Shown: piece by piece, positions 1 to 64,000 of the stretch
Position numbering within the stretch: position 1 is the first letter of the stretch
Layout of the letters: every line of letters begins with the position of its first letter
NCBI GenBank assembly: GCA_008632985.1
Contig: QPGO01000057.1
Coordinates: 310,001-374,000, forward strand
DNA length: 64,000 bases
Origin: Psammoneis japonica
Lineage: Eukaryota
Direction of reading: 5' to 3'
Notes under the pieces: model-generated
The model's input: only the letters and a program-made list of their open reading frames with translations
Database searches by the model: none
Told to the model about the DNA's origin: nothing
Translations under genes and position numbers: made by a program

Positions 1-604
1 CTCCCCGTGCCTTGATGTGGGTTGACAGTGCATTGCTGCAGCCCCTGACTCTGTGATTTGTGGTGCAGTTGTGCTGTGCCACAGAGTTCATTTTCCATGA
101 TTTTTGAATTGCCGCTTTGTTTTTTTTTCATGAGCACGTCCATTGCTGTTGGTTGTTGCATCCTCCACAAAGTTTCAGGGTTGCCACAACCAGCGAAATG
201 CCAACAATCCACATGCACCGGCTTTGGGGGGCAGCCGAACCCTTTTGACAGAGATTTTGGGTCTACAACATTGAATGGCACCCCCTTCCTTGGAGGCACC
301 ACTCTCAGTCTTGCTGGGGAGCAAACCCTCATGGCTCTCTGAGGCTGTCTTGATGTTCAGAGGTGGGGGGGCAGCCACAGGCATCCCAGGCCATGTGAAC
401 AACTTTGCAGAAAGACGTCACCTGGGCACAGCTGCAGCTGGCAACCCAGGCAGTTGCTCAAAATGTTCAGAGACAAGAGCAACCTTGTCTGCCATTTGTG
501 GCTGGACTTTTTGAAAAGTGGTGGACAGCAGATGCAAAAAACAAATGAACACTCTTCACCCTTGGACCACTCCACATGGCATTCAAGTTGAGCCGGCTGG
601 TGAG

Positions 605-845
605 GCATTGGCATCTGCTTGAGCTGCCCAGCAAGGTGTTGGCATCCACAAGGTGTTGGCATCTGCTTGAGCTGCCCAGCAAGGTGTTGGCATCCACTTG
701 TTGAGCCACCTTGCATGCCGCAGCATCTGCTTGAGCTGCCCCATTTGAAGTGGCATCACAACTCAAGCTGCCGCATGACATGGCATCAACTTGAGCCACC
801 CAAATGACATGGTGTCAACTTGAACTGCCCCGCATGACATGGCAT
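605..845 (+). repeat. Short tandem repeats (48-bp and ~30-bp units)
   Basis: tggcatctgcttgagctgcccagcaaggtgttggcatccac occurs twice (~609 and ~657), followed by diverged tggcatcaacttgagc-like units. Confidence 0.85.
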
Positions 846-1559
846 TTTCCTGCAGAGTCCATCCCAAAACAAGACCCGGCACAAATTAAGACCCGTCATG
901 GGTTGCAGCACAAAAAGTGTGCAGAATTTTCTTTTGGTCAAAAAATTCGAGAGGCATCGCGTTTGAAAGAGCGTGGCGAGAGCAGTTGATTGCTGCCCTT
1001 TTTACCCCCCAGAAAAATCTTGGCCCTTGCGTGGCGTGGTCTAATCTTCAGTGCTCAAATCACGTGCATTTCCACATGTGGGTCTTAAATCATGACCTCT
1101 GTGTCAGCCTCGGCTTGTCAGACATTTTGGTTCACATGCTGAAACTCATCAACCATTTAGATTTTCAAAAGTCAAGATTTTTTATGACAAGTTCAATGTG
1201 TTCTTTCACATTCAGGCGTGCAATTCCGAAATGCGCAAACATTGTGGCATCTGCATGGATGGAGATCTCAGGTGGGTCTTGATTTGTGATGAACTCTAGA
1301 AACATGGACAAAGATTAAAGGAAAACAAGATGTTGAGAAAACAAAAAATCACATTGAATCAACACAATCCATCAAATGCCGCAGAGTGATTCACCAACTG
1401 AGAATGTGAGATGAAATGACAGCACAATGATGGAAGCAGTTCTCATTCATTTTTGGACTTTGTCTCACCTCTCTTTTCACAGATGCACTCATCAGAGCAA
1501 AATGAATCATGCCATGCAATGGCGTTGTTGTGGGAAAAGTGTTTGGTGGCAAAATCTGG

Positions 1560-1860
1560 CAACGGTTGATGACACTGTCATGGTGGTTTTGGTGGTGGTT
1601 GGCGGTTGGGGGAGAGGGAAATCTGACCTGACCGGCTGTCGTGACATCACATGATGTGGTCCATCCGTGGTGTGCCAGAATCTGACATTGTGGTGGTGAC
1701 ATCATCAGTCACATGGGAACAGTGTGAAACATCATGATGTGCAGCACTGCATGAGCACACAGGGGGGAATCTGACCTTGCATTCTTGTGATGTTGCATGA
1801 CATTTCACCGCTGTGAGCCAGAATCTGATGTTGCGGCCATGACATCACAGCATGCATCAA
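1560..1860 (+). repeat. Diverged ~145-bp tandem repeat
   Basis: aatctgacc at ~1620 and ~1768; gccagaatctga at ~1674 and ~1818. Confidence 0.7.
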
Positions 1861-3619
1861 CACGGGGGAAGTTTCATTGAGGGTGTGCTCATTGAAATGT
1901 CTGGACAGGAACACAACAAAACGTTGCCGTCATTTAAAAAAATGTCTGGTGTGATGTTGCCAAGCAGAGGGACATCAACACAAGGGATTTTTTGGGGGAG
2001 AAGTCACTTGACATGGTGAACCCCTGACATGCAAACCCAACACAAGGGACTCCCTTGAGATCAAGTCCCTTGAAATGGAAAAAACACCCTCAAGCTTTGC
2101 AGTGTCCAGTGAAACCCATGTTTCCTGTGTGGCTTCTCATTTGCTGTCATTTTGTTTGCCACTGGCACCCTGATCTCAAGCCACAGGACACATTTTGCTG
2201 TCTCCATTTGTTGGTGCCCAAGGGTGACAAAGGCTGTTGCCACAGCTTCCCTCTTGTTGCACCTCCACAAACAATGACAAAAACAGTGTGGGAAGGGCTC
2301 AAGCGTTCACAGCACATGTGTGTGTCATGTTTGGCACAGTCAACTGAGGCAGAGAACAAATGCCAGGATGGCACAAAATGAAGCTTGCCATGCAAAGCAC
2401 CCTGACATGGGGGCATTGGGACATGCCTGCGAAACAAGCAAGTTGGCAATCAGAAAGATGTTGCCCACCAGCTTGGCCAGGGATGGCAACAGGTTTTGTT
2501 TGTGCAAGCAGGGCCAGAGTTGCTCAGCTTCTTTGTGGTCTGGAGTGCATTTTGTGCAGTGGGTGCAAAGGCAGGTGTGCACTCTTGTTGCAGCTGCAAG
2601 CACAATGATGTGACACCAAATGCATGCCGCCAGGCTGAGCAGTCTGGCTCAGTGTGCACCAAACTGCCCCAGGCCAGCTGCCAGCTCTGGGTGCTCTCAG
2701 CATGGTGGTGTTCACTTGTCCAAGCTGCACCACATTGGCTTGGAAAGGCTGCACTTGGGGTGGGCAAAGGAGAAAAGAAAACTTTTCAGCTCAGCTGCTT
2801 GCTTTGGAGTTTGCATTGTGAACAAGAAGCTCTTGAGAAAGAACAAGAAGTGGTGGGGTGCTGATGTCACCAGCATTTCTGGTCATGTCCTCTGCACACT
2901 CAACCACTCCTGGCAGGCACAATGTCACTCAGAGCTGCCTTGCTCTTTGAGCTAGAGCTTGTGCTGTTTGAGCTGGGCTGGTGTCATGGGCATTTGCACA
3001 ACCCTCATGGGCATTTGCACAACACACACAAAAAATGATGGTGAAACACTGTTGATTTTGCCGCCACACTTTCCTTTGTTTGGCACTTGGCTGTTGATGA
3101 CACAACAAGATGCCACTGACCCACTGTGTGCCACACAGCAGGCTGGTGGTGTTTTGGCACATTGGCAAAAGTGTGTGAAACCAACCAAGTGCCTTTGGTT
3201 GAGATGAGCAGACTCCCTGTCAAGAGATGCACATGGCAGAACAGATGCACAGGCCCACGCAGTGCCCCAGACCTGACATTTGTGCACAACACAGTCGACT
3301 GGGCCCAAGCAGCACAAAGAGATCAATGCAGGTGAAAATGAACCAGTTGCTCAGGACTTGAACCCACAGACACTTGGCTTCACTTTTTTGATGTTGCGCC
3401 AAGATGCCGTTGGCCTGCTGTGTGCACACATGGCAGGCCAGTGGCACCTCAGTGTAGTGTCGCCAGGTTTTCAGAGTCTGCTCACATTGCCAATTGCCAG
3501 GGCTGCTCCAAACATTCTGAAAAATGCCTCCTCTCCCACTGGCCAGGCCTGCCTGCACTGTTTCTGAATGTTTGAGCTCATCCCACATGTGGAACTTGCT
3601 GTCCTTTTGCACACCCAGT

Positions 3620-4290
3620 GCCCAAATTGATGAAAATGTTGCTGAGAGGAGAAGAGACAAGGCTGCCAAGATTGAGTGCCATGATCCATGATGCCCAAAA
3701 AGATGGCTCACCCCTCCTTCCTTCAAAATCTTTCTGTGCACCACCAAGCACTCAACTCAATGAAGATGTTTTTAGAGAGGAAAAGAGACAAGGCTGTCAA
3801 GACTCAATGCTGCAACAACACCCACTTTGGCATCATTGGTCTTCTTGCCACTCCAGAGATCTTGTGCACCCCAGACAATGCAAGTTCAGTTTGCATCTCT
3901 TTCAATTTTCATTTGAGATTTTTTGCACTGACACTTCCTTTCAACTTCATCCCCACAGCTGGAGCTTGTGAGGACTTTGCTGCAATGTTCCTTGAACATT
4001 TTTCCACACACTCAGCACTCAACTTGACAAAGATGTTGCTGAGAAGAGAAGAAGAGACAAGGCAGCCAAGACTGAGTGCAAGCATGAGACCCAAATGTGG
4101 CTTGTCCCTCCTCTTGCTCCATTTTGGTGTCCACAGTCTTCTTGCCTCTGAGCGAATCTTGTTTTGTGATGTTGCAATTGGCCCTTGCACCTCCAACAGT
4201 GCAAGAAGCCCATTTTGCATCTCTTTCAACTCTTGTTCAAGATTTGTTGCTGACAGCTCTTTCAGCCTCATTCTCACAATGCAGAAATGA
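3620..4290 (+). repeat. Diverged tandem repeat (three copies of a ~55-bp core within longer units)
   Basis: aagagacaaggc(t/a)g(c/t)caaga core in units beginning ~3627, ~3757 and ~4024; ttgcatctctttcaa at ~3891 and ~4216. Confidence 0.75.
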
Positions 4291-5014
4291 AGCCATTGGC
4301 ACTTTGCAACTTCTTTAAAAGATGCTGTCAAAAACAAAGAAAACATTTTTTGAGTGCTTTGGCCAGAGACCCATGAAGAAGACTGCTGGAATTGGCACAA
4401 CTTCTTCCATCTTCCAAGCCTGCTTCTGGCACCAAGCCATCTTCTTCTGGCACTTCTTTGACTTGTGCTGCAGCAGCATCTCTACTCACATCTCTCCAAG
4501 TCCACATTCAATGAATTGCAGCCATTTAAAAATGCAAAGACTGCACCTTGGGAAGGTTCTCCACAATCAATGCATGGGCTGTGTCTCAGCTGAAAATGGG
4601 CAGAGCATGCAATGCAGTGATTGCAACCACACCCAGTCTTTCTGGCCATCAAGAAAAGCTGTGGGTTGACAGATGCCAAGGCTGTCATTCTTGCTTCTGT
4701 TGTTTGTGGGACAGTGCATTCTGAAGTCATTCAAGCTGCACATGAGCAACACTTGGCTCAAGTTGAGTCAAGCAATGTGATGTGCTTCCAGAGGAACAGC
4801 AAAGTCTCTGTGTGATTCTCCATGTTGGAAAGCAAAGAGACCTGCCTCATCTGCATGTGCACCTGGAAAGTGCTGCTTTTGCCAAACAACAGTTGCTCAA
4901 ACACTCTGAGAGACCATTGGTCACCCAGCCAGATGTCAGACATGCAAAAAGCAGAAAAAGCAGGCTGCTGATTTCATCAACATCTGTTCCAGAGTTGTTG
5001 CAACTCTGCAGTTG

Positions 5015-5976
5015 GCACTGGTCCTCTCCAACAGCCTCCGTGGTTGCATTGCACAGTTCCTTGTTAAACAAACAAATTGCTGCACTGGGTGGTGCAAACA
5101 ACCACTTGGTGGCTTTGCCAAACTGTGAGGTGGAGGGAGCTGCATCAGACATTGTTGTGTGCTTTATGGGCTGTGCCGGTCAACACTGCATGGCAGCCTT
5201 GGTTCTTTTGTTGGTTGGCTGGCAGCCCAAATTGCTTGACACTGTTGCACTGGCTGAAAGCTGTGGAGATGCAACCTGGCACTGGTCCAGGGTGCACGGG
5301 AGTGGCCATTGATGAAGAAGCATCTCATCAAAAAACAATGTCGCACATTGAATCCATGGAAGAGGTTGGAGCCAAGCTGTTGTTGGACGGGCAAGGCTGG
5401 GGCACTGATGTCAAAGGTAGCATCTGGGTGGGTCCTGCCATTTTGCCACATTCAAATGAAAAAGACAAGACAATGTGCAAAGAAGTTTTTGGCCATGTGT
5501 GTCTGTCTGTTTGCAACGCATTCACGTGGGAAGAAGTGATTAAGATTAAGAAATTAAAACTCGTTTGGAAATGCAGCATCCATCTGCACAACCAACGGTG
5601 GCAAAATGCGGAATGGTTCACATCGAAATCCCGCGCTTCCATGCTTGTGGTGTCAACATTGGAATTCCAGTTCCTGGGTGTGCAACGCGGTGTGTGGTCC
5701 TGGACTGATTCTCGAAGCTTCCATCGAATGGCACCTGACTTTCCGCGTATCAACTCACGCTGCTTTTTCTCTTCTTACAGGGGGGCGTTCAGTTTTGGTG
5801 GGTTGTACGGGACAAAGTCAAAGTTTGGTGACACAGACATCGCAGGAGATGGCGCGCTTCAATTCTTCACGAGTCGTATCAAGGTGACGAGTCAGTGGCC
5901 AATTGAAAGGCCTGCTGCCGCTCTTGATCATAATGAAGCGGGTACAGATCATGCTAATTTCGCCGGAACCTTGTGG
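5015..5976 (+). pseudogene. ALDH6A1: Methylmalonate-semialdehyde dehydrogenase (ALDH6 family) pseudogene, 3' half
   Basis: Across shifting frames: ALGGANNHLVALP, GCAGQHCMA (GQRCMA catalytic motif), EVFGHV, NAASICTTNGG, VNIGIPVP, then an intron ~5678-5780, then FSFGGLYGTKSKFGDTDIAGDGALQFFT. Several frameshifts; 5' half unrecognisable. Confidence 0.85.
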
Positions 5977-6087
5977 GCCTTCCGCCAGTCCGAGAAGCTC
6001 AGGCTGTGTAGCTACACCGAAAAGTTGCTATCTAATCTAGTCATATCTAGAAGCATGCTTCCGAGTGTACCTTAACGAGAAAATCAT

Positions 6088-7215
6088 TCAATCGGCTGCT
6101 GGTTTTGAGACATTCACCGAGTCAATATTGTTTTCGTTGAATACCTCTTTGCCTTTATCAAGATACACCCACTTTGCGTTAGGCATATTTTCTCTGATCT
6201 GACTCGCAAATCTGCTCCTTGCGTAAACAAATGTATCGCAGCTTTGAACCAAGTGCATCGTAGCAAGAATGACAACTACTTCGTACTTGGGGTCATCAGA
6301 TGGGATTTGTGCTTCCCATCCGCCCTCGGCCCCCCTGTAACGGGGCCGATCCATGTACATCCAGTTTAACTGCGGAAACTCCTCCTCGGCCTCTTCGATT
6401 GCGTTCTGGTCGTCTGTGAGAAGAAAGATGTTCTTGGTGATATTTTCTCCTACAGCGTCAACATACTCTTTCACGGTGTGATACTTGCGACGCTTTCCTT
6501 TGTGTAGCACTACATCAGTTCGTCGCACGTGCATAACAGTGCATGGCTTCACGAGCTTCGTAGATTTCGAGAGTTTGTAGACCTCTCTTCTCAACCATGT
6601 CTGAGGCCTCGTTGCGTACTCATTCAGCCATCGACCCATTCGAGAGTGAATCGTTGCATCACCTATTGGTTTCAGCGTCTCAATATTATCGGGGTCGGCT
6701 TTGCACGACGTGAGATTCAAAAAGTAGCACGACATGTCCTTTCGAGGACAAACAGGGATACTTCCATCCTTTTTCGCTGCATAGTGCCATCGCCCCAGCC
6801 TCGGATGAACAGCTATGGGATGGTGATTTTCGTATCCAAATAAGAGGCCAATATTCACTAGAAGAAAGTCAGCGCCCCAGCCCGCCGACGTCATTTCAAT
6901 TGTCTTTGCGTTCGAGCAATTTCCATTGAATTGTGTGTCGTACAACTGACGAAAAAATGCTGCCTTCCTTCTGTCACCCATTGGCTTGAAACACTGATGC
7001 GTTTCGTTTTCTTTCACCACATGAAAGTCAGGGTGGTGTGTCCAAAATTCATCCGCATTCACCTTCCATTCAAAGCAAGTCTTCTTCTTCCCTTTGTCGA
7101 TTACTTGTTCCTCCCTGATCGAGAATACACTTGACCAATCGCTGTATAGCACTATCGCTGATAGTACAAAAATGATCAGCCAAAGAGAGGTAAATTTGTG
7201 ACTTAGCCACATCAT
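6088..7215 (-). CDS. Alpha-1,6-fucosyltransferase-like (GT23/FUT8-like) type II membrane glycosyltransferase
   Basis: 375-aa ORF with N-terminal TM helix, HVRRTD and IFLLTDD motifs. Confidence 0.75.
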   Translation of the reverse strand: MMWLSHKFTSLWLIIFVLSAIVLYSDWSSVFSIREEQVIDKGKKKTCFEWKVNADEFWTHHPDFHVVKENETHQCFKPMGDRRKAAFFRQLYDTQFNGNCSNAKTIEMTSAGWGADFLLVNIGLLFGYENHHPIAVHPRLGRWHYAAKKDGSIPVCPRKDMSCYFLNLTSCKADPDNIETLKPIGDATIHSRMGRWLNEYATRPQTWLRREVYKLSKSTKLVKPCTVMHVRRTDVVLHKGKRRKYHTVKEYVDAVGENITKNIFLLTDDQNAIEEAEEEFPQLNWMYMDRPRYRGAEGGWEAQIPSDDPKYEVVVILATMHLVQSCDTFVYARSRFASQIRENMPNAKWVYLDKGKEVFNENNIDSVNVSKPAAD

Positions 7216-7609
7216 GCCAAGCAGTAGTCGTTCCTATTTCCACCCGTGGTTTTGTGTCATCTGGACGGTGTTTTGTGTGCTTTCGGGGGAAAAAATGAGC
7301 GAAGATTAGCGCATCTTATGTACCGTACATGATTTTGATAGATAATTTTAATTCATATCGTAATTTACGTATACATAATTTAAAGGTATTAGTTCACAGA
7401 CAGTCATACTACTTTTCTGTATGAATACAGTGTACTGAACACTCACCGCTCACATTTTGTTCGAAAGTCGATTGCCCCACAACAGCATAATAGGGCTATG
7501 TTAAAATACATCGCTACTAGCTGCCAGAACTAGTTGACAACCCTCACGAGAGTATTTGGACTGATAAAGAGATGAGTTGTGTCAGTGAAAAAATTCACAG
7601 ATTGTCTGA

Positions 7610-8302
7610 TGTGGTGGAGTAATTCTCCATTGTTTGTTGTGTGCTGTACGGAGCGTTGAACGGATCAGTTTCAACGGCTCAACGGAGAAACAATTGAGTT
7701 GTCAACCCCCATTCAAATTACAGTCGAATTTCAAGGGGCTGCTCTCGCATCTACCGGTACCTTCATCTTGGGCCTCTTTCATGTTGTTTGTCACCCTTCA
7801 ATCTCAATTGTTGCAACTCATCATGTGTGCGGAGCTCTCACTGCCACAATCTCTATGGCAAACAAGGGGAAGACTGCTTGGTGGAAGAGTTGTCAGAAAG
7901 AGATGCCTTTCGCTTTTGTATTGAGCGTTGCAGGCGGCTCAATACTGTGGCAGACTCGAAAACAAACAGGCCTTATGGGCCTCTTGGGCTGAGTCGTTTG
8001 CCTTCGAACATTCGATTGAGAGGCAACATCACCTAGATGCTTCCGAACTTGTCAATAGCGATCCCAAACTGAGACGAGAATGCAGATTAATTGCTATGGA
8101 GGTTGAAAAATGCATGCAAAGCAAATACAGCCAGCATGGTACACAGCTGCTGGAGGAGAGAACGCTTCGAGAGATGGACGACGACAACACACCAGGACCA
8201 CAAACCTTGCACGACAAAGACATTATTCCTGTGCTTTACTGTGTTAATCATGATCACTATGCTCTGGATCGTCACTGTCGCTCACGCAATGCGTCCATCT
8301 AA
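7610..8302 (+). pseudogene. Possible disrupted small Cys-containing protein gene
   Basis: Protein-like text split over frames (HCHNLYGKQGEDCLVEELSE / KRCLSLLY* / QAAQYCG...ASWAESFAF...ECRLIAMEVEKCM). It abuts block B. Confidence 0.3.
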
Positions 8303-10930
8303 AATTTTGCAGGACCATTGGCACTTTGGCTTGCTGCACTTCGTCTTTGCCATCAGAGAATTCTCCAGATTTTAGTGTTCTTTCTGCACAGTCTTTTCCC
8401 GGTGGCAACAGACAATCCCATTTCCCATTTTCGCCATGACAGACGCAGGTCCATCCTTGGAATGAACATTGGGAAAGCTGCTACCTCTGCTGTTGCAATG
8501 AATTAGCTCCAATCATCAAGCTCAACTGGGCTCAAGAGAAAAAGTGTTCAATCTCCTGACTTGAACCCTGTGCTGAGTGGGACTCTGAAAAATGTCCATG
8601 GCAAAGGTGGAAATGTCAAGCCATCAATGAAGTGAGTTCAAGCAGATGGGAAAGGCATGTCATTGGAAGACACCAAAGAGTTGCTCCACATTTGCTGTGA
8701 ACTTGGCACTGGCCTTTTTGACCTTGGGACTGCCCCAATCTGTCGAGGATGTGGATGAGTTGATTCCTGGTTTCACACTTTTGGGAGTACATTTTAGTGC
8801 AGCGCCTCTTGCCATGGCATCCCAAAAAAATTAATTGTGTTGATTCTTCACTTGCCATTGAAAGCAACAATTGAAAAGACTGCAGCATCAGAGCCATCTT
8901 TGAATTTGTCAAAAAGCCAGTTGTTCTGTCTGTGATTTGTCCCTTGACATTTGCTCTGCACGACACCCACCAACAGCAGCCCTGTGCCCCCTGTTGGGGC
9001 TTTCTTGAGCCGCAAAATGTCAACCAGCTGGCAGAGCTTCAGAAACAGCTGCAAACTGGGAAGCTGAAATGTCATCCTCCACTCTTCTTGCCACTGCCAA
9101 GAGGACTCTTGTTGACTGCATTGCACCCAATGGAATGTGCGTGCTGTTGACAAGACATGCACATGATCAAAACCCTGAAAAGGGCAATTTGTCCATGGAT
9201 GCCAATGACAGAAATGGTTCTCTGGGCACTGCCAAGAACAGCAGCACTCATGGCAGTTGCTTCTGGAGATGGCAACCTCAATGTCTTGGACAATGCTGGC
9301 TGTGTGTCAATGTGGCACATCAACCCAGGCGGGAGTCTCTCCAGCCAGCTGCTGGCTGAAGAATCTTGTGTGAAATTTGCGCTGAAAGAGTCTGTCAATC
9401 CATGTGTCAGGGGGTTTTGGTGAACACTGGATGACTTGTCGTCCATTGGGTGCGTGAAATGCACTGGCAAAATCCCCAAATGCACTCATGAGCAGACTTT
9501 TTTTCAGCCAGCAGCTGGCTGGAAACTTCCCCAAAACCAGCACTGCCAAAATGCATGGACCACATCAATTGCTTTTCTCTTGTCACTTGCTGTCATTTGT
9601 GCTGAAAGAATCACACACAGAGAGCCTCATTGTTCAAGCCAAACAAGGTCCAGAGCTGGGACCCATTTGATTGTCAGGGTCAGCTTTGCCAGACAAGGTG
9701 GGCTCAGCACAAGATGCAATTGTTGTCATGCCTGTGAAATGGCACATGGCATCAAATGTGTGTGCCTTTGCCATTGCAAATGTCATCACTGAATGTGTCA
9801 TGGATGACAGCCCACAGTTTTTTTAAAATCCAAGCCGTCTCATGTCCTGGTGGTGGCTTTGCTTGTTGCTTCTGTTTTGCCAATCATTTCCTGATCACCG
9901 CAAGGCATTCAAACGCCATTTCACAAGCGATTGAAAGTCATCAAGTGGCGCGCATGAAAAAACTGTTGAAGTTGGCCATGGTGTGACTTGCTTCTCTCTG
10001 TGACAGCAATGTGGAGGATCACAACTTGGTTGCCTTGCCATCCAAATTGCCCTCAGTTGCTTTTTTGTCCCAGTGTCATTGTCGTCGGGTTCCAGCAGTG
10101 AGGGACCTGCGAGGTGATCATGGGACATTCCTTTGCATCATGCACTCGCCAAATTTCTGTGAGCTGGCACTCCCATCTTGCAGACATGCATTGGAGACCA
10201 GGCATCATTTCCAATTCATGTCCCTGACAGCATGTGAAGTGACAAGGAACTCTCAGTTGCTGCGGTGAAGGTGTTTTCTGAAGTCTTGCTCAAGGAAGCT
10301 GGCACCTGAGCTCTCTTTGGATGACAAAGACTCACTGTTGTCTTTGCCACAAATCTGCAACATGTGCAGACTTTGTTTGTTGGGTCATGAACATCATTTT
10401 TGAAGCAGTTTGTTTTCCGGCAAGCAAGTTTGCACCAACAAAGACTTGATGACAGCTTTGAACAGAAAGCGCTGGCCTCACCTGTGTCCGCGCGTCCTTC
10501 CAAGATAATGCTAAAGTCAATCAAGCTGCGTGTGAACAACACTTAAGGCGCTTTGGGTTGAGTAATGTCACACGCTTCCAGAGGAGTGGCAGAGTCCCAC
10601 AGTAAATGTCCATGTTGAACAGCAAGGAGATTGCTTGCCTGTGCGTGCGCCTGAGAGGGGCTGCTTTCGCTGAGCGACCACTTGATGAACCCATGAGTCC
10701 GTTGGTGACCCGAATAGACATTAGACATGTAGAAATAGGCTGCAGACTTCATCCACATCTATTCCAGAGTTATTTTATCTGTATATATATACGATCGGCA
10801 TTGATTTTGGGTGTGCAACAGCATTGTCCGTGCAGCCTTCAGCGCGCAGTCTGAGCCGGTGGTCGAAATGCTTGCTTGCACGCGGTCGCTTCATGCCAAT
10901 CAACGCAGAGAGCCTTTGCAACTTGGAACT
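8300..10930. mobile_element. Block B: degenerate TpA/CpG-depleted DNA
   Basis: Only a handful of TA in 8500-10500, mostly tttaaa/ttaat/ttag. Spurious Tyr-free ORFs in all frames. Confidence 0.7.
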
Positions 10931-11177
10931 ACAAGCATTAACGGCAAAATGCCACTTCTTTCTACTCTGCGTTCTCTAAGGCTACTGAACCGCAACCACT
11001 CTGATCCTGCCAGAGGATTCTACTGACGAGTCGCCGGTCCATATCGACAAACATTCTAATAATCTCCAGTGTTATGACTCTCTACCTGAGTGAAAGTATC
11101 CACCGAGCCAGCTTTGCATGACTATGCCATTCTTTGGACGACCTTGCGATCTCCGGTCAAACTGATCTCCGGCCACT

Positions 11178-13675
11178 CTATCCATTCATGTGTTGGGCGA
11201 GCTTTTTGTTGTTTTGTTTCTTGGTGTGAAGCTTGAACTTCATAATGTCCCCAGTGTACTTCTGAACCTTCTTTTCGTCGCAAATGTAAATTTCTTCGGC
11301 ACACTGCGAAATGAGACGCATGTCGTGCGAAATCATCAGGACTCCACCCTGGAATTTTTTCAGACATCGCGCCAAAGCGTCAATTGAGTCCATATCAAGC
11401 GGGTTCGTTGGTTCATCCTAAGAAAGGTGGAAGCAGGATCACAAAGTAAATGAGAGACTAGACAGGAAGTGAATCAAAAGCGGACAAAGTCGACGTAGGA
11501 TAATATCTAAGGTAAAACGAACGAAGGTACTCACCAAAAGCAACAAGTGCGGCTTTTCAAACGAAATAATGGCGAAAACAATTCGCGCCTTTTGTCCCGC
11601 AGACAGTTGGCTCATCACTTGACTCTGTTGGTCTCCAGTGCAACCATACCTACCCAACAGAGGACGGATCCGCTCAATAGGCTCTTCCGGCATGAGCTTC
11701 TGCTTGAAGAAGTCGAGTGGGGTCATGGACAGGTCAAGCTTCTCTTCAAAGTGCTGAGTAAAACGAGATATTTTCAAATGCATATTGCGCTTAACGTCCC
11801 CTTGGTGGGGTTAAGTTCACCCGTCATGAGTTTGATCAACGTCGTTTTACCTTCAGAGTACAGAGAAGAAACAAGTTTAGACACGAAGAACTCATATTGC
11901 GCACATAGCTTGGAAAACCAAGGAGCGCCTCACCTGCGCCATTTGGTCCGACAAGAGCGACGCGAGTCTGTAAATCAACACCAAAGTCTACATTGCTGTA
12001 TAGTTCCTGTCCGCCAGGATAAGCAAAACTGACCCGTTCAATCGACAATACCGGAACAGGCAATTGTCCTGCATCGGGAAAAGACCAATCCCACTGAGGA
12101 TCAACTTCGGGTTTGGGTGTAAGACCTGCCTCGAGTTTCTTTTGCAACAGCTTTTCACGAGCCTGGGCTTGTCGCACCATTTTAACTGTACCGTGGCCAA
12201 ACTACCCAATTAGGTTTGAACAGGAGAACGGCAATTAGCGGTGGCACGATAGTGACAAAGTACAAAGCTGTGATGACTTACTCTGGCAATGAAGTCCTTG
12301 ATCTCCGCAATGTCCCGCTGCTCAGCTTCGTATTGACGCAACTGCACCATGTCTTGGTCCCGACGCGTCTGAACATATGTGTCGTAGTTTCCACTGTAAT
12401 AACGCAGCTTCTTATAGGTCATGTCAAGACGAACAATATGCGTGCACACATTGTTCATAAAATCTTGTGAGTGGCAAACGAAAAACAAAATTTTGTCCCA
12501 ACTCGAGAGATACTCTTCCAACCATAAGACCGCGTCCATATCAAGATGATTGGTTGGTTCGTCTAGAAAGGAGACGAGTGAAAGGGTAAGTGGCTTTTAT
12601 TCAAAAGACATCAGTAGCCAGCGTCACTACTTACCCAGAAGCAAGAATTCCGGCTGTAAAAAGAGTGCCTTTGCCAGCGCCACACGCATGCGCCATCCAC
12701 CACTGAATTCACAAGTCTTCATAGATTGCATCGCCGTTGTAAATCCCAAACCATGCAGAATGGAGGTAGCACGTGATTCGGCCGAGTTTGCATCAAGCTG
12801 GTCCAAACGATCATAAATGACTTCGAGCCGTGCTTGAATGTCTGCTTGTTCGTCCTCATCGGCGTCCGCCATGCTGGCATTCAAATCTTCTGCTTGCTTT
12901 TCTAGCAAGACAACCTCATTGTTGCTCTCCATGACAGCCTCCAAGGCAGTAATATCATTGCGAGCTGGGTACTCGCAATCCAAGAAGTAAATGTCCAACG
13001 CATCCGGAATCGGAATAGCCCGAGCCGCAATGGCTTTCATGATTGTGGATTTTCCAGATCCGTTGGGACCGATGAAGCCGTACCGGTTACCATAGTTGAT
13101 AACAAGCTCCGTCTCCTCAATGAGAGGCTTACCATGAAAGTTGACACTCACACCACCGACATTGATATCACGAGTGTTCGCATGCAGTGCTCCTTTTTTG
13201 CTTTCATACGTCACAACAATCTCGTCTTTGGACAACTGATCAAGTGCAGCCTGACGCTTGGCATCTTCTATGGATGCCATATCGAGTGGAGCGGTTTCCT
13301 CTTCCTTTTTCTCTTCTTCTTTTTCTTCTTCGACCTTTTTCTTTGCGGACTTTTTCTTTCCCACGCCCTTAGCCGCCTTGGCCTTCTTCTTGGCTTCTCT
13401 CGCAGCCTTGGCAGCAGCCTTTTTCTCTTCCTTTGTTAATTTTCGTTCATACAACTCTTCTTCTCCCTCTGTTTCGTTCATACACCGACGTGTTAGTGTG
13501 GCACGCAAACATCAAGAAAGAAAAACCGGCATAAAGACTCACCTCCCATGGCCGCAGCGCGAACGTCAGACGCAAGTGTTCCATCAAAGTCAATCTTGTC
13601 TCCACCGGTGTCAAGCTCCTTATTGATGGCAAACTCAGCCTGCCTGGCGCGTTTCTCGTTGTATCTCTTCGCCAT
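11178..13675 (-). CDS. ABCF2: ABC-F family translation factor ABCF2/Arb1-like, multi-exon
   Basis: Two ABC domains (GPNGSGKST, FSGGWRMR, DEPTNHLD; GPNGAGKTT, LSAGQKAR). Exons ~13675-13543, 13468-12635, 12562-12282, 12201-11934, 11850-~11535, ~11418-11178. One-base frameshift in a C/G run at ~11800. Confidence 0.95.
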
Positions 13676-14105
13676 GGTGTTGCTTGTTTTCTAATTTGCC
13701 GTGGGAAATTGTGTTGGCTGTGACTGCCGAGATGATTTGCACGAACAAACGTGGCCAGAAAATCGTGTGACCGCAGTTCCAAGAAATAGCGCGCGCACAG
13801 ATGACCTCATGACGTTTTGCAAAATGATTGGCTGAGAAGAAAACACGTAGAAAATGTACTGCCACGTCGCCATCGTACGGACAGGTAAAAATCATATACA
13901 AATCCGAATGAAATAAATCATTTATTTTTATACAAACTGAATAATACATAAGATGATTTTGATTTTCAATTTCTCCCTCCGACCTACCTGCGCTGAACAC
14001 CATGAAGAAAAGAAAGCCGAATTTTGAACGACCGGAACGACTTCTTTTGTGAGAATCGCAATAAGCGACACGAAAGTCCACTGATAATTGGTTTCGACAA
14101 TTGGA

Positions 14106-14987
14106 ATGCCGTTCAGTCCATTTTATTTCTTTGTACTGTGTGTGACGTGCTTTCTAATTGGAAGGATCGAATCGTTTTCTGTTGCTCCCGCCCCCCAACG
14201 TGGTCGTGCTTTTGGGGTGACTAAAAAACAAGCGAGTCAAAGACCACAACAAACAAAACCGACTTGCATATTTTTAAAGCGTAATATCATACGACCGGAG
14301 TACAAGAGTATCGTTTCCATGCCTGCAAGCCAACAACCACTTCAAGACAAGAATGAGAATGGCGTTCTTTCGAAATTGATAAAGGTGATTGGTTCAACAA
14401 CAGCCATTGTTGTAGCCGGAACCTTCTTTGCCATCTTGGCGTACAAGAGAGATGCACTTATGGTTTCATTCTTCTTTGGTGCAATTGCGAATGCAATCCT
14501 CAGCAAAGTGCTGAAACGATTGCTCAATCAAGATCGGCCCCAAGATGCACTACCCAACGACAACATTGACAAACCCACAGACAAGGGAATGCCATCATCT
14601 CATGCCATGAGTCTGGGATTTATTGGAACATTTACGGGTCTACAGTTGCCTCAAACAAGATTAGCTATCTTTGCCTATGTCATGATTGCATTAGCCTATC
14701 GGATAAAAACAAAGCTGCACACTTGGCAACAAGTGGCAGTCGGACTTGTTGCCGGCGCTTTCAATGGGGCAGTTTGGAAACTCTCAGTATGCAACGGAAA
14801 CAATCCTTTTCAGTTTAACCTATTGGATTGGACCACGAAGCACTTGTTGAATGCACAAGGGGTCTTGCCCGTCTCGTACATGGCCGTGCCTCTCCTCGTT
14901 GGTGCTCTAGTTGTAGGATCTGTCGAAAGAAGAATCAGTCGTTGGATGAAAACACGAGATGACGACGAAGAATCTAAAAGCAACTAG
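14106..14987 (+). CDS. PAP2-family lipid/dolichyl-pyrophosphate phosphatase
   Basis: KRLLNQDRP, GMPSSHA and RIKTKLHTWQQV motifs; TM segments; signal-peptide-like N-terminus. Confidence 0.9.
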   Translation: MPFSPFYFFVLCVTCFLIGRIESFSVAPAPQRGRAFGVTKKQASQRPQQTKPTCIFLKRNIIRPEYKSIVSMPASQQPLQDKNENGVLSKLIKVIGSTTAIVVAGTFFAILAYKRDALMVSFFFGAIANAILSKVLKRLLNQDRPQDALPNDNIDKPTDKGMPSSHAMSLGFIGTFTGLQLPQTRLAIFAYVMIALAYRIKTKLHTWQQVAVGLVAGAFNGAVWKLSVCNGNNPFQFNLLDWTTKHLLNAQGVLPVSYMAVPLLVGALVVGSVERRISRWMKTRDDDEESKSN

Positions 14988-15827
14988 TGTGAAACCCCAA
15001 GCTGAGATATTTAGTGTTGACGCATTGTTACGGAACAAGCAGCGAACAAACCCGTCATCATCCACCAGCATTGCGGCCAAGCCTAGCAACATTGGAAGCA
15101 CGTACCACCGTATACAAGTTGTATTGAAAATTTCGTAAAAAAATACATAGCGATCCATAAGAAGTTCAGAAGCAGAAGAAGTATCTGGGGTGGGAGACAC
15201 CTACACTAACCGTATTCGTAGCGGTAACCGCATCAACCCGTTTTGTTTCTAGCTTGTCTAAGTCGTGGGATCTGTTCTCTAAATCAATTGCCGGCTCTCG
15301 TTGATTACACAAATACGTCCTATGAGTCCTTTGCATTTGCGACCAAGCCCAACATTGGAAGCAGTAGGTGCCATTATTGTCGCTTTCCCAATTTTAGAGA
15401 AAGACAGTCAGTTTGGCATTTGCGTTTGGAGCTTGATCACATTATCCCTGATCTCACTATCCAGGGGCTAGCATTTTCGTTTTCTTTAGATATCCGACGG
15501 TCGAAAAAGAACTGCGCTCTTTGCTTGACGATACGAGCTAGCTTGTCACACTCGATGATTCCTGCCAGGGCAGCAGCAAACAACGTGACATGATGCTTGG
15601 GGGTATCGAGTTATGATTGTCGTCCAACCAACTAAATGCAAATTAAGTCAGCCTCCTCCAAATTATGCCAAGATTGCCACCGGTTTTCTCGTCAAGCTGG
15701 AAGTTCGTAGTACGTGGACAATTACGGCATTGCCGGCCTCCGGTTCTCGTGCAGTTGCCATTCTGTATTGATTAATGGCAAACCTTTGTTCCATGTGGGT
15801 AGCTCTACAACTATCGATCTAATTATG

Positions 15828-16541
15828 CTAAAGTTCAATCTTTGCAATTCGATACCAATCGGATATCTTCCCCTTGGTGCTCCACAGAGACAAGTATCGT
15901 GGTCGAAAGGGTCCAAGCATCATTTCAGCCTTTTGTTGTTCTTGCTGTCGGTTTGAGTAGTCTTGCAGCCACTCGGCGTAGCACTCTGGTGCATAGATGA
16001 AAGCCAAGTGTGGGATAAAGTCTGCTGTTTGGTGTCGCTCATCCGGTGGAAAGCAATTCTTGACTGCATCTTGAAAATTTGCCAGTTTCTCTGTTTTTTC
16101 CACAAGCAACATGTGAATAACACAACCAAAACCTCGTCCGTTGTCTGCAGTCTTTGGGTATTCAAAATAGTAAAACTGAGTCGGGCACACAGCGATGGGT
16201 AATCCATCGTCTTTACTTTGAAAATGTCGGAGTGCTTGGTGGAGCATTTGTAGTCCAACCTGTTGTTCATTCTGATTCTTGTCAATCGTAATTGCTTCGG
16301 TCGGTATATTGTACAAGAGAGTGACGTGAGGAACAAAACTATGACACCCGCGGTTTGCTCCACCACATTTTTCGGATAACTCCTTTACTTCCTTGTACAA
16401 ATGGTGGTGGTGGTCAGGACACGGTTCCAACCACACCGACCATCCTTCAAACTCGTGATCAAACACGTCCGTACTCTTTTCGTTCTGCGGCGGATAATTA
16501 GCGGTATCTGAACAGTTTCTCTCGTTGCAGTCATGATCCAT
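15828..16541 (-). CDS. 2H phosphoesterase / cyclic phosphodiesterase-like
   Basis: WSVWLEP, FVPHVTLL and FIPHLAF (two HxT-type motifs). Confidence 0.75.
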   Translation of the reverse strand: MDHDCNERNCSDTANYPPQNEKSTDVFDHEFEGWSVWLEPCPDHHHHLYKEVKELSEKCGGANRGCHSFVPHVTLLYNIPTEAITIDKNQNEQQVGLQMLHQALRHFQSKDDGLPIAVCPTQFYYFEYPKTADNGRGFGCVIHMLLVEKTEKLANFQDAVKNCFPPDERHQTADFIPHLAFIYAPECYAEWLQDYSNRQQEQQKAEMMLGPFRPRYLSLWSTKGKISDWYRIAKIEL

Positions 16542-16789
16542 GGTCTTCGTAGTCTCTAACGCTTAGCAGCTTTACTCCTAACTGTACACCGCCAGATGAT
16601 TAACCGCAGGAGAACCTCCAACGACGACGCTGTAACCTCATTCATTCGCGAATGTGCGGATGGTGTTTGTGCGATGATCTCTATGATGATGAGTAAGTGA
16701 TGCAGAAAAGTCGCTCAGAATGTCCTCTGTACATACATACAGAAAACGTAGAAAAGACATTTTTCGTTGAATGACGGTCCCAGCACCAT

Positions 16790-19700
16790 TGACCCTCACA
16801 TGCACCTCATCTTATTTTGTGACAACAAACAATCGAAGGCGGGAACCATTGAGTCTACACGGTTCCGGCAATCATGTCTTGTGTTTTTCACCCTGCAAGG
16901 AAAGAGTGCTTGTTGAACACAGCAGTCATCATCAACTGTGTAGCGGGTGCTCTTTTTCTTCCTTGGATCTCGGGGTGGCACTGCCAGCAGGTGGCCTTGC
17001 CTCTCTGTTTCCAGTGCATGGGGCAGCACGCTGTGAGGACACAAAAACAAGAACACATCCAATCATCACCACAGCAATGTCCAACATGATGACAAGTTGG
17101 AGAAAGGGGTGCTTGGCACTTGTGCCCCACAACAGACTTTTCTGTGGTCTCTGAGCTCTTGGACCATGCCAGAAAAGAAGTGAAAAGCAATTGATGCCAA
17201 ATCAGAAGACACTCTGGGAGCCACCCAACAAAAGCTTTTGCATGCTTGCTGACTTGTTTGCCAGTTGGGCTGATGGATGTGTGTGTGCTCCATGCAAGAT
17301 TCTCTTCAAACACAGTGTGGCTGATGTGGCGTGCCATTTTCTTGGAGGGCATGAAAAGCTTGGCCACAAATGTTGGAGCATCGGGGTGCAAGGCAGTTTT
17401 GGGAGGACAGACAGACAACATTGCAGCAAAAGATTGCTGACTGTTGTGGATGATGTCAAGAGTGATGCCCACTTTTTGGCTTCTGCACCAGGGCGGCACT
17501 GTGATGCATTGGCAACAACAAGGTGACAGCGCTGGACATGTGTTTGCAACCCATGTGGCGAGCTCTTTGGAGTTGATGAGACTGATGCAGATTGGTTGTT
17601 GAGCTATGATGTTCCAACACAGAAGCCAAAAAGGCCAGCTGGAAAGTCAAGAGGAATCCAAGGAAGAGCTGGAGCTCCTTGAGAGAAATCCAAGACTTGG
17701 TTGATGCAAGCAATCATGGCATTCAAGCTTGCTGAACCAACAAGAGTCATTGCACATTTCATTGCTCCAGCCAAAGGAGTGTCTGGTGAAGAAACAGTCT
17801 CTGGAGGGCCTTGCCATGAGCAGCTGCAAGGGTCCCTGCTGAAAGAGGGCACAGCAAGGTTGTGTCAGGCCAAGAGAAACATCAGCGTGGGCAAAGACAC
17901 AACTGAGCATGGAAGTCTAAAAGACTTGAAGGAGTGGGTGCACAATGCCATTGTCAAGTTGGGTTGACTGGCAGATGGATGCACAGAAACCATGAGAAAA
18001 AGAACTGAGTGCATTGGAAGAATGCTCAGGCCAGAGATGCAAGCTCTGGTGTCTCTGAGGCAATGGAGCAGTTCAATCCAAAGGAGCCAGAGCATTCATT
18101 GGGAGCAACCACATTGGAGAAAGACAAGGCAGTCTGGGAGAAATGATGCAATCACTGCATGGAACAGGGCTGATCTTCAGGCTGCAGAAGGTGAAGGCAT
18201 TCCACTCATTTGTGGGATTGTGCATGAAAGCTGCACATGACAAGATTGAACGAACAAACAAGCTTGCAAAAGTCACAAAGGAGTGGGGCACAGCGGTGCT
18301 GCTGGGAATTCTCAAGTTGATCTTGTTCAGTGCAAATGAGAGACTCCACTTGCATGTTCGGGCTGTCAAGGCATGGAGGCAGTTGGTGCTCATTCATCAA
18401 GAAGATGAAGGAGAGGTGCTTCAAGATTGCTGTGATTGGTTTGCAAGGGCTGTTGGGATGGCAGAAGGATCCCACTGCTGCAGGATTGTCCTGGAAGAAA
18501 TTGCCAAGAAAGAAATTGGGTTCAGTGCAGACACTGAAGATGCCCAGGAGAAAGGAGAAAGAGAGGAACAAGCTGTGAGCTGTTTTGCCAACAGAAGAAG
18601 GTGTGCACCAACAGAAATGTTGGCATGCCTTTTAAAAAACCTGTGCTGACAGTTTACACTGGGGGTGGACACCGCAGCTGTGTGGACATGTGCAGGACCA
18701 GCAAAAACCCTGAGGGTGAAAGTTTTGCACAACAAGAGAAGAAGGAACAAACCAAATGCTCTGGAAATGTGACAAGGTTGAGCATGCAAAGAAGGAACAT
18801 CGTTTGCTCAACAATGATGATGACCACTCAATGGCAGAGTTTGAGGATGTGATCTGTGGGTCCAATCAAAGCTGTCAGTGTGTTGTTGGATGGCACAGCA
18901 TTCAACCACAGTGTGGTGGTTGAGGTCAGTCAATTGATGGCTTTTCAGAAGTCAGAAGGAGTGCGGCATTGGAACATCAGGGTGCAAGGCAGTTTTGGGA
19001 GGACAGACAGACAGACAATGTTGCAGTGAAAGATTGCTGACCATTGTGAATGACATTGAGAGTTTGTGTGTGTAGACTCTCCATGAACACACAGGTTTTG
19101 TGCTCACTCAAGGGGCAACAGTGCCGCTCAGATGTGTGTTTGCAACCCACGCAATGAGCTTTGGAATTGGCAAAACTTCTTTGGGTTGGCTGGCAAGCCA
19201 TGACATTCCAACAACAAAAGACTTGTGTTGCTTCTCTCCCACTGCCACGTCATTGTCAAGACTGCCGATGATGCACTTTGCTCCTTTTTGACCACAGCAC
19301 TGCAGCTGTGCTGCTGACACTGGCCAAGGTGCAAGAACAAAGCTGCCGTTGCTCCTTGCATGCAACCATGCAACAGCATGAGCAAACAAGTGCGATTTGC
19401 AGAAAAGCTGGCGTGGGTTCAGGCTTGCAAGCCAACGAAGCTTTCCCCACCCAGCCCACTTGCTTGGCTGCACCTCGATGCCCTTGGAGCAGCAGTTGCC
19501 AGAAGTTCACAAAAAAGACTCATGGGAAAGGATTTCAATGCCCCCCAAACGAGCATGCCGGTGCATGGAAACATGGGGCTGCATCAATTTGCTGCCAGAG
19601 GGAAATGTGCTGCCTCCCTTGCACACCTGGTCTGCCGATCACACAGGGGCCCACAAAAGTGACACAGGCCAGCAGGTGGTGGTGGCTTGCACGCTGGCGC

Positions 19701-19800
19701 TTGTTCCCAACAGCAGACCTGCAAATGACCGTGAGAAGAGATTCCCAACCTCCTTGGTGTTTGCTTTTGACCTCTTGTTAAGCAATGATGTTGCCATCGT
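16790..19800. mobile_element. Block C: degenerate TpA/CpG-depleted DNA with an internal direct repeat
   Basis: About six TA sites in 16900-19780; direct repeat 17371-17463 / 18967-19063. Confidence 0.7.
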
Positions 19801-20185
19801 ATCAGTGGTGTCCCTCTGCTAGAGCAGCCAGGCCCAGCAGCCAGCTAGCTTCTTGTCGAACAGTGTGGTCGATCCGTCGGTCGGTGGGAAAGCTGCGGGA
19901 AGCCAGAAAGAAAAGTTCCTAGCAATCCAATTGAGATTTCAAATCATTATAATATGATGAATTTCTTTCTTTTAAAAAAGCAGCTAGGGAGTTCCATCGT
20001 GAAGAGAGCCGCAGAAAGAAATTTCTCCACCTGGCGGCAGCATGTTGTATGCGAGCAAACGACAAAGTTATTGCAAAGGTGGTCCGATTGCAGTTACAAT
20101 ACAGAGAACTGTACCGAACAGGAACCCTAAAAGGAGAGTGGAAGAAGTATTGTGCAGGAGAGTGTATGGCTTACGCTTCACATTC

Positions 20186-23100
20186 ATGATGAAGCCACGT
20201 TGTCTTTCACGAAGGACCACTGTCGCGTTGTTCTTGGTTGGTATGTATGCAATGACCAGAGTCGACGTAGCAGCGGCAGCCAAGAGACACCGCGCAATAC
20301 CTTTTGTGAATAGTTTGCTATTGAATAAGAATGCACTGGTGTCGTCGAATCATGAAAAATCGGCAGATTTCGACCAAAGAGACGATCGCCAGGATGATAG
20401 AGATGAAGCTACGAGCTCCAGAACAATTCCAAAGGAAACGTCTGCTTACAAACGAGACCAGAACAAAGGCGACGATACACCAGAGCCTGGTGTCGGAGTA
20501 GGAGTCAAAGGAAAAAAGAGCAACGCCGTGGGTGATCCGGACGGGAACTCCTCGGATGACGATGATACTACAGATGACTCTTCGGAGTGGGAAGAATTTC
20601 TGGAAGAAATGCAAGAGATGGGTCTCGACGAAGTAGTAAATCAAAATGCTAATTCACCACATGAGGATGGAGAAAAGAAGGATAATGGAAGCGTGTCTGT
20701 TGAAATGGAAGTGGTCAAGGAACAAGACCATCCACTATCTTCTTCTTCATCTTCTTCATCAGGTGTTGGGTTACGACTGGCGAATCGTATGAAACGAAAC
20801 AAGTTGTCCAGCGCCACTCAACCCAAAACCGACACACTAGCATCCAAAGAGAGATTATATGATCAGGCTATGTTGGAAGCATGGTTACCTCACGTCTACT
20901 TTCCCTTGGAGGACACTTTGCAAGAAGAGTCCTACTTACGGTCGCACGCACGCTTGTTGGACGGCTCGAGCAAGTCTCGTTTGGACCGAAGGACCTTGTA
21001 TGGATCATTGCTGTTAGAATGGCAACACTCTTCGATATCCTCGCGCAAGTTCCTTAACCCATCCACCTCCCAGAGCTTACAAGCTGCGCTCAGTCTCGCT
21101 ACGCAACCCAGATGGAGACAGTCTTTCCCACAGGCAAACGTAATATCCATGTGGGCAGAAAAGGAGACGACTACCACCTTGGCCATGCAAGAGACCATTG
21201 CCATGGCGCTTGTGAGTATAGCTTGTTGATATGACGAACCTGCTATAATGATTTGAGGTTTCAGCTTCGCCTCTCACCTTACTCTTTCTGTTTCTTGGTC
21301 TTTTTTTCTTGCAGGCTCATTCCTTGGGCTGCGGTATGGTCGTTTTGGACGATGGCGTCTTGGAATCCGTACGAGAGGACCTGAAAAATGATGTAGACGC
21401 TGACGAAAAGCCCGTGACACTCATCAACGGCCTTCTTTCCTTGGCAAATAGCGGTAAACTCGAGAATTTTCCCAAGAAAAAGAGTGGTTCGATTGCCGCG
21501 TGCATGGAACGAGAATTGGAAATGGGCCTTGACGATCCATTTGACGACCGCGCTGTGACGAGTGCACAAGAAATGAGAACATGGGAAACCGAAGTTTCTA
21601 ATCAAAAACAAGGTGACGAAGAGAGACCCATTCCCCTCGTCTTATTCATAAAGACGGATTCTTCCTCGACGCTCTTGAAGAGCAAGTCCGCCGTCGATCA
21701 GTTGATACAGGAATGCACATCATCAGATAGTATTCATTTGATTGTACTGGGTAAGGGTATTGATGCAACGACTGAGACTCTGCCTGTGGAGGAATTTGCG
21801 GATGCAAGTGCGGAAATGTCCATGTCCGAAGGCAGCGGGAGCATGACGGCTCGTAACGGCATCGCCGGTGCTCAACAAGGCCCCTGGTTTGGATTCTCAC
21901 CTCAGAATCAGAACGCATCTGGTCTAAACGACCCAGAGGGATCTAGACGATTCAACATATTCTTGGCTCGTACAACTGATCGAAGCGGAACACCGGGCGT
22001 ATTGGGAGCGATTGCTCCACCCCAAGCCGGCAATTTGTTCCCACACATGATGGCATTGCAAGCACGAGAGAGGCTTCAACAGGAACGACAAAATAGCAAC
22101 GCGCAGAATGAAGACGCAAACAGCATGGCAGCTCAGGTGGAACAGTGGGCGCAATCCATGCAGCAGCACATGCAGTCGCCAGGCGGCGTCCCGTTCCCGT
22201 CTCCACAGTTCTTCAACGCGTCTCTGCATCCTGGACAGCAAGCTAATGATCAGAGTCCGCAGCAGCAGCCGCAGCTCCCGCCTGAAGTTGTTCAACATGC
22301 ATTGCAGCATGCAATGTCAGACCTCCTGGATCGACTGGCTCAGATCAATCAAGAAGAGGGAGTCGACGATATGCAGAACAGTGGTCCTCCGTCCGAGCTT
22401 CATCCCGATCTGCACCGAGCCTTTGGGCAGGTCTTGCAAAATGAAAACTTACGGCGGGGTATTGCCGACAACTTGGCCCGTGCAGCACCTGCCTTGGTGG
22501 ATCCAAAATGCCAGGGAGTCATGTTGAGTGTCTATGTACCACCTCCATCGCATCATGAAAATAGCGGTAAGTTGCCCGGCCAGATCCAATCGGGCAGTAC
22601 GTCAAACCAACAGCAGCAGCAGCAGGAGCAGCAGCAGCAGCAACAAAAAGGGTGGTTTCACAAAATGTTACACAATGAAAACAGCAACGCTGGAGCTTCC
22701 GAAAATATTCAACAGGATAATGCAAACGGAAAAGAAGACGACAGCATGAATGAATCCAGACGCACCTCTCGAAAGAATCGTGTAAGGACTTTGGCGGCTG
22801 CATCAACGGTCCTGAGCACGGCAGAGAATGACAACGAAGAAGCAACCAACGCTGAAAAGAACAAAATGGAGCGCAACCTTCAAAAGTTTGATACTCTATG
22901 CCGACGTATTGCTGTTAGGTCGCCAGTCGATCCCGTTCGTCGCAAATCATGGGATGCATGGATTGCGCGAGAACGTGGTGCCGTTGTCTTTCGTCAAAAC
23001 CGTCGTTCTCTTCACGCCGAATTAGAGCACCGTCGACTTTTATTGCAGGAGCGCACTGGCACCCGAGGAGTGGGATCGTCACTCCGTCAAATGCTAAGTG

Positions 23101-24558
23101 TCCGTGATGTTAGCGACGAAATGCAGGATGTCATCAAGTGTGCGGTTGAATTAGAAGCGGCCAAGAGTCAGAAGCATGAACGACTCGTAAGTTTCTGTTG
23201 AGCAAGTTGCGCCTTTATCCAGATCTCTGAATAGCTAATGGTAATGCCTTACAATTTCCTTTTGTTTTGTGCAGTCCACACTGTCCGAGACACCGAATAT
23301 TGCCGAAAAGGAGTTCGAAGCCGACGTTTCGCTACATCAGCTGTTGGTCAATGACGACGGCGAACTTTCTGAATCACTATCGATGGAGGCCACTTCTACA
23401 GACAAGTTGAAATTGCAATACCTTCATCCATCCAGTCTTGAGTCTGCACTGGCAATAACTTGTCGCTTGAACCCATCTCCATCGGGCGGACTCTCTGTGT
23501 CATCGTCTACGACTCCCGCCTCACACAGAAGCCGTGAGGATATTGCTGCTCTGGCTCAAGACAAGCATGAACGTGCCCTGGTATCACAAGTTGTGTCACC
23601 CCAGGATATTGGTGTCACCTATGATATGATTGGCGGATTGTCTGACGTCAAGGAGTTGTTGAGACAAAGTATTACTTACCCACTCAAATTCCCTCATTTG
23701 TATAGCGAGGGTATTGCACGAGAGGCAGTAAAGGGAGTATTACTCTTCGGCCCTCCGGGTACAGGTAAGACGATGTTAGCAAAGGCGGTCGCGACCGAAG
23801 GAGGCGCCAGTTTCTTGAGCGTGGATGCGTCGTCCGTGGAAAATAAGTGGCTCGGTGAGTCAGAGAAAAACGCCAAGGCAGTCTTTACTCTGGCACGCCG
23901 CCTTGCGCCGTGTGTGATTTTCATTGACGAAGTTGATTCACTGCTTTCGAGTCGGGAGGGGAGCTCGGATGATTCTGCTCATGGGACGTTGACAAGTGTC
24001 AAAACGACCATGATGAGTGAATGGGACGGCCTCAACTCGGGCACCAATGGCAGCGGAGAAGCCGGTTCAGATCGAGTCGTCGTGATCGGATCTACCAACA
24101 GGCCATTTGATCTGGACGAAGCCGTATTACGCCGATTCCCACGACGCATTCTTGTGGATTTACCTGATCTCGAAACTAGAACAGAAATTCTGGAAGTCAC
24201 TTTGGCCGAGAATAGGCTCGATCCCTCTGTGAATCTTACATTGATTGCAGAGCGACTCGAAGGGTACACAGGGTCGGACATAAAAGAGGTTTGCCGTGAA
24301 GCCGTGGTTCAAATCAGTCACGAACAAGCAAAACTGGCTGACCAGGGTTCAATGGAAGACGACTTCTCTCCGGGATCTTTGCAGAGACTGCGGCCGGTTA
24401 CGATGGATGACTTCGAGAAGTCTATGAGTAAACTGAAGAGGAGTGTGTCCGAAAGAGGTAAAGAGCTCTCGCGCGTGTGGGAGTGGAATGATGAATATGG
24501 AGAGATTAAGAGGGAGAAACGCGACCACCTCCCGCAGCTGATGAACATGTTTCTGTGA
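20186..24558 (+). CDS. Large AAA+ ATPase (ATAD1/Msp1/spastin-like) with long low-complexity N-terminus
   Basis: GVLLFGPPGTGKT, IFIDEVD and STNRPFDLDEAVLRRF. Introns 21212-21314 and 23187-23274 keep frame. An upstream in-frame ATG exists at 20042. Confidence 0.9.
22608..22643 (+). repeat. CAG/CAA trinucleotide repeat encoding poly-Q
   Basis: caacagcagcagcagcaggagcagcagcagcagcaa within AAA ATPase exon 2. Confidence 0.8.
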
Positions 24559-25039
24559 GGGCATAGGGCGTGTGAACTGTTGGAATCATCCCGGATCTGT
24601 TTCTCATATTTCCATGTTGCATGGACACCTAATCTTATACTTTAACAATTTACGTACGTTAACTAACAACTGACTGTGTGGATTGATAGCCAATAGCTTT
24701 TCCATTTCATTTAACAACTCTGATTCCTCCATTGCTTCCATCTCGAGAAGCTTGGGAAGCTTCCGCGCCGTGACAAGTTCCGACACCGTTGCCACATGAA
24801 CATTAATAAGTTGACACAATCCGTCCATTTCCGTCAACTTAACTTCAAGTAAATCATCAATCAATGATTGTCTGATAATTCTTTTTTTGTATGACGTCTT
24901 TCAGCCAGTCAGTTCGCTTTCTACAGAGGCGCTTGTCGGGTTTGTCATCATTGTAAATTCACAAATTCCGTCTTTGATTAGAGTCACCTCTGGAACAATT
25001 AGGAACACCACCACTGTCCAATGGTCGTAGGTCCCAGCA

Positions 25040-26600
25040 TATCAGGGCCAAAAAGAACCTTCCATTGAACATTGTCAACCACAACAAAAAAGAGATCATG
25101 AGGCCCCAGCTTGCTTTTGGTGTCATCACAAGCTTTTTTGATGAGTCGACTCTGCTTGTTGTCTCCGAGCAGTGCTTCAAGACAATGCCACACAAAAAGG
25201 TGAGCATAGCATGTCACACACACCTGCCTTTGAATGACATTCCTGCAAAAATGTTGGCACTTGACCTGCTGCTCCTGCTTCCACTTGTGGGTTGTGAGTT
25301 CTTTGGATGAAATCGGGTGCCAAACATGGAGCCAAAAGGTGTGACTGCAAAGAAGCATCTCTTTCCAAGTTTGCAGTGCATTGCAGTCAAGGTTCCTGTT
25401 ACAAGGAAAAACTGGATTTGGTGGCTCTGGGCTCTCATTGTCTTCAACATTCTTGGTTGATGACGCTTTGACAACCACTTCATGAAAGGCCTGAAACAGC
25501 TTCTGAAACTCAAGACAAACTGACAAATCAATGTTGTCTTTGCCAATGGGAGTCTGCATCAAAGCAATCTCTTCATGTCTCACTCTCTTGTTGTCACAGT
25601 GCTTGCTTAAACTCAAAACCCCCAAAAATGTCAAGCGCAAAAACCACCATCCCCAGACAGTTTGCAAAAACGTGGCAGTGTCCTTTCTGAATCAAGATGT
25701 TGCTGTTGTTTCCATGCTGACAGATTAAAACTTGGACCTTTTGCTGGTTTGCATTGCACACTGGTGAAGCCAGCATCATGCTGCACAAACTCCATGCCTT
25801 CACAACAATAACAAAACAAACTGATCAGCAAATCTTGCGAAATGCATTCTTGGCCACCTTTTCGACAAGTCACCCGCAGTGGCACAAAACACACTGCCGA
25901 CCAGTTTTGTGGACCAACTTGCCTTTGGAGCAGTCAAATCTTCATGGAATGACAGTCAAAGTAATTCCCACAAACCACATGACAATGACAGCGAACATGG
26001 GGATTGCAGTGGTGTTGGTGGCTGCTCCAAGGATGACCAAGATGGGGGCACAGGACCAGGCCATTGGGTCAGTGCTGGGAAGGGAGCAACAACACTCAGG
26101 GTGACAAGCAGTGATCAAACGGCCAGCATGGATCTGCCAGCCACAATGCTGGCAGTTCCTATTAAGCAATGTCTTTAGCAGAGGTCTTGAGCCTCTTTGC
26201 ACTGCAAGTCAATCACGATGTTGCCAATGAGCTTGACTTGCTGGACGTTGTTGATGAAGAAGAGCAGCGTGCATTTGTGCGGTCCTTTGCTGCCAAACAC
26301 ATCATCCCTTGCAAAACAGGCTGTGAATGCGAGCATGACACCTGGCCACCTTCCACTGCAATTCATCAATGAAAATGGGCCACTCGCAGTCATTTGTTTT
26401 TTTGTGTTGCATGCACCATGGGGGCACGATGTGAAAAACACATTCGTCAAGCAAAGAAAGCAAAACAACGGATCCCCTTGACGAAGCGGCAGCAACAACA
26501 ATGAATCCCTCTCTGGTCGATGAAGCAATGTTTTTGTGGGTTGGCACACCGTCTTTGCCAGCATCCAACAATCCTTGTGGACACCCCTCTGCTCTCTATT
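25040..26600. mobile_element. Block D: degenerate TpA-depleted DNA (relic of a large ORF on the minus strand)
   Basis: No TA in 26178-26596. Minus-strand protein-like text (LGPHDLFFVVVDNVQWKVL) continues into less mutated DNA at 24604-25000. Confidence 0.65.
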
Positions 26601-26858
26601 CTATGGCATGTCTGAGGACCGAGCAGCGACAATGCCATGAAGCACTTCTGTCACATGAAAATGTATAATCCCATCGCTCAATAAAAAGTATGTTGAATTT
26701 TAAAAGTATCCAGAATTAGATACATTTATCATCGCTCACATTTTCAACGAAAAGCAAAAAACAGATGAGATGGCGATTCACACCAAGACATCATCGTCAG
26801 TGTGCCATCGTTCGCATGATCCACTCATCTGATCATATCTATCTAAATTCACAATATA

Positions 26859-27862
26859 ATGAAGCGACAAGCTTTGGGAAGTAGTGCACTATTTCTTCAG
26901 GAACAGCGGAACGACAAGAAACGCTTCTTCACCAATTTCACGACCACGAAAGGCTTACTTTATGGCTTTGTGATTGCATACGTCGTTGCAGTCTCCGTTG
27001 TCTTTCTAGTTGAAAAATTCTTACCGGACTCTATCTTGTGTGGAAACGTAACGTTTAGTGACGAAGAAATCGCTCGCAGTAAGCTGGAGTACGGCAATGT
27101 GAGCTATGAATATGATCCTTGTCGACATGTCCGCACCCCTTTTCTATTGTTCTTTACACGGAGCGAATGTGACTTTGGGCGTCGTTTAGTTTGTTCTGTG
27201 ATTCTTGGAGCTATCGTTGGTTGGGAGCGTAGGGAAGCCGACCGACCGGCTGGAATCAGGACCATGAGCTTGGTCAGTCTGGGTGCATGCCTATTTAGCA
27301 TTGACTCCGTTTTTGCATTTTTAGATGGGCCTATGACGTGGGATTCTTCTCGAGTTTCTGCTGCAATTCCATCAGGGGTTGGATTCATAGGTGCAGGATT
27401 AATCTTCAAGGAACAGATTGAGGATAAGGAATCGGGTAATTCAACGCATATGGTTCACGGTCTTCACACAGCCGCAACGGTGTGGTTGGTAAGCAATGCT
27501 ATACGTTTCCTGATTAATTATTGAGCTCTTTTTCTGGCCGTGTACTTTTACTAACTTTAATCTGTCTGTTTCAGTCCGCCGCCATTGGTGTGGCGTGTGC
27601 CGGTCGTTTGTATTTTCATGCTTCTTTTACCGTGGCGTTAGTTTTGTCGGTCTTACGCTTCGGCCCGCGTCAGGTACTTGGAGATGAAGATGACGATGAT
27701 GACGGCCAATTTCCTGGCTATTCCTCGATTGATTTATCGACCGGAGAGGGGGACGTTGAAGACCCAGAAAGGGAACCGTTAACTCCTCTCAAGAGGTCGA
27801 AGAAGAAATTATTGAGTCTTGGCACTGGGATGCGAAAGCGGCCATCGTTGGGTGCTTTCTAG
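26859..27862 (+). CDS. MgtC/SapB family membrane protein
   Basis: LGAIVGWERR, PAGIRT, SGVGFIGAG and GLHTAATVW|SAAIG; intron 27489-27574. Confidence 0.9.
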
Positions 27863-28107
27863 AGAGAGCACAGGGAGAGTTGGATTGTATGCGAAGCATC
27901 GGTGTTTCCAGATTGGCGATTCCTAGTTTGACAAAATAGAGACTATTTGCTAACGCGAAGTGCGGTTTCGACAAAGCTGTACTTTTCACGCCTACGATGT
28001 CGAAAAAGAAAGAAGAGCGTGCTATTCTTTGCTAGTAAGTATGCAAGTAGCTCGTAGCCAACTACTTTTCATATCATAGAAGACTCTAGAGGATGGAGGA
28101 AGATGCA

Positions 28108-29348
28108 TTAGCCTGGAGGCCACGTCATTTTCCTACCACCGAGGACATGCACGTGAAGATGAAAGACTTCCTGCCCACCATCGGGCCCGTCATTGATTAC
28201 AATCCGCGCACCATCTCCAAAGCCAAGACTTGTGTCATTGGCAATCTCCCCGGCAGCAACCATGAGGCGTCCTAGAATCTCGATATGCTCAGGAGACGCC
28301 TTACGAATGTTTGTCAACCCACTTCTCTGCTTCGGGATCACTAGAACATGAGCTGGAGCCGCTGGATTTATATCCTTGAAGGCAAGGATGACATCGTCTT
28401 GTTTGACAATGTCTGCGGGAATCTCTCCAGCAATAATCTTGTCGAAAATAGTGGCCGGTGCCTCATCACGAAGGCCCGCAAGCCAAATTGTGTCCCATCG
28501 TTGCCGACCTTCCCACGCGTCCAAACCTCCTTGAATCTAATAATAGAACAGAAAAAATCCTGTCAAGACCAGATCCTACTCTTGACAACGTAAATTAATA
28601 CAAAAAAAATAGAAACTGCAGAAGAAGCGTACCTCATCGTAAACCTTCCTGAACGCTGCATCCTTTCTTTGCACATTTTCAAACCAAGCATCAATCTTGT
28701 CAGGTAAAGGGTTTTCATAGCCAAACTTGGGAGCATGTGCTTGGCAAAAACCATGGTGGGAAACAGAGTAGCATCTGCCAACGAAACTTCCGCTCCACAT
28801 AAGTAGTCGCTCCCGCCAACCACCATGTCATTAATCACTCCCAACTGTCTGCAAAACTCCTCCAGTGCGTGTTTGCGAGTCCCGTACATTCCAAATGGCG
28901 GACTCGCCTTGTACATACATCCTTGAATGGTCGTCAAATACAAGTCATGAAAGCGACAGAGAATGTTCGACTGACAATTTTCTGGTTGAAACGATGGTCC
29001 CTTGTCTGCAAATATTGAGAGAAGGTAGCGACAAATCGTTTCGCTTTCGGGGATTGCCAAGCCGCTTTCAGAGCAAACGAGGGTTGGCATTTTGCCTTGT
29101 GGATTCAACGCAAGGTATTCATCCGAACGGAGTCCGCCAATAGCAGATGGAGGCTGAATTGAGACATCAGACTCACCCAAACCCTTTTTGTACAAAATGA
29201 TGCGACAACGAGCGCCATTGTTGGAGACGGGCATGTCGTAGAGAACATGTTTGGAGGAAGCTGCTGCTGGCATACTAAGAGACTCGCTAGGGATGCAAAG
29301 AGACCAAAACACAAAGAGAGCTGCTAATAGAGGGGTCTTTGCCGCCAT
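28108..29348 (-). CDS. Glutathione S-transferase - HIT (HINT/PKCI-type) fusion protein with signal peptide
   Basis: GST N-domain (LNPQGKMPTL, PESETICRYL), GST C-domain, intron 28632-28537, then TIFDKII...HLHVHVLGG...WPPG. One-base frameshift at ~28729. Confidence 0.85.
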
Positions 29349-29733
29349 GAGCCGACTTATTTCCAGACTGGCTTATTGATTGATGAGCGGAGAAGCGGAT
29401 TCAAGAATAACCTGTCAAATGGTGATGGGCATGATCGATGGGTGCGATGCGGTACATGGTGCGTGCGACAAAGATCGCAGATCTTGAACAGAGAACGAAA
29501 ATCTTTTGGAGCTAGGAGCTCGTAATAATGTAAATTTGGCCGACGTCATTAGGGTTCGCAAGTTTCACAAAAAATGTGATAGTGAAAGAAGCCGTTGGCT
29601 TCCCGCCACATTTTCAAAAAAATTGAAACGGCAAACCCGGGAAAAGCGAGTTCCGAATCACTTTTGCTCACTGTTCACGGAGCACACAAAATCGCTTCGC
29701 CACATTCAAAACACATCGTCTTCGTTGATTGCC

Positions 29734-30403
29734 ATGGTTGCTTTGTTCAGCGCAAAAAAGGTGAGTCGATCGTCTCGTTCTCGTTGCGAATTAGATCTGC
29801 TGGAGTTAAGTCATTGAATGTCGTCCGCACACGATTACCATGTAGACCTGAAGGCTTGGGTCCTTGACGGTTTTCCTCTGTGCGTTTGATTGCGTATATC
29901 TTTGGAAGTCGGTTCGAGGCGAAATGACGATTGCCTGTCAAAGTAGTCCGTGGTTCCGACGGAGATACACCACGATTGCCAGCAAACTCGCTTCTTGCGT
30001 GTGCGCTGAATGCTTGTAAACGTCCAATACGGCAGTAACCCGGTGCCAACCAACGCACTTTTTAGTGCAACGGTTGTTTAAGCAGGAACCATATGAGGGC
30101 CAGCCCCTGCTTTCTTTTTTGAATGCACGCTGAACGCCTGTAGACGTCGTGGACTAAGACGGTGTGCTAGATACCCCGAAGGGCAGCCTTTTTCGTGAAG
30201 GTTGTAAGGTGGTTCAGACCGCTTGAGTCGCTCATTGAGCATCTCATATCTGATCCCCCGTAGGTTTAATACTCCTATGGGTCGCCGGCCCGTTATATCA
30301 GCTATATTCTCCACGTCCCACAGCGTTTGAAGATCTGTTTTGTTGCGTTTGCGATTGTGACCGTCTCGCTGAGTTATACTTCATATCTCACACTTTTTTT
30401 CAG
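29734..30403 (+). ncRNA. Putative micro-ORF transcript carrying structured RNA
   Basis: ATG 29734, GTGAGT donor 29761 and TAG acceptor 29845 give MVALFSAKKT*. Downstream lie several hairpins, two related motifs (30001-30058, 30125-30167) and a polypyrimidine-CAG acceptor-like site at ~30403. Confidence 0.35.
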
Positions 30404-30537
30404 ATTTTGATTTCTATTTTTGACAGACGAATATGAATGAAGAAATGCAACAAGGGGGGTCTACATATTATTTACAAGGTTATCAATTGCTGGTGCATGT
30501 TGACGATGTTACGGCTACAGTATTGTCATGGCTCTCT

Positions 30538-31971
30538 CTAGAGTCCTACCCGTACGAAGAAAGCGTGATATCTCCGTCTCTCGAGCGATTCCTTTTCGTC
30601 AGAAGTTCTTTTTTCAAGATATATCAAGGCCCGAAAGCATGAGCAGAACTCAAAGCTGCCACACGTATCGAGAAAGGATATCCAAATATCCTCGTTGTAG
30701 CAGCATGCCGGCTGAAGTGCTCCGTCAAGCGCCATCCGAATATCAATTGTATCTACCTTCAAGCTCTATATCGAGTCCAACACGGCGAATCTCAAGATGT
30801 GTCAAGTCGAAAGAGTTGAAGAATGACGCTTGCTTTTCTTCGGAAGCACTTCGTCGAAGGTAGCATTAGTCATATACTCGATAAGGCCACGCTGCTGCTT
30901 CCAGCGAGTCTGTCGCAGGTTCATGCCGTGCTTCAAATAAGGATGCATCGTAAGATGAATAAGGAAAGAAAAGCGAATCGACGAAAGCTGCACTTCGATG
31001 GGATCTACCATTGCTAGGAGCCACTCGGACCGAACCTTTTCTTCCCTTGTCATGTTGCGACATCTGTTGTCGAAAGGCATTTTCAAACTGTGCTTTTCCC
31101 ACTCAATCCCCGTCATACTGTTACCCCCGATTTGACGGTACAGCACAGGCAGCTCGGGTGGCTGCAGCAAAGCCGGCACCTTTGCCAAGAGAACCACATC
31201 ATTTTTGCACGAGGACTCCAAGATTCCGTAGTCCACTTCGCTGAGAGAGTATGGATCAAGAGCCGAATCTGCATTCAAAAGTTATCAAGCCCGACAAGGT
31301 TTGTCATGCCTTTATTCCCTTTACGAGCAAGGCACGATGCTCCGTCTCATGGTTGTCGTTCAAGCTACCCGAGACTCCGTACTGCGTCCACCTTCACTCG
31401 GACGTGAGCCTGGCAACAAGCTATCTCATAAGACACCCAACCACAGTCAGAACGCAAGGCTTTGTCGTTTAGCGACGATCGATGCACAATCGTCCTCGTT
31501 GCGACCGCACGTCGGCGGAAGCCTCCGAAAACTTCTTGCGCTCTTCCCAAATCCTCGCCCAAGAACACAATCAGACTCTGCCAAGTGGTTCATCATGCAG
31601 TTGAAAGTATCCAGACCCGCGAGTATGTCAGTGTGTAAGAATTCTTGTGACTACTGAAGCTCTTTTGAGTCGAATGAGTTGGGGCCGAAAGGACGCAACG
31701 CTGTTAAATCTTCCTTGTTCCGTCGGAATGGTGTTTTCCGCTCGGAATGGTGCCCGTGACCTCCGACAGGTACCCATATCACAAGACATTATGCAGCCTC
31801 AAAGCTGTATCATTCAGCGAAAACGAAGCTGTGTCAAAAACAACGACGCGAAGCTTCAATCCTCTATTGTTGAACTGGAAGAGTACTCCAAGGTTCCGTA
31901 ATCCACTTTGCTGAGAGAGTATTGAGATAAAGAGCAGCATCTGTATTCAAGATTCATCAAGCCCGATATGG
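30538..31971 (-). pseudogene. Fragmented hypothetical ORF(s) with an internal ~90-bp diverged duplication
   Basis: ORF pieces 30802-31278 and 30538-30762; repeat 31211-31298 vs 31881-31971. Confidence 0.3.
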
Positions 31972-33340
31972 CCAACTATCTCCAGAAAGATGGCGCAGCT
32001 TTGATGAACTACTGCAATGCCGCCTAAGATTTGGCGGCAGCTGTGCATTCTAAGCTCTAGCCACATCGAATACCGCACCGCTCGCAAAGCGTTACAATCT
32101 GAAATGGGACCTACTCTCTCAAGGATCCGCTGCTCGGAGCGGTTGGTCGCTTCAACGACGGTATTCCAAGTTTAGAACCCCTATTGCTCGCAAAGCGTTG
32201 GTGCGTGGATAACCTGTACTCTGAAGGTTCCCTTTGCTAAAACGTCAGATCACCCATACTCCTGGGACATTCGTTGAGAGAATTTCATACAAAACTTGAT
32301 CGACGCATGCGATCGTTGGAAGCTTCAAACTCTCCAGACGCTCCGCCAAGCACCTTTTACTGAAATCATTTTAAGTTTCTCGAGAGCATGTATCTACATC
32401 ACAGCTTCATCGATTCGACAAGACGAACGGCAAGCGAAGAGGCCGTTTTGAAGGTTGGATAACGCGGTGCTCTTGAATTCACTTGTAGGTATCCTGCTTC
32501 GTGTGACCATGCGGGTTTTGCTCAGTCCGGAAACCGATAAAAAAGACAGCCAAGTATTTCTTGCAAAGTCATACTGCGACTCGCCCTCTGTGCGGAAGGA
32601 TGACTCTCTCGAGAGCCATTCACATGTGTGTAGCAACGAAAAGGGGCATTAGTGGAAAATTTCGTAATGATAACTATATCCATAATTGGCAAGTGACATG
32701 CGTACCTGAACGACCTCACTCGCTTCTTTTCGCCTTCATTGCGAACTCAATATGATTTCAGAACAGTGAGTGAGATTGAAAGTACATCGGTTTGAAAACG
32801 TCTTTGCGATTCGAGCGGCTTGGTATTGTTTTACCGCCAACATCGCCAGGCAAAGAAGCTACTCCATTCGTGGGTAGAGTTTGGGATTACCCACAAGGAG
32901 TCGTGGTCGAAACTAGGGGACCAAGGAGTGGTGGTCGTTCACAGCCTGAAGATAAGCTGCATTCCACGAAACCCATCCTTTTTGCTGTTGCGACAATCGA
33001 GTATAATTATGAAGCGGATGAGGAGGTACCTGAAACACACCAGAGAGTGATCGCCTCGTCCGCGATGCTGAGTCAAGCTACAGTTCGTCTCGCTGCAATT
33101 AGCCTGACGGTTCTCAAAGATCAGTTCACATGGCTCCTCCTCGCAGCATTGACGGTGCGCAGGGCAACACCCAACTTGGAGCAAGCAAACATAATCGTTC
33201 CCTGCATCTGATCTTTTTCTTCAGTAGCATGATAGCAATCTGCATGCTTTCAATTCGAATCGGCGTTATGATACACACTAGAGAGCATGTTTCCACCACC
33301 GTAGGCGGAGATACCATACTAGTAAATCTTTAGTTTCATC

Positions 33341-34811
33341 CTAATCCTCCGGTAGCAACTGGAAGCTCGGAGTAGACTTGGTAATCTCCAACTCTTCCTC
33401 GTTCATGTCTGCCGCAATGGATTCAAAGAGTGGCGTTGACAAGTACCGCTCGCCCGTGTCGGGAAGCATGGCAAGGATGACCGACCCTTCCGGCGCTTTT
33501 TTGGCGGTTTCAATGGCTGCCCACATGGTTCCGCCCCCTGAAATGCCCGTTAGAATTCCCTCGTTGCGAGCAAGCGCTTGGGATGTTGCAATGGCCTCTG
33601 GTGCGGGAATCTTAATGTACTCATCGTGTAGCTTGAGATCTAGGCCCTCTTCGAGCACCGATGGAATAAAGTCAGGGGTCCATCCTTGAATTGGATGCGG
33701 GTTGAAGGCGGGATGAGTTTCCTTTGGACTTTTGTCAGGGTTGCGTGTTTGCTCGATACCAGAGTCAATCAGAGCGGCTGCTTCAGGCTCGGCCAGAACA
33801 ATCTTTGTGTCTTTTCTGTTGGCCTTGATATACTTTCCAGCTCCGTGGTAAGTTCCACCAGTTCCATAACCAGTTACCCAGTAATCGAGCTGCTTTCCAT
33901 CAAAGTCGTTACAGATCTCTGGTCCCGTCGTAGCTTCATGAATCTTCCAGTTGGCGTCCGTCTCGAATTGATGACAGAGAAACCACCCATTCTTCTCGCA
34001 TAGCTCTTCAGCTTTGCGTACCATGCCGGTTCCTTTTCCAGCCTCTACAAAACACAACGTGAGCACACAAGAAATGCGATGAGTTGATCCGAAAATAGCT
34101 CAACTGCAATCTGACATGACATTGAGAGTACGTACTTGGAGTTACAATGACTTTTGCACCTAGCATACGCATCAGCTTGCGTCGTTCCACCGAGAATGGT
34201 TCAGCCATGGTGACTGTGACATACAAGAGAAGAAAAGGCGGTGTGAGACAAGCCACTCCAGATTCTTTCACCTCTGCACCATTACAGGCACAGCACAATA
34301 ACACTTACTGACACATTTGTATCCCCTCTGGGCACACATCATTGCCACCGCGATACCCGTGTTGCCCGAAGTCGCTTCTACCACCGTGTCACCAGGTTTC
34401 AGTGTGCCGTCTTTTTCAGCTGCTCGATAATCCCCAGGGCGAGGCGATCCTTTACAGATGCCAAGGGGTTGAAGAATTCACACTTGGCATAAATGGTACG
34501 TCCAGCCGGTGCAGTCTTATCGGAGATTTTCACCACGGGAGTGTTTCCCACCTTTATAAGAAATGGGCGAGCGAGGCAGGAAATGATGAGTGACGGTATT
34601 TACTGTCGTAAGCAAGACGCAACACTTTAGCGTGTTACGTGATAGTGGAACGACTACGTACCGTTTGGGTGATGTCATCAAGGAGGTGTCCATAGCCCTC
34701 TCCTCGCGCCTTTGCAAGTAGCGATAGTGCAGCCCGCTGCTTGAATAGCACTGGCTGAAAGCCCAATACGTGAGAGGTCACAAGAGAAACGGATGAAACG
34801 AAGCGAAACAT
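33341..34811 (-). CDS. cysK: Cysteine synthase (O-acetylserine thiol-lyase), multi-exon
   Basis: [40 protein letters not shown] and [11 protein letters not shown]. Exon 1 is 34811-34662. One-base frameshift at ~34424. Confidence 0.95.
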
Positions 34812-35133
34812 TGTTCAGAAGGACTTGCAGTTTCGTTTCAAGTCTGGCGCAGTGATATTTGGTGTGTGCGGTGTTGAGTGTTGATGTTGTTGACGGACAC
34901 CTTGAATCTTTTTTGGGTGGAATCCAAAATCTTTTTCCACGCTGAATTCTACGAAGCTTCTGGTACAAAATCTTTTCTTCGTACAGTCGGGCAGACGATA
35001 CGATCTACCTCATTTATCAAAAGCACACCAAGCTTTTCCGCATCGCGGAGTTCGAGTTCAGATGGCATGATGGCATCATTCATCATTCACCATGACGACA
35101 CATCACGCATCAGTGACAAAAAGTCGGAGCAGA

Positions 35134-36611
35134 ATGAAACCGTGGGTGTCTCTCTTCGTACTTATGGCATGCCAAGGGTACTCTCCAGTAGCAAGAACTA
35201 AGTACAGGCTCACGACTTTGTATGATGCCGTCGGAAACACGAACGGAGGAAGTGAAATGCCAAACGTTGATGATGTTGTTGTGGATCTCGCGTCGGTTGA
35301 TGCTCACGAACCATCCTTGAGACCCACAGAAACCACGGCACCCCATAAGCGCACTACTTCTTCATCCGCATCAATTCGGAGAAGACGAACTTCTGAGGAA
35401 GAATCTAGAAGGAGGTTTCTACGATCAGCTACTGTTGTGGTCGCAGGTTTAACAATAGGTGGATCAACAATTCATCATGCAATTGAACCGACCATTCAGA
35501 AATTTGGAGCAGTCAATCTAACAGAAGTTGCAAAGAGTACATCATTAAATGTGACAGTGGAAGGACCTTTGACAATGATTGCAATGGACGACACTAGTTT
35601 TCAAAAGACTCGGGTACTCAAACTACCTGGATGGGTCCCACCCGCGTTTGTACCAAAACCAAGAGTGATTCGAGACATTACCAACCAAGAGTTACTCACA
35701 GCTGCAATCATTGCTGGTTCGGCATTGGAGATAACAAGAACTTCAATCCTCTATCCTCTCTTGACACTCAAGACCCGTGTTCAAACAGACATTAAAAAGA
35801 GACGGCGACGGAGAAAACAAAAGCTAAAGCTCAAGCGGCGTTGGAAAATAGCACAGCTGAATGCTATTCGTCATTTGGAGGAGGGACAATTATATGCTGG
35901 TATTGTTCCAACGCTACTTGCTTCCGTGCCTGCAACTGGAGTGTATTATGGCGTTCGTGATATCGTTAAACGGGGACTTTCCAAGTTACCCATTGGCGAT
36001 ATTACGATATCTCTCGCTGCTGCCTTTTGTGCAGATGTCATTTCCATTCTCATCAAAACTCCGGCGGATGCATTAGCCGTGCGGTTGCAAAAAGTCTCGG
36101 GAGAGGAGAGCCATCGTACTGACAGCCAAGAAAAAATAGACAATGAGGAGAGGGATGCTATTGTGAAGGACAAGGTCGGCAATTGGTTTATCGAATCGAT
36201 TGAACGTCTTCCCGCAATCACACTTACTGATCTGCCATACCTTTTATCGAGAATTGCGATTAATCGATCCATTATTCAAGGCCACGTGGATATTGGTCGG
36301 TACGAGGTTGTCGTCATCACCTCGGCTGTTGTTTGTGGTATCTTGACAACACCCTTTGATGTGGCACGGACACGAATTCTTGTAGATTCGGACGACGACC
36401 CGAACAATGGGATTGATGGAGGATCAGGTGAAGGCCTCAGACGACTTTTAAAACCATTATTAATGAAGGAAATGACGGGTACAGCTATCTCTTTGCTGGC
36501 TGGTTGGAGAGAACAACATACTTGGCTATTGGTAGGGCATGGTTGGAGCCACTTCAAATCATTGGATACGTTGCGTTGCGTGATGCAATCTTACTAGAGT
36601 GGTTTGACTAG
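35134..36611 (+). CDS. Mitochondrial carrier family (SLC25) protein with signal-peptide-like N-terminus
   Basis: YPLLTLKTRVQ, TPADALAVRLQ and TPFDVARTRIL carrier motifs. A frameshift at ~36438 restores the C-terminus (LFAGWLER...LLEWFD*). Confidence 0.8.
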
Positions 36612-36813
36612 CATGCAGTGTAATTGTAATAGTAGGATGAGTAAGATGCAACGTTGAATTCTAATATTTGCACGGGTATGAGGATTGGTTTTTTGCCATA
36701 CAACAACACCTCATCAAACAAGGCACAAACGGTCGATATAGCTTACGACACAACCGAAAGGTACAGCAATAGTTGACACTGATTTTAAATTAGCTCAGAC
36801 TCTCTTCCTTTTA

Positions 36814-37917
36814 TTAAACACTAAGATTCAGGGACAATCCGAGATTTCCAGGTCCCACTCCGTTTGTAAAGCCGTTTGGTCCAAGCATGGGAGCGTATTC
36901 GTCTGGAACGCAACTTAGCTGAATGTTGGCTCTTCCCTGTTGGTAACTACCCTGAAGGTTAAAGTTTGTGTCTGGAATACGGTAAGCCACACCAACGTTC
37001 CATGGCGAGGTTTGTCCATAAAGCTGCATTTGCAACTGTTGAATCATTTGCTGTTGTTGCTGCAAAAACTGCATGGCCGTTTGAGACTGCTGCGCACTTT
37101 TCATTTGAACGTCCATGGCCCTTTTGGATGATTCTGCGATATTGTTCATGATTTGTTGCAGATAGGATCGTTCCATGGAATAGTCCCAGTCGGATCCTTC
37201 CCTCGTCGCTTCCTGTGCATCACGAGCAAACTGTCCATCGGCAACCAACATGGCTTCATAATCGGACGAACCAGACGTGCGAGTTGCCGAACGATATCCC
37301 TGAAGCGCTTGTTCCCGAAGAAGACTAAGCTGACGCATGTAGAGTACCTGTAGAGGCGCATCAATGGCAGCTTCCAATTCTTCCAATTTGCGATCATAGG
37401 CAGCCGCCGCTGCAGCATCGTCGGTTGCCGGAGCCTGTTGAGCAAATTCCTCCAATGCCTGGTTGCAAATCGTATCCGCCTTTTGACCAAAGCCACTCAC
37501 AACAGATCCCTCGTCCACAATTGACTTTTCCAATCCCTTAATCTGTGTATATTGGTGGTATACAAAACAATGCAGTAGAGTATGAGGATGCGTAATTTGT
37601 GTTAGTCAAAATGCGAAGCATTCCATCAGTGTGACGCTCTTTTCACCACAAGCCATTCCATGCCATATACATACCGCTTCGCTCGCCTTTTCAATCACAT
37701 TCGATTTGACTCCTTCTAGTTGCATACTGTAGTCCGATCCTCCTCGAGGGATATCCATCTGAACATTGTGATTCGTACTCGAGTTGTCGTCAACAGCATC
37801 ATCATTGCCTCCACGGACGCTCAAGGGCAAATTCCAGGGGCTACGAGTAGTAGTGGCGATCGCATTAGCCACAAAGAGGCACAATAGCACACTTGTAACA
37901 CAGAAGCTTTGCGTCAT
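36814..37917 (-). CDS. Hypothetical helical protein with signal peptide, 2 exons
   Basis: In-frame intron 37674-37543; coherent ~320-aa product with LSVRGG / IPRGG after the signal peptide. Confidence 0.75.
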
Positions 37918-38029
37918 GGTCAATGCAAACAAGAAGAAGTGTGATGTTTATGTTGATGCTCTCTATGTTGTCGTTTTGTTCCTCGTGGAAGTTTTGTGAG
38001 CTGTGAGATGCGATCCAAGTCACCCGGGT

Positions 38030-38145
38030 GTGACATCACAGGTTATGTGTATAGATAGATAGTTCGCGCGAAAATTTGAATTCGCGCATGTGACGTCGCA
38101 CCCATGACATCCGCGAGTCATTGACGTCGTAAAAGCCACGTGGAT
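38030..38145. promoter_or_regulatory. Divergent promoter with TGACGT (bZIP/CRE-like) and CACGTG motifs
   Basis: tgacgtc at ~38091 and ~38122 and ccacgtgg at ~38136, between head-to-head genes. Confidence 0.35.
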
Positions 38146-38318
38146 TTTGTACTGGCCAAAGTCATTTCTCCATACGTAGATTCACGCAAAATTCAGTACC
38201 AAAAAGACGGTACTCGGCCAAAACCGCGAGAATGCGGTATGACGCGATGACAGATCGCCGCATCCCGCAACAAAAAACACTGAAACAACAACGAGAACAA
38301 CTTTAGTGAATCATCACC

Positions 38319-39928
38319 ATGCTGAGACCAGGTCGTCAAGCCAACGGCGGTCTTCCGACGAGTTATGGTGGCAATGGAAGCAGCAATAGCAACGGTGGAA
38401 GTAGCTTTGGAGTAGGATACGGCGGCGGAGCTCCGAGCAACGGATATGGAGCCTATGACGGTGGAGCTGCATCATCGACGCATCATCGAAGTCACTATGA
38501 CGAGGACAATAACAAATACAAGCGACGCAACAGTCAGACCAACATGGCATCGATGCTAATGAATAAGTTTGTTATCTGCCTCGTGATTGCCTGGTGTTGT
38601 TGTGCACCACGTTTTACTACCGAGGCAGCGGTGCTCGTGTGCTGAAGCAGTTGGGAGTCAAGTCCATTGAAGAAGCCAAGGAGCAACTCCACTCTATTCA
38701 CGGAGAACGAGATCAATGGCGTAAGGATACCAAGCGAAACATTCAAGACTCGAGAGCTATGGATGATAAGGCTCGTCGTCTCGAAGAGAGGAACAAACAA
38801 CTCGAGCGGGAATCAGAAGAGCTTCGTACCAAACTTTCAAAGGTGGGCTCTGAGGTAAAAATGTCGGACGGACAGAAAAAGACAATTGAGCACTATGCCA
38901 AGCGCGATACGGCTTGGAGACATCAGGTACACAAGCTGCAAAATGCTACTGCGAGGGAATCGAAACGTGCTGCTCTGGAACAGTAAGTAGAGTGTGGGTG
39001 GTGTGTGTCATTCTGTTGAAATGTGCTTGGAACTGACGCACATGCATTCTTATTCTTGCGAAATAGATTTGGAGCTGGTCCACACCGCGTCAAGGTGTCT
39101 CTTCATTTGCCAGACGATATAGAACCCAATCCAAAGCATTTCTTTGTCCTTGAATTGGCACCCTTGGATATCATGCCTCATGCGGTTCATTTGTTTTTGC
39201 AGCAAGTCCATCACAAGCTATGGGATCACACGTGGTTCTATCTCAACGGTCCTCACATTTTGCAGGCTGGACCTCAAGCCTATGAGGACGAAGATGATCC
39301 AGAGGACGAAGCAAAGCTCAGGGAATTTACCAAGCGACAGTTGGATACCTTGGCCTTTCCGGAATACTCGGCCAATTACCCGCATGCCAAGTGGACAATT
39401 GGCTTTACGGGACGCCCCGGTGGACCGGATTGGTACATTAACAAGTCAGACAATACCCGACCCCACGGTCCGGGTGGTCAACGCCAACATACCTTGATGG
39501 AACAGGCAGACTCGTGCTTTGCCAAGGTTGTGGAAGGATTTGACATTTTGGAACGGCTCTTTAGGTTCCCAGTCTACCATGATGACGAATACAAGAACTT
39601 TTTCGAAGAGCCCATTGAAATTCTGTCGGCGCGAATGTACTATGGAGACGAAAAGGAACACCCCTCGACCGAGAAGGAACTCAAGGAGGAAGAGAAAAAG
39701 GCAGAAGAGAAACCCAATCACCATGAACACGAAAAGAAGAAACCAGTCAAGTCGCATAGGACGGACTTTGATGACGATGATATCCTATCAGATGAAGATT
39801 GGGAAGACGAATGGGATTATCACGACGACGAATTCCATCATCACGACCACGATCATCATCATGAGGACCATCATGAGGATCATCATGACCACGATCATCA
39901 TGAGGACCATCATGAAGCCTATCATTAG
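38319..39928 (+). CDS. Membrane-anchored coiled-coil + cyclophilin-like domain protein with His/Asp-rich tail
   Basis: FVLELAP...PHAVHLF, HILQAGP, IGFTGRPGGPDWYIN and CFAKVVEG; intron 38983-39066; frameshift at ~38590. Confidence 0.75.
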
Positions 39929-40015
39929 AGAAACTAGTTGCTGCGTAACGAGTAGTATACATGCTTTTGTATTTTGTACTTGTGCCGTGAATTACAATTG
40001 TGCTGAGTAACTAGC
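39868..40015 (+). repeat. Direct repeat copy 1 (3' end of the cyclophilin-like gene)
   Basis: Near-identical to 44167-44320. Confidence 0.9.
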
Positions 40016-40630
40016 AGCGGAACAATCGCGATGTCGAGGTTCAAATATGCAGATCCACAACCGACGATTGTGGAAGGGAAAATTTGGCGAGCCACGATTT
40101 GAAATCAATCCCAAATGCTTTGCCGGCTGTTGAGTCAGCATCATCATCCCAAACTAAGAAAAGAAAGCTATGTGGATGAATTTTCGGAAGCACGTTCTGC
40201 TATTGATTTGGATTTTCCTATAACCGCTGTACTGTAGCGGCCCTTTACCAACTACGGTACAAGTACTTGCTGGGGAATACAGGAGCACCGTTTCCCTTTG
40301 ACATACATGATTTGCCCTTGATGGTATGTTGGCAATTATGAATACGGCGTACACATACAACTAGCTAGAGGGTGGCTTCTACTTTTAGCTACCATAGTCT
40401 GCTAGCTCTCCTCTGACTCGGTAAAGCTATAGCTACACAAAGTGGTGTTAGGAATGGTAGTCGAAGTAAAAACTCTACGGTAGAAAAGCGAACGATAATG
40501 ATAAATATGTTGTACTATACTTTCTGCTCGAAGCTAACTAATAACATATACCCCCTTGATGATAATCGAGACTCACTAACGTCTCGATTGCATTGTCTCC
40601 CAACTGACATTCTAAGGCTTCCAGGTACTT

Positions 40631-41691
40631 TTAAAAAGCACCGATTCGAAAGGCGAGCCTGATTTGTTTCAATGTCGTGACCCAACTTCCAAAAGCAGGT
40701 GCCGGAACCTCAACAGCACTCTCGGGTCCTTCGCGGGGTTTCAAAAATAGCCCAGAATCTTGAAGAACATTCATCACATGAGTCGATGTATCTAAAACTC
40801 TCGTCCCCCAATATTTGGCTTTCCACTCAATCGTAAAGCGACAGTCAGACAAAATTGGGTTCCAGAATAGCGACACCTCTTCATATAGCAGGTTCGTCCG
40901 AGTCTTTGCAGCATCCACAACTCTCTTCCCCCAATGTCCAACACTCGATTTGATCTCAGAGAGATGGTTGGACAAGAATGGGTTCCGAAAAGGCAAAAAA
41001 TTATCGCGTTCCTGCAGAACGCGAGCCTGAGTCTGGATTTGCGCGATGAAGTCGTTCGAAAATACGTCTACAAGTTTCCACCAAAGCTGAAACGCTTCCG
41101 TCTTGATACCCGAAAAGCTGTCGTACGTGTCCGACAAGAAGGCCGACTGGATCTCCAAAAATATCGTGAACGTGTCTTGGAACGGGACTGCCTTGGTCTG
41201 AATCGTGCTGTCTGGAGTAGTGTTGAGAAAAAGTTGCTGGAGGCTGCCGTTGGAGACACCATTGTTGTCCGGTACAAAATAGTCATAGACACAGTACTCG
41301 TTGGTATCTTCTTCTGGTACAGTCGTGGGCGTGGTATTGCGTAGGAGGTCTTGGACGCGGCTCGGAGACTTGTCGCGTCGTCAAAATAAACGCAGAAGCT
41401 GGAAGTGATGATGGCGTTTTCGAAGGGAACAGTGCTGGGAGCAGCGTTGCTGATGATGTCATGGTAGTAGCTGGGGGTAGTATCGATATCTGAAGAAATG
41501 GATTTGTCGAAAAGCTTGCGTAGGAGCTCTTGTTTGATCGTGGCGATACTGTCGGTCGCCGTGGTTGCCTTGATCGACGAGGCGCTAACACAGCGCTTTG
41601 CCGTATCAACAAAGGAGGCAGAGAGAGGGCTAACGATGGCACCAGCGCTCATGGCGGTAATGATGGCAAGGATGAAGTTCATGATTTTCAT
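40631..41691 (-). CDS. Hypothetical protein with signal-peptide-like N-terminus
   Basis: Two long overlapping ORFs joined by a one-base shift at ~41330; no recognisable domain. Confidence 0.5.
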
Positions 41692-41944
41692 GGTGGACCG
41701 TGAACTGACGAGCAATTCAGAAATTGTGAGAGCCTTCGAACGAGAAGAGATTCTGTCTGCAATTGAGGCAACTTGGTACAAACCACGTAGAAATCTACGT
41801 GTCATCAGCCGTTATCGCGTTGAGTTGATGTTCGCAGAAAGTTTCGCGATAGTTATTTTGGCGCAGTTGTCGTACCTATCGATCTTAGTCTATCGTGCTT
41901 TTAACATTTTCCGTCTCAAACGTAAACATCTGTGCTTCACTTTA

Positions 41945-44166
41945 TTTTCACTCCATTCCTGTTGCAGATGGCCAACCTTGACCTGCTGAAGATCATCTGG
42001 GTGGAAGAAAAAGTGGATGGGTCTCTCTTGTCTTCCTGCCTGAACACCGCTGCTGCTGGCGATCAGCAACTTTGGCTCAAATCACATCAAAGCTTGGGCT
42101 TGTTGGGTTCGCACCAAGCCAACGACTCCAGCAAGTGGTCAAAGCAACAGCTGGAGCTCTGCAAAGAACTCTTGCAACTTGCTCTGATCATCAGCTGCAC
42201 CTTCAATCTCAAGTGGGTCTTGCCCCCCAAAGCAAGCAGTGCTTGCCCACAACAAACTGTCGCCAGCATGGCGCTGAGCACGCACAGCAATCAAGATGGG
42301 AGAAGCATCTGGACCTTTGTGAGCTCAATGCAGACAAATGTCCTCATGTTGTGGAGGCTTGGGTTCCTCAACTGGCTGGATGAACAGAGCACTTGTGCCC
42401 AATGAATCATCAAGGGCTGTGTCCCTTGTTGTCTTGCTGGACACAAGACAGCATGCCAAGCTCAAGAGATGGGCTGGCATTGCACAACACAAAACAGCTG
42501 CACATCACCCACCTGAATGAGGCACTGGATGAAAAAAAATGTGGACTTTCCCATGGCACACCTTGCTGAATTGAGGCAATGGAAGAAGCAACCTCTCGCC
42601 TGTGAGCTCTGTTGCTTTTGGGTCAGGGCAATTGGGCTGGGTTTGTTGTTGCAGCAGAGGGTGCTTCAAAGCTGAAGAGAGAGGCTGTGCACGATTGGCA
42701 AAAACCTTTTGCCAGAGAGACTGCATCTCAGTGCCTTTGTTGCAACACAAGAACATTTGAAGGGTGCAGCATTCATTGGTTTTTGCGCTTTCCTGAAAAA
42801 GAGCAGTGACCGAACAGATGTCAAAATTTTTGGGGGGAGAAACTGCGAGACTGAGAAATGACAAACACAAAAGATGCATCTCTCCACACACAGGCACATG
42901 AAAAAGACACCCAACTGTGAGAAACTCAGCCTGGTCTCCTCACTCAAGTCAAATCTGAAAGAGTTTGAATGTCTCCACACAACCATTTGGATCAAAATGT
43001 CCCTCATTCTTGTGTCAAAAAATTTCTCATGCATCAAAATGCTGCAACCTCCCACTTTGATGGCACCAGCCTCTTTTGGATGGTTGTCTCCATTGTGTGT
43101 CTGGACTTTTTTGGGAGACACAGCAAGAAGAAGGCTTGTTGCACCCCTGTGCATCAGACATGGGGGCAATTTGACTGGGGCTCGCTGGAATCATGTGGCA
43201 TGGACAACACCTGAAGAATTTTCCATGCAGGTTCAACCTGCACTGGCATTTGGGCCCTGGCACATTTAAATTGGGTCAGCTGCACTCCACACTGGCCTGC
43301 CAAAATGTCCATGCAGCCATGCCTTTCTTTCCCTCACTGCACACCACACAAACAATTTGGGCGTGCTCCCATTTTCACAGCCAGCTTTTGTTTCATTCTT
43401 TCAATGTGAGATTTTGATTCTTGGCTCCCCTCTCGTTTGTCCAGCGGCTCACTTCATTGTTCACTCATGGACAATCATCACCCACTCATCAACCCAGAAT
43501 TGTTTGGAGACCACATTCCATTGCACTCCTCTGCACCCTTGCTTGTCCTCCTCTTGTGCATCTCCTTTGCACCTCTTGAGGCCTTGTTTGTGCCAACCTT
43601 GGTTCTTTTTTGCCTTCTGTCCTTTCCCAATGCTGCTCTTTTTTGTGGAAATGAGTCTCTGTTCCTTCAGCTCTTCCTTGGATTTCCTGCACATTTGCAC
43701 CCACTTGCCCCAGCTGTTCTCCAATGCCAACAGACCAAATGCCAACTTGTTTGAGCAACATGTCGATTGGAGCCAATGATTCCACAGCTTCTTTCTGACA
43801 ATGACGGGCAGGAAGTGGCAGTTGCAGCAGTTGTGCACCTCTGTGTTGTCATCCCTTCCATCCAGCATGTCCTCCAAAGATGGCGTGTTTTCCTTGTTGC
43901 AACCCAGCCTGTGCCTGTTTGTCTGCGATGCAAAACAAATCAACACGGGTGAGTGTTTGTTGTCAGAGCTCTGTTCATTTTTGTCCTTGCAGTGGTGCTC
44001 ACACAAGAACTCATCCTTGTGTTCTCCATGGGTGTTGTTTCTCTTTCTTGTCACTTGTCTTTTTGCCAGGTGCAATTCTGCGCAAGCGCCAGCAGGATTG
44101 TCCCGTGTGAGAGTGTGGTGGCACGCCAACACCTCCTCGGGCACTTTGGGACGTCAGGCAGTTGCG
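41945..44166. mobile_element. Block E: degenerate TpA/CpG-depleted DNA
   Basis: A single TA (tttaaa, 43267) in about 2.3 kb. Confidence 0.75.
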
Positions 44167-44320
44167 CCATCATGAGGATCATCATGACCACGATCATCAT
44201 CATGAGGACCATCATGAAGCCTATCATTAGAGAATACAGTTGCTGCGTAACGAGTAGTATACATGCTTTTGTATTTTGTGGTTGTGCTGTGAATGGTAAT
44301 TGAACTGAGAAACGAGATGC
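44167..44320 (+). repeat. Direct repeat copy 2
   Basis: ccatcatgaggatcatcatgaccacg...gcctatcattagagaa...gttgctgcgtaacgagtagtatacatgcttttgtattttgt matches 39868 onward. Confidence 0.9.
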
Positions 44321-44579
44321 AGACAACGGCACGGTTGCTGTCGACCCTCGCATAAGGTCGGTACTTTCGACAATGAGCGCAAAACCAAAACAGTGAGCAA
44401 AGGCTGGTGCCTTGTGTTTTGATGACTTCGCTCTAGAGTACTGTATGTACATGTAAGTGATGCCACAATTCGCACAAGACCAGAAGAATGAAGTTTAAAA
44501 GGCACAGCATTCAAAATAGCTAGCGAGATGAAGGCATTTTCAAATTACTCCGAGCAAACAAAATGCAACATGACTTGCT

Positions 44580-45333
44580 CTACGGTAGGGCCCTAGAGCG
44601 CAAGCTCCCAAGCTCAAACCGATTTTTACAATGCCCTCTATTTTCTTGGACGACCTGCTTGTGCGCCTTGCGTCCAGCTCGCGCACCCATAACAATCAAG
44701 CTGGGTTTCTTTTTCGTCTGAATAGCTTCTTTGTATGACAGCTTCAATATAATATCTGAAATTTCTTGCTCCGATTGACTCTTGTCAGGAAATATCAATT
44801 TCCCCTTGTGCAGAATCTGAATACGGGTGGCAGAAAGGTTCACAGGTGCTGAGAAACACAAAAAGTAAAATATTGGAGGCATAAGCCTATACAACATTCT
44901 GTACCTTGAGATCATCATCGAGATCCTTGCCGAGCACACGAGCGACTCTTGCTTGGGCAGTTTCCCCTTCCGGAACCGCGAGCCAATAATTCTGAGATCC
45001 ATACGCAAATGCTACAACTCCACCAGCTGCGATCTCCTTTTTCTCACCCAATAAGACCTCAAAAGAGGAATTATCACAAATGGAAACAACGAATTCGGTT
45101 TTGCAGGAAGGACACTTTGCTCCCGGTTCCTGCAAGGATGCAACGAGCGGTACAAGGGAGCACGCATGACCGCATCCACGAGACGATGGAACGATCGTAC
45201 TATTAACCCTGGCCACGTCCAAATCCGAGTCAGGAAGAGCTTGTCCCGTCAGAGGACACGTTTCTTTACGCTTTGATAGCGCATTATTTGTATCAACTCC
45301 GTCTTGGCTTTTATCGTCGTCGCGAATCGTCAT
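44580..45333 (-). CDS. Small protein with RING-like Cys motif and ubiquitin-like domain
   Basis: CPLTG...CGHAC...CPSC; LK|ILHKGKLI...LIVMG; intron 44904-44817. Confidence 0.6.
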
Positions 45334-45752
45334 GGTGCACTTGTTGTTATTGATGATGGGAAGCAACAAACGCCGCAGCTCCGGTGGCAGGAAAAACACT
45401 TCAGCGCGTAAAGGAGCTAATAAGAAAAGAGGTAAAGGACATAATGGAGAAGCAAAAAGCCTCATCGAACAAACAAACGATGATTGATGATTCTTGGATT
45501 TTTTTTTTTTGGCCAGATCCGGGACTGTCAGTCCGTCAGTCCCGATTCAGTCGTGGTCGCGGATCACATGCTGAAAGCGCTCGGCGCGCGCGCGCGAAAC
45601 TGGATGTACAGTAGAGCGATCGCCTAATCTCAATACGCTCCTCTCGCAACCCGCACTGAGCACCACATCAACATAATCAACAAGAAGTGTTGTGAAGTGT
45701 GAGGCAAAGAGAGGAAGAAGTAACAGTGAAACAACGCCATTCTTATTACAGC

Positions 45753-47231
45753 ATGAGCTCACTCCTTGCTGGCCCCAATCGTCTAACGGAATGGATCGAG
45801 AACTCTACCTTTGACGCCATTATCAAAGGACCAGAATCGGTTGAATACCGCCCAAAGCTCGTTCAAGTGCTTTCGCGAGGGGGGCGCGGTTGGTCCGCCA
45901 GCAACACAGCCGCTGACTCTTGCTGTCCTCCATATTTAATTATACATGACGGACGGATATCTGCAGCTGCTTTTTTGTCCCATAAGGCCCAACAAGAGCT
46001 CGGTATGCATGAGAATCGTGCTGCAAACAAAGCTACAAAGGGATGTATCGTTCGTATTTCTGGATGGACAATCTCAACAGTGAAGGCGTGTGCTGAAACG
46101 GAAGACCATTTTTTGCGTTTGACCCAGCCACCACCCAACACTACTCGATTCTCTTGTCTAAATCGGTTGATATCGACGCCACTTTGTCTTGTGGTTGAAG
46201 GCGTGGAGACTTTGGGAGGACAAGGGATGGGGATAGTTGGCAACGCTGTAGACGTCAATGAATCAGTTCAGGTCAGGCGAGCCTTGCAGTCCATTCAACA
46301 TGACTACAACACTCTTTGCCAGAGATTAAAGCTCCAGGATACTGTAGAAAATATACCCGTGGGGGATGTGACGAAACTAGGTACATCGGACTTTGATCTC
46401 GTGCTTCAGCAAATTGACGATCCGCAAAAAGAACAAGAAGCCGTGCCTGTTGGAAACGTTCAACAACTTTTCAATGCATCAAACCGGAATGATTCAGTAC
46501 AAGACAATCCATTGGATGAATTATTCTGTCTGGCGGAACAGCAATCTGCGACGCATGGCCAAGCATCGGTTGCCCGTACAGCCGACTCTCATCAAACGCA
46601 AGATGGAAATATCGGCAGCGTTTCTCTGTTACTTGAGCACGATCACCAAGCTGTTGGGAACAAATTCGATGCCATTCTAGCATTGGCAGAACAGCAACGA
46701 AAAGCAGAAGCATCTGCAAATAATGAGACGCGGCAGCCGGACTTGGAAGAAAACACCCACGACGAGACGCGTGATGACGGGGATTCGAGTACATCAAAAG
46801 GCTTCCTTGGACGACTGAGTGATATATTTGCGACTGCCGCTAGAAAAATGTCGCCGTCGCAGATAAAAAGAACCGAGGCTACACAAGAGCGCAATACCAC
46901 AGAGACAATGGAGATGAGCGACCAAGAGTCTGAAAGTGAAGAAATTGTGGAAATAAGTGAAATGCTTGCTTCGCAACCAGATCAAAGTCAGCAAGACGAA
47001 AACGACGCGCCAATGGAAGCTGAGAAAGAAAAAGTTGTAGAAAAGAAATTAAGCAGGTGGGTGGTAGATGACGGGAGGCCATTAAAAAAGCACAAAGCAA
47101 GCAGTGAATTCTTTGCAGAGCTCAGGAGACTTGGACGAGAAGAAGGCGACATGACCTTTTCTCCTGGTACCGTCACCGACACAATTGCAGGGGATATTCG
47201 CAGCTGGCTGGATTGCCATGTAAAGGCATGA
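45753..47231 (+). CDS. Hypothetical protein, N-terminal OB-fold-like (TPP1/Est3-like) + acidic disordered tail
   Basis: Intact ORF of ~490 aa; LTEWIE...LVQVL...LIIHDG...AAFLS...KGCIVRI pattern. Confidence 0.65.
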   Translation: MSSLLAGPNRLTEWIENSTFDAIIKGPESVEYRPKLVQVLSRGGRGWSASNTAADSCCPPYLIIHDGRISAAAFLSHKAQQELGMHENRAANKATKGCIVRISGWTISTVKACAETEDHFLRLTQPPPNTTRFSCLNRLISTPLCLVVEGVETLGGQGMGIVGNAVDVNESVQVRRALQSIQHDYNTLCQRLKLQDTVENIPVGDVTKLGTSDFDLVLQQIDDPQKEQEAVPVGNVQQLFNASNRNDSVQDNPLDELFCLAEQQSATHGQASVARTADSHQTQDGNIGSVSLLLEHDHQAVGNKFDAILALAEQQRKAEASANNETRQPDLEENTHDETRDDGDSSTSKGFLGRLSDIFATAARKMSPSQIKRTEATQERNTTETMEMSDQESESEEIVEISEMLASQPDQSQQDENDAPMEAEKEKVVEKKLSRWVVDDGRPLKKHKASSEFFAELRRLGREEGDMTFSPGTVTDTIAGDIRSWLDCHVKA

Positions 47232-47640
47232 GCATAAAATATGGGATAGAGCGTAATTGTAGCGACTCTTCGTTGATTTCAGTAGTCTTGAACCAACTAC
47301 ATCTATGAAAAAGGCCAAGACGCGCGTATACTCATGCTGAGCAAATTCCTCTACCGTCGGTTGCTTACAGGGGTCTTAATCGAAAATACGGGCGATAGAA
47401 TGAGAATCTAGAGAGTAGTGGCTACGCATTCTGCCACCATCTCTCATCGATCTACGGTACCGCGGGAATCTCTATGACGCCCGACGAAGATCAGTGCCAA
47501 ATCAATTCCGAGGATGCGGCGAGAGCAGCTGACATTTCATAAATCAAGTAAGTTACAAGTTTATCCGCACCTTTATTCATTGTCTTGTACCAACAGAAAC
47601 TACTAGACAATTCATCAAAAGGTACGGTAGACGAAGACTC

Positions 47641-49978
47641 TCATTCTTCCTTTTTGTCCAGGTCGACTAGTTCATCAATGGCAGCGAATTGCCGCGTCCA
47701 CCTTGGATACAAAAACTGACGCAAGTCAAATCGATTGTCATCGGGGGAGTAGGCCTCAGCATGGTACGCCGGTGTAATGGTGCACATTTTATGGCGGTTT
47801 ATGGAGTAATAAAAGAAGAACCGCTTAACCTTGTCAGCCACCTCTTTTGCTGACAAATGGCTCCAAGTGACGCGCAACTTTCGAAACCTAAGGCAAAAAC
47901 GAGCATATTCGTAAAAGTGAGAACGCAGCATACTACGTTTTAACTCAGGTCACAATGGCAATGGAGCTGATACGTACATGCTGACGGGCCCACAGCGCGA
48001 TATCTTTCTTAGCCTGCCATAATAGCCTAATTCCTCATAGGACATTCCCATTTCTTCTTCGTCCAACTGCGAATGCTCGGCACTTTCATCTCCTTCATCT
48101 GCAATGGGTCGCAACTCTGCCGTTGGCGGTGCTCCGGCAACTTCTGCCAAGACACCATAACCGCTGTACTCTTTCGCGGCCCACAAGAGCATATTCTTCA
48201 AATCCATTTTTGAGATTGCCCCGATGGGATTCAAGTCCGCCGAAGAGCAGTCATACTTGGTCATGTATCCGCGGAGTCCTTCGTCAACATTGGCGCTGCC
48301 CAACACCAATAAGAATCCAGAAGAGCCGCGGACCCATGGCAACAACTGAGCAAAGAGATAAGCTGTTACCATTCGAAGTCTTGCTTGAATATTTTGAAGT
48401 GCCAAGTCCTCAGACATGGTTCCTCCTTGGGATGTAAAGCGAGGCGTCTTGCCAGTAACGAGACAGAATACTTTTAGGACAGCTTGCACCATAAGGTCCA
48501 TGGTGATGGCGAGATGGTAACATCCAATGGCGTCTGCGAGACGCTCCGCACGAGATTTTGTCACGTTGGAAGAGTTCTCGGTCCCCATGTACATTGTATG
48601 CAATACTTGATTTGCTACATCTTGAGAACAAGTAGGAATCCAGTCAGTATCTTTGTGGCAGACGCGACGGCAGTCTTCGGCAACCTTTGGATCTGTCAAG
48701 GCGGCTTCGGCAACCATGTGGCACATGGCACCGACAATGGCAGCTACAGATGACGAATCGGCTCCTCCTGCGGCAAAACCCATGGAAAGGCGAAGACGCA
48801 TAGCAAGTCAGTTTTACAACGAACAAGAAAAGCGCTCAAAGAAGCCTCAGAATTTGTTGTAACGCACCACTCAGAGGCAACAGGAAACCGGAAGCTCCAG
48901 AGCGACGAAGATAATCCCATAGCCAGCACGCAGGTCCCAAGCAACACTCTTCTTCAGGAGAGTGAAACCGCAGAGCCGGTTGAGGCACCGTAGGAGAAAT
49001 TGTCTTGTCATCGCTCATGGCGCAAATGTCATGACAGGGAATACTACGGCGTCGTTTTGAAGATGCCTGTTGCGAGGACGCAGCTTGAATACCAAACGAG
49101 GGAATGGACGCACGGTACGACCTCACGTCATCCAGATCAACCGTGGCAACAATGGTTTGAACGTCTCGTACATCAAACTGTTGCGCTTGGGCTAGAATTT
49201 GCCCATTGCATACAATCATGGCACATCCATCATAGTACAATCTTCCGCCGTCGCATCCACGTTGGTTGCTATAAAGGTAAATGCCACCGCATTTGCGAGT
49301 AGCACTTACCATGAGTTCAAGACGCGTATGTAACTTTCGTAATTCGTGATGAGATCCCGAGCCATTTCCAATAATCTCGACACCCTGTAACGCAGCGTCA
49401 ATGTGAGAGCTATGCGGAGTCCATAATTCCTCGCACGATTCGCATCCCACCGTGACGCCATCGCCCAATTGCAAAAAGTGAAAGCCAAAGGGTGCCTCTG
49501 TCTGTCCAAACTTTTGCTGAAAGGTGCGGGGTAGCAACAGCATAGTTGCTTCTTGAGCTTCCTGCGGTTGATAAGCCGTAAAGTACCGTGATTCTCGGTA
49601 ATTCCCGTTGTCAGCCATGGCGAGTTTCGGTCGAATCAAAAGAATCTTTTTGTTGAAGCATAAGATACGGCAGTTGTATCTTACACCGGCATACAAGACG
49701 GGCATTCCAAAGTCACAGAGCAACCCATCTGTCGCACCCTTTTCCAGCAACTCGATAAGACACGACCAGCAGTGATCAAAGGTGTCTACCTCGAGAAAGT
49801 GATCTTCGCAGCCATACCCGCACACTTCCAATTCAGGTCCGAGTCGATACGATGCGCCCTGCTCCTTTGCTTGTTGACAGCTCTCCAAGATTCGTTGTAC
49901 GTTTCCGTCAAAGTCTAAGGCCCATTGATTCAAGTTGCACGCTGCAACCGTGACTAGTGAACCAGACCCTGCCGTCAT
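47641..49978 (-). CDS. NADSYN1: Glutamine-dependent NAD+ synthetase, 3 exons
   Basis: [43 protein letters not shown] and [19 protein letters not shown]. Confidence 0.97.
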
Positions 49979-50136
49979 GGTAATACTGTAGCAGGTCGAG
50001 TTTCTGATGTGTGGGGAAGATAGCGAAGATCGTCGCTAGCCTGCGAACCAATCGCGGAAGTCTGTTCTGTGTCCGTCGTCGTCGTCCTTCTAAAAGTTTG
50101 CTCCAGCTACTCTCTACCGGTACTACCAGCTATAGT

Positions 50137-50157
50137 AGAGAGAGAGAGAGAGAGAGC
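50137..50157. repeat. (AG)n microsatellite
   Basis: agagagagagagagagagag. Confidence 0.85.
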
Positions 50158-50273
50158 AGCTCTCTCTAGTATCATAGCTAGTCGCAGTATCGGTATAGCT
50201 GCACTACGCAAAAAGCACTTTAACAATTTAAACTAATGGCTGTCAAAGCTAACAGCACCTTACGGTAGTAGAG

Positions 50274-51251
50274 CTACCACCCGTTCTCCACGTCAATTAC
50301 GACACGGCCAACTTTGGCAGGATCAAACTGGCGCTTAAAGGCATCATTGAGTTCCGAAATCTTGAAATGAGAGTCAATATCAATGACAAGAGACTTGTTC
50401 GAGAGCCATTCACCCACTAGTTCAAAATCAGCTCGCACGGGTTTGCAAGCAACGCAATGATTCTTGGATGGAGCGAGCAGGGAGATGGTCTTGTCACGGA
50501 AGAGCCCAATTGACGGTAACGTCTGCACATAAGCTCCTCCCATGACAAGCATATGCTTGACCTGCCACCAAGAGTAGTGTTGGGCACGTCGAATATGACA
50601 TTGTAAGTGCCCCTTGGAGTGTTTTGAACAGCATCTGGGTCTGTTTTGCGATCAATCACAACGTCAGCACCCATTTCTTGACTCGCTCAACGTCCTTTGT
50701 CGAGCATAGTGCAGTAACGTGGCTTTAAGGTTCTTGGCAATCATAACGGCAGCTGATCCTACCCCACCGCCGGCTCCAATAATGAGGATCTTTTGTCCTT
50801 CCGACAGTCCGCCATGATCACGCATAGCCTGAAGGGCTGTCAAACTCTCACAAGCGGACGCAGCAGCAATGTCAAAAGGAACATCTTGAGGCTTTATTGC
50901 TGTCATTTCTCGCGCAATCACAATGTACTCGGAGAAGGATCCCTGAATTTGATTCGGATCGTACTCTAAAAATCCAAAGACTTCGTCTCCCTCCTTCAAG
51001 TCTGTTACTTCTGAACCGAGAGCATCAACAGTACCCGCATAGTGCCATCCAATAACAAGAGGCTTATATTTCATATCGTGAATGTATGTTCCACTTGGGT
51101 CGTTGGCCAACACGGCATCTGAACCGGTATCAATGGCAGCACAAACAACCTTGACTCTTATCTCGTTCGGTCTCGTTTCGGGAATTGGTATTTCGACTAG
51201 CTGCGCCGGACTTGTTTCGTCCGTAAACACTTCCATAGCTTTCATCGACAT
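50274..51251 (-). CDS. MDR-family NAD(P)-dependent oxidoreductase (quinone reductase/RTN4IP1-like)
   Basis: GSFSEY, LTALQAM, IIGAGGGVGSAAV, GADVVID and GRVVI. Three one-base shifts (~50721, ~50676, ~50578). Confidence 0.85.
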
Positions 51252-51429
51252 TGTTGATTACTAAGTGTATTGTTTAAAATCCAGACGACTAAAAGTATGG
51301 TAAGAGGCGGTTTTATTTACACAATGCGGTAGAGAGTCGTCGTTCTGGGCGGCTAAAAGTACAGCGGCCATTTTCGAATCATTCGACCGCCTGCGACCAC
51401 ACCGACCACCAATAAACTAAACTTATTAC

Positions 51430-54200
51430 GTGCTGAAAATCATGGTTGGGAACAACAATGTGATTGAAACAAAAGATCTGGCCACAATTTGTTCCACCTT
51501 AATGGCAATGCACTCCCTTTCCCTGGAGGATGATCTGTGGCCCCTTCCTTGTCTTTGCAAGCGCGACTCTTTCCTTTCACCAACCAACTTCTCCAGATGT
51601 TGGATTTTTGGAAGAAAAGTCAGAGTTGGGCATTTTGTCCCCTGTGGCCACATCGGCAGTGATGCCAACATGCCAATGATCACTTGCTTGGAGCTCCTTG
51701 ACATGTGCTGCATGTGCACCAAAGTTTGGATGCCTTTCATGGAGTGGAAGTGGCGGTCAAAGTTGAGAGGGGCTTTGCAGCTGCAATGGCACCCTTGACT
51801 TTTCTGATGAAAGATGAAAGGAAAGGGAGCATGACTCCACTGCAGGAATGAATGTTCCATCAGTTTGATGTGCGAAGTGACCCCAGCAGATCCATGTTCA
51901 TTTTCAAGGCATGACCCTGCCTTGTCTTTCATTTCATGGGAGCCTTTTGCCAAGGCAAGCATGCCCAGTTTTGTTGTCAAACTCGCTGATGGCACAGTCC
52001 ATTCAAGTGAAAAGGTGGATCCTGTTTCAAAACAAATTGGCACTGCCCATGATGGATTGTGAGAGTTGAAATCTTTTTGCACCCTTGCCTTCCACCAGAT
52101 CCCCACCTCCAAGTGACAAGACACAACTCAGAAGAAGCAGCAAAGAAACAAGGGGTTGCTGTGCTTCACCTTGTCAAACACATTGGCTGGTCAGCAGAAA
52201 CAAATTGAGTTGCACTTTTGTGCTCATGATTTTTGCTCATGAACTGATTGTGCAACTTGTTGAATTTCAAATGATTTGTTTGCCAGATCATGGCTCAGCT
52301 GCACCAACTCTTCACTTGCCAGAAAGCAGCTGTTCACTGGGGCTTTAAAGAAGAGAGCAACTCCAGAGGGATTTCCAGGTGTGGTTGGTCCTCATTGCCT
52401 TTTGCTGGTGTGCCGCAGATGACATGTTTTTTGCACCAACAATGTGTGCCAACCTTTGCAGAGGTCCAGCAAGGCTGTGTGTTCTGCTCAAAAAGAGGAG
52501 TGTTGCCCATCAAAAGCAACCTGACAGAGGACTGCTCACAACCATTCAGAAATTGTGAGATCTCCTCACAATGCAAACACATGGGATGCCACTGCCTTTT
52601 TCCCTCTCTGTTGCAATGCATTGGTTGCATGTGTCAAGCACTTTGCATTTGCCTCTGTGAAGAATGCAACATGTGCTTTCCACTCAAACCTGCAGAGACT
52701 CATGAAAAGTGCCATTTCTGACATCCTGTGACATTGTGTTGATGTGATCCTCCTGACCAAAACCTGTCAATGCACAATGTAGATTTGATCACACACATGC
52801 AAGAACTTGCACAATGAACCCAGCTCAAACAAGACTTGATGTCCTTCCCCATACATTGCTTTCCTCTGCCTGTGCTTGAACTTGACCCAGCCATGCTTGG
52901 CTCTTGCCAACTCTCTTGCTGGCTTGCACCCACCAGCATGCCAAGTTTGCACTCTTCCACAAAGGGCAAACAGCCCTCACAGAGTTGCTGCATTTGACTC
53001 TTGAGAATGGCACCTGTGCATGCCAGAGAACATTTGGTGCAAGTCATTCTGCTCAAAAGGCCAGCTGGGCAGCTGGACAAGCTGTGCTGCAACCCACTGT
53101 CTGAAACAAATGCTGCTGGGCATGCATGGCTCTCTCCCATCCTCAGCAACTTTCTGCTTTGCAATTTTTTTCTCGTTGCCTTCTGATTTTCAATGATGGC
53201 TGAAGTTGGTCTCGTTGCTCTTGTTTTTCCCAGCACCTTGCTTCAACCACCACCTGCCCAGGTTTGCCAACTTTGTTTTGAAATGTTGTGAACATTGTTT
53301 TCTTCACTGGGCTCACATTGTCTGCAGGAAGCTAAAACGTGCTGTGTTGCACACAAAAACAATCTGGTTTTCTCTCCTCATGCAATGGAGAGCACACTTG
53401 CCCTTCTTTGAGAATGAAGAAAAAGAAAGGCCTTGCCAAGACCCAACATGCTGAGAATGGATGGCTGTCATGCTGCGGTGCCATTGCTCTCAGGAAGTTT
53501 GGCCTCTGGAAGCAACAACACCTGCCATTTCAACAAAAACACCCATGATGTGCAGTCAGCAATGCTTCAAATCTTACCTTGCCAAAGCCCTTGCAGCCTG
53601 CTGCAAGTGCTTGTGACAGCTGACAAGCAGTCTCTTGTTTTCACCTTCCATGGAGCCAGGCTCTGCACATGAATGATGTCATAAAAAGGTGCTTTTGAGT
53701 TCCTGGCTCTCATCACATTCCCACAAAGGCAGCTGCACTGACGCACCTCTCAAAATGACAAAGATTGCTCAACAAAGTCTCAGCCCACAGCAAGAGGGAT
53801 GTGGGGACTCCAGCTGCATTTCCTGCCCACGGAGCAAACAGGCATGTGTCTCTGTGAACACACAGCAAAAAAGTTCTTGAAGGGGGGCCCCTCGCAGCAC
53901 TGGACTGTGACACAAAAGTTTTGCTTTGTCATGCGCTGCATGTTGCAAGCATGCATTTCTGCTTGTGACTTTGGCAGCATCATGTGTCATTTTGTGGTTC
54001 AATTTTTGGGCCATCCACTCAACAACTTTTTGACTTTTTTGCAGCACCACTCTCAAATGTCTTGAGAGCAGTGCAGGGTAGGTGGATTTTTGAAAATGTT
54101 GAGTGTTGAGAGGCACAATTGCACCACAAATTGGTTGTCGAACTGAACTCTAATTCTGCTGAGAAGGCATGATGACACAACCCTAACCTACAGTGCCATG
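51430..54200. mobile_element. Block F: degenerate TpA/CpG-depleted DNA
   Basis: About ten TA in 2.7 kb; very CA/TG-rich; Tyr-poor ORFs in all frames. Confidence 0.7.
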
Positions 54201-54317
54201 ATACAACACACAATACACATGCCTAAAGGTGCTTTAAGCGATGATTACACAACAGACTAGCGCAAGAGTCTACGAGCATGGGAAAAGGTCGTTACAGACC
54301 CGGAACTGAGGACAGAG

Positions 54318-55952
54318 CTACTCTTCCACCCTTTTCCCATCCTTGTAATGATACGACGGTGTTCGCATCGTCACTAGTTCTTCAGCTGATGTCGGATGGA
54401 TTCCAATCGTATTGTCAAAGTCTGCTTTGGTCGCTCCCATCTTGACAGCTACCGCAACGCCTTGCATTACTTCTCCGGCTGAATCTGTGGCCAAATGAAC
54501 TCCAACAACCTTGTCTGTCGCTGTCTCAACGATGATTTTGAACATGGTGTACGTTTCTGACTTTGGGAAGGAGTGCATCATTGGTCGAAATTTAGTCTTG
54601 TAGATGGTAATGTCTTTGAACTTCTCCGCCGCATCCTCTTCTGTATACCCGATAGTTGCAATTTCTGGATTCGTAAACACAGTAGACGCAACATATTCAT
54701 GGTCAACAGGTCGATCGTGACCTCCGAAAAGCGTATCGGCAAGTCGGTGACCCTCCATCAAGGCGACAGGCGTGAGAGCAATGCGATCCGTTACATCACC
54801 AACCGCGTAGACGCCATCAACATTTGTTTTCGAGTACTCATCGACTGGAATAAAGCTACCCTTTGTTTCAACTCCGGCTGACTCTAGATTGAGTTTTTCA
54901 ATCTTCCCGTTGCGCCCTGTAGCCATCAGCACACAATCGCATTCAACACGAGTGCCGCTTTCCGTCACAACGGTCAAACTACCATCTTCATTCTTGATAA
55001 TTTCAGCGGGATTCGTGTTGAACTGCAGATCAATATTGCTATTCTCTTGCATTTCGTCTCGCAGTAGCTCTCGCATGTCTTGATCAAAGCCTCTCAAGAA
55101 CAAGTCTCCACGATACATGAGAGTCACGTCACTACCAAGGCCGTCCATTATCTGAGCAAATTCGAGAGCTATGAAACCACCTCCTACAGTGACGATACGC
55201 TTTGGCTGTTCCTTTAGGTAAAAGATTTCATTTGAAGTAATAGCATGTTCGATGCCCGGAATGTTGGGCTTGTTGGGCCAGCCTCCGACCGCGATAACAA
55301 CATTCTTTGTCTTTAAAGTCTGCGACACGGTTTGACCATAGTCAGTCGACACATCGACTGCGTTTGGCCCGTTCAAACTGCCAAAGCCTTCAATAACTTC
55401 AACCCCAGCGTTCTTTAGGACAAAGTTTTGGTAGACGGTGTTGAGCCGAGTGATCTCTGTATCCTTGGCTTCCATGAAGGAGTCCCAATTGAAGGTTCCT
55501 GGTCCCGCACCTTCCCAGCCGTATCCAGAGCTTTCGCTAATGGCACCTGGATAGCGACTTGCAAAAACCATTAGTTTTTTCGGTACACAACCTACGTTGA
55601 CGCACTATGACAAAGAGAAGTGTATGTACTTATGAGCAAGTGGCAAGCCTCCAAACAACTCTTCCAGGCAAACAATACTCACTGTCCCACCGATGGCAGA
55701 ATAATTCGGAGCACCATGCTGCAGTTGAGGCTCTAGAAGGGCGACCTTTTTACCGTAGCCCGCCGCGATACGACTAGCCCGAACTCCTCCAGATCCACCG
55801 CCAATAACCACCAAGTCGTATTCGTCATCTCCCGCACTGGAACGGAGGTTACTCAAAGATCGCAAGGATGGTGCGCCAGTACCGCGTGGTGCAAATGCGG
55901 ATACCGGTGCCAACGACAACACGAGGGCGAAAGATGCAACAAGAAGATTCAT
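54318..55952 (-). CDS. GSR: Glutathione reductase, probably plastid-targeted
   Basis: VIGGGSGGVRA, GGT|CVNVGCVPKK (intron 55682-55605) and GIHPTSAEE; signal peptide ending VSA-FAP. Confidence 0.97.
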
Positions 55953-56252
55953 TACCCAAAAACAATGAATTACAGGATGCAAAAGGCACTGATAGAGAGT
56001 TGGTAGTCGTATTGTATTTGAGACACAACAGATGCATCGTCGGCTTCGACCCCACCAGCTGTCCCTGCGAAGAAGAAAGATGATTCAAGATGCCATCAGA
56101 AAAATGTGAGCATCGGGTTATGAGATGACATGAAGTACGTACTAGCGACTGAAAATGTGCGGGATTCAACTTTTGAATGAGGAACGCACCAAAATCGCGT
56201 GTGTTTTATGTAGCAGGCCCTCTATCTACTGTAGTCTCCAGTCTACCTCTCT

Positions 56253-59200
56253 CTAGAGTAGATTTGAAGTTATACTTGTTGGAAAAGCGATCGGTTTTTG
56301 CAGCCTTCTTCCAACACTCAGCCAGCCCTTCAGATTCGGAGAAAAAAGTATCCGTTCTAGTCCATGAACGTCGCCAACCGCATTGTGCGCCGTCTCCATT
56401 GCTGAGTTGAAAATGTGATTGTATACACTCTCCAAGCTGAAAGACTGCGGTCGACAAGCGCCTGGTCCTTTCCACAGCTCTCTCGACTTGACTAGCTGTA
56501 GAGTATCAATAGAAGACTCGATTCCGGTATCCCTGCTGAAAAGAGGGACACCTAGTCCCGACAAACCGTTCGCCCTGGCTGCAACAGCCAGTCTTTTGAC
56601 TTCACTGTTGAGGATCCTGACATCGAAAGCAGCGTTATGAGCAAGAATGCAAATCTTCCTCCCTTTCCGTACCCTGTTACAAAACGAACAAAAGTCCCGG
56701 TAAACTACATCAAACGACGAAGCTCCATCCAAGACTTCACCACTGGCCAGGTCCACTCCCCCCTCCCTAAGGAATTTGTCTGTAATTCCTGTAAGATTCT
56801 CAATAACAGGGTCAAGTTGCACCGGAGGACAGCAATATGCAGAAAACTGATCCTCGGCATTTGAAGATCCAAGGACCTTAGCAGCGATCTGAATTACATG
56901 GTCGTTCGCAGATAAGCCTGTAGTTTCCGTATCCAGTACAAGGAACAGACTATCATCGCTGCTAGTAAAACCTGGGGCGACAGCCTGAGAGTATTCGTTG
57001 ATATTTGACTTCGCCTTGACCTCGGCTTTCTTGCGTGTTGTCCGGTTGGGTACTGTTGAAGCCGAAGATTGCTGTTCACGAGCCTTGACGTCCGACGTTG
57101 AAATGTCGCCAACAACATTATCAGACGCTGAAACGAAACGACTTCCGTTAGCTTCGAAGACCATGACGGTATCTGATACCCGAGGCTCGATTTCCAGCTT
57201 TCGTGATTCGATTTCTGGAACGGAGGATTGAATCGGCTGTAGCCCCGAAATGTCTGAAGATCCGAGACTTTTTGACAAAGACTGAAACAAAACTTCGACT
57301 TGGTCATCACAGTCCCCATGATTGGCCTGCAAAAACGAGACATCGCGCAACGTCCTTATCGCGGACGCAGCGTTGTTCTCTTCTGATTCTGTATTCCAGT
57401 TGCCAAATAGAGCTAGACCCATGCGGAGACGCAGTCCATTAGCACTACACGCAGAAGCTTTTCGCATTGGTTGAATGTTTTCCACTGCGACCAGCTCGCA
57501 TATTGACGTGCTTGGTAAGCTCGGTGCCGGCGTCGTTGCTAGTATCTCGTATGCCTCGTTCTCGACGAAAGATCGACCGAGCAAGGCAGCTGGGAACACC
57601 AACTCGAAATGATGAGAAAGGTCGACCACTAAGCCATTGGTCAAACCAGCCTGCCGTAACCCGACCATCTGGCCTGGACCACGTAGCTCAAAGTCTGCCA
57701 TTGCTACTCGAACGCCATCGTCTGTTTCGCGAAGCACATTCAAACGTTTCATTGAATGTGATGTAGATGCTCTCGTCAGAAGAATGCAGTAACAACTTAA
57801 GTTTCTTGTCTTGTCACTCTTGTCGATGCTACCGCGCTTCTTCACAGACCGACCAATACGACCACGAAGCTGGTGCAACTGGCTTAGACCAAACCTATCT
57901 GCGTCTTCGACCACCAAAATTGTAACGGAAGGGATGTCAATTCCAACTTCTAGAACGGTGGTACCCACTAGTACATCGACATTCAATTCGGGATCGGCGA
58001 ACGCGCGTAGCTCAGCTTCTCGATCAGAAACTGCCATGCGCCCATGAACCATTCCGACACGGTTGGGCCCAGGGCTCTTGCAAGATAATTGTAGCGGTCC
58101 AAAACGCTAGTCATAGTGTCGTTTTCAGTCTCAAGTCCGATTTCCCCCAGATTACCATCATCGTCGTCAAAGTATTGACCCTCTCCTATTCTTGGAAGAA
58201 TCCAAAATACTTTTGCTCCTACAGAAACATGTTTCATGACACCATCTACGACTTTTTCGAGCTTCTGCCCATCGACAATGTGTGTCTGCACGGGTTTGAT
58301 TCCTTGGGGCTTCGAATCGAGAAGAGAAACATCCATGGATCCTGTTCGCACAACAAAAGGCGCCACGTTGTTGTAGCCTCCGAGCGCAAGCGTTCTTGGT
58401 ATGGGGGTTGCTGTCATGTAGAGGGTGTGAGCCGCACAGCGCGACAGTACTTCCCGCTGTGCCACGCCAAACCGTTGTTCTTCGTCAAAAACAGCCAGAG
58501 ATAAGCCAGTGTCGTCGTCTCTTAGTCGAGTGGTTGGTGATAAGCTGGCAAGCCTATCTGCAACATCATCTGTGAGAAGTGCATGAGTTCCAACCAAGAA
58601 GAAAGCCTCGTCTTTAGAGCATGCCTCTACTCGTCCCAACAGCCTCTCTCGCTCCGCGCCCGTCACACTCCCAGTCAGTGATTCAACGTGAAGCTTTCGC
58701 AGAGGATGAGCCGAGGAAACCGGCAAATGTCTGTTTAGTGTAGATACAAAATCAGCGAGAGACCTGGCATGCTGGTTAACCAAAATGGCGGTGGGTGCAA
58801 GAATAGCAGCGACCCTTCCTCCTGTTTCAAGACAGCCCAAAGCTAAAAGATACGCAACCACAGTTTTCCCCGAAGAAACGTCTCCCTGCAACAGTCGTGT
58901 CATTCGGCCGTTCCTGTTGTCATCTGATACCGTATCTCTCCATGCCTCATCCAAGCACCTCTTCTGAGCGTCAGTGAGTTTGAAGGGAAGTAATGAGATA
59001 GCAGCTGTGACCAAAGGGCTTTTTGTCCATGATGAAGACGAGAACGTACTCTTCTCGTCCTCCGTTCGTTTCATGCTGCTTCGAAAGGGAGCTTTGTATC
59101 GCCACCGAGTGAGGGCTAAGTGGGCTTGTTGCATGCACAATTCTTCAAATGCCAAACGCATTCTTGGCGGACAAGCCGGTCCTCCCTTATAGTCAGCGAC

Positions 59201-60493
59201 TTGTTGCGGACGGTGCGCCAACCAAAGTGCATCAGCAAGTGAGCAGGGCCAACCCACGGACCGTAACGTGGTGGACGACAAAACTTCAGGTACGCAATCT
59301 AACACTTCTTTTCCCAATTCCAAGGCCTTGTCCATGGTGTTTTTCATTCGAGATTGTGTCAATCGGTCTGTCAAACGATATTTTGGCTCAATCTGCAACG
59401 CCTCGTTCATTTCATCGAGCGGCTTGACCCAGTCTGGCTGAACAATTTCGAAACCATGCTTGGTCTCTTTGAGAACGCCAGACACAAGACGTCTACTTCC
59501 GGGACTTCCAAACAATCGTCGGTAACCCGCTGCTGCCCTATTCGATTTCCCGCAAAAATATGTAATTGTCAGAGGCCCTTGGCTTTCGTCGTGACATTGC
59601 ACTTTGAAAATGCTAAGTTTGTTTGACACGTTACCACTGTAATACATGGTTTCAACAGTAACTTGCAAAGTAACCACTTGACCGGGTGTGGCATCCAATG
59701 CAACATTTCGACAAAGCTTGGTGCGATCAATAAATGACGTTGGAAAATACCAAAGCAGAGATCGGATTGTGTACAGATTCAAACGCGCAAATGCCTCGGC
59801 TGTCTTGGGGCCAACACCGTGCAAGGTTGAAATGGGCTTCTCCAACTCGTAAAGTTTGGAGACAAACTGTTCTGCAAGGTCGATACTGACAGTAGCGTCG
59901 TGTTGCGGTATCTCAAGAGATTGTCGACGTCTCGCAGCGGTCTCTGCAGGTTTGGTTTTCTTACTGTTTCTGCGGCTTGCAGGGCGTGTGCGTTCTCCTC
60001 TTGCAGGAGCGTGATTATGAAGAGCTGTATGACTTTCTTTCTGTTCTTTCTCTTTCAAGTTCCTGCCGAGTCAACAAGACAACACAGGCAGTGAGATGAA
60101 ATGCGCCGCAAATGCCAATGACGATTGTTGAAAGGAGCATACTAGTACATGCCTCACTATGGCCATGACATACGGGCCGGGATGAGCAATTGCTTCTTTG
60201 CCAGTAGAAGCTCTTATGTTCTTTTGCGTAACATATTCCGTGATTGCTTGTTTCACAAGAGGACGTGGAAAGGACTTTAATTTTTGAATCCATTTTTCGC
60301 CGAATTCGTCTTGTTCAAAAAAAGATCCATCATCACCGGTTGAGGCTGCTACTCCCATGTTGTCTTTGCTCGAATGAATCAATGTTATGGAACGAGAAGG
60401 ATGCTGTGGAGAAATGACAAACGCAGTTGCAAACGTCAGCACCGCCAGGATTAATATGATTGCAAGCGTTCTCCGTCTCATTTGCATCATCAT
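56253..60493 (-). CDS. recG: RecG-like SF2 helicase fused to a C-terminal DEDDh 3'-5' exonuclease, probably organelle-targeted
   Basis: GVGPKTA, RLAFEEL, RLLQGDVSSGKT, DEEQRFG, TATPIPRTL, TTVLEVGIDIP, QLHQLRGRIGR and DFELRGPG. Then LDTETTGL...AHNAAFD...AHNAVGD. Frameshift at ~58066; probable intron 60152-60063. Confidence 0.9.
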
Positions 60494-60970
60494 GGTGCTT
60501 CAGCATTCAGCATGTGGCTGCGTGGCCGGATTTGGGATCTTTTTGTGATGGCTTTTGGTCGATCGAAGGAAACGATGCGATGCCGCGAGGTCTAATGCTT
60601 TTTTCGCGAGGTCTATTGCTTTTGCGCGAGGTCCAACGGTTTTTTCAAAAAAACTAGACCTCGCACAGGCAATGGTTTTGTCTGGACCTCAGACCTCGCC
60701 CGCACCTCAACCGTACCAGTGTTGGCATGCAACAATAACAACGGATGGATCGGATGGAATGCCAAGTCAAAGTTGATGGCCTGCTTCTCCTGTGTTGTGG
60801 CTTATAATATACGTATGATAGCGTGGCCCATTCTATTTGTTGTTGATTGTTCAAGTTTTGTGTTGCGTGAAAACATAAAGCACTCCAACTCATTTTACTC
60901 TTGCCCTCACAATTATCAAAAAGGAGATTCAGAAGATACGGTGAGACTTTTCTTATCAAAGGAGGAAATT

Positions 60971-61807
60971 ATGAATGACGAAAGCACACAGCGTTACACC
61001 AGTCCTTTTTTATCGACTTCTTCTGATGACGTTGATACGACGGCTTTGATCATTCTCAATAGTCCTATTCGTCGCCCTCCAAGTCGAGTATTTCAGAAAC
61101 TGTGGGAAACGTCTTCGATCCGAGTGTGTGCCGACGGAGGCGCAAATCGGCTTTATGATGCTATGATCTCGACACGGATGATGGAAGAATACATTCCTAC
61201 GGCCATCAAAGGGGACTTGGATAGTCTTCGAGGCCGTGTTCGAGACTATTATGAATCAAAAGGGGCACTAGTAGAAAAGGATCCATCGCAAGATACAAAT
61301 GATCTAGACAAGTCGCTGCAGCTTGTCAAACACCTACTGGCGAAAGAAGGAAACAATGATAGAGCAGCCACTCGAATACTAATATATGGCGCGTTTGGAG
61401 GTCGATTTGACCAAGAAATGGGTTGCATGCAAGCTTTATTCAAATGGGGAGAAGCCTTCAACCACAACCTAGCCCTTTGTAACGATGACACCTGTGCGAT
61501 TCTACTCTCGGCAAACAAGAGACATGAAATTCGTTTGCCCAACTATGGTGAAAGCTCTGACAATGAGTTTTCACTAAATAATGCTGGTGAAGGGCCAACG
61601 TGCGGTCTAATCCCTCTGGCGTGCAGCTGCGACGCCGTAACCACCAATGGGTTGAAATGGGATTTGCATGGCGTCACCACCCAATTTGGCGGTCTTGTCA
61701 GTACCTCCAATCGAGCAATGAAGCCTGTGGTACAAGTAACATCGTCCCATCCTATTGTCTTTACGGCAGAAATGATAAGCGGCGAAGAAGAAGATGCATC
61801 CGGATAG
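60971..61807 (+). CDS. TPK1: Thiamine pyrophosphokinase
   Basis: CADGGANRL, GDLDS, QDTNDLDK, GGRFDQ, GLKWDL and LVSTSN. Confidence 0.95.
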   Translation: MNDESTQRYTSPFLSTSSDDVDTTALIILNSPIRRPPSRVFQKLWETSSIRVCADGGANRLYDAMISTRMMEEYIPTAIKGDLDSLRGRVRDYYESKGALVEKDPSQDTNDLDKSLQLVKHLLAKEGNNDRAATRILIYGAFGGRFDQEMGCMQALFKWGEAFNHNLALCNDDTCAILLSANKRHEIRLPNYGESSDNEFSLNNAGEGPTCGLIPLACSCDAVTTNGLKWDLHGVTTQFGGLVSTSNRAMKPVVQVTSSHPIVFTAEMISGEEEDASG

Positions 61808-62139
61808 ATTTGAGAAAGCAAAGTGTTGTTGAACTCACGGCCATCGCAGGCACAGACCACTAATTGCCAATTGAAATACCTGCAGCGAATGAGGAATATA
61901 TCCCAATGATTCCGAATGTGACTTTGAATTGTGGAGTAGCGATGTGTCATGTCGCGTTGAATGGTGTACAAAAACGCAAACGTTGTTCATTGTTGCAATA
62001 CTTGTTTTAACGGCTATTATAGTCTTCCTCCAAAGTGGGCACTGCGCCGATTCTAAGAAGGACAGACGTAATCAGATACAAACAAGCTTAGAGAAGTTTG
62101 CCTAGTGACAGCTGTCTGCGTCACTACAGTAATCACTGT

Positions 62140-63927
62140 TTAACGCACAGTTCCAACTCCTCCTGGGAAGTCTCCCAAAGCCATAATACCCTTAGAAGTC
62201 CTACGAGTTGGTGGGGCTCCAAATACATCCCAAAAACGCAATGTTTCATCCGCTGCAGCAGAGACGACACAGCCACCATCAGGGCTTGGCTCTGTGTGTA
62301 GTACACGTGATGTATGGCCTTTAAACTCTTGAAGCTTGGTCATCGTTGGGTATTTCCAAAGTATCAGTTGGTTTTCACTGAAACCATGGGACGAGCACAG
62401 CTCCTGCTGATGCCTCGACCACAAAAGAGAGCATACCTGAGATCCAGTATCGACCGAGTTCAGCATTGTACCATTGCTCGTGTTCCAGAACTTGATGCTC
62501 CGGTCAGCTGTGCCGCCCCCGCTGGCAAGTAACCCGCGACGGAATGGACACCAAGCAAGCGCTTTCACGGCAGCCTTGTGCTGCGTAAGAAGAATCCGAG
62601 GCGACACCTCGGAACTAGCAATACTGTGCCGAGCGCGACCTGACAAAGCGTCACGTCGTCCGGATATTACCGCGTCCCAGATACAAAGATAATTTTCGTT
62701 GCCACCACTGGCTAGCATCGTCCCTTCATCATTCCACTTCAGGCCGCATACCTCTTGCGTGTGCCCTTGGTATGTAGAAACAGCATGACCGGCGGATCGG
62801 ATGTCATGTTGAAGAATCAAAGAGTCTCTGCCTCCTGATGTAAGCCACTGGTTGTTCCACGCCAAACTGCTGACTCTATTGGAATGACCATCCAATGTTC
62901 GCACCTCTCGAATGGCTTGAGCGTCCCACAATTGAACAGCACTCGAGTTTGTTCCGACGGCAATGTACTTGGATTGACCATGCATGGTTGCCCATGATAC
63001 ACTTGTGACATAATCATTCGCTCCCCGCAAGGTAACCAAATGTTGAATGTCGCCTGTACCTGCATTCCACAGATAGACGCACTGCCCAAGCGCTACAGCA
63101 AGAATATTGTCTTTACTCCAGCTTAGCAGATTAATGTAGAAATCATCAACCAAATCGGGTGCGTCAAGAATTCTTGTTGGGGCACTTGGAATCTTACGAC
63201 GAGTTTTGTTTGCGGCAGATTCTAATCCACAGTCCAACGGATCTGAGTCACTTGAGAAAGCATTCCCGCCCTTGCATGATTTCGATGCAGATCGCTGCAA
63301 GACTCGTAGCTGATCGTGACAGTACGGATCCGACACAAGAGATGACGAGCTTCCTTCTCCTATTGAAGTGAAAGAGCCACTGTGAGTATTTCTATCCGAA
63401 AACGAAAGCATACGTGTGTCATTCTCTTGGTTGCGTGATATTTCATCGACTGGGATATCGAGTAGCGCCCCTTTCATCCGACGTCGAAACTCAGCTTGGA
63501 GGGCTGTCTCTGGGTCTGTTTGAGTCGGCGAAGATGAATTATTTTCACCCGAAAGTATTGAGTAATTAGGATATCTCTGTCTTTCCAGTGAAGATATGAC
63601 GCTGGTTCGGCAAAGGTCCATGTTCATGAGAGATCTGTTCGGGATGAATCGATCTGCTGAGGATCGAACGGTTGGCGTTGATCGTTTCCGAGGAGTAATG
63701 CTGGTGATGGTAGGTGAATGATATATGTTTGGTGCTTTTCTTCTCTTCCTACAAGAAGGCGTGTGTGGATCCCGTCTCATGAGGTGCTGAGGGCTGCTCC
63801 CTCTGACGGTGCCCGATCGTGGAAGAGACCTCATTAAACATGAACTTTTTCCCTGGTGCGTACTACTCCTTGGAGGTGTTTGAAGAAGAGTCCTCTTCGA
63901 GTGGTTGCGTGTTGGTGTTTTCATCAT
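62140..63927 (-). CDS. CDC20: APC/C activator CDC20/Fizzy (WD40)
   Basis: C-box DRFIPNR, ILDAPDLVDDFY, HTQEVCGLKW, AVKALAWCP and ADETLRFW. The frame is open to the window end; the first ATG is 63927. Confidence 0.95.
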   Translation of the reverse strand: MMKTPTRNHSKRTLLQTPPRSSTHQGKSSCLMRSLPRSGTVRGSSPQHLMRRDPHTPSCRKRRKAPNIYHSPTITSITPRKRSTPTVRSSADRFIPNRSLMNMDLCRTSVISSLERQRYPNYSILSGENNSSSPTQTDPETALQAEFRRRMKGALLDIPVDEISRNQENDTRMLSFSDRNTHSGSFTSIGEGSSSSLVSDPYCHDQLRVLQRSASKSCKGGNAFSSDSDPLDCGLESAANKTRRKIPSAPTRILDAPDLVDDFYINLLSWSKDNILAVALGQCVYLWNAGTGDIQHLVTLRGANDYVTSVSWATMHGQSKYIAVGTNSSAVQLWDAQAIREVRTLDGHSNRVSSLAWNNQWLTSGGRDSLILQHDIRSAGHAVSTYQGHTQEVCGLKWNDEGTMLASGGNENYLCIWDAVISGRRDALSGRARHSIASSEVSPRILLTQHKAAVKALAWCPFRRGLLASGGGTADRSIKFWNTSNGTMLNSVDTGSQVCSLLWSRHQQELCSSHGFSENQLILWKYPTMTKLQEFKGHTSRVLHTEPSPDGGCVVSAAADETLRFWDVFGAPPTRRTSKGIMALGDFPGGVGTVR

Positions 63928-64000
63928 GGCGGATTGATTTGAAAGGTTGATGGGACACCGGTAGGTATGTTGTGAGGGAAAAATGCTGCTCGCTGACAAA

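Follow-up and report, generated by a model that had tools for sequence, protein, structure and literature searches.

Six sharply delimited blocks, together 16.7 kb of the 64-kb window analysed here (the window being the whole stretch of DNA), are almost free of TA, poor in CG, and rich in CA and TG. We consider it probable that they were made by an in-place, regionally confined hypermutation at TpA accompanied by decay of CpG. Hypermutation of TpA to TpG or CpA has so far been reported only in one unrelated alga. The host of the blocks, according to their flanking genes, is a raphid pennate diatom; a glutathione reductase ORF in the window shared 85% identity with its Seminavis robusta counterpart, confirming the diatom origin that had been proposed from the sequence.

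Results

The blocks were recognized using sliding windows, dinucleotide counts, and gaps between TA dinucleotides, with the last defining their limits. Block 1 (positions 1–5500), which is open at the window start, contained 19 TA and 52 CG in 5500 bp; block 2 (8505–10505) contained 4 TA and 25 CG in 2001 bp, with TA returning from 10506; and block 3 (16942–19778), which is purine-rich on the plus strand and carries an internal direct repeat, contained 5 TA and 30 CG in 2837 bp. The purge was least complete in block 4 (25040–26597; 10 TA and 25 CG in 1558 bp). Block 5 (41944–44166) had a single TA, in a TTTAAA at 43267, and 28 CG in 2222 bp, and block 6 (51501–54078) had 6 TA and 15 CG in 2578 bp. 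The block totals given below (16,752 bp) count block 5 to 44221 instead of 44166; TA is absent from 44167–44221 in the unpurged paralogue too.

In these 16,752 bp, we counted 45 TA (observed/expected ratio (o/e), 0.04), 176 CG (0.18), 1839 CA (1.77), and 1928 TG (1.83). The remaining 47,248 bp had 1918 TA (o/e, 0.58) and 2553 CG (0.97), with o/e values of 1.18 for CA and 1.19 for TG. The G+C content was 48% in the blocks versus 47% outside, and pyrimidine–purine steps made up 23.8% of dinucleotides inside versus 24.2% outside, indicating that the missing TA and CG are offset by the surplus CA and TG. At the outside TA frequency (0.0406), 2e-6 TA-free runs of at least 500 bp would be expected; 14 were observed, every one in the blocks, which excludes chance. 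The longest TA-free run outside was 212 bp. A sequence-only reading of this DNA had described six blocks poor in TA and CG with abundant CA and TG, lying between DNA of normal composition; the blocks are real, the DNA between them is normal, and the two examples given were exact (no TA and 3 CG in 1937–2952; 1 TA in 41945–44221), although some of the proposed limits (1–5700, 8300–10930, and 51430–54200) were 100–400 bp too wide.

TA loss and CG loss have common edges, within ~50 bp. At 11 edges set by TA only, CG fell from 23–27 to 10–12 per 50-bp bin summed over the edges, and CA+TG rose at the same place from ~88 to ~120 per 50-bp bin, likewise summed. Ten of the 11 edges were sharp to ~50 bp or less, and the right edge of block 1 was gradual. 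Such sharp edges would also fit inserted pre-mutated DNA or young insertions beside DNA purged long before. High summed contig depth was seen in the sequence that adjoins block 5 on both sides and block 6 on the right. Next to block 5, a repeat-like sequence of normal composition outside the purged DNA (40500–41943; TA o/e, 0.55–0.98) had a summed contig depth of 1600–2170, compared with 58–190 elsewhere, with as many as 18 variant contigs at a site; it gave no Pfam match. Internal repeats occur in blocks 1 and 3, but this high-depth repeat is unpurged. The right edge of block 5 is marked by a plus-strand copy (44167–44316) of the 3′ end of a His-rich ORF (39023–39928) and its downstream DNA, which matches 39868–40014 with 89% identity over 150 bp.

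The gradual edge of block 1 lies in a plus-strand pseudogene fragment resembling methylmalonate-semialdehyde dehydrogenase (Aldedh; 5022–5973), identified by tblastn with 6 homologues. The fragment begins at approximately homologue residue 226. Its reading frame shifts near 5246/5257, and at 5650–5775 it contains a ~105-nt insert, relative to the homologues, with a 3′ splice-site–like end. The last ~480 bp of block 1 lie within it, its 5′ part being purged and its 3′ part normal. We polarized the changes by alignment to 35 homologues, assigning Tyr sites by homologue majority. All four such Tyr sites up to 5587 were lost, three to His (CAY) and one to Cys (TGC), and all four conserved Arg residues in 5022–5500 had become His or Gln (CAC, CAA). 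Further changes relative to the homologues were TCG>TTG, GCG>GTG, and, following a T, ACC>GCC. The unpurged 3′ end retains Tyr as TAC and Arg as CGT, CGC, and AGG, and the purge fades between ~5420 and 5590. These results show that the hypermutation affected ~500 bp of a host pseudogene flanking the block.

Paralogues gave the same direction of change. A ~280-bp plus-strand repeat is present as a purged copy in block 1 (4718–4999) and as a copy of normal composition directly after block 2 (10508–10774), the two being 68% identical in ACGT letters and 86% identical in purine/pyrimidine letters. In the purged copy, each of the 10 TA found in the normal copy was replaced (5 by TG and 5 by CA), as was each of the 9 CG (6 by CA and 3 by TG); 9 CA/TG doublets, for which extra assumptions are needed, also separate the copies. 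A 74-bp palindrome in block 1 (3389–3462) is perfect in purine/pyrimidine letters, with 14 of 37 arm positions mismatched, every one by a transition, and neither transversions nor gaps. The block 3 repeat (17369–17619 and 18965–19213) showed 53 transitions, 13 transversions, and 13 CA/TG doublets. Five in-block repeat pairs (565 aligned bases) differed by 128 transitions, 26 transversions, and 30 CA/TG doublets, and two outside pairs (240 aligned bases) by 19, 13, and 0, respectively.

Since the outgroup and paralogue comparisons agree in direction, they support a regional mutational process that converted TA to CA or TG alongside CG to CA or TG. The depletion within the blocks is mutational and arose in place, and, as judged from these alignments, the change is shown to postdate the placement of the sequences. 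The polarity and paralogue evidence is direct for blocks 1 and 3; for blocks 2, 4, 5, and 6, we infer the same process from their identical composition. Of the targeted TpA mutator in silenced DNA that the sequence-only reading had put forward, the regional TA-to-CA/TG change is upheld by the dehydrogenase outgroups and the paralogues; the transposon targets are not, no Pfam transposon match having been found.

The blocks carry no recognizable transposon, viral, or coding signal, and may be degraded or noncoding foreign DNA. Translating the 6 blocks in every one of the six frames, with stops read through, yielded no Pfam family besides the Aldedh fragment, and a purine period-3 signal was seen in 2 of 92 block windows versus 19% of 299 outside windows. 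Among viral contigs, there was no relative of one ORF that neighbours the blocks.

The surviving sites point to a wider sequence context. TTAA accounted for 14 of 42 surviving TA in the blocks (7 of them TTTAAA) versus 83 of 1922 outside (Fisher p = 3e-9), and its survival was 0.49 compared with 0–0.16 for other TA contexts. Since TTAA is largely spared, this suggests that the target on each strand is T-A-(C/G/T), that is, T-A-(not A). Among CG sites, survival was 0.45 for GCGC and ~0.10 for TCGA/TCGT. The (CA+TG)/TA ratio in the blocks was 3767/45 = 84, which, if the blocks are at equilibrium, means that TA is lost ~80 times faster than it is re-created; on the same assumption, CG would be lost ~21 times faster.

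Contigs from a public run (X1), whose library type is not recorded, covered 30 of 30 bins of 40500–55500. A contig inside block 5 (43466–44121) showed 4 differences in 656 letters, and one across the left edge of block 6 (51229–51661) showed none; 0.66 of the sampled words of 40500–45500 were present in X1. Differences between X1 contigs included CG/TG, TA/TG, TA/CA, and CA/TG, as seen in the 40 of 967 rows listed. The blocks are thus reproduced by contigs that match them, ruling out an assembly or polishing artefact, although X1 is possibly the assembly's own sample and hence not an independent platform.

Discussion

Mutation accumulation has demonstrated TpA-specific A>G/T>C hypermutation in Bigelowiella natans, a chlorarachniophyte (Mettrop et al., bioRxiv 2026, 10.64898/2026.01.13.699255), which supersedes the view, taken in the sequence-only reading, that no such process had been described. 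According to the available text of that preprint, two integrated viral regions gained 231 new mutations, of which 230 were A>G/T>C changes, each of them at TpA; the TpA rate was ~6e-7 per site per generation, exceeding that of the remaining genome by orders of magnitude; and new TpA mutations arose in only some lines. The same text describes 124 TpA-depleted, CpA+TpG-enriched clusters, mostly unannotated, names an ADAT2-like candidate, proposes a defence against foreign DNA, and mentions in its Discussion that ADAR prefers a 5′ U. We found no report of TpA hypermutation in diatoms in the literature searched.

In both cases, A>G/T>C changes at TpA yield TpG/CpA on either strand, are regionally restricted, and leave a TpA-depleted, CpA+TpG-enriched footprint; by this analogy, the process in the diatom is probably of the same kind. 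The two cases differ in that the present host is a stramenopile and B. natans a rhizarian, and in that TA depletion is saturated here (o/e, 0.04), compared with Rho values in the available text of 0.45 for the NCLDV region and at most 0.43 for the clusters. The islands here are 1.5–5.5 kb long without a viral or transposon domain, and one extends into a host pseudogene, whereas the B. natans targets described there are viral. CpG loss is co-extensive here and CpG is unmentioned in that text, so that, as far as the text goes, the coupling to CpG loss is without precedent; likewise, the sparing of TTAA is seen here, and the text gives no wider context. The diatom case is a historical footprint alone, whereas the B. 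natans mutations were observed as they arose. What is new here is the co-extensive CpG loss, the saturation, and the non-viral targets.

Fungal RIP, which is triggered by duplicated sequence and depends on a sexual cycle, is likewise regional, transition-only, and dinucleotide-specific, degrades non-genic DNA, and can spill into flanks. However, RIP converts CpA to TpA and enriches TA, whereas here TA is destroyed and CpA/TpG enriched; RIP was rejected, both of its indices being opposite (TpA/ApT = 45/898 = 0.05; (CpA+TpG)/(ApC+GpT) = 3767/1845 = 2.04). Methylated repeats lose CpG through 5-methylcytosine deamination, for example in vertebrates, and we know of no methylation-driven process that removes TpA. 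The blocks resemble such decay in the CG>TG/CA change, a CpG o/e near 0.2, and slower loss at G/C-flanked sites, and the direction agrees (CG to CA/TG at 9 of 9 paralogue sites, Arg CGN to CAN, and TCG>TTG), but this decay accounts for the CG half alone. Diatoms methylate transposons, according to the available text of a published study (PMC9998398).

We propose that the islands are non-genic DNA of a pennate diatom nuclear genome on which a regionally confined transition hypermutation would have acted in place until saturation. At TpA, T>C or A>G on either strand would yield CpA or TpG, and in the same islands CpG would decay to TpG/CpA. The CpG loss presumably reflects deamination of 5-methylcytosine, which would make the islands long-standing methylated, silenced chromatin. 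A methylation or silencing mark, or a small-RNA guide, would recruit the TpA mutator; that its targeting is linked to methylation we regard as nearly an even call. In the most speculative step, a polynucleotide deaminase (ADAT2/TadA-like or another CDA-fold enzyme) would convert adenine in DNA to inosine, to be read as G at replication, and adenine deamination is accordingly offered as a tentative choice of chemistry.

Since TA is its own reverse complement, adenine deamination and thymine-directed chemistry leave identical footprints. Alternatively, a TET/JBP-type enzyme could oxidize or modify the T of TpA (5hmU/5fU), or this T could be mis-repaired, to give T>C, the same regional process with another last step. 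We consider this rather unlikely, although 5hmU is reported to favour TpA in dinoflagellate DNA; the B. natans authors prefer A-deamination, in the available text from the candidate gene only (10.64898/2026.01.13.699255).

The proposed process would resemble ADAR/APOBEC editing in animals in being a defence through deaminase-driven, clustered transitions. However, ADAR and APOBEC have RNA or single-stranded cDNA as their substrates, prior to integration, and the tracts they leave are strand-coordinated, whereas the outcomes here are interleaved across both strands, arose in place, and are coupled to CpG loss. Blocks hypermutated in this manner as RNA, cDNA, or free viral DNA and then inserted would have their junctions as sharp edges, as at 10 of 11 edges here, several of them junctions with high-depth sequence. 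This account is nevertheless improbable: the block 1 purge continues into the host dehydrogenase fragment before fading, the fragment's apparent retained intron argues against a processed retrocopy, and the CpG loss with the same edges is left unexplained. Neighbouring CA/TG steps were of the same kind at 0.489 in the blocks versus 0.526 outside (~0.50 at lags 2–10); the outcomes are thus interleaved, unlike single-strand editing bursts, and in the absence of strand-coordinated A>G tracts, ADAR-type RNA hyper-editing fixed by retrotransposition was rejected. ADAR is also, to our knowledge, metazoan-specific.

One of the two mechanisms suggested in the sequence-only reading, in which a Pol eta-like polymerase would make errors at WA motifs during patch repair of methylated DNA, has little probability. 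The WA hotspot motifs are TA and AA, and repair of T:G mismatches after 5-methylcytosine deamination would put the polymerase in domains of CpG loss. However, AA is enriched (o/e, 1.28 inside and 1.13 outside), TA in the blocks is best preserved within the trinucleotides TAA/TTA, with TTAA surviving as noted, and the changes are nearly all transitions, so that this reading is disfavoured. Still less probable is a composition that was intrinsic or selected, with elements that have avoided TA and CG from the outset, for instance as a way of evading a nuclease or sensor. For blocks 2, 4, 5, and 6, no unmutated relative was found, but the outgroup-polarized loss of Tyr and Arg codons, the replaced TA/CG sites of the normal paralogue, the CA/TG doublets between in-block repeats, and a lack of coding periodicity on which selection could act all speak against it, and for block 1 it is largely refuted. 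Sequencing, base-calling, or polishing error in modified DNA has a negligible probability, incomplete word recovery in X1 notwithstanding, as k-mer contigs at a depth of 58–190 give the block sequence and a block edge almost letter for letter and miscalls would not yield the dehydrogenase amino acid pattern or the repeat doublets.

In-place TpA hypermutation with CpG decay thus remains our preferred explanation. It is conceivable, if somewhat unlikely, that diatoms and chlorarachniophytes share an ancient, chromatin-coupled genome defence by DNA editing, in which a CpG-methylation–bearing mark would recruit a deaminase-type mutator to sharp islands, erasing TpA (T-A-not-A, with TTAA spared) and, via the same enzyme or domain, CpG. 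If so, silenced DNA would be pushed irreversibly to a CA/TG-rich state without TAA or TAG stop codons, and if a single enzyme acts on both TpA and CpG, that enzyme would represent a naturally occurring adenine/cytosine deaminase of double-stranded DNA.

Results

A 500-bp sliding count, together with a list of the gaps between successive TA dinucleotides over the whole window, was used to detect TA-depleted blocks. The TA gap list delimited six of them, at 1-5500, 8505-10505, 16942-19778, 25040-26597, 41944-44166, and 51501-54078 (blocks 1 to 6). The pooled blocks (16,752 bp) contained 45 TA (observed/expected [o/e], 0.04), 176 CG (0.18), 1839 CA (1.77), and 1928 TG (1.83), versus 1918 TA (0.58) and 2553 CG (0.97) in the remaining 47,248 bp, where the o/e of CA and TG was 1.18 and 1.19, respectively. 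The G+C content was alike (48% in the blocks and 47% in the rest of the window). A sequence-only reading had proposed that such blocks were purged of both TpA and CpG, and its numerical examples proved exact on recounting (0 TA and 3 CG in 1937-2952; 1 TA in 41945-44221). All 14 TA-free runs of at least 500 bp lay in the blocks, with 2e-6 expected at the outside TA frequency, and the longest TA-free run outside them was 212 bp. Pyrimidine–purine steps accounted for 23.8% of dinucleotides in the blocks versus 24.2% outside, indicating that the lost TA and CG were balanced by surplus CA and TG. The trinucleotides most enriched in the blocks were TGC, CTG, GCA, CAC, and GTG, as expected if GTA/TAC and GCG/CGC are converted into them. 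A coding stretch at 22001-22500, adjoining a (CAG)n run (22611-22642), had only 5 TA (o/e 0.21), with normal CG (29) and a G+C content of 0.56; it is of ordinary composition and not a purged block.

The ORFs between the blocks encoded ordinary eukaryotic proteins, including CDC20, a Vps4-like AAA ATPase, a mitochondrial carrier, a CN-hydrolase, glutathione reductase, thiamin pyrophosphokinase, and a RecG-like helicase. The glutathione reductase ORF shared 85% identity with a protein of Seminavis robusta, and its other named relatives came from pennate and centric diatoms, showing that the window is raphid pennate diatom DNA and not DNA of Bigelowiella. On the minus strand at 56253-60058, two overlapping ORFs, split near 58000 by a frameshift or short intron, encoded the RecG-like helicase (wedge, DEAD, Helicase_C, and RecG_dom3_C) and, after it, an RNase_T-type exonuclease domain.

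The direction of change was visible in an ~280-bp repeat, of which one copy lies in block 1 (4718-4999) and a copy of normal composition directly follows block 2 (10508-10774). At each of the 10 TA in the normal copy, the purged copy reads TG (5) or CA (5), and at each of the 9 CG it reads CA (6) or TG (3). The pair differed by 55 transitions and 22 transversions over 266 aligned bases, and its identity rose from 68% by letters to 86% by purine/pyrimidine class. Five repeat pairs within blocks (565 aligned bases) showed 128 transitions, 26 transversions, and 30 doublets, in which CA in one copy faces TG in the other, versus 19 transitions, 13 transversions, and no doublets in two pairs outside (240 aligned bases). 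Each doublet should be the trace of one ancestral TA or CG resolved independently in the two copies, and the block 3 repeat carried 13 doublets against ~11 expected from a normal TA plus CG density. A 74-bp palindrome in block 1 (3389-3462) was perfect in purine/pyrimidine letters, and the mismatches at 14 of its 37 arm positions were all transitions. Direct polarity or paralogue evidence came from blocks 1 and 3 only, and their identical composition suggests that the same process acted in blocks 2, 4, 5, and 6. Across 3094-3171, 3388-3462, and 3600-4280, block 1 contained two related palindromes, the 74-bp one among them, as well as several ~80-95-bp repeats lying ~130-400 bp from one another, all detectable mainly in purine/pyrimidine letters.

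Next to block boundaries, dinucleotide counts per 50-bp bin were summed over 11 edges set from TA alone. Across these edges, CG fell from 23-27 to 10-12 per bin and CA+TG rose from ~88 to ~120 at the same place, demonstrating that TA and CG depletion are co-extensive to ~50 bp. No strand-coordinated CA or TG tracts were found within the blocks; the two outcomes were interleaved, and neighboring CA/TG steps were of the same kind at a frequency of 0.489 versus 0.526 outside.

The only gradual edge, from ~5420 to ~5590, lies within a methylmalonate-semialdehyde-dehydrogenase-like (ALDH) pseudogene fragment at the right end of block 1 (5022-5973, plus strand), which begins at about residue 226 of its homologues. 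The fragment has a frameshift near 5246/5257 and an ~105-nt insert relative to homologues; since the insert ends in a 3′ splice-site-like sequence, the pseudogene appears to retain an intron. The purged zone takes in the 5′ part of the fragment and leaves the 3′ part outside. Residue changes were scored against the majority residue in an alignment with 35 homologues. In the purged 5′ part (up to 5587), all four Tyr sites were changed to His (CAT, CAC, CAC) or Cys (TGC); further 3′, one of two was retained (TAC) and the other was Phe (TTT). Likewise, all four Arg sites in 5022-5500 were changed to His or Gln (CAC, CAA, CAC, CAA), and three of the four further 3′ were retained (CGC, AGG, CGT), the fourth being Lys (AAA). 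The purged part also showed Ser TCG to TTG, Ala GCG to GTG, and Thr to Ala at an ACC codon preceded by T. A different kind of ALDH decay, consisting entirely of transversions in an A/T-rich patch, was seen just 3′ of the purged zone (5540-5650): conserved Asn to Lys three times (AAY to AAA), Gly to Trp twice (GGG to TGG), and Gly to Val once.

The TA sites surviving in the blocks were strongly biased, as 14 of 42 were TTAA (7 of them TTTAAA) versus 83 of 1922 outside (Fisher p = 3e-9). TA survival was 0.49 for TTAA and 0-0.16 for all other NTAN contexts. The simplest reading is that the per-strand target is T-A-(not A), with protection only where both strands read TAA. CG survival was highest for GCGC (0.45) and lowest for TCGA/TCGT (~0.10). 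In vertebrate CpG decay, G/C flanks have a slowing effect, and the survival pattern fits deamination slowed in this way. The (CA+TG)/TA and (CA+TG)/CG ratios in the blocks were 84 and 21; assuming equilibrium, TA and CG would be lost ~80 and ~20 times faster, respectively, than they are re-created.

We then asked what the blocks consist of. A six-frame read-through Pfam search of the six blocks and their flanks, with stops read as X, detected no family beyond the Aldedh fragment. The purine period-3 signal of coding DNA, which is insensitive to transitions, was present in 2 of 92 block windows versus 19% of 299 outside windows. Long ORFs within blocks are as expected where TGA is the sole remaining stop, and the scarcity of stops in block 3 (minus strand) and block 5 (plus strand) tracked the pyrimidine skew of these blocks. 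Summed contig depth, which is no more than a hint of copy number, was 105-234 in the blocks, near that of neighboring genes (58-155). Together, these results indicate that the blocks are low-copy non-coding DNA. Summed depth reached 560-2170 at 40500-42000, 44007-44507, and 54027-54527, which adjoin blocks 5 and 6 and are of normal composition. At least one high-depth neighbor is unpurged, and duplication alone does not appear to predict purging.

One such neighbor, 40500-41943, has normal composition, resembles a repeat family (summed depth 1600-2170), and includes an unannotated 245-aa ORF (41068-41805, minus strand), for which a search of viral contigs found no relatives. Among 40 of 967 read-difference rows, its variant contigs differed from the window by TA to TG, TA to CA, and one TG to CA doublet, so other copies of this family may be partly purged. 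A His/Asp/Glu-rich ORF at 39023-39928 ends in a 12-27-bp tandem array, and a second copy of its final ~55 coding bases and the ~95 bp after them, 89% identical, sits at 44167-44316, the right edge of block 5; the intervening 4.15 kb consists of the high-depth repeat and block 5. Block 5 showed no resemblance to the gene upstream of 39868, even when the two were compared by purine/pyrimidine class, and the idea that it is a purged copy of that gene was rejected.

Reproduction of the blocks was examined in a public sequencing run (X1), whose kind was guessed as DNA, in the form of k-mer contigs compared with 40500-55500. X1 contained 0.66 of the sampled words of 40500-45500, and its contigs covered 30 of 30 bins of 40500-55500. 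Within block 5, for example, X1 contigs showed 4 differences over 656 letters (43466-44121) and 11 differences with 6 gaps (42354-42976), and a contig across the left edge of block 6 (51229-51661) showed none. This agreement excludes an assembly or polishing artefact, X1 being possibly the assembly's own sample and hence not an independent platform. Contigs of a second run (X2) left the four block 5 bins uncovered and gave a cover of 0-5 within block 6, which is not evidence on expression. X2 contigs skipped ~90 bp (47886-47975) and ~100 bp (48767-48866) with CT..AC ends, corresponding to GT..AG introns of the minus-strand ORFs 47950-48801 and 48836-49978; X2, guessed as DNA, therefore behaves like an RNA run. 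Contigs of both runs joined 48830 to 50851 with "CG" between the two sides, omitting 2020 bp that contain the CN-hydrolase ORF (48836-49978); a deletion allele or a variant haplotype may underlie this join.

To sample other diatoms, we examined 649 kb of metagenome sequence, made up of 80 loci that surround relatives of glutathione reductase; ~110 kb of this was diatom-like by our reading (L008, L010, L012-L014, L021, L022, L024, L027-L029). No window with at most 2 TA per 500 bp was found in the 80 loci, except in high-G+C contigs with 39-104 CG there. The ~110 kb of block-free diatom-like DNA is too little to judge distribution and serves as a negative control for the criterion only.

Discussion

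The blocks record a regionally confined process that, acting in place and by transitions alone, removed both TA (leaving CA or TG on either strand) and CG. The two losses have common edges, TTAA is spared, and the purge extends into a host pseudogene. We know of no natural TpA-aimed mutator of nuclear DNA before a 2026 preprint on one chlorarachniophyte. Mutation-accumulation lines of that organism, Bigelowiella natans, yielded 302 nuclear mutations, of which 231 lay in two integrated viral regions (a rate there of ~6e-7 per site per generation). Of the 231, 230 were A>G/T>C, every one of them at TpA, and only some lines showed the process (Mettrop et al., bioRxiv 10.64898/2026.01.13.699255). 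The B. natans genome contains 124 TpA-depleted, CpA+TpG-enriched clusters, mostly unannotated, and an ADAT2-like deaminase was proposed. The signature is the same as ours, whereas the diatom host belongs to a different supergroup lineage, its depletion is far more complete, and its islands are not recognizably viral. The diatom TpA purge is also coupled to CpG loss, whereas the text of the preprint is silent on CpG and on diatoms. Full-text literature searches yielded no diatom description, and this preprint was the single matching report. The change in the diatom blocks runs opposite to that of fungal RIP (TpA/ApT in the blocks, 0.05; (CpA+TpG)/(ApC+GpT), 2.04).

We infer that CG was lost through deamination of 5mC. 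In that case, the islands would be domains that have long been methylated or silenced, and the mark or guide responsible would also recruit the TpA mutator. Its chemistry might, speculatively, be adenine deamination in DNA. Thymine modification at TpA is indistinguishable from this, because TA is self-complementary. Error-prone repair by Pol eta, which the sequence-only reading had put forward, is disfavored, given the lack of AA depletion and the sparing of TAA. The edge that fades inside the ALDH pseudogene and the absence of strand-coordinated tracts likewise disfavor editing before integration. An intrinsic composition is largely excluded, as is an artefact.

The co-extension of TA and CG loss suggests a tie of the TpA mutator to DNA methylation or heterochromatin, the sparing of TTAA provides a testable substrate motif, and the reach of the purge into a host pseudogene argues for domain-based, not sequence-based, targeting. 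Genetic manipulation is feasible in some diatoms, which would allow knockout of candidate deaminases or base-modifying enzymes. A deaminase that acts naturally on DNA adenine, if there is one, would be of interest for base editing. Such islands also mask sequence origin in similarity searches and skew local mutation-rate and composition models. A saturated footprint in a pennate diatom would mean that the process is not peculiar to one lineage, and would suggest that eukaryotes have a widespread and possibly ancient form of genome defense, opposite in its working to fungal RIP.

Follow-up and report, generated by a model that had tools for sequence, protein, structure and literature searches.

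Loss of TA steps from silenced repeat DNA of Psammoneis japonica follows a six-base flank preference

The window analysed here is a stretch of 64,000 nucleotides of Psammoneis japonica (assembly GCA_008632985.1, contig QPGO01000057.1, positions 310,001 to 374,000 of the forward strand). TA- and CG-depleted blocks were delimited in it by a two-state HMM. Their surviving TA steps are classed below by flanking bases as YTAR, half-context (YTAY or RTAR) and RTAY.

1..5517, no strand: block A, a TA- and CG-depleted domain with 19 TA and 52 CG
8302..10486, no strand: block B, 7 TA (5 YTAR, 1 half-context, 1 RTAY)
16868..19779, no strand: block C, 6 TA (2 YTAR, 4 half-context)
25044..26593, no strand: block D, 9 TA (4 YTAR, 5 half-context)
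41946..44124, no strand: block E, 1 TA (TTTAAA at 43267)
51432..54137, no strand: block F, 8 TA (3 YTAR, 4 half-context, 1 RTAY)

The blocks cover repeats and copia elements, and the genes sit in the unedited flanks. In this silenced repeat DNA of the alga almost all T-A steps are now T-G or C-A, and about one quarter of the contig studied, comprising transposons and adjacent host DNA, is affected to near saturation. CG is also depleted inside the TA-poor blocks. General GC drift had been dismissed in the earlier note on the ground that AA and TT runs persist, and rightly so: the AA/TT ratio is 1.12, i.e., undepleted, and the GC content of the blocks is about 0.48, like that of the flanks. A Pfam search of 119 open stretches from the six blocks gave two matches to Aldedh plus a single weak one under the cut-off; transposon domains were absent from these stretches. 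Block A, which continues about 1.8 kb to the left of the window, and the duplicated segment at its edge are made up as follows.

260..852, no strand: left part of a high-copy non-coding repeat, 1 TA; joined to 1299-2000 in other copies
853..1298, no strand: insertion resembling a MITE, its inverted ends 24 nt long (88%), with a TA target duplication; 7 of the 19 survivors lie in it
1299..2000, no strand: right part of the high-copy repeat, 2 TA, both TTAA
2001..5019, no strand: low-copy degraded sequence, 6 TA in 3019 bp; its open stretches have no Pfam match
5020..5520, + strand: 5' part, edited, of a duplicated and broken aldehyde dehydrogenase gene; TG/CA now stands at 17 of the 18 TA steps found in the sister copy
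5520..5800, + strand: edge zone of that duplicate; of 11 TA steps in the sister, 7 are now TG/CA, and 10 of 12 CG are kept
5800..7311, no strand: unedited remainder of the duplicated segment, an internal control; 45 of 67 sister TA steps are kept and 10 are TG/CA

The high-copy repeat (260-852) has 73 matches in the genome, with a contig depth of 240-900 against about 60. The target duplication of the MITE-like insertion has itself been edited on one side: the left copy, in GTAG context, is now CA, and the right copy (CTAG, a YTAR site) is kept. In other copies of the repeat, seven empty sites read TA (two), CA (four) and TG (one). An assembly artefact is excluded for the 2249-5517 part of block A by its presence in the contigs of a public run, X1, which match 2249-6241 with differences at 14 letters; runs X2 and X3 contain almost nothing of this stretch. 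Run X1 and the assembly disagree at two half-context TA steps, a hint and no more of de novo change.

The aldehyde dehydrogenase duplicate, for which the unedited sister copy served as reference, is edited solely where it touches block A. The only sister TA kept in 5020-5520 is the TTAA at 5065; the other two of the three surviving TA steps of the duplicate are new ones, both half-context and not YTAR. At the block edge TA loss extends about 250 bp beyond CG loss. RIP of ascomycetes is likewise a repeat-associated, dinucleotide-specific transition mutagenesis of both strands that spills into neighbours, but it works in the opposite direction, creating TA from CA, whereas TA is erased here. Mutation of both copies along their shared homology, as in RIP, was not found: one copy was edited, and at one end. 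That only the block-adjacent part of one duplicate is edited and the sister is not speaks against a trigger by homology pairing.

It had been claimed that about 12 of the 19 TA steps in 260-5420 are YTAR, 7 half-context and none RTAY, and that the single TA of block E lies in TTTAAA; the recount gave exactly these figures. The YTAR survivors are 7 TTAA, 2 TTAG, 2 CTAG and 1 CTAA, and the others 5 YTAY and 2 RTAR. The 12 YTAR sites observed compare with 6.1 expected from a first-order Markov model (binomial p = 0.0055) and 4.6 expected from the flank classes of the TG/CA steps of the block (p = 0.0004). Both composition nulls thus fail, and the flank dependence survives normalisation. Tetramer counts in blocks and flanks, proposed in the earlier note as the check, revealed YTAR-rich blocks and YTAR-poor flanks: the six blocks together hold 27 YTAR, 21 half-context and 2 RTAY sites (n = 50), and the skew is opposite in the gene-rich flanks of the window, where YTAR is rarest (329, 976 and 611; n = 1916). 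The corresponding counts are 133, 68 and 4 (n = 205) for blocks over a 244-kb part of the contig that includes the window, and 140, 103 and 8 (n = 251) for 26 block segments (58 kb) on other contigs, which were picked as relatives of block A and are hence partly related by descent. Survivors per 1000 TG/CA steps fall from 59 through 28, 7.9 and 1.9 to 0 as favourable flanking bases increase. Since 7 of the 19 survivors lie inside the younger insertion of 446 bp (853-1298), survival reflects age too.

Comparison of real copies of copia retrotransposons, in addition to the one host-gene duplicate, allowed the change to be read directly. In 12 partly edited copies A>G was found at 432/2767 TA adenines and at 53/15,849 other adenines (AA 21/5205, CA 19/5200, GA 13/5444), i.e., the 5' T is required, with a roughly 40-fold excess over other A's; such pooled counts are not independent, since the copies of a family have sites and ancestry in common. 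The counts by 3' base were TAC 199/879, TAT 164/856, TAG 39/415 and TAA 30/617. A YAC motif, with A>G also at CAC, was rejected, as CA stays at background with a secure reference; the idea came from a loose first count on redundant alignments (15/96, superseded) and from CAC>CGC at two places in run X1. The predicted order of depletion, RTAY before half-context before YTAR, was seen directly between copies. Copy L112 has lost 27/50 RTAY, 27/68 half-context and 1/16 YTAR sites (other A>G, 7/1319), and copy L115 has lost 47/50, 48/68 and 5/16, respectively (other A>G, 6/1299). CG loss comes after TA loss, which is far ahead in L115 (4/158 CG), and each copy, about 3,100 bases long, has 0-4 transversions, against RTAY losses of up to 47/50. 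The preference for TAY put forward in the earlier note holds as a 3-4-fold bias (Y/R rate ratio 3.8, bootstrap 3.0-4.7 from 26 replicates only) and not as a requirement; TAR is slower yet not immune, and copy L118 has lost 9/9 YTAR sites. One copia family has its editing end at a constant position. Five partly edited families lacking an unedited copy agree in the YTAR direction, although they cannot rank RTAY against half-context because most such sites are already lost. Among 80 related metagenome copia loci the whole-locus TA observed/expected ratio was 0.37-0.90, the lowest 1-kb value 0.29, and YTAR exceeded RTAY in 3 of the 80; that search needed intact peptides and is therefore biased against edited copies.

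The change arises on both strands and after insertion (TG 400 to CA 382, 198 to 162, and 83 to 88 in three families). Losses accumulate singly, without strand-coordinated clusters: strand runs were absent in 17/17 copies tested (smallest p 0.094). A processive enzyme working on single strands would be expected to leave such runs, although many short independent openings of the duplex would give none either. At half-context sites the TAY strand was changed about three times as often in three families (287:98, 114:41 and 69:20; by site majority 54:5, 48:8 and 69:20). This excess holds at every codon position, and the TAY strand is favoured even where the alternative change is synonymous (106:43), although codon position 3 has a synonymous lean (RTAY to CA 99, to TG 56). 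The catalytic YVDD of the reverse transcriptase is changed as well. The base 3' of the A sets the strand that is changed, with relative values of 3.4 for TAC, 2.2 for TAT, 1.1 for TAG and 1 for TAA.

A hazard model of 537 sites in three families extended the footprint to six bases, RRTAYY being lost fastest and YYTARR slowest. Purines on the 5' side and pyrimidines on the 3' side each about double the loss rate at distance 1 (×2.08, 1.85-2.67) and at distance 2 (×2.06, 1.81-2.67); the intervals include 1 at distances 3, 4 and 6 and nearly do so at 5. Strand choice depends on +1 (×2.6, 2.1-3.1), as against 0.91 (0.75-1.12) at +2. The outer flank pair thus affects both strands alike, and the distance-2 bases weigh equally in site loss. 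An anticodon-like preference for TACG at +2 was not seen (TACA 7/274, TACC 9/286, TACG 8/198, TACT 7/223).

The reading that we favour, with moderate confidence, is that a host enzyme turns A:T to G:C at 5'-TA-3' in chromosomal DNA, most likely an adenine deaminase targeted to silent chromatin. Bounded editing domains would arise on transposons and reach a few hundred bases beyond them into adjoining DNA; adenine would be deaminated to hypoxanthine, to be fixed as G upon replication; and the actor, guided via silent chromatin, may be a zinc deaminase like TadA or ADAT2, or an analogue of these. The symmetric outer-base effect suggests that recognition of the duplex, through its opening or its shape, precedes the attack on one adenine. 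The enzyme-like sequence specificity asserted earlier is supported, and the chemistry is inferred because A>G in TAY and T>C in RTA look alike in sequence.

The same equivalence, TAY>TGY and RTA>RCA being one event of unfixed polarity, leaves some room for an altered thymine, oxidised in RTA to 5-hydroxymethyl- or 5-formyluracil, or aminated, and then templating or becoming C. The symmetric outer-base effect would suit any duplex-reading enzyme, this one included. We nevertheless consider it quite unlikely, since the strand-choice order with TAC first agrees with a known adenine enzyme, TET/JBP gave 0 matches in the genome (a weak negative, as the control scored only below cut-off), and we know of no such mutagenic thymine pathway in DNA. 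Two steps may instead be imagined, in which the TA adenine of silent domains is first marked by a methyltransferase or other writer and afterwards undergoes deamination or miscopying; a duplex-reading writer would account for a six-base preference that is symmetric and for domain edges that are sharp and repeatable, but to our knowledge N6-methyladenine does not yield A>G transitions at such rates, and we hold this to be improbable. Error-prone repair is unlikely. In this model the heavy cytosine methylation of silent domains leads to G:T mismatches, and a polymerase of the Y family, eta- or iota-like, wrongly places G opposite T at TA while filling the repair patch. It finds some encouragement in the six PF00817 and 27 PF00145 matches of the genome, in the CG depletion of the same blocks and in the TA>TG transitions which polymerase eta produces in repair patches, as described in the part of PMC7884765 drawn on here. 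The hotspot given there is WA, AA included, whereas here AA is spared at background against TA and transversions are nearly absent; TA loss also outpaces CG loss in L115 and reaches about 250 bp further, though repaired C deaminations would leave no trace.

ADAR-like editing of element transcripts that are reverse-transcribed back could draw on two PF02137 loci in the genome and on the liking of ADARs for a 5' U, which Mettrop et al. mention in their discussion (bioRxiv 10.64898/2026.01.13.699255). Single copies, however, have both strands changed equally and interleaved, and editing in place extends to a MITE of the DNA type with its target-site duplication and to a duplicated host gene; this two-strand pattern in non-retroelement DNA largely refutes ADAR with reverse transcription, which we regard as hardly credible. 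Equally remote is the absence of any flank-reading mutator, the pattern then being due to base composition, new TA arising mainly in YTAR, selection or assembly error. There are only 19 sites, 7 of them within one younger insertion, two of the three gene-duplicate survivors are new TA steps, and the synonymous lean exists; but the composition nulls fail, the two new steps are half-context, the TAY strand wins despite a synonymous alternative, YVDD is changed, and public contigs match across 2249-6241. With the order of loss read directly from fates between copies, this explanation is refuted for this genome.

TpA hypermutation itself is already published, at the level of the TA dinucleotide, for Bigelowiella natans, where TpA>TpG/CpA hypermutation of integrated viral DNA was described (Mettrop et al., bioRxiv 10.64898/2026.01.13.699255). 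As the preprint has it, the de novo change was measured in silent integrated DNA, at a rate per generation raised about 1000-fold in some lines only, and ADAT2 was proposed, not shown. P. japonica resembles it in TpA>TpG/CpA change on both strands with A:T>G:C confined to TpA, in its confinement to silent, foreign or mobile DNA, and in TA-poor, TG/CA-rich clusters. It differs in lineage, being in all probability a diatom, in affecting transposons and adjacent host DNA with spill into a host pseudogene, and in the flank preference measured here, the main text of the preprint containing nothing on flank context, diatoms or CpG. A description of the process in diatoms was not found in the literature consulted, mostly open-access, where the preprint was the sole case.

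TadA has UAC as its natural target and needs single-stranded DNA. Its engineered derivatives, the deaminase domains of ABE7.10 and ABE8e, convert A to G in DNA and perform best at TAY, according to the portion of PMC10879117 drawn on, as TAC is top here; evolved TadA edits A in any context, according to that of PMC10085711. The process here is natural, nearly TA-only and symmetric in its outer-base effect, unlike these single-strand-dependent editors, and the near-obligatory 5' T and the absence of strand runs would count against an enzyme of TadA type. Amphioxus ADAT2/ADAT3 is a natural eukaryotic tRNA deaminase able to act on DNA A, but it prefers GAA, and TCG for C, and the part of PMC10354150 used here describes no domain-wide genomic scar. 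That preference, instead of TAY, shown by the one ADAT2 assayed on DNA, would count against an ADAT2-type enzyme. The genome holds an ADAT2-like locus (L033) and a TadA-like locus (L030) with HxE and PCxxC motifs, which carry little weight because such genes are universal. Its PF00383 and PF14437 matches, named by motif, are presumably housekeeping deaminases, and no extra copy or chromatin fusion was seen among them. Stramenopile deaminase fusions (SAM/tudor, Rossmann) are named by Iyer et al. 2011 (PMC3239186, in part). A genome search for DddA-like families gave 0 matches, and its control likewise gave none. As a bolder version of the favoured reading, which we think possible though doubtful, a natural adenine deaminase acting on double-stranded chromosomal DNA may exist here as the adenine counterpart of DddA, requiring a 5' T, reading an RRTAYY duplex of six bases and recruited by silent chromatin; under its pressure some retrotransposon families may persist with proteins poor in tyrosine and with HVDD as the motif of their reverse transcriptase.

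Flank-dependent speed may be taken as the fingerprint of a candidate enzyme that edits DNA, with a site preference similar to that of the adenine base editors used in laboratories. The six-base preference and the ranked strand choice (TAC > TAT > TAG, TAA) provide an assay by which candidate enzymes can be judged by motif; it already weighs against polymerase eta and against RNA editing. The table of 231 de novo mutations in B. natans could be checked for the same rule, which would bear on common origin or convergence. Should duplex DNA prove to be the substrate, nature would already possess an activity for which the engineers of base editors had to resort to evolution. Moreover, a mutator that quickly adds several per cent divergence distorts the dating and annotation of repeats in this genome.

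The assembly is eukaryotic and 91.4 Mb in size; the style of its genes and its copia elements suggest that it is from a diatom. In the window, six blocks (A–F, 17 kb in total) alternate with gene-rich stretches (CDC20, RecG, AAA ATPase and others); they are depleted in TA and CG and raised in TG/CA, with GC unchanged. From the flanking bases of the TA steps that survive in block A, the earlier note had deduced a mutator preferring TAY. Recounting of 260–5420 returned the same picture, 19 survivors with 12 YTAR, 5 YTAY, 2 RTAR and 0 RTAY (R, purine; Y, pyrimidine), and the single TA step of block E indeed lies in TTTAAA. The 12 YTAR exceed what composition predicts, two nulls expecting 6.1 (p 0.0055) and 4.6 (p 0.0004), whereas the window flanks are skewed the opposite way (329 YTAR and 611 RTAY among 1916 TA). 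Blocks within 244 kb of the contig retain 133 YTAR, 68 half-context (YTAY or RTAR) and 4 RTAY steps of 205, and 26 block segments of other contigs, not fully independent because they are relatives of block A's repeat, retain 140, 103 and 8 of 251. Block-to-flank tetramer ratios depend on the flanking base (TTAA 0.67, CTAG 0.09, GTAT 0.004, ATAT 0), although they overstate resistance because the flank baseline is already low in TTAA. Surviving CG steps are also context-biased in the blocks of contig C58, where GCGC stands at 0.52 and TCGA at 0.11 of flank level and CGA is most lost. Block B holds a short, very high-copy element at 9338–9500, with contig depth >4,000 in that bin.

The first part of block A is a repeat:

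260–852 and 1299–2000: high-copy repeat, 73 matches in the genome

A MITE-like element of 446 bp, bounded by 24-nt inverted ends and younger than the surrounding repeat, interrupts it and contains 7 of the 19 survivors. The left copy of its TA target duplication (GTAG) is now CA while the right copy (CTAG) is intact; seven empty sites in other repeat copies read TA (2), CA (4) and TG (1). Block A ends within a broken aldehyde dehydrogenase duplicate, whose sister copy is found 10.7 kb upstream, where the DNA is unedited. Within the block, TG or CA has taken the place of 17 of 18 sister TA steps, the lone kept step being TTAA, and of 19 of 28 sister CG steps. In the edge zone (5520–5800), 7 of 11 TA steps are changed and 10 of 12 CG steps kept, TA loss extending ~250 bp beyond CG loss; beyond 5800, 45 of 67 sister TA steps are kept. 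This partial editing indicates that the process is regional and acts in place on chromosomal DNA, not guided by the duplicate's homology. Just outside the block, at 5540–5560, the duplicate has two TTAA that arose from TTGA, as judged against the sister copy.

A public sequencing run (X1) contains 0.78 of sampled words from 1–8000. Many related copies occur in it over 260–2248; the clean comparison is over 2249–6241, which two of its contigs cover with 14 differing letters and 5 gaps. Among 9 TA steps in 2249–5520, all 5 YTAR carry no substitution in the run, and 2 of 4 half-context steps are CA. The agreement excludes an error private to the assembly; as independent biology it does not count, because the run, for which no library is recorded, may itself be the source sample.

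Loss rates were obtained directly in a copia family of 27 copies, ranging from >99% down to 81% identity to one real, nearly unedited copy. The predicted order, RTAY > half-context > YTAR, is present at each stage of editing.

TA steps lost in four copies of the L077 copia family
L112: RTAY 27/50, half-context 27/68, YTAR 1/16
L114: RTAY 37/50, half-context 31/67, YTAR 2/16
L115: RTAY 47/50, half-context 48/68, YTAR 5/16; CG 4/158, other A>G 6/1299, transversions 0
L118: RTAY 45/45, half-context 48/49, YTAR 9/9

In L115, TA loss precedes CG loss in time. Pooled over 12 partly edited copies, which draw repeatedly on 134 TA sites, A>G changes amount to 199/879 in TAC, 164/856 in TAT, 39/415 in TAG and 30/617 in TAA, against 21/5205, 19/5200 and 13/5444 where the preceding base is A, C or G, respectively. 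The result was reproduced in two further families with an unedited copy. The rare A>G changes outside TA are likewise more frequent before a pyrimidine (29/4100 before T, 13/3180 before C) than before a purine (9/4539 before A, 2/4030 before G); off-target activity or constraint on codons could account for this.

Strand choice at half-context sites, a test independent of composition and of new TA steps, favours the TAY strand in three families (287:98, 114:41, 69:20; by site majority 54:5 with 5 ties, 48:8 with 10 ties, 69:20). The excess holds in each codon position and is 106:43 where the alternative change is synonymous; a synonymous lean visible at position 3 may stem from older copies in which sites were wrongly polarised. 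A loss-rate model (537 sites, three families, site bootstrap) showed that each 5′ purine or 3′ pyrimidine raises the rate ×2.08 (1.85–2.67) at one base and ×2.06 (1.81–2.67) at two, and that bases three to six positions away do not clearly influence it. The strand is decided by the first 3′ base only (2.6, 2.1–3.1; second base 0.91, 0.75–1.12), with strengths of 3.4 for TAC, 2.2 for TAT, 1.1 for TAG and 1 for TAA. As the number of favourable bases increases from zero to four, survivors per 1000 TG/CA steps in the contig blocks fall from 59 through 28, 7.9 and 1.9 to 0 (51, 102, 44, 8 and 0 sites). The TAY preference stands but is too narrow a motif, since the second flanking bases also affect the loss rate. 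The changed strand alternates at random in 17/17 copies. A linear single-strand motif fits only with coincidentally matching −2 and +2 preferences, while duplex read-out would explain the symmetric outer-base effect naturally.

Enzymatic adenine deamination within silent domains is the mechanism that we favour, with moderate confidence; that a natural adenine deaminase acting on double-stranded DNA lies behind the signature is a more tentative proposal. TadA-type enzymes match the near-absolute 5′ T, the pure transitions and the 3′ pyrimidine preference, and ABE efficiency peaks at TAY (PMC10879117), while any-context A editing by evolved TadA (PMC10085711) counts against this match and the GAA preference of amphioxus ADAT2 (PMC10354150) against an ADAT2-type one. 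An ADAT2-like gene carries N within its VFFGCRNDRFGG motif, probably the residue that Mettrop et al. emphasise. The genome has nine matches to PF00383 and five to PF14437. Judged by their motifs, these resemble housekeeping enzymes, which counts against the favoured mechanism. Two separate PF02137 (ADAT1/ADAR-type) loci were found (C40:112674-113392 and C79:344558-345390), one of which may be a second, non-ADAT1 enzyme.

Polymerase eta as the source of the TA changes is disfavoured, as its hotspots are WA (PMC7884765) and AA steps are untouched here. T may instead be the chemically altered base, or a mark may come first and conversion follow. For the favoured deamination, silent chromatin may guide editing, as suggested by domains that repeats delimit, by CG loss coming later and by 27 matches to PF00145. 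These 27, an unusually large set, include a cluster on contig C297, and several are near full-length C5 methyltransferase genes. In the L077 family, L111, L112, L114 and L116 have a common editing end at reference ~2100–3300, between the RT motif (shortly before) and the 3′ LTR, with differing individual changes, and editing of L110 ends near position 900; this points to a domain boundary at a set place and to directional spread. Copia-associated L190, L180 and L183 are unlike all other loci, with CG observed/expected ~1.7 (TA 1.05 in L190).

HVDD replaces YVDD in 16/16 copies with the motif found, in two multi-copy copia families:

HVDD copia copies: loci L091, L094–L096, L177–L179, L181, L182, L185–L189, L193, L194

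Identity is ~93–97% within a family, translated loci have open frames of >1,300 aa, and tyrosine makes up 0.4–0.8% in three copies checked. Their spread may have continued once TA steps had been erased.

In Bigelowiella natans, viral DNA integrated into the genome undergoes de novo TpA>TpG/CpA hypermutation, as measured by Mettrop et al. (10.64898/2026.01.13.699255), who proposed an ADAT2; in the main text of this preprint, the words trinucleotide, context, flanking, diatom and CpG never occur. Our literature search returned no report of such a process in diatoms, and 80 related copia loci from metagenomes showed no TA erasure in a search biased against edited copies. Two copia loci of one microbial-mat assembly (L212 and L216) have low TA (0.45–0.49), intact CG and YTAR > RTAY, and possibly represent a partly edited relative. 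Overall, the observation of the earlier note was right and its interpretation holds, with two refinements needed. Compared with the B. natans case, what is new is another lineage and a measured, testable motif.

Follow-up and report, generated by a model that had tools for sequence, protein, structure and literature searches.

RIP, as described in Neurospora and other fungi, introduces dense, regional and context-dependent transitions that destroy reading frames, leave sharp compositional blocks and can leak into neighboring DNA. It needs a duplication, hits both copies and consists of C-to-T changes only, which occur mostly at CpA, create TpA and lower the G+C content. Deamination of 5-methylcytosine is an established cause of CpG decay; in vertebrates and plants it turns CG into TG or CA on both strands, leaves TpA untouched and is usually much slower relative to the background. 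Hypermutation at TCG has reportedly been seen in basidiomycete transposons, and retroelements are said to carry editing footprints of ADAR (A to G, with a preference for U before A) and APOBEC (C to T), which are strand specific and arise via RNA or cDNA. For dense, targeted A:T-to-G:C change at TpA in nuclear DNA, we know of no described mechanism. For diatoms, as for other eukaryotes, our literature search returned no description of a joint block-wise loss of TA and CG; it may be mentioned in the paper on this genome. Silenced DNA is methylated in diatoms, whose DNMT4 enzymes, of unknown function, group with fungal RID (PMC9998398).

The locus described here, the remnant of an aldehyde dehydrogenase (ALDH) gene at the end of a block that nearly lacks TA and CG, resembles the products of RIP and CpG decay in kind, whereas the targets, the chemistry (two opposite transitions that leave the G+C content neutral) and the trigger differ.

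Blocks nearly without TA and CG lie between ordinary genes

The window, i.e., the whole 64-kb stretch of DNA that was analyzed, is eukaryotic and compactly organized: its introns are short, and its genes, ordinary housekeeping ones, include those for CDC20, a mitochondrial carrier, a Vps4-like AAA ATPase, a RecG-type helicase and glutathione reductase. Among named proteins, the nearest belong to raphid pennate diatoms; the glutathione reductase, for example, is 85% identical to that of Seminavis robusta. Between these normal genes lie six or seven TA/CG-poor blocks of 1.5 to 5.7 kb each, which occupy about one quarter of the window (approximately 17 kb):

1-1003, TA/CG-poor block
1298-5776, TA/CG-poor block
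8483-10512, TA/CG-poor block
16857-19800, TA/CG-poor block
25041-26602, TA/CG-poor block
41924-44228, TA/CG-poor block
51428-54151, TA/CG-poor block
1-5510, block A, which overlaps the first two entries and in which TA and CG are nearly absent and TG and CA abundant, with a leaky stretch at approximately 1004-1297

In the pooled blocks, rho was 0.04 for TA, 0.18 for CG, 1.84 for TG and 1.77 for CA, compared with 0.59, 0.97, 1.18 and 1.17, respectively, in the DNA outside them. The G+C content was unchanged (0.483 in the blocks versus 0.475 outside), and intergenic DNA outside the blocks had normal TA and CG. Both strands are affected, as seen from the equal enrichment of TG and CA. Within 1298-5776 alone we counted 15 TA, 42 CG, 530 TG and 504 CA, and block A may extend beyond the start of the window on its left side. 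When one fixed block threshold was applied to windows of 500 nt, 60 of 255 passed in the 64-kb window, as opposed to none of 1,483 in 80 metagenome loci with ALDH orthologs (400 kb), which are mostly short, transcript-like contigs.

The dinucleotides that survive in the blocks are not a random sample. TTAA accounts for 16 of the 47 residual TAs in the blocks and for 67 of the 1,758 outside, showing that this context is largely spared, and RTAY is almost entirely lost. Residual CGs are enriched for G/C flanks (GCGC, CCGC and GCGG), and those flanked by A/T were lost most, which we count as a further likeness to methylation-driven CpG decay. Some block edges are sharp, as at 41924 and 51428, where the composition switches within 50 nt, and others are gradual.

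The blocks also contain long open frames of 150 to 230 amino acids on both strands (e.g., 3688-4290, 16888-17499, 24999-25667, 43461-44144 and 51426-52124). Since sequence without TA offers no TAA or TAG stop codons, such frames arise spuriously, and a gene caller could take them for genes. A Pfam search assigned no family to 80 of the 83 block open reading frames of at least 90 amino acids, the exceptions being two ALDH pieces and a sub-threshold match to CILP_5th, or to any of the 150 scanned frames of 50 to 89 amino acids (150 of 154, the four shortest having been omitted). A block-versus-block comparison found no DNA similarity among the blocks.

Composition alone cannot distinguish the loss of TA and CG from their original absence. 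The ALDH remnant is the sole stretch in the approximately 17 kb of blocks with an ancestor that can be named, and an intact copy of the gene displays the conversion letter by letter.

The right end of block A lies in a dead aldehyde dehydrogenase gene

The ALDH sequence at 5016-5973 on the plus strand corresponds to the 3′ 56% of a pennate diatom gene (consensus columns 228 to 513 of 513). Two Pfam Aldedh (PF00171) matches exceeded the gathering cutoff of 23 bits, at 5016-5294 (24.5 bits, E value of 1.3 × 10−5) and at 5269-5700 (28.2 bits, E value of 9.4 × 10−7). The closest protein relatives are diatom methylmalonate-semialdehyde dehydrogenases (MMSDH), and TIGR01722, the MMSDH model, was the best model for both pieces of the remnant, with 41.5 and 32.8 bits against a cutoff of 448.5, a whole-protein score beyond the reach of a remnant. 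The closest orthologs, P0011 and P0002, passed that cutoff with 487.8 and 495.2 bits. For finer comparison, we used a profile of 56 full-length orthologs (480 to 575 amino acids) taken from the first 120 matches, of which 64 were dropped for length. Within positions 1-6100, its sole match was at 5019-5970, a candidate at 4171-4257 (score of −3.7) having been dismissed as noise, and a frameshift-aware alignment matched 278 codons, 179 of them identical to the consensus. The remnant is organized as follows:

5016-5255, plus strand, ALDH piece 1, columns 228-308, with the catalytic-Cys motif, Arg to His (CAC at 5184) and Ser to Leu (TTG at 5199)
5257-5550, plus strand, ALDH piece 2, after the +1 frameshift at 5256, with Tyr to His at 5326 and 5344, Ile to Met at 5269, Ile to Thr at 5335 and Tyr to Cys at 5512
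5552-5602, plus strand, ALDH piece 3, after the +1 frameshift at 5551, with an in-frame TAA at 5555-5557 and Tyr to Cys at 5585
5605-5646, plus strand, ALDH piece 4, after the +2 frameshift at 5603, with CGs kept at 5609, 5624, 5632 and 5634
5649-5677, plus strand, ALDH piece 5, after the +2 frameshift at 5647, end of the large exon
5511-5677, mosaic edge of the block, with converted sites (5512, 5536 and 5585) among retained TA and CG; 3 TA and 8 CG in 167 nt
5678-5780, plus strand, intron, GTGTGC...TTACAG, joining piece 5 to the last exon in frame, with normal TA and CG
5781-5973, plus strand, last exon, open and of normal composition, with 43 of 64 codons equal to the ortholog consensus
5974-5976, plus strand, TGG at the ortholog stop position, the frame continuing to TAA at 6070-6072 (open reading frame to 6075)

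The four frameshifts and the in-frame stop codon disable the gene, which besides is incomplete. Neither tblastn with 11 orthologs nor the unfiltered 56-sequence profile matched the first 227 columns, the N-terminal half, on either strand of 1-5015. In three intron-bearing relatives, columns ~7 to 436 lie on one uninterrupted exon, and the remnant is therefore broken mid-exon near 5016. In the catalytic motif, which reads GQRCMA in the 56 orthologs, the Cys codon is kept and the invariant Arg (56 of 56) is now His, as would fit a dead copy. These comparisons supported the original assignment of the remnant as an ALDH6-type (MMSDH-type) pseudogene: two orthologs pass TIGR01722, the remnant pieces match that model best, and the lesions are present. 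A pseudogene as such is ordinary; the orthologs are full length, and it is the window copy that is truncated and frameshifted. Because the gene was truncated mid-exon and carries four frameshifts, hypermutation need not have killed it.

Two further features of the 3′ part deserve mention. The donor GTGTGC at 5678 had been suspected of deriving from GTA. This idea gained no support, as the nearby introns in all three relatives start with GTGAGT or GTGCGT and the donor lies among retained CGs. The intron itself was briefly considered to be conserved, an idea dropped since none of the three relatives has an intron at its position. All 56 orthologs end at the codon at 5971-5973, and their stop codons, available for 45, are TAA (25), TAG (12) and TGA (8). 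The TGG at 5974 could thus stem from TAG by a TA-to-TG step, or from TGA by another transition. The second copy of the locus, described below, has one letter fewer at 5976. No tandem repeats, Rfam matches or tRNAs were found in or near the remnant.

A second, divergent copy of the locus

The contigs of run X1 contained 86% of the sampled words of 3500-7500. Contig 1 (2,605 nt, depth of 60.7) equals window positions 3639-6241 except for 4 letters and 2 single-letter gaps, frameshifts included. These few differences partly concern homopolymer lengths, and contig 1 is consequently not merely the same consensus; as the X1 contigs reproduce the window version, the odd composition is not an assembly artifact. 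X1 may be the sample from which the window was assembled, and we therefore take it as technical support rather than biological replication. At site 4629, contig 1 has G (CG) where the window has A (CA), which could reflect a conversion that still segregates or an error in the consensus.

Contig 2 of X1 represents a divergent copy at a depth of 52, compared with 61 for contig 1. This second copy, also found in contig 8 of X2, a run on the sample of X1, differs from the window over 5082-5647 by 76 letters and 13 gaps (566 nt, ~13.4%) and over 5748-6241 by 59 letters and 14 gaps (494 nt, ~12%). One letter each at 5255 and 5551 and two letters at 5603 are missing from it, so that three of the four frameshifts are absent, and the fourth (5647) falls at the point where its alignment breaks off. 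Its protein is absent from the protein collections, in which the best identity to the last exon was 66% and the best whole-query identity 44 to 49%. In contig 8, position 5647 is joined to 5845 by 92 letters, a number that equals the length of the two exon parts (94 in the window, including a 2-nt insertion) without the 103-nt intron; the contig is therefore spliced. X2 looks like a transcript assembly, a point on which its record is silent; it has no cover over 3500-4973, which we do not count as evidence of silence.

Contig 2 extends to 6241 and so enters the neighboring, convergently oriented open reading frame (6088-7215) at its 3′ end. Farther downstream, 6647-7311 is present in X1 in two versions of equal depth, one identical to the window and the other ~10 to 12% different. 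Two homologous loci, either alleles or homeologs, thus exist in the organism and differ strongly. Because the neighboring frame and the downstream DNA also occur in two versions, the second copy is a syntenic allele or homeolog and not a dispersed paralog. Alignment to an intact ALDH6 copy had been suggested as a check; over 5117-5357 it did make the direction of TA and CG change visible, with a comparator that turned out to be syntenic rather than a dispersed paralog. Of the two scenarios offered at the outset, a process spreading into a neighboring gene or one hitting a captured gene copy, synteny disfavors the latter and favors overlap of the process with the remnant of a neighboring gene.

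TA and CG were converted to TG and CA

The DNA-level spectrum spans 241 nt (5117-5357) plus 30 nt, and the edge and the 3′ exon were judged from the orthologs alone. Of 223 rows of differences, the 40 listed include 37 for 5117-5357, and in 20 of these a TA or CG of the second copy corresponds to TG or CA in the window: TA to CA (8), TA to TG (2), CG to CA (5) and CG to TG (5), the last two classes being distributed over both strands as in CpG decay. Half of the directed changes (10 of 20) are A:T to G:C. The remaining differences comprise 2 reverse changes, 8 other transitions and 7 transversions. The second copy has 9 to 10 TA and 12 CG in these 241 nt, where the window has 1 TA and 3 CG; one change, at 5166, created a TA. 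All 10 TAs of the second copy and 10 of its 12 CGs were converted, compared with other differences at ~6%, a figure that covers both lineages together, and this near-complete conversion implies that these steps changed tens of times faster than the rest. Thirty loose X2 letters preceding 5082 gave a similar picture: compared with the window by eye, they showed 10 differences, 7 of TA/CG type and 3 transversions, and their translation restored the ortholog consensus.

The orthologs polarize the changes. The second copy has CGC where the window has CAC at 5184 (G at 5185), TCG where the window has TTG at 5199 (C at 5200), T at 5326, 5336 and 5344, and A at 5271. It agrees with the orthologs in Arg 5184, Ser 5199, Asp 5121, Ala 5166, Tyr 5326/5344 and Ile 5269/5335, and the window therefore holds the derived state, the direction being from TA/CG to TG/CA. 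Four substitutions had been proposed from family knowledge, and each was borne out, the first pair by the letters of the second copy and the second pair by the orthologs: the columns changed to His in GQHCMA (5184) and to Leu at 5199 hold Arg and Ser, respectively, in 56 of 56 orthologs, and the Cys codons at 5512 (SVY to SVC) and 5585 (SIYT to SICT) stand where 49 of 56 and 56 of 56 orthologs, respectively, have Tyr. CGN, TCG, ATA and TAY codons are in use in the ortholog DNA at the affected columns. Left of 5600, all four conserved Tyr columns now read His or Cys (5326, 5344, 5512 and 5585), and four of five Arg columns read His or Gln, the fifth (5058) being Ser; on the other side, TAC at 5806, CGC at 5632 and CGT at 5875 were kept.

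We scored as novel any residue found in less than 5% of the 56 orthologs at columns whose top residue reaches at least 50%, and permuted the target residues 5,000 times. Of the 30 novel changes in the block part (5016-5510), 11 are single TA/CG-to-TG/CA steps, whereas shuffles gave 2.85 ± 1.48 and none of the 5,000 reached 11. In the edge (5511-5677) the proportion was 4 of 8, a number reached by 10 of 5,000 shuffles, and in the last exon it was 0 of 9. The remaining 19 of 30 changes in the block part are of other types, indicating that ordinary decay took place too. The expectation that the upstream coding sequence is degraded in specific directions was thus upheld by both the nucleotide list (20 of 37, versus 2 reverse) and the residues: the orthologs carry Arg and Tyr rather than His and Cys at the sites in question, and the excess at TA and CG is far above chance.

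Conversion stops inside the homologous segment

Per 100 nt, 4400-5000 contains 0 to 1 TA and no CG, 5000-5500 contains 0 to 1 TA and 0 to 2 CG, and 5500-5600 contains 3 TA and 4 CG; beyond 5600, CG has the normal level of 6 to 7. By feature, there are 3 TA and 5 CG in the 495 nt of 5016-5510, 2 TA and 7 CG in the 103 nt of the intron, and 5 TA and 12 CG in the 193 nt of the 3′ exon, which is as normal as originally described. The profile is a near-saturated plateau to ~5510, slightly leaky in its last 500 nt, followed by a ~170-nt mosaic and no conversion beyond. A mutation gradient had been proposed; its contrast between the upstream and 3′ parts was reproduced, and its smooth slope gave way to this plateau and mosaic edge.

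The intron, the last exon and the read-through tail of the remnant are unconverted. Divergence from the second copy is similar in the block (13.4%) and outside it (12%), and it is therefore the spectrum and not the amount of change that marks the block. The second copy stays homologous up to 6241 or farther, past the end of conversion at ~5510-5680.

A proposed process acting on a domain rather than on homology

One of two homologous MMSDH-type loci is dead, and we consider it probable that the block in which it begins was hit by a context-dependent process turning TA and CG into TG and CA. Both gene copies adjoin the same downstream neighbor; the window copy is a dead remnant that lacks its first ~227 codons, and its first ~500 nt make up the right-hand end of a block at least 5.5 kb long. 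The proposed process is one of transitions that convert almost all TpA (A:T to G:C) and the majority of CpG (G:C to A:T) to TpG or CpA. Its direction, its dinucleotide context, its near-saturation, its action on both strands, its restriction to one of the two copies and its fuzzy stop at ~5510-5680 can be read directly from the comparisons above. What it recognizes would be a chromosomal domain, for example silenced or modified chromatin over the DNA to the left, rather than sequence homology, and the remnant would be a bystander at the edge of that domain.

A competing possibility is that the segment is a gene fragment inside a mobile or dispersed element and was mutated as part of that element instead of decaying in place. 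The mid-exon cut at ~5016, where the three intron-bearing relatives have a single exon, would suit such an origin, as would the fact that the rest of block A matches no recognized family. The remnant, however, shares its 3′ flank and the start of the convergent frame with the intact copy (contig 2 to 6241), which places it at the homologous locus; none of the 233 block open reading frames scanned with Pfam contained a transposon protein domain; and contig 1 covers the block at single-copy depth (60.7). We regard this origin as unlikely.

It is also rather improbable, by our estimate, that a RIP-like process, i.e., mutation triggered by homology, hit the ALDH segment because it is duplicated. 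Two copies do exist, and the DNMT4 enzymes mentioned above would provide a candidate relative of RID in diatoms. But only one copy was converted, the second keeping its 9 to 10 TA and 12 CG in 241 nt, whereas RIP mutates both copies across their homology. Conversion stops at ~5510-5680, although homology continues to at least 6241 and the second version of the DNA up to 7311, and the other ~5 kb of block A and the other five blocks have no mutual similarity. The chemistry differs as well: in place of C-to-T change at CpA with an excess of TpA, we found TpA destroyed (rho of 0.04), changes both from A:T to G:C and from G:C to A:T, and an unchanged G+C content. The stop within the homologous segment, together with the single copy hit and the spared intron and last exon, argues for a regional process and against triggering of the RIP type.

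The same three observations argue against slow neutral decay under a general, genome-wide mutation bias without any targeting, which we think has very little chance of being correct. Pseudogenes do drift, CpG decay is common, and changes outside TA and CG are present in the remnant too; yet the intron, the 3′ exon and the read-through tail of the same gene, as well as intergenic DNA, keep normal TA and CG, and the conversion of 10 of 10 TAs and 10 of 12 CGs contrasts with ~6% of other change. The footprints of ADAR and APOBEC, finally, involve the same base changes (A to G after T, and C to T), but in place of changes on one strand we found both strands affected, in a gene remnant that lies at its own locus. 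A base-calling or assembly artifact at modified bases, with the true DNA still carrying TA and CG, would affect both strands equally, as strand-mixed miscalls do, but is hardly credible given that the X1 k-mer contig (depth of 60.7) reproduces 3639-6241 to within 4 letters and 2 gaps, frameshifts included, and differs in homopolymer lengths, so that it is not the same consensus.

Returning to a domain-directed process, its CpG arm would most simply reflect deamination of 5-methylcytosine. For the TpA arm, to which we know of no enzymatic counterpart or described mechanism, we can only speculate on two candidates: adenine might be deaminated within the TpA step, or a TET/JBP-type enzyme might oxidize thymine (5hmU/5fU), which would then mispair with G. 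TET-type enzymes are reported to accept thymine as a substrate (PMC11804724).

The pair of copies shows that the mutational process is real, in which direction it runs and that it is nearly saturated against a ~6% background, and it indicates that a domain edge rather than homology sets its limit. A wider reading, which we put forward tentatively as a serious possibility short of a conclusion, is that this diatom lineage possesses an undescribed, domain-targeted hypermutation system that removes TpA and CpG, is neutral in G+C, largely spares TTAA and hits one of two loci. If so, the action on TpA would call for an activity at the DNA level that is new, either deamination of adenine or oxidation of thymine, with a link to the silencing machinery, and the pseudogene with its intact counterpart would serve as a calibration point for direction, rate and spread. 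Such a genome would be a starting point for finding a new DNA-modifying or DNA-editing activity and for understanding DNA silencing in diatoms.

Other observations in the window

Two features outside the ALDH locus were recorded. At 39851-39925, a CAT/GAC-rich coding repeat (His/Asp-rich, with periods of 12 and 27) lies in an open reading frame with a weak cyclophilin match. On the minus strand at 56253-60058, two overlapping open reading frames jointly resemble a RecG-type helicase (wedge, DEAD, Helicase_C and RecG_dom3_C domains) with a C-terminal RNase_T-type exonuclease domain, a fusion that, if real, would be unusual.

What the first reader, a model, noticed from the sequence alone, without database searches (positions are those of the whole stretch)
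17371..19063. Direct repeat pair with six CA<->TG swaps in ~95 bp: cleanest internal footprint of the mutator
17371-17463 vs 18967-19063 differ by TG/CA, aaCAtt/aaTGtt, gCAaa/gTGaa, cTGtt/cCAtt, gaTGt/gaCAt and tCAag/tTGag. They also differ by one CG/CA, two G/A transitions and a 4-nt indel, with no transversions. Similarity continues at ~17531-17575 / 19125-19170 with more swaps. Nearly all divergence is at pyrimidine-purine steps, so these sites mutate far faster than the rest.
Basis: seen in the sequence. Interest (0 to 1): 0.8.

Follow-up and report, generated by a model that had tools for sequence, protein, structure and literature searches.

The report
Diatom repeat pair records CpG/TpA purge
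Two copies of a 250-base repeat in a diatom genome differ almost only by CA/TG swaps, because they lie in a stretch of DNA where nearly every CG and every TA has been mutated to TG or CA, and loss of TA in this way matches no hypermutation process I know of or found in print.

Summary
17371-17463 and 18967-19063 differ by 15 substitutions, all transitions. Twelve of them form six adjacent CA<->TG swaps, and there is one 4-nt (GACA) indel. Read as purine/pyrimidine, the homology runs over about 250 bp (17369-17625 vs 18965-19220).

The copies look like the terminal repeats of a 1.84-kb non-coding, multi-copy element (17371-19213; TG..CA ends, 5-bp flanking duplication ACAAA).

The element lies in one of seven sharply bounded intergenic islands of a pennate-diatom nuclear genome, 25% of the window. 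There TA o/e is about 0.03 and CG about 0.1, TG/CA are nearly doubled, and GC content and total pyrimidine-purine steps are unchanged.

31-mer contigs built from a sequencing run's reads reproduce the island exactly at the depth of its flanks. It is not an assembly artefact.

The TA arm is real. In an island copy, 13 of 14 TA and 11 of 11 CG of its unpurged homologue are TG/CA. In a pseudogene crossing an island edge, 3 of 3 conserved Tyr became His/His/Cys inside the island.

The ancestral state of the six swap sites cannot be read from this window.

The mechanism of the TA arm is unknown. Eight literature searches found no description of it.

The parts
16861..19790 (.). Island 3: intergenic domain almost free of TA and CG, lying between two divergently oriented genes (15828-16562 on the - strand, 20003 onward on the + strand). 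About 250-340 bp of normal-composition DNA remains next to each gene.
   Evidence: In 16901-19750 there are 6 TA, 30 CG, 332 TG and 308 CA. The TA-poor span is 16861-19790 and the CG-poor span 16951-19240. Edges are sharp to tens of bp (last TA/CG at 16866, next at 16941).
17366..17370 (+). Left copy of a putative 5-bp target-site duplication (ACAAA).
   Evidence: It is identical to 19214-19218. Two random island 5-mers match with P = 0.0023, before allowing for the choice of boundary.
17371..17619 (+). Repeat copy A, an LTR-like terminal repeat (249 bp) running from TG to CA.
17406..17417 (+). (GACA)n run. Copy B (19002-19017) has one more unit, which is the 4-nt indel.
17620..18966 (+). Internal region of the element (1347 bp). 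No protein family is recognisable, so the element is non-autonomous or degenerate.
   Evidence: no Pfam hit in any of six frames read through stops; no protein homologue of ORF 18059-18649.
18946..18966 (+). Purine-rich run (CAGAAGTCAGAAGGAGTGCGG) directly upstream of copy B. It sits where a polypurine tract would be; this is weak evidence.
   Evidence: sequence read directly.
18967..19213 (+). Repeat copy B, an LTR-like terminal repeat (247 bp). It starts CA, which is a swap of copy A's TG, and ends CA.
19214..19218 (+). Right copy of the putative target-site duplication (ACAAA).
4707..5025 (+). Purged copy, inside island 1, of a ~300-bp repeat whose other copy is unpurged. This comparison gives the direction of change.
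   Evidence: 252 bits in purine/pyrimidine space; 203 identical, 76 transitions, 20 transversions.
10501..10808 (+). Unpurged copy of the same repeat, with normal composition, starting about where island 2 ends.
   Evidence: Its 11 CG are all CA/TG in the island copy. Of its 14 TA, 13 are CA/TG there.
4998..5904 (+). Methylmalonate-semialdehyde dehydrogenase pseudogene. The N-terminal half is missing and there are several frame changes. It crosses the right edge of island 1 at about 5500-5515.
   Evidence: In the island part, 3 of 3 conserved Tyr became CAT, CAC and TGC, and 4 of 5 conserved Arg became CAC or CAA. Outside the island, Arg is kept at 3 of 3 positions.
1..5770 (.). Island 1, with a half-depleted patch at about 850-1250.
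8401..10510 (.). Island 2.
24941..26600 (.). Island 4.
41931..44220 (.). Island 5.
51431..54260 (.). Island 6.

Best explanation
The two repeats are the terminal direct repeats of a ~1.84-kb non-coding, multi-copy mobile element (LTR-like or TRIM-like, 17371-19213). It inserted into an intergenic, presumably silenced, domain of a pennate-diatom nuclear genome.

In such domains a transition-only process acting on the DNA in place converts both self-complementary YR dinucleotides, CpG and TpA, into TpG/CpA on either strand at random. Base composition and the purine/pyrimidine pattern stay intact.

The two repeats were identical when made and still carried normal numbers of CG and TA. Each such site then decayed independently in each copy. 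Where the copies resolved to opposite strands they now show a CA<->TG swap; where they resolved alike they look conserved.

Shown:
- the repeat pair, its transition-only YR-focused divergence, the islands and their sharp edges;
- that the change happens in place;
- that TA as well as CG is the substrate, and that the outcome is GC-neutral;
- that TG and CA outcomes are not clustered by strand.

Inferred:
- the CG arm is deamination of 5-methylcytosine in methylated, silenced chromatin;
- the TA arm is enzymatic, through modification or deamination at the palindromic TpA in the same chromatin. Candidates are TET/JBP-type oxidation of thymine to 5hmU/5fU that mispairs with G, adenine deamination, or error-prone patch repair. 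Nothing here decides between them.
For: Pair and element:
- Searches give the counts listed under the observation check.
- Element hallmarks are TG..CA ends, flanking ACAAA/ACAAA and a purine run before copy B.
- Contig depth is about 60-65 in the flanks, including the purged flanks 16872-17339 and 19212-19913. It is 140-750 only in bins 17340-19211. The element is therefore a dispersed family and the flanking island DNA is single copy.

Islands:
- Seven islands cover 16,200 of 64,000 bp.
- YR steps make up 0.2381 of dinucleotides in islands and 0.2424 in the rest.
- CG+TA falls from 0.0941 to 0.0123 while CA+TG rises from 0.1483 to 0.2258.
- GC is 48.4% in islands and 47.3% in the rest.

Real DNA: contigs of run X1 match 17388-17770, 17840-18338 and 18312-19009 with 0 differences at depth 59-65.

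Direction of change and the TA arm:
- At 10501-10808 (normal) vs 4707-5025 (island), CG became CA 7 times and TG 4 times (11 of 11). TA became CA 7 times, TG 6 times and TC once (13 of 14).
- In the pseudogene, across 114 columns conserved in at least 6 of 7 diatom orthologues, Tyr became His, His and Cys (3 of 3). Arg became His or Gln at 4 of 5. Outside the island Arg is kept at 3 of 3.
- At island margins (2,680 bp) TA o/e is 0.05 but CG o/e is 0.47. In cores the values are 0.04 and 0.12.

A transition-specific process rather than loss of the dinucleotide by any route:
- 24 of 25 changes at CG/TA sites in that pair are transitions.
- The arms of the purine/pyrimidine palindrome at 3389-3462 differ by transitions at 14 of 37 positions and by no transversion.
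- Two repeat pairs in normal DNA show 7:6 and 13:7 ts:tv and 0 swaps among 31 shared TG/CA steps.

No strand tracts: the runs test on the order of TG and CA gives z = -0.36 to 1.45 in the seven islands.

Fresh-insertion model against flux model: P = 0.46 against 0.0003.

Organism: the best named relatives of the window's glutathione reductase are diatoms (Seminavis robusta 85%, Entomoneis, Cylindrotheca).

Background: diatoms methylate transposable elements at CG through DNMT5a, and some carry DNMT4, a relative of fungal RID of unknown function (PMC9998398, passages read).
Against: - The ancestral state of the six swap sites was not determined, because no outgroup copy was available.
- The LTR reading rests on short signals. 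The 5-bp duplication could be chance (about 0.002 per boundary choice, with several choices possible). No primer-binding site or gag/pol was found. A tandem or segmental duplication with period about 1596 bp is not excluded.
- Transitions are also frequent at non-YR positions of island pairs: 65 of 307 against 84 of 282 at YR positions. The process is therefore not strictly confined to CG/TA, or the islands are simply old.
- All alignments beyond the first 93 bp were found with transition-tolerant methods, which inflates ts:tv.
- No methylation, chromatin or expression data were available, so 'silenced, methylated' is an inference.
- The best DNA holder (X1) may be the sample the window was assembled from. 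It excludes assembler error but is not an independent individual. Its library type is not on record.
- The copy at 10501-10808 is probably not pristine. 13 of its 51 TG/CA steps (43 of them still TG or CA in the island copy) are swapped there.
Confidence: 0.62

Rival explanations
1. Equilibrium flux only. The two copies were already TA/CG-free when duplicated. Swaps arise because ordinary transitions turn TG/CA into short-lived CG or TA, which then decays to either TG or CA.
For: Over the whole 250 bp, the swap fraction (14 of 48 steps that are TG or CA in both copies) is not far from the non-YR transition rate (22 of 121). The unpurged/purged pair also shows 13 swaps at sites where the unpurged copy has TG or CA. 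Some flux must therefore occur.
Against: In the clean 93 bp the non-YR transition rate is 2 of 47 but swaps are 6 of 23 steps. P = 0.0003 under this model.
Confidence: 0.15
2. Ordinary 5mC decay only. The islands are methylated transposon relics that lost CpG, and the lack of TA is an inherited property of the elements or results from selection, not from mutation of TA.
For: CpG decay in methylated repeats is well established, and diatoms methylate transposable elements at CG (PMC9998398). Residual CG is slightly richer in G/C-flanked contexts (88 of 150), which I recall, without a call to support it, as the usual context bias of 5mC deamination.
Against: 13 of 14 TA of an unpurged homologue are TG/CA in the island copy. 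3 of 3 conserved Tyr codons of a host-gene pseudogene became CAY or TGY inside the island. TA is more depleted than CG, and stays depleted in margins where CG is half retained. The mass balance of YR steps holds. Replacement is by transition at 13 of 14 TA sites, which is not the mix expected if any TA-removing change were selected.
Confidence: 0.04
3. A RIP-like, duplication-triggered defence. Repeated DNA is recognised by homology and hypermutated, with leakage into neighbouring single-copy DNA.
For: The damage is transition-only, bounded by domain, and centred on repeats (depth). Single-copy flanks and a pseudogene are affected, which from memory resembles the leakage of RIP into adjacent single-copy DNA. 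Some diatoms carry DNMT4, related to RID (PMC9998398).
Against: One copy of a ~300-bp duplicate is unpurged, though it may be below a length threshold. RIP as known is C-to-T only, prefers CpA and makes DNA AT- and TpA-rich. Here TA is destroyed and GC is unchanged. Whether this species has DNMT4 could not be tested, since no genome is held.
Confidence: 0.15
4. Artefact: base-calling or assembly errors at modified bases turned real CG/TA into TG/CA.
For: Both dinucleotides are palindromic and plausible modification sites. Swaps between copies could in principle come from a random choice of strand.
Against: 31-mer contigs made directly from reads reproduce the island with 0 differences, at the same depth as the flanking genes. 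A modification read differently from the two strands would split every site into two read populations, and no single full-depth contig mixing TG and CA would result. Transitions at non-YR sites, transversions and indels between copies and the amino-acid changes are ordinary evolutionary divergence.
Confidence: 0.03
5. The two repeats are not LTRs but the overlap of a tandem or segmental duplication (period about 1596-1600 bp). The rest of the explanation would be unchanged.
For: Spacing is constant at 1596-1600 bp. There is no primer-binding site and no coding capacity. The alignment can be carried a few bases past the proposed ends.
Against: TG..CA termini, matching 5-bp flanks and a purine run before copy B. 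The raised read depth ends at the proposed element ends.
Confidence: 0.3

Closest known systems
Methylation-driven CpG decay of silenced transposable elements (5mC deamination; vertebrates, plants, methylated repeats generally)
   Same: CG becomes TG/CA on either strand at random. It is confined to silenced repeat-rich DNA, and gene-proximal DNA is spared.
   Different: There is a second arm, at least as strong, that removes TpA (o/e about 0.03-0.05). The outcome is GC-neutral. Depletion is far deeper than the CpG o/e of about 0.2 that I recall for vertebrates. The TA-free zone extends beyond the CG-poor zone.
Repeat-induced point mutation (RIP) of ascomycete fungi; RIP-like TCG hypermutation in basidiomycetes (PMC3318451 and PMC2621366, seen as search listings and abstracts only)
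   Same: Transition-only hypermutation that riddles repeats and spills into neighbouring unique DNA. It erases recognisable coding capacity.
   Different: RIP is C-to-T only, prefers CpA, and creates TpA- and AT-rich DNA. Here TpA is destroyed, A:T-to-G:C changes balance G:C-to-A:T changes, and one member of a duplicate pair is untouched.
Two-phase somatic hypermutation of immunoglobulin genes (AID deamination, then error-prone Pol eta synthesis at WA motifs); recalled, not from a call
   Same: It is a two-armed mutator in which C:G damage is coupled to A:T-to-G:C changes, with TA as a hotspot.
   Different: Somatic hypermutation uses WRC and WA contexts, also hits AA, gives many transversions and is confined to a locus. 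Here AA is not depleted and the changes are transitions.
LTR retrotransposon derivatives without coding capacity (TRIM/LARD-type elements)
   Same: Terminal direct repeats of about 250 bp, TG..CA ends, a 5-bp flanking duplication, a short non-coding interior, and many copies.
   Different: No primer-binding site was recognised. Termini and interior are heavily mutated. No autonomous partner was identified.
Thymine oxidation by TET/JBP enzymes (5hmU, base J); neomorphic TET2 mutants that oxidise T near 5mC (PMC11804724, one passage read)
   Same: It is a possible single chemistry for both arms, since 5-methylpyrimidines (5mC and T) would both be substrates. That paper's discussion notes hmU formation in hypermethylated regions and at TpA.
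   Different: This is purely an analogy. No such enzyme, modification or T-to-C outcome was tested here.

Membership tests
LTR retrotransposon derivative (TRIM/LARD-like) | Two terminal direct repeats in the same orientation | tested here: met
   17371-17619 vs 18967-19213: 202 bits in purine/pyrimidine space against at most 78 in shuffles, and blastn E = 6e-22.
LTR retrotransposon derivative (TRIM/LARD-like) | TG...CA termini of each repeat | tested here: inconclusive
   Copy A runs from TG to CA. Copy B starts CA, which is a swap of TG, and ends CA. TG and CA are so common in islands that this is weak evidence.
LTR retrotransposon derivative (TRIM/LARD-like) | Target-site duplication flanking the whole element | tested here: met
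   ACAAA at 17366-17370 and at 19214-19218. The chance match per placement is 0.0023, and several placements were possible.
LTR retrotransposon derivative (TRIM/LARD-like) | Primer-binding site after the 5' repeat and polypurine tract before the 3' repeat | tested here: inconclusive
   A purine-rich run is present at 18946-18966. No tRNA-complementary site was recognisable after 17619, and no tRNA gene in the window is available for comparison.
LTR retrotransposon derivative (TRIM/LARD-like) | gag/pol coding capacity (autonomous elements only) | tested here: not met
   No Pfam family in six frames of 16801-19901 read through stops. The element is therefore non-autonomous or degenerate.
LTR retrotransposon derivative (TRIM/LARD-like) | Multiple dispersed copies in the genome | tested here: met
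   Summed contig depth is 140-750 in bins 17340-19211 against about 60-65 in the flanks. 164 contigs were laid, mostly 85-95% alike. The other copies could not be read.
Repeat-induced point mutation (RIP) | C:G-to-T:A transitions only, leaving AT- and TpA-enriched DNA | tested here: not met
   GC is 48.4% in islands against 47.3% in the rest. The TA fraction is 0.0030 against 0.0402. TA is converted to CA/TG.
Repeat-induced point mutation (RIP) | All copies of a duplicated sequence are mutated | tested here: not met
   10501-10808 keeps 11 CG and 14 TA while its homologue 4707-5025 has none at those sites. At about 300 bp the repeat may be below a recognition threshold.
Repeat-induced point mutation (RIP) | Dependence on a RID/DNMT4-type methyltransferase and on a sexual cycle | not testable with these tools
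   No genome is held for this window. DNMT4 occurs in some diatoms with unknown function (PMC9998398).
5mC-deamination CpG decay | CG becomes TG/CA in the affected DNA | tested here: met
   11 of 11 CG sites. 4 of 5 conserved Arg codons became CAN. CG o/e is 0.12 in island cores.
5mC-deamination CpG decay | Cytosine methylation present on the affected DNA | not testable with these tools
   No methylation data were available.
5mC-deamination CpG decay | Other dinucleotides change only as a consequence of CpG loss | tested here: not met
   TA is lost independently and more completely: o/e is 0.05 in margins where CG is 0.47.

The most novel reading that the evidence does not exclude
Diatom silent chromatin carries a dedicated enzymatic genome-defence or heterochromatin process that erases both palindromic YR dinucleotides, CpG and TpA, by transitions. 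It might be one 5-methylpyrimidine chemistry acting on 5mC and on T, or a paired C and A deamination. It would be a GC-neutral counterpart of fungal RIP that is triggered by chromatin domain rather than by duplication, and whose TpA arm is a new kind of targeted A:T-to-G:C mutagenesis of DNA.
Probability: 0.35. Interest if true: 0.9.

Novelty: new variant of a known kind. Interest (0 to 1): 0.8.

Why it matters
Targeted hypermutation of repeats is known as RIP, which is fungal and C-to-T only, and as passive CpG decay. I recalled no process, and found none in print, that removes TpA by transitions.

Here TA loss is about as complete as anything seen for CpG, is bounded to tens of bp, and reaches further than the CpG loss. 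If it is enzymatic, it points to an unknown DNA modification or editing activity at TpA in diatoms. That would bear on several things:
- diatom epigenetics;
- how transposons and neighbouring genes are inactivated (a host-gene copy is being eroded across an island edge);
- repeat annotation, because ordinary similarity searches miss these repeats while purine/pyrimidine-coded searches find them;
- possibly natural A:T-to-G:C DNA editors.

The repeat pair is useful because its two copies started identical. It gives a clocked, internally controlled record of the process.

Tried and rejected
- Whole genome of the window: not held.
- Third copy inside the window: a transition-tolerant scan of both strands with the whole element scored 59 at best, against 52 for a reversed-query control and 231 for the true pair.
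- Metagenome scans with an exact 31-mer of the repeat, and with a Y/R-degenerate version: 0 matches each.
- Protein homologues of island ORF 18059-18649: none at E <= 0.001.
- Pfam on 7 island ORFs and on six read-through frames of 16801-19901 and of 1-5501: nothing except the aldehyde-dehydrogenase fragment.
- tRNA and Rfam scans of the window: 0 hits.
- Tandem Repeats Finder: nothing in island 3.
- Sequencing runs: no RNA holder listed, so nothing can be said about expression.
- Earlier findings of this scan: four look-ups, all empty.
- Literature: eight full-text searches found no description of a joint CpG+TpA purge or of RIP-like mutation in diatoms or algae. Subscription-journal papers are not in that library.
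- Strand-coordinated deaminase tracts: rejected by the runs test.
- Selection against TA/CG with an ordinary mutation spectrum: rejected, because 24 of 25 replacements are transitions and the YR-step total is conserved.
- Foreign or viral origin of the islands: rejected, because a host-gene pseudogene and a homologue of normal DNA are converted in place.
Full report
**1. The observation**

The region was read directly and the repeat finder reported the pair in two pieces with spacings of 1600 and 1596 bp. With the 4-nt gap placed in the (GACA)n run, 17371-17463 and 18967-19063 give 93 aligned columns. There are 15 differences, all transitions. Twelve of them form six adjacent CA<->TG swaps.

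The pair is the only blastn hit of 16000-21000 elsewhere in the window (E = 6e-22). Six or more adjacent pairs among 15 random positions of 93 occur with P = 0.0004. The transition rate is 13 of 46 at YR-step positions against 2 of 47 elsewhere (p = 0.0018).

**2. The repeat is longer than it looks**

I recoded the window as purine/pyrimidine, which hides transitions. The pair then aligns over 17369-17619 vs 18965-19213 at 202 bits. Twenty local-composition-preserving shuffles gave maxima of 64-78 bits.

A transition-tolerant alignment gives 174 identical, 57 transitions, 12 transversions and 27 gap columns. By segment:

| Segment | YR steps | Same | Swapped | Half-decayed | Other |
|---|---|---|---|---|---|
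| 17371-17463 | 23 | 16 | 6 | 1 (CG/CA) | - |
| 17464-17538 | - | - | - | - | aligns poorly: 20 gap columns, 8 transversions |
| 17539-17619 | 20 | 12 | 5 | 3 | - |

These extended alignments were found with transition-friendly rules, so their ts:tv ratios are upper estimates.

**3. What the repeats belong to**

- Copy A runs from TG to CA. Copy B starts CA, a swap of TG, and ends CA.
- The 5 bp before copy A (ACAAA, 17366-17370) equal the 5 bp after copy B (19214-19218). A purine-rich run precedes copy B.
- Contigs of a public run that holds 95% of the region's sampled words were laid on 15000-22000. Depth is about 60-65 over the genes and over the outer parts of the island. It rises to 140-750 only in bins 17340-19211, which are the proposed element's limits. 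The extra contigs are mostly 85-95% alike and match in short pieces.
- No protein family is recognisable in any frame, and the longest internal ORF has no homologue.

I read this as a 1.84-kb non-autonomous, LTR-type (TRIM-like) element of an old, diverged family. A tandem duplication with period about 1596 bp is the alternative, at about 0.3. In either case the two copies were identical when made, which is what matters for the argument below.

**4. The setting**

The window is nuclear DNA of a pennate diatom. Genes are intron-poor, with ordinary eukaryotic families. The best named relatives of its glutathione reductase are Seminavis robusta (85%), Entomoneis and Cylindrotheca.

Dinucleotide profiles show seven discrete islands: 1-850, 1251-5500, 8401-10500, 16901-19750, 25001-26200, 41951-44150 and 51451-54200. 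Together they cover 16,200 of 64,000 bp. In them TA o/e is 0.00-0.2, CG is 0.02-0.5 and TG/CA are 1.6-2.1 per kb bin.

Edges are sharp to tens of bp. For example, the last TA/CG is at 41943 and the next at 42048; another pair is 51429 and 51500.

Island 3 lies between two divergently oriented genes and leaves 250-340 bp of normal DNA next to each.

**5. It is real DNA**

Contigs built from 31-mers of the run's reads match 17388-17770, 17840-18338 and 18312-19009 with 0 differences, at depth 59-65, equal to the flanking genes. A modified base read differently from the two strands would give two read populations at every site, not one full-depth contig that mixes TG and CA.

The run may be the assembly's own sample. 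It excludes assembler or polishing error but is not an independent individual. It does differ from the window at a few sites, one of which is TA (window) against TG (contig) at 16942, inside the island.

**6. The change is by transitions, in place, and hits TA as well as CG**

(a) Mass balance:

| Quantity | Islands | Rest of window |
|---|---|---|
| YR steps, fraction of dinucleotides | 0.2381 | 0.2424 |
| CG | 0.0093 | 0.0539 |
| TA | 0.0030 | 0.0402 |
| CA+TG | 0.2258 | 0.1483 |
| GC content | 48.4% | 47.3% |

(b) A ~300-bp repeat has one copy inside island 1 (4707-5025) and one in normal DNA at the edge of island 2 (10501-10808). It scores 252 bits in purine/pyrimidine space. All 11 CG of the normal copy are CA (7) or TG (4) in the island copy. 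Of its 14 TA, 13 are CA (7) or TG (6). So 24 of 25 replacements are transitions.

(c) A methylmalonate-semialdehyde dehydrogenase pseudogene crosses the right edge of island 1. I used 114 columns conserved in at least 6 of 7 diatom orthologues.
- Inside the island, the 3 conserved Tyr are now CAT, CAC and TGC (His, His, Cys).
- Inside the island, 4 of 5 conserved Arg are CAC or CAA.
- Outside the island, Arg is kept at 3 of 3 positions and one in-frame Tyr is kept.

The island edge therefore cuts through one formerly continuous gene copy. The domain, not the identity of the sequence, decides what is purged.

(d) Other island repeats show ts:tv of 3.4-10.5 and 2-14 swaps. Two repeat pairs in normal DNA show 7:6 and 13:7 and no swap among 31 shared TG/CA steps. 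The two arms of a 74-nt palindrome at 3389-3462, compared position by position, differ by transitions at 14 of 37 positions and by no transversion.

(e) The order of TG and CA along each island is random (runs-test z = -0.36 to 1.45). There are no strand-coordinated tracts.

(f) TA-poor spans are larger than CG-poor spans at most edges. In 2,680 bp of such margins TA o/e is 0.05 while CG o/e is 0.47. In cores the values are 0.04 and 0.12. Margins of the opposite kind total only about 300 bp. The TA arm is therefore at least as strong as the CG arm and is not its by-product.

If the islands are near equilibrium, the frequencies imply two ratios:
- TA decays about 38 times faster than it is regenerated from TG/CA.
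- CG decays about 12 times faster than it is regenerated.

This is my arithmetic, and it rests on the equilibrium assumption.

**7. How the swaps arise**

The two repeats were identical at birth. Suppose they then carried the normal share of CG+TA among YR steps, which is 39%, and each such site later resolved to TG or CA independently in each copy. About 20% of YR steps should then be swapped, plus a little from later flux. Observed values are 6 of 23 and 5 of 20 in the two well-aligned segments.

The alternative is that the copies were already purged, and swaps arise only through new, short-lived CG/TA made at the background transition rate. In the clean segment that predicts about 4%, and gives P(>=6 of 23) = 0.0003.

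The element was thus probably 'fresh' when it inserted and was purged afterwards.

Some flux also occurs. 13 of the 51 TG/CA steps of the unpurged copy at 10501-10808 (43 of them still TG or CA in the island copy) are swapped there. Transitions at non-YR positions are also common in island pairs (65 of 307).

A consensus of other genomic copies at 18525 (table 7) differs from the window over 30 nt by 3 swaps, 4 single transitions and 1 transversion (my reading).

**8. What remains open**

- Which of the six sites were CG and which TA cannot be told. No third copy is in the window, no genome is held, and the metagenome scans were empty. From the window's normal CG:TA ratio, all six being CG would have a probability of about 0.03. 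That is an inference, not a measurement.
- The mechanism of the TA arm is unknown. I favour an enzymatic modification or deamination at the palindromic TpA in silent chromatin:
  - thymine oxidation of the TET/JBP kind, giving a base that mispairs with G;
  - adenine deamination;
  - error-prone repair patches seeded by frequent T:G mismatches.

  None of these was testable here.
- The CG arm is most simply 5mC deamination. Diatoms methylate transposable elements at CG through DNMT5a, and some carry DNMT4, a relative of fungal RID with unknown function (PMC9998398, passages read).

**9. Comparison with known systems, and novelty**

- CpG decay shares the CG arm but not the TA arm.
- RIP shares the transition-only riddling of repeats. 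But RIP creates TpA and AT-richness, whereas here TpA is destroyed and GC is unchanged. One member of a duplicate pair is also untouched.
- Eight full-text searches found no description of a joint CpG+TpA purge, nor of RIP-like mutation in diatoms or other algae. Papers in subscription journals are outside that library, so prior description cannot be excluded.

I rate this a new variant of a known kind (repeat- or heterochromatin-directed transition hypermutation) with an arm that has no known counterpart.

Noticed in passing
window 3389-3462 and 3098-3164: Two palindromes, each compared with its own reverse complement. 3389-3462 is perfect in purine/pyrimidine space (74 nt: 46 identical, 28 transition, 0 transversion positions). 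3098-3164 is nearly so (67 nt: 36 identical, 28 transition, 3 transversion). They lie about 294 bp apart inside island 1, within a set of degenerate ~130-400-bp repeats at 3094-4280. They look like former perfect hairpins or inverted repeats eroded only by transitions.
   Followed up: partly
window 4998-5904: A methylmalonate-semialdehyde dehydrogenase pseudogene. The N-terminal half is missing and there are at least four frame changes. It is joined at about 5020 to the ~300-bp repeat 4707-5025, so the gene copy may have been truncated by that insertion.
   Followed up: partly
window 1301-1870, 9911-10510, 19241-19790, 26241-26600, 43881-44220: Island margins where TA is gone (o/e 0.00-0.04) but CG is only partly depleted (o/e 0.33-0.57). 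The two arms are spatially separable.
   Followed up: yes
window 16942: The window has TA at 16941-16942. The run's full-depth contig has TG. This may be a segregating or strain difference of exactly the TA/TG kind, inside the island. A second island difference, 17190 A>G, is not at a YR step.
   Followed up: no
islands, all: TGCA (242) outnumbers CATG (171). ApT is lower and GpC higher than in the rest of the window (0.053 against 0.066, and 0.074 against 0.059). Surviving TA is enriched in TTAA (14 of 48). These may be secondary context preferences of the process, or of what it started from.
   Followed up: no
window 39867-40011 and 44166-44313: A near-identical duplicate (132 of 145 aligned bases identical) of a His/Asp-rich coding repeat (CATCATGAGGAC units). 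One copy sits exactly at the right edge of island 5. Both copies have normal composition.
   Followed up: partly
window 850-1250: A patch inside island 1 with only about half-depleted CG/TA (20 sites in 360 bp). It may be a younger insertion or a protected spot.
   Followed up: no
window 57983-60070 and 56253-58106 (- strand): A RecG-like helicase (wedge, DEAD and Helicase_C domains) appears fused or adjacent to an RNase_T-type exonuclease domain in overlapping long ORFs. This is unrelated to the finding.
   Followed up: no

Follow-up and report, generated by a model that had tools for sequence, protein, structure and literature searches.

The window analysed here is a 64-kb stretch of the Psammoneis japonica contig QPGO01000057.1, and carries six blocks poor in TA and CG, delimited by HMM segmentation, together with two broken gene fragments, one across a block edge and one inside a block. 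The features are listed below with their coordinates in the window.

1..5540, no strand: block 1, from the TA/CG HMM segmentation, left side cut off by the window start
877..1316, no strand: island of milder mutation in block 1, with 8 TA and 14 CG in 441 bp (TA o/e 0.23, CG 0.67)
5022..5976, + strand: C-terminal fragment of methylmalonate-semialdehyde dehydrogenase, residues ~228-503
8505..10505, no strand: block 2, from the HMM segmentation
16857..19778, no strand: block 3, from the HMM segmentation
25041..26596, no strand: block 4, TA-low at 25041-26596 and CG-low at 24970-26215 (HMM; change-point intervals)
25600..26328, + strand: broken 3' gene fragment in block 4, of a protein family conserved in diatoms and lacking a Pfam domain
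26177..26596, no strand: TA-free stretch at the right end of block 4 (CG o/e 0.52, CA 1.63, TG 1.89)
41944..44221, no strand: block 5, from the HMM segmentation, with a single TA within 2.3 kb
51428..54150, no strand: block 6, from the HMM segmentation

The six blocks, 1.6-5.5 kb each, occupy 27% of the window. Their 17,020 bp contain 47 TA, 182 CG, 1865 CA and 1962 TG, against 1916 TA, 2547 CG, 3533 CA and 3386 TG in the remaining 46,980 bp, and the in-block observed/expected ratios (o/e) are 0.05 for TA, 0.18 for CG and 1.8 for CA/TG (CpA 1.77). The fraction of pyrimidine-purine steps is the same inside and outside (0.238 and 0.242), so the change consists of pure transitions, from TA to CA/TG and from CG to CA/TG. 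CA equals TG within each of the six blocks (binomial P 0.16-1.0), which shows that both strands were acted on; RNA-level editing of a retro-element was put aside on account of the same equality. GC-biased gene conversion was put aside too, as GC content is 48.3% in the blocks and 47.3% elsewhere, and AA/TT rise rather than fall inside the blocks. Depletion of TA is saturated throughout the blocks and that of CG is graded, from an o/e of 0.06-0.12 in the cores to 0.3-0.5 in some flanks. Five zones with no TA keep a CG o/e of 0.31-0.52, and in four cores CG stands at 0.06-0.12 and TA at 0.01-0.04; the core of block 1 (2000-5000) holds only 10 CG and 6 TA across 3 kb. TA is more fully lost than CG in all parts of all blocks. 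At the scale of 1 kb, each window depleted in TA is depleted in CG too (CG rho <=0.59), and none has normal CG.

Change in place was judged at the protein level, in the two gene fragments only. The dehydrogenase fragment lies across block 1's right edge, which is placed at ~5517-5540. Among its differences at conserved columns, single changes of CG or TA to CA or TG account for 10 of 20 in the block and 1 of 23 outside it (Fisher P=0.001), and those in the block include R->Q/H, Y->H, I->T, T->A after a T, S->L, A->V and E->K. The fragment in block 4 belongs to a family of 66 members (hmmsearch E=1.6e-27 and 1.7e-25) and covers positions 188-414 of the 417 in the profile. It contains frameshifts as well as in-frame TGA stops, and its final ~53 codons (26178-26336) fall within the TA-free stretch; 31 of the 33 protein matches align residues 1-53 of this translation to their own C-termini, and tblastn concurs. 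Its codon changes are of the same types, namely P->L (CCG>CTG), R->H (CGC>CAC), Y->C (TAC>TGC) and Y->R (TAT>CGT), along with Y->H and R->Q. Both fragments are truncated, frameshifted and marked by transversions as well; they are truly degenerate, not just mis-read. No paralogue of either fragment was found in the 64-kb window when its 140 non-block ORFs were compared with the blocks, the only matches being self-overlaps.

Parts of two blocks are multi-copy, at 4-40 times single-copy depth: 9335-10001 in block 2 has a summed contig depth of 2688 against ~65 elsewhere, and 17339-19339 in block 3 a depth of 276-563 against ~61. Block 3 also contains an internal 85-bp repeat of 87% identity, with copies at 17373 and 18969. 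No family common to the blocks was found by block-versus-block blastn, which returned short internal repeats only. A Pfam search of the 137 in-block open frames of at least 70 aa identified only two pieces of the dehydrogenase and no transposon or viral family, and six-frame read-through Pfam scans gave 0/6 frames with a match in block 2 and 0/6 in block 3. A match to CILP_5th in the block frames (E=0.004) is weak and was taken as chance. As no transposon or viral domain is matched, the blocks are putative foreign DNA at most, and the two recognisable sequences are host-type gene fragments. Rfam and tRNA scans of the whole window gave no match. A 160-bp duplicate at the edge of block 5 (44166-44330 versus 39885-40030) shows no TA differences in its in-block part and is therefore uninformative on the direction of mutation. 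No block co-depleted in TA and CG was found in ~96 kb from nine diatom-like metagenome loci around the orthologous glutathione-reductase gene, the longest or closest of 80 and too small a sample for the trait to be called rare. Contigs of run X1 differ at 290 transition and 126 transversion places, a set that mixes alleles, paralogues and repeat copies and was put aside. Contigs of run X2, which is cDNA-like, leave the blocks nearly bare, and were not counted as evidence on expression.

The TA-free stretch at the right end of block 4 had been singled out by an earlier, sequence-only reading of the window as holding 0 TA and 13 CG at 26178-26596, and a recount of these 419 bp agrees. The flanking TAs are at 26176 and 26597, giving a run of 421 bp. 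At the non-block rate of 0.0406 TA per bp, the probability of no TA in 421 bp is 3.8e-8, and non-block sequence, 46,980 bp in all, has no TA-free run longer than 212 bp. For CG, the count of 13 stands against expectations of 22.7 at the non-block level (P=0.02), 4.5 at the mean of the blocks (P=9e-4) and 2.3 at the level of block cores (P=1e-6), so that CG in this stretch is about half depleted and not intact.

The same pattern had been reported at three more edges, all of them weaker cases. The segment 44080-44166 is at a genuine block edge and has 0 TA and 7 CG, yet is only 87 bp long (P=0.03 alone). The segment 5510-5740 contains 3 TA (5541, 5547 and 5555), and its TA-free part of 193 bp is shorter than runs of 212 and 207 bp in ordinary genes. 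The segment 10797-10928 has 0 TA and 9 CG but is no block edge, ~290 bp with 17 TA lying between it and block 2; normal sequence has many TA-free runs of 120-145 bp.

Boundaries were compared at all 11 block edges in the window, with TA and CG each given its own two-state segmentation. TA is outermost at five edges (by 24, 36, 10, 381 and 141 bp), CG is outermost at five (by 212, 78, 71, 22 and 88 bp), and one is a tie. The 95% change-point intervals of TA and CG overlap at 10 of the 11; the exception is the right edge of block 5, where the TA-low state reaches 141 bp past the CG-low state, and overlap is marginal at the right edge of block 4, that is, at the TA-free stretch. Within the resolution of about 100 bp, the two boundaries agree at 9 of the 11 edges. 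The pooled edge profile, the meta-profile that had been proposed as a check, here run on the edges in the window, shows TA and CG stepping up in the same 100-bp bin, the TA drop being as sharp as that of CG, with no decaying tail beyond the blocks. Loss of TA that reaches beyond loss of CG is thus not a general rule, the offsets running in both directions. Inside the blocks, CG density in the last 400 bp is 0.27 of the outside level, against 0.16 deeper in (63 CG over 4,400 bp and 56 over 6,600 bp, respectively; P=0.005, or P=0.03 if the TA-free edge of block 4 is omitted). TA does not taper in this way (0.056 against 0.09, P=0.23).

The sites that survive in the blocks are unlike for the two dinucleotides. 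If the blocks started with the composition of the surrounding sequence, as this comparison presupposes, TTAA has been exempt from loss: it makes up 16 of the 47 surviving in-block TA, compared with 82 of the 1916 TA in non-block sequence (Fisher P=2e-10). Surviving TTAA is present in all six blocks, and 7 of the 16 are TTTAAA. TTAA occurs at 0.94 per kb within the blocks against 1.7 elsewhere, and the density of other TA words falls from 2.98 to 0 for ATAT and from 3.36 to 0.06 for GTAC. The products are asymmetric, the xCAA class gaining 340 and the xTGA class 116. With the same premise on starting composition, gains of 394 and 173 are predicted under the rule that an A followed by A is not hit, and 283 each without it, so that the asymmetry fits the rule; CG-derived products in T-flanked contexts are skewed to an equal degree, and part of the asymmetry may therefore stem from CpG. 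Surviving CG instead favour G/C flanks (GCGC 9.9% versus 4.6% non-block; TCGA 4.9% versus 9.0%).

The claim that TA removal is not a by-product of CpG decay is borne out by these results. Loss of TA is fuller and its survivors differ, and the chemistry differs as well: the change of TA to CA or TG is an A:T->G:C transition, impossible via deamination of 5-methylcytosine (5mC), and CpG decay is therefore not its cause.

The explanation that we favour, with moderate confidence, is that two separate context-specific transition processes rewrote, in place, six domains of a nuclear genome of raphid-pennate diatom type. Their target DNA would probably be silenced repeats and the gene fragments inside or adjoining them, and the block domains are presumably methylated or heterochromatic. 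Process 1 would remove TpA by A:T->G:C transition on either strand (TA to TG or CA, with a double hit giving CG), would have run to saturation across the domains with a sharp stop at their edges and TTAA spared, and would match the TpA-only hypermutation of Bigelowiella natans. We infer that it is enzymatic and still active. Process 2 would be the ordinary loss of methylated CpG through deamination of 5mC, from CG to TG/CA. It would be slower and flank-dependent and hence graded, near-complete in the cores and about half done in some flanks. The TA-free 420 bp may consist of the 3' end of a gene copy that is dead and hypermutated, together with about 260 bp downstream, in which process 1 would be complete and process 2 only half done.

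Bigelowiella natans, a chlorarachniophyte, is the closest precedent. According to a recent preprint, TpA-only hypermutation of integrated viral or foreign DNA was directly observed there (Mettrop et al., bioRxiv 10.64898/2026.01.13.699255). In mutation-accumulation lines, two integrated viral regions gained new mutations that were A->G or T->C in 210 of 211 and in 20 of 20 cases; all of these lay at TpA, and the rate was ~6e-7 per site per generation. DNA adenine deamination is proposed as the cause. The thresholds of that preprint (rho TA <=0.43 and rho CA+TG >=1.52 in 1-kb windows) are passed by 18 of the 64 1-kb windows here, in six runs of 2-6 windows (three of at least 3 and three of 2). 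Both organisms are SAR algae, and they share the dinucleotide and its products, TpA to TpG or CpA by strand, as well as kilobase clusters poor in TpA and rich in CpA+TpG that lie mostly in unannotatable sequence; what is seen here is the long-term signature only. The two cases also differ. B. natans is a rhizarian and the present species a diatom (stramenopile). In B. natans, the NCLDV region is given a rho TA of 0.45, and the depletion here is far deeper (TA o/e 0.05). CpG is co-depleted in all blocks here (o/e 0.18), whereas CpG does not figure in the text of the preprint. The change there is almost exclusively AT->GC, whereas here R->H/Q, S->L and A->V also occur, which would belong to process 2. 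The targets described there are viral or foreign, whereas those recognised here are host-type gene fragments, with no match to a viral or transposon domain. Finally, TTAA is spared here by a flank rule, and flank or context is not mentioned in the main text of the preprint.

Decay of methylated CpG resembles the second change in several respects: CG to TG/CA change is limited to repeat-bearing domains, codon changes are of the R->H/Q/C type, and surviving CG are G/C-flanked. It cannot remove TA, the loss of which is stronger and more uniform here, and the methylation of the blocks is presumed. In Phaeodactylum tricornutum, loss of DNMT5a is reported to accompany global methylation loss and over-expression of young transposable elements, whose methylation in diatoms would depend on this enzyme (Hoguin et al. 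2023, PMC9998398).

A more specific form of the two-process explanation is put forward tentatively. Diatoms may possess an enzymatic, TpA-directed adenine-editing defence of DNA that erases all TA except TTAA (its target being T-A-not-A) in cytosine-methylated silenced domains. Hits on both strands of a TA would sometimes make a new CpG, which would then join the path of methylation decay, and the 420-bp stretch would be a snapshot in which the fast TpA step is over and the slow CpG step is pending. If this is true, TpA adenine-editing would be an old or recurrent genome defence across SAR.

A single coupled system similar to RIP, making both changes in the same episodes, is unlikely in our judgement. 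Duplication or silencing could set it off, and a RID-related DNMT4 might take part together with a deaminase, the graded loss of CG then reflecting flank preference. Fungal RIP, triggered by duplication, converts CpA to TpA and leaves TpA enriched and CpA deficient. The blocks resemble its ascomycete form in a domain-limited, transition-only decay of repeats on both strands that is able to spill into adjoining unique sequence, but the direction is reversed, with TpA at 0.05 and CpA at 1.77. Coupling is consistent with the presence of both losses in 6 of 6 blocks, with boundaries in the same 100-bp bin, with the lack of any TA-depleted 1-kb window with normal CG, and with the partly multi-copy nature of blocks 2 and 3. 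DNMT4, kin of fungal RID, is reported from 31 of 60 diatom species surveyed (PMC9998398), and ADAT2 of animals and trypanosomes is described as a DNA deaminase of A as well as C (bioRxiv 10.64898/2026.01.13.699255). However, the 421-bp stretch and four further zones without TA retain 31-52% of the expected CG, the survivors occupy unlike contexts, and no paralogue of either mutated fragment was found in the window; the text on B. natans, moreover, reports no C->T component for the TpA process (bioRxiv 10.64898/2026.01.13.699255).

Repair at methylated or deaminated CpG could turn TA into CA/TG in and around methylated DNA, either by T:G-mismatch glycosylases that over-correct T:G replication errors at TpA to C:G or by error-prone long patches. 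In Escherichia coli, very-short-patch repair is reported to deplete CTAG by over-correction of T:G mismatches, and a T:G mismatch followed by A is the second-best substrate of thymine-DNA glycosylase. The E. coli case is the nearest analogue of a repair patch, a word containing TA being lost as a side effect of the cytosine-methylation (Dcm) system, but it is genome-wide, mild and confined to one tetranucleotide, whereas here all TA but TTAA are lost, in sharp domains and more fully than CG. Futile or aberrant excision by human TDG has been reported (PMC11488719), and TA is lost only in the same domains as CpG. Loss of TA nevertheless exceeds that of CG and is complete where half of CG remains; were it a by-product of repair at CpG, the reverse would be expected. 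The TA edge is as sharp as the CG edge, with no tail outside the blocks. The process in B. natans is described as episodic, line-specific and 1000-fold over background, and looks enzymatic (bioRxiv 10.64898/2026.01.13.699255). Long repair patches in methylated DNA, to which the sequence-only reading had attributed the pattern, find no support here: a patch copies its template and gives in itself no reason for a change at TpA only that spares TTAA. We hold repair to be quite improbable.

That the blocks were imported or selected DNA which had always avoided TA and CG, for instance viral or mobile DNA under the pressure of nucleases or of selection on RNA against UpA and CpG, is very improbable. 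Apart from the two gene fragments, the blocks have no recognisable host function, some of their parts are multi-copy, and combined suppression of CpG and UpA is described as well known among RNA viruses. Against import, the boundary of block 1 cuts through the dehydrogenase, conserved sites being changed by Y->H, R->Q/H and I->T in the in-block half only, and the fragment in block 4 shows the same types of change; a TA o/e of 0.05 is far past any selective suppression so far reported, and the constant pyrimidine-purine total points to transitions on pre-existing sequence.

It is likewise highly unlikely that a long-read base-caller turned modified bases (5mC at CpG, and at TpA a modified T or A) into false transitions that then entered the consensus. 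Modification-induced mis-calls are mostly transitions, a two-strand pattern of C->T at CG and A->G at TA within sharply bounded domains would have this look, and the platform of the assembly is not on record. The blocks nevertheless recur in k-mer contigs of the separate run X1 (depth 61-68), which may be of the same sample as the assembly and whose platform is not on record: a contig of 9,536 nt and depth 61 covers 19011-28000, block 4 with its flanks, with 12 differing letters in ~9 kb, and the remainder of 8001-28000 is also covered. The truncations, frameshifts and transversions of the gene fragments likewise speak against mis-calling.

No description of blocks of joint TpA and CpG depletion was found in the literature searched on diatoms, and TpA-only hypermutation is described so far in the single 2026 preprint, from one rhizarian alga. 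A second case, in a diatom, would show that the process is not peculiar to one species and would reveal its end state, with TA essentially abolished over kilobases. It would also link the process spatially to CpG-depleted, presumably methylated domains and provide a rule of sequence context, with TTAA spared and the flank setting the direction, against which candidate deaminases could be tested. Such blocks are also a hazard for annotation, as they are nearly devoid of TAA and TAG stops and rich in Cys, His, Trp and Gln codons, so that they mimic long ORFs and mask dead genes.

Two-state segmentation of the window defines six blocks depleted in TA and CG, numbered from left to right and totalling 17,020 bp:

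Block 1: 1-5540
Block 2: 8505-10505
Block 3: 16857-19778
Block 4: 25041-26596, its right end being the TA-free stretch at 26178-26596
Block 5: 41944-44221
Block 6: 51428-54150

Observed/expected ratios (o/e) within the blocks are 0.05 for TA, 0.18 for CG, 1.77 for CA and 1.83 for TG, against 0.58, 0.97, 1.18 and 1.19 outside. The four pyrimidine-purine steps have the same summed frequency inside and outside (0.238 vs 0.242) and G+C barely differs (48.3% vs 47.3%), so the missing CG and TA were turned into CA and TG purely by transitions. Counts of CA and TG are equal in each of the six blocks; both strands are therefore affected alike, which speaks against editing of a single RNA strand. In these kilobase domains of a diatom genome, in-place transitions have eliminated TA and removed most CG. 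No block is a copy of another. Blocks 2 and 3 each include stretches of repeat families, since 9335-10001 and 17339-19339 are covered at 4-40x single-copy depth by diverged contigs of the public DNA run X1. An island of ~440 bp in block 1 (877-1316) retains 8 TA and 14 CG (o/e 0.23 and 0.67) and may have inserted later or been protected; its open frame at 890-1279 (+) had no match in a Pfam search. With hardly any TAA or TAG, the blocks also yield open frames of 200-235 amino acids with a high content of Cys, His, Trp and Gln, for example 16942-17646 (-), 25002-25691 (-) and 43464-44153 (-), which an ORF finder would take for genes but which have no Pfam homologues.

The stretch at 26178-26596 contains 0 TA and 13 CG, as the sequence-only reading had reported. 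Its TA-free run of 421 bp has a probability of 3.8e-8 at the ordinary TA rate, and no such run in the ordinary sequence (46,980 bp) exceeds 212 bp. Its CG (o/e 0.52) is below the normal rate (22.7 expected, P=0.02) and far above that of block cores (2.3 expected, P=1e-6). The stretch itself holds up as real and significant, but it is a detail of the more remarkable kilobase domains. Of three further intervals named as similar, one holds 3 TA, one lies off a block edge and within chance run lengths, and one is real but only 87 bp long.

The same reading held that TA loss is decoupled from CG loss and reaches beyond it at block edges. At the level of domains this fails. Both losses are present in 6 of 6 blocks, and no 1-kb window of the 64 kb is TA-poor with normal CG. 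Separately fitted boundaries lie 2-88 bp apart at 8 edges, the larger offsets being 141 and 381 bp (TA further out) and 212 bp (CG further out); by direction, 5 of the 11 edges are TA-outward, 5 CG-outward and 1 a tie. The 95% change-point intervals for TA and CG overlap at all edges but one (10 of 11), and in the profile pooled over these edges TA and CG step within the same 100-bp bin. What stands is a decoupling in completeness. TA is essentially zero throughout the blocks, whereas CG is graded, with o/e of 0.06-0.12 in four block cores and 0.31-0.52 in five TA-free zones (1317-1934, 9825-10505, 19074-19778, 43764-44221 and 26178-26596). With edges pooled, CG depletion eases in the last 400 bp (0.27 vs 0.16 of outside density, P=0.005, or 0.03 when the edge at 26596 is excluded), and no such easing of TA depletion is found.

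The two losses also leave different survivors. TTAA accounts for 16 of the 47 TA remaining in blocks, against 82 of 1916 outside (P=2e-10); these sites are spread across all blocks, 7 of them within TTTAAA. TTAA retains 55% of its outside density, and ATAT, GTAC and CTAG 0-6%. Among products, the xCAA class gained 340 and the xTGA class 116, where 394 and 173 are predicted if A before A is spared and 283 each without such a rule, assuming that the blocks started with the surrounding composition. The skew is as if A followed by A (equivalently, T preceded by T) were not targeted, and CG-derived products may share it. Remaining CG are enriched in G/C flanks.

Methyl-CpG decay of repeats accounts for the CG half of the blocks and cannot account for the TA half; diatom transposons are reported to be CpG-methylated via DNMT5a (PMC9998398). 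Fungal RIP, which generates TpA, runs in the opposite direction. The close match to the TA loss is described in a 2026 preprint on Bigelowiella natans (10.64898/2026.01.13.699255). In mutation-accumulation lines of that species, two integrated viral regions mutate ~1000x as fast as the rest of the genome, with A->G or T->C in 210/211 and 20/20 changes, all at TpA. Its genome has 124 TpA-poor, CpA+TpG-rich clusters of largely unannotatable sequence, and its authors suggest that an ADAT2-like enzyme deaminates adenine in DNA; the preprint's main text makes no mention of CpG, diatoms or flanking context. By its thresholds, 18 of 64 1-kb windows qualify here. A full-text literature search found no published description of such blocks in diatoms, and 9 other diatom-like metagenome loci (about 96 kb) contain none.

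We consider it somewhat better than an even bet that two processes act on the same silenced DNA: a TpA-specific hypermutation like that of B. natans, fast and running to saturation, and a slower methyl-CpG decay. At 26178-26596 the TpA step would be finished and the CpG step unfinished. A single coupled RIP-like system is doubtful; the two losses share their domains, but the five TA-free zones retain CG at an o/e of 0.31-0.52. A methylation-linked repair bias, proposed in the sequence-only reading, is unlikely; TA is lost more completely than CG.

The only two recognisable sequences inside the blocks are 3' fragments of host-type genes:

5022-5976 (+): methylmalonate-semialdehyde dehydrogenase fragment, C-terminal ~55% of the protein
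25600-26328 (+): block-4 gene fragment, positions 188-414 of 417 in a 66-member family profile, with frameshifts and in-frame stops

The block 1 boundary (about 5517-5540) runs through the dehydrogenase fragment, which shows 43 differences at columns conserved in at least 80% of 44 full-length homologues. Single changes destroying CG or TA (CGA->CAA, CGC->CAC, TAC->CAC, ATA->ACA, TCG->TTG, GCG->GTG, and ACN->GCN after T) make up 10 of 20 differences inside the block and 1 of 23 outside (P=0.001). This shows that the change arose in situ and leaves an inherited or selected composition very improbable. The fragment also carries a ~105-nt insertion relative to homologues (5650-5778, between the LGV... 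and ...FSFGG motifs), probably a retained intron; if so, the fragment is of genomic origin rather than a processed retro-copy.

In a full HMMER search, the first 53 residues of the plus-strand translation of 26178-26596 match the C-termini of 31 of 33 hits, from a family widespread in diatoms and lacking a Pfam domain. This homology and the frameshifted profile match make the stretch the final ~53 codons of a dead gene copy, followed by some 260 bp of downstream sequence. Changes at conserved columns include CCG->CTG, CGC->CAC, TAC->TGC and a single TAT->CGT where 27 of 31 homologues have Y, the last being a double hit turning TA into a new CG. Nearly identical segments of ~160 bp, 4.3 kb apart at 39885-40030 and 44166-44330, comprise the His/Asp/Glu-rich C-terminus, stop codon and start of the 3' flank of a gene ending near 39928. 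The second is placed exactly on the right edge of block 5, so that three blocks (1, 4 and 5) have a plus-strand gene fragment's 3' end on their right side. A tandem 9-15-bp periodic repeat at 39816-39925 and 44148-44239 encodes a His-rich low-complexity tail.

An artefact is highly unlikely. Contigs of X1 reproduce 8001-28000 at depth 61-68; one of 9,536 nt spans block 4 and both flanks (19011-28000) with 12 other letters, and mis-calling of modified bases in a long-read assembly is therefore unlikely, with the caveat that X1 may be the very sample behind the assembly.

The window overall has 47.6% G+C, with o/e of 0.45 for TA and 0.75 for CG. Outside the blocks it consists of dense eukaryotic genes; 12 of 15 long ORFs tested matched Pfam families, including CDC20, a mitochondrial carrier, a Vps4-like AAA ATPase and thiamin pyrophosphokinase. 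A glutathione-reductase ORF shows 86% identity to unnamed proteins and 85% to Seminavis robusta, its remaining named matches being diatoms; the window is therefore nuclear DNA of a raphid-pennate-type diatom. Scans for tRNA and Rfam families found none in the window. ORFs 20042-21229, 21309-23201 and 23269-24558 (+), the last encoding the Vps4-like AAA ATPase, form one spliced gene (20042-24558). A 4,403-nt contig of run X2 connects 20060-21211, 21315-23186 and 23278-24653, leaving out ~103 and ~91 bp; X2, listed as 'DNA?', therefore behaves like cDNA. At 11052-11644, X1 holds a second version that differs by dozens of substitutions and makes up roughly half of the total depth (64 of 126). This version, a divergent allele or else a close paralogue, is the sole one in X2, and the expressed copy differs from the window. 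Two overlapping ORFs at 56253-60058 (-) encode a RecG-like helicase (wedge, DEAD, Helicase_C, RecG domain 3) followed by an RNase T-type exonuclease domain, and probably represent a single gene interrupted by an intron or frameshift, an unusual helicase-exonuclease fusion.
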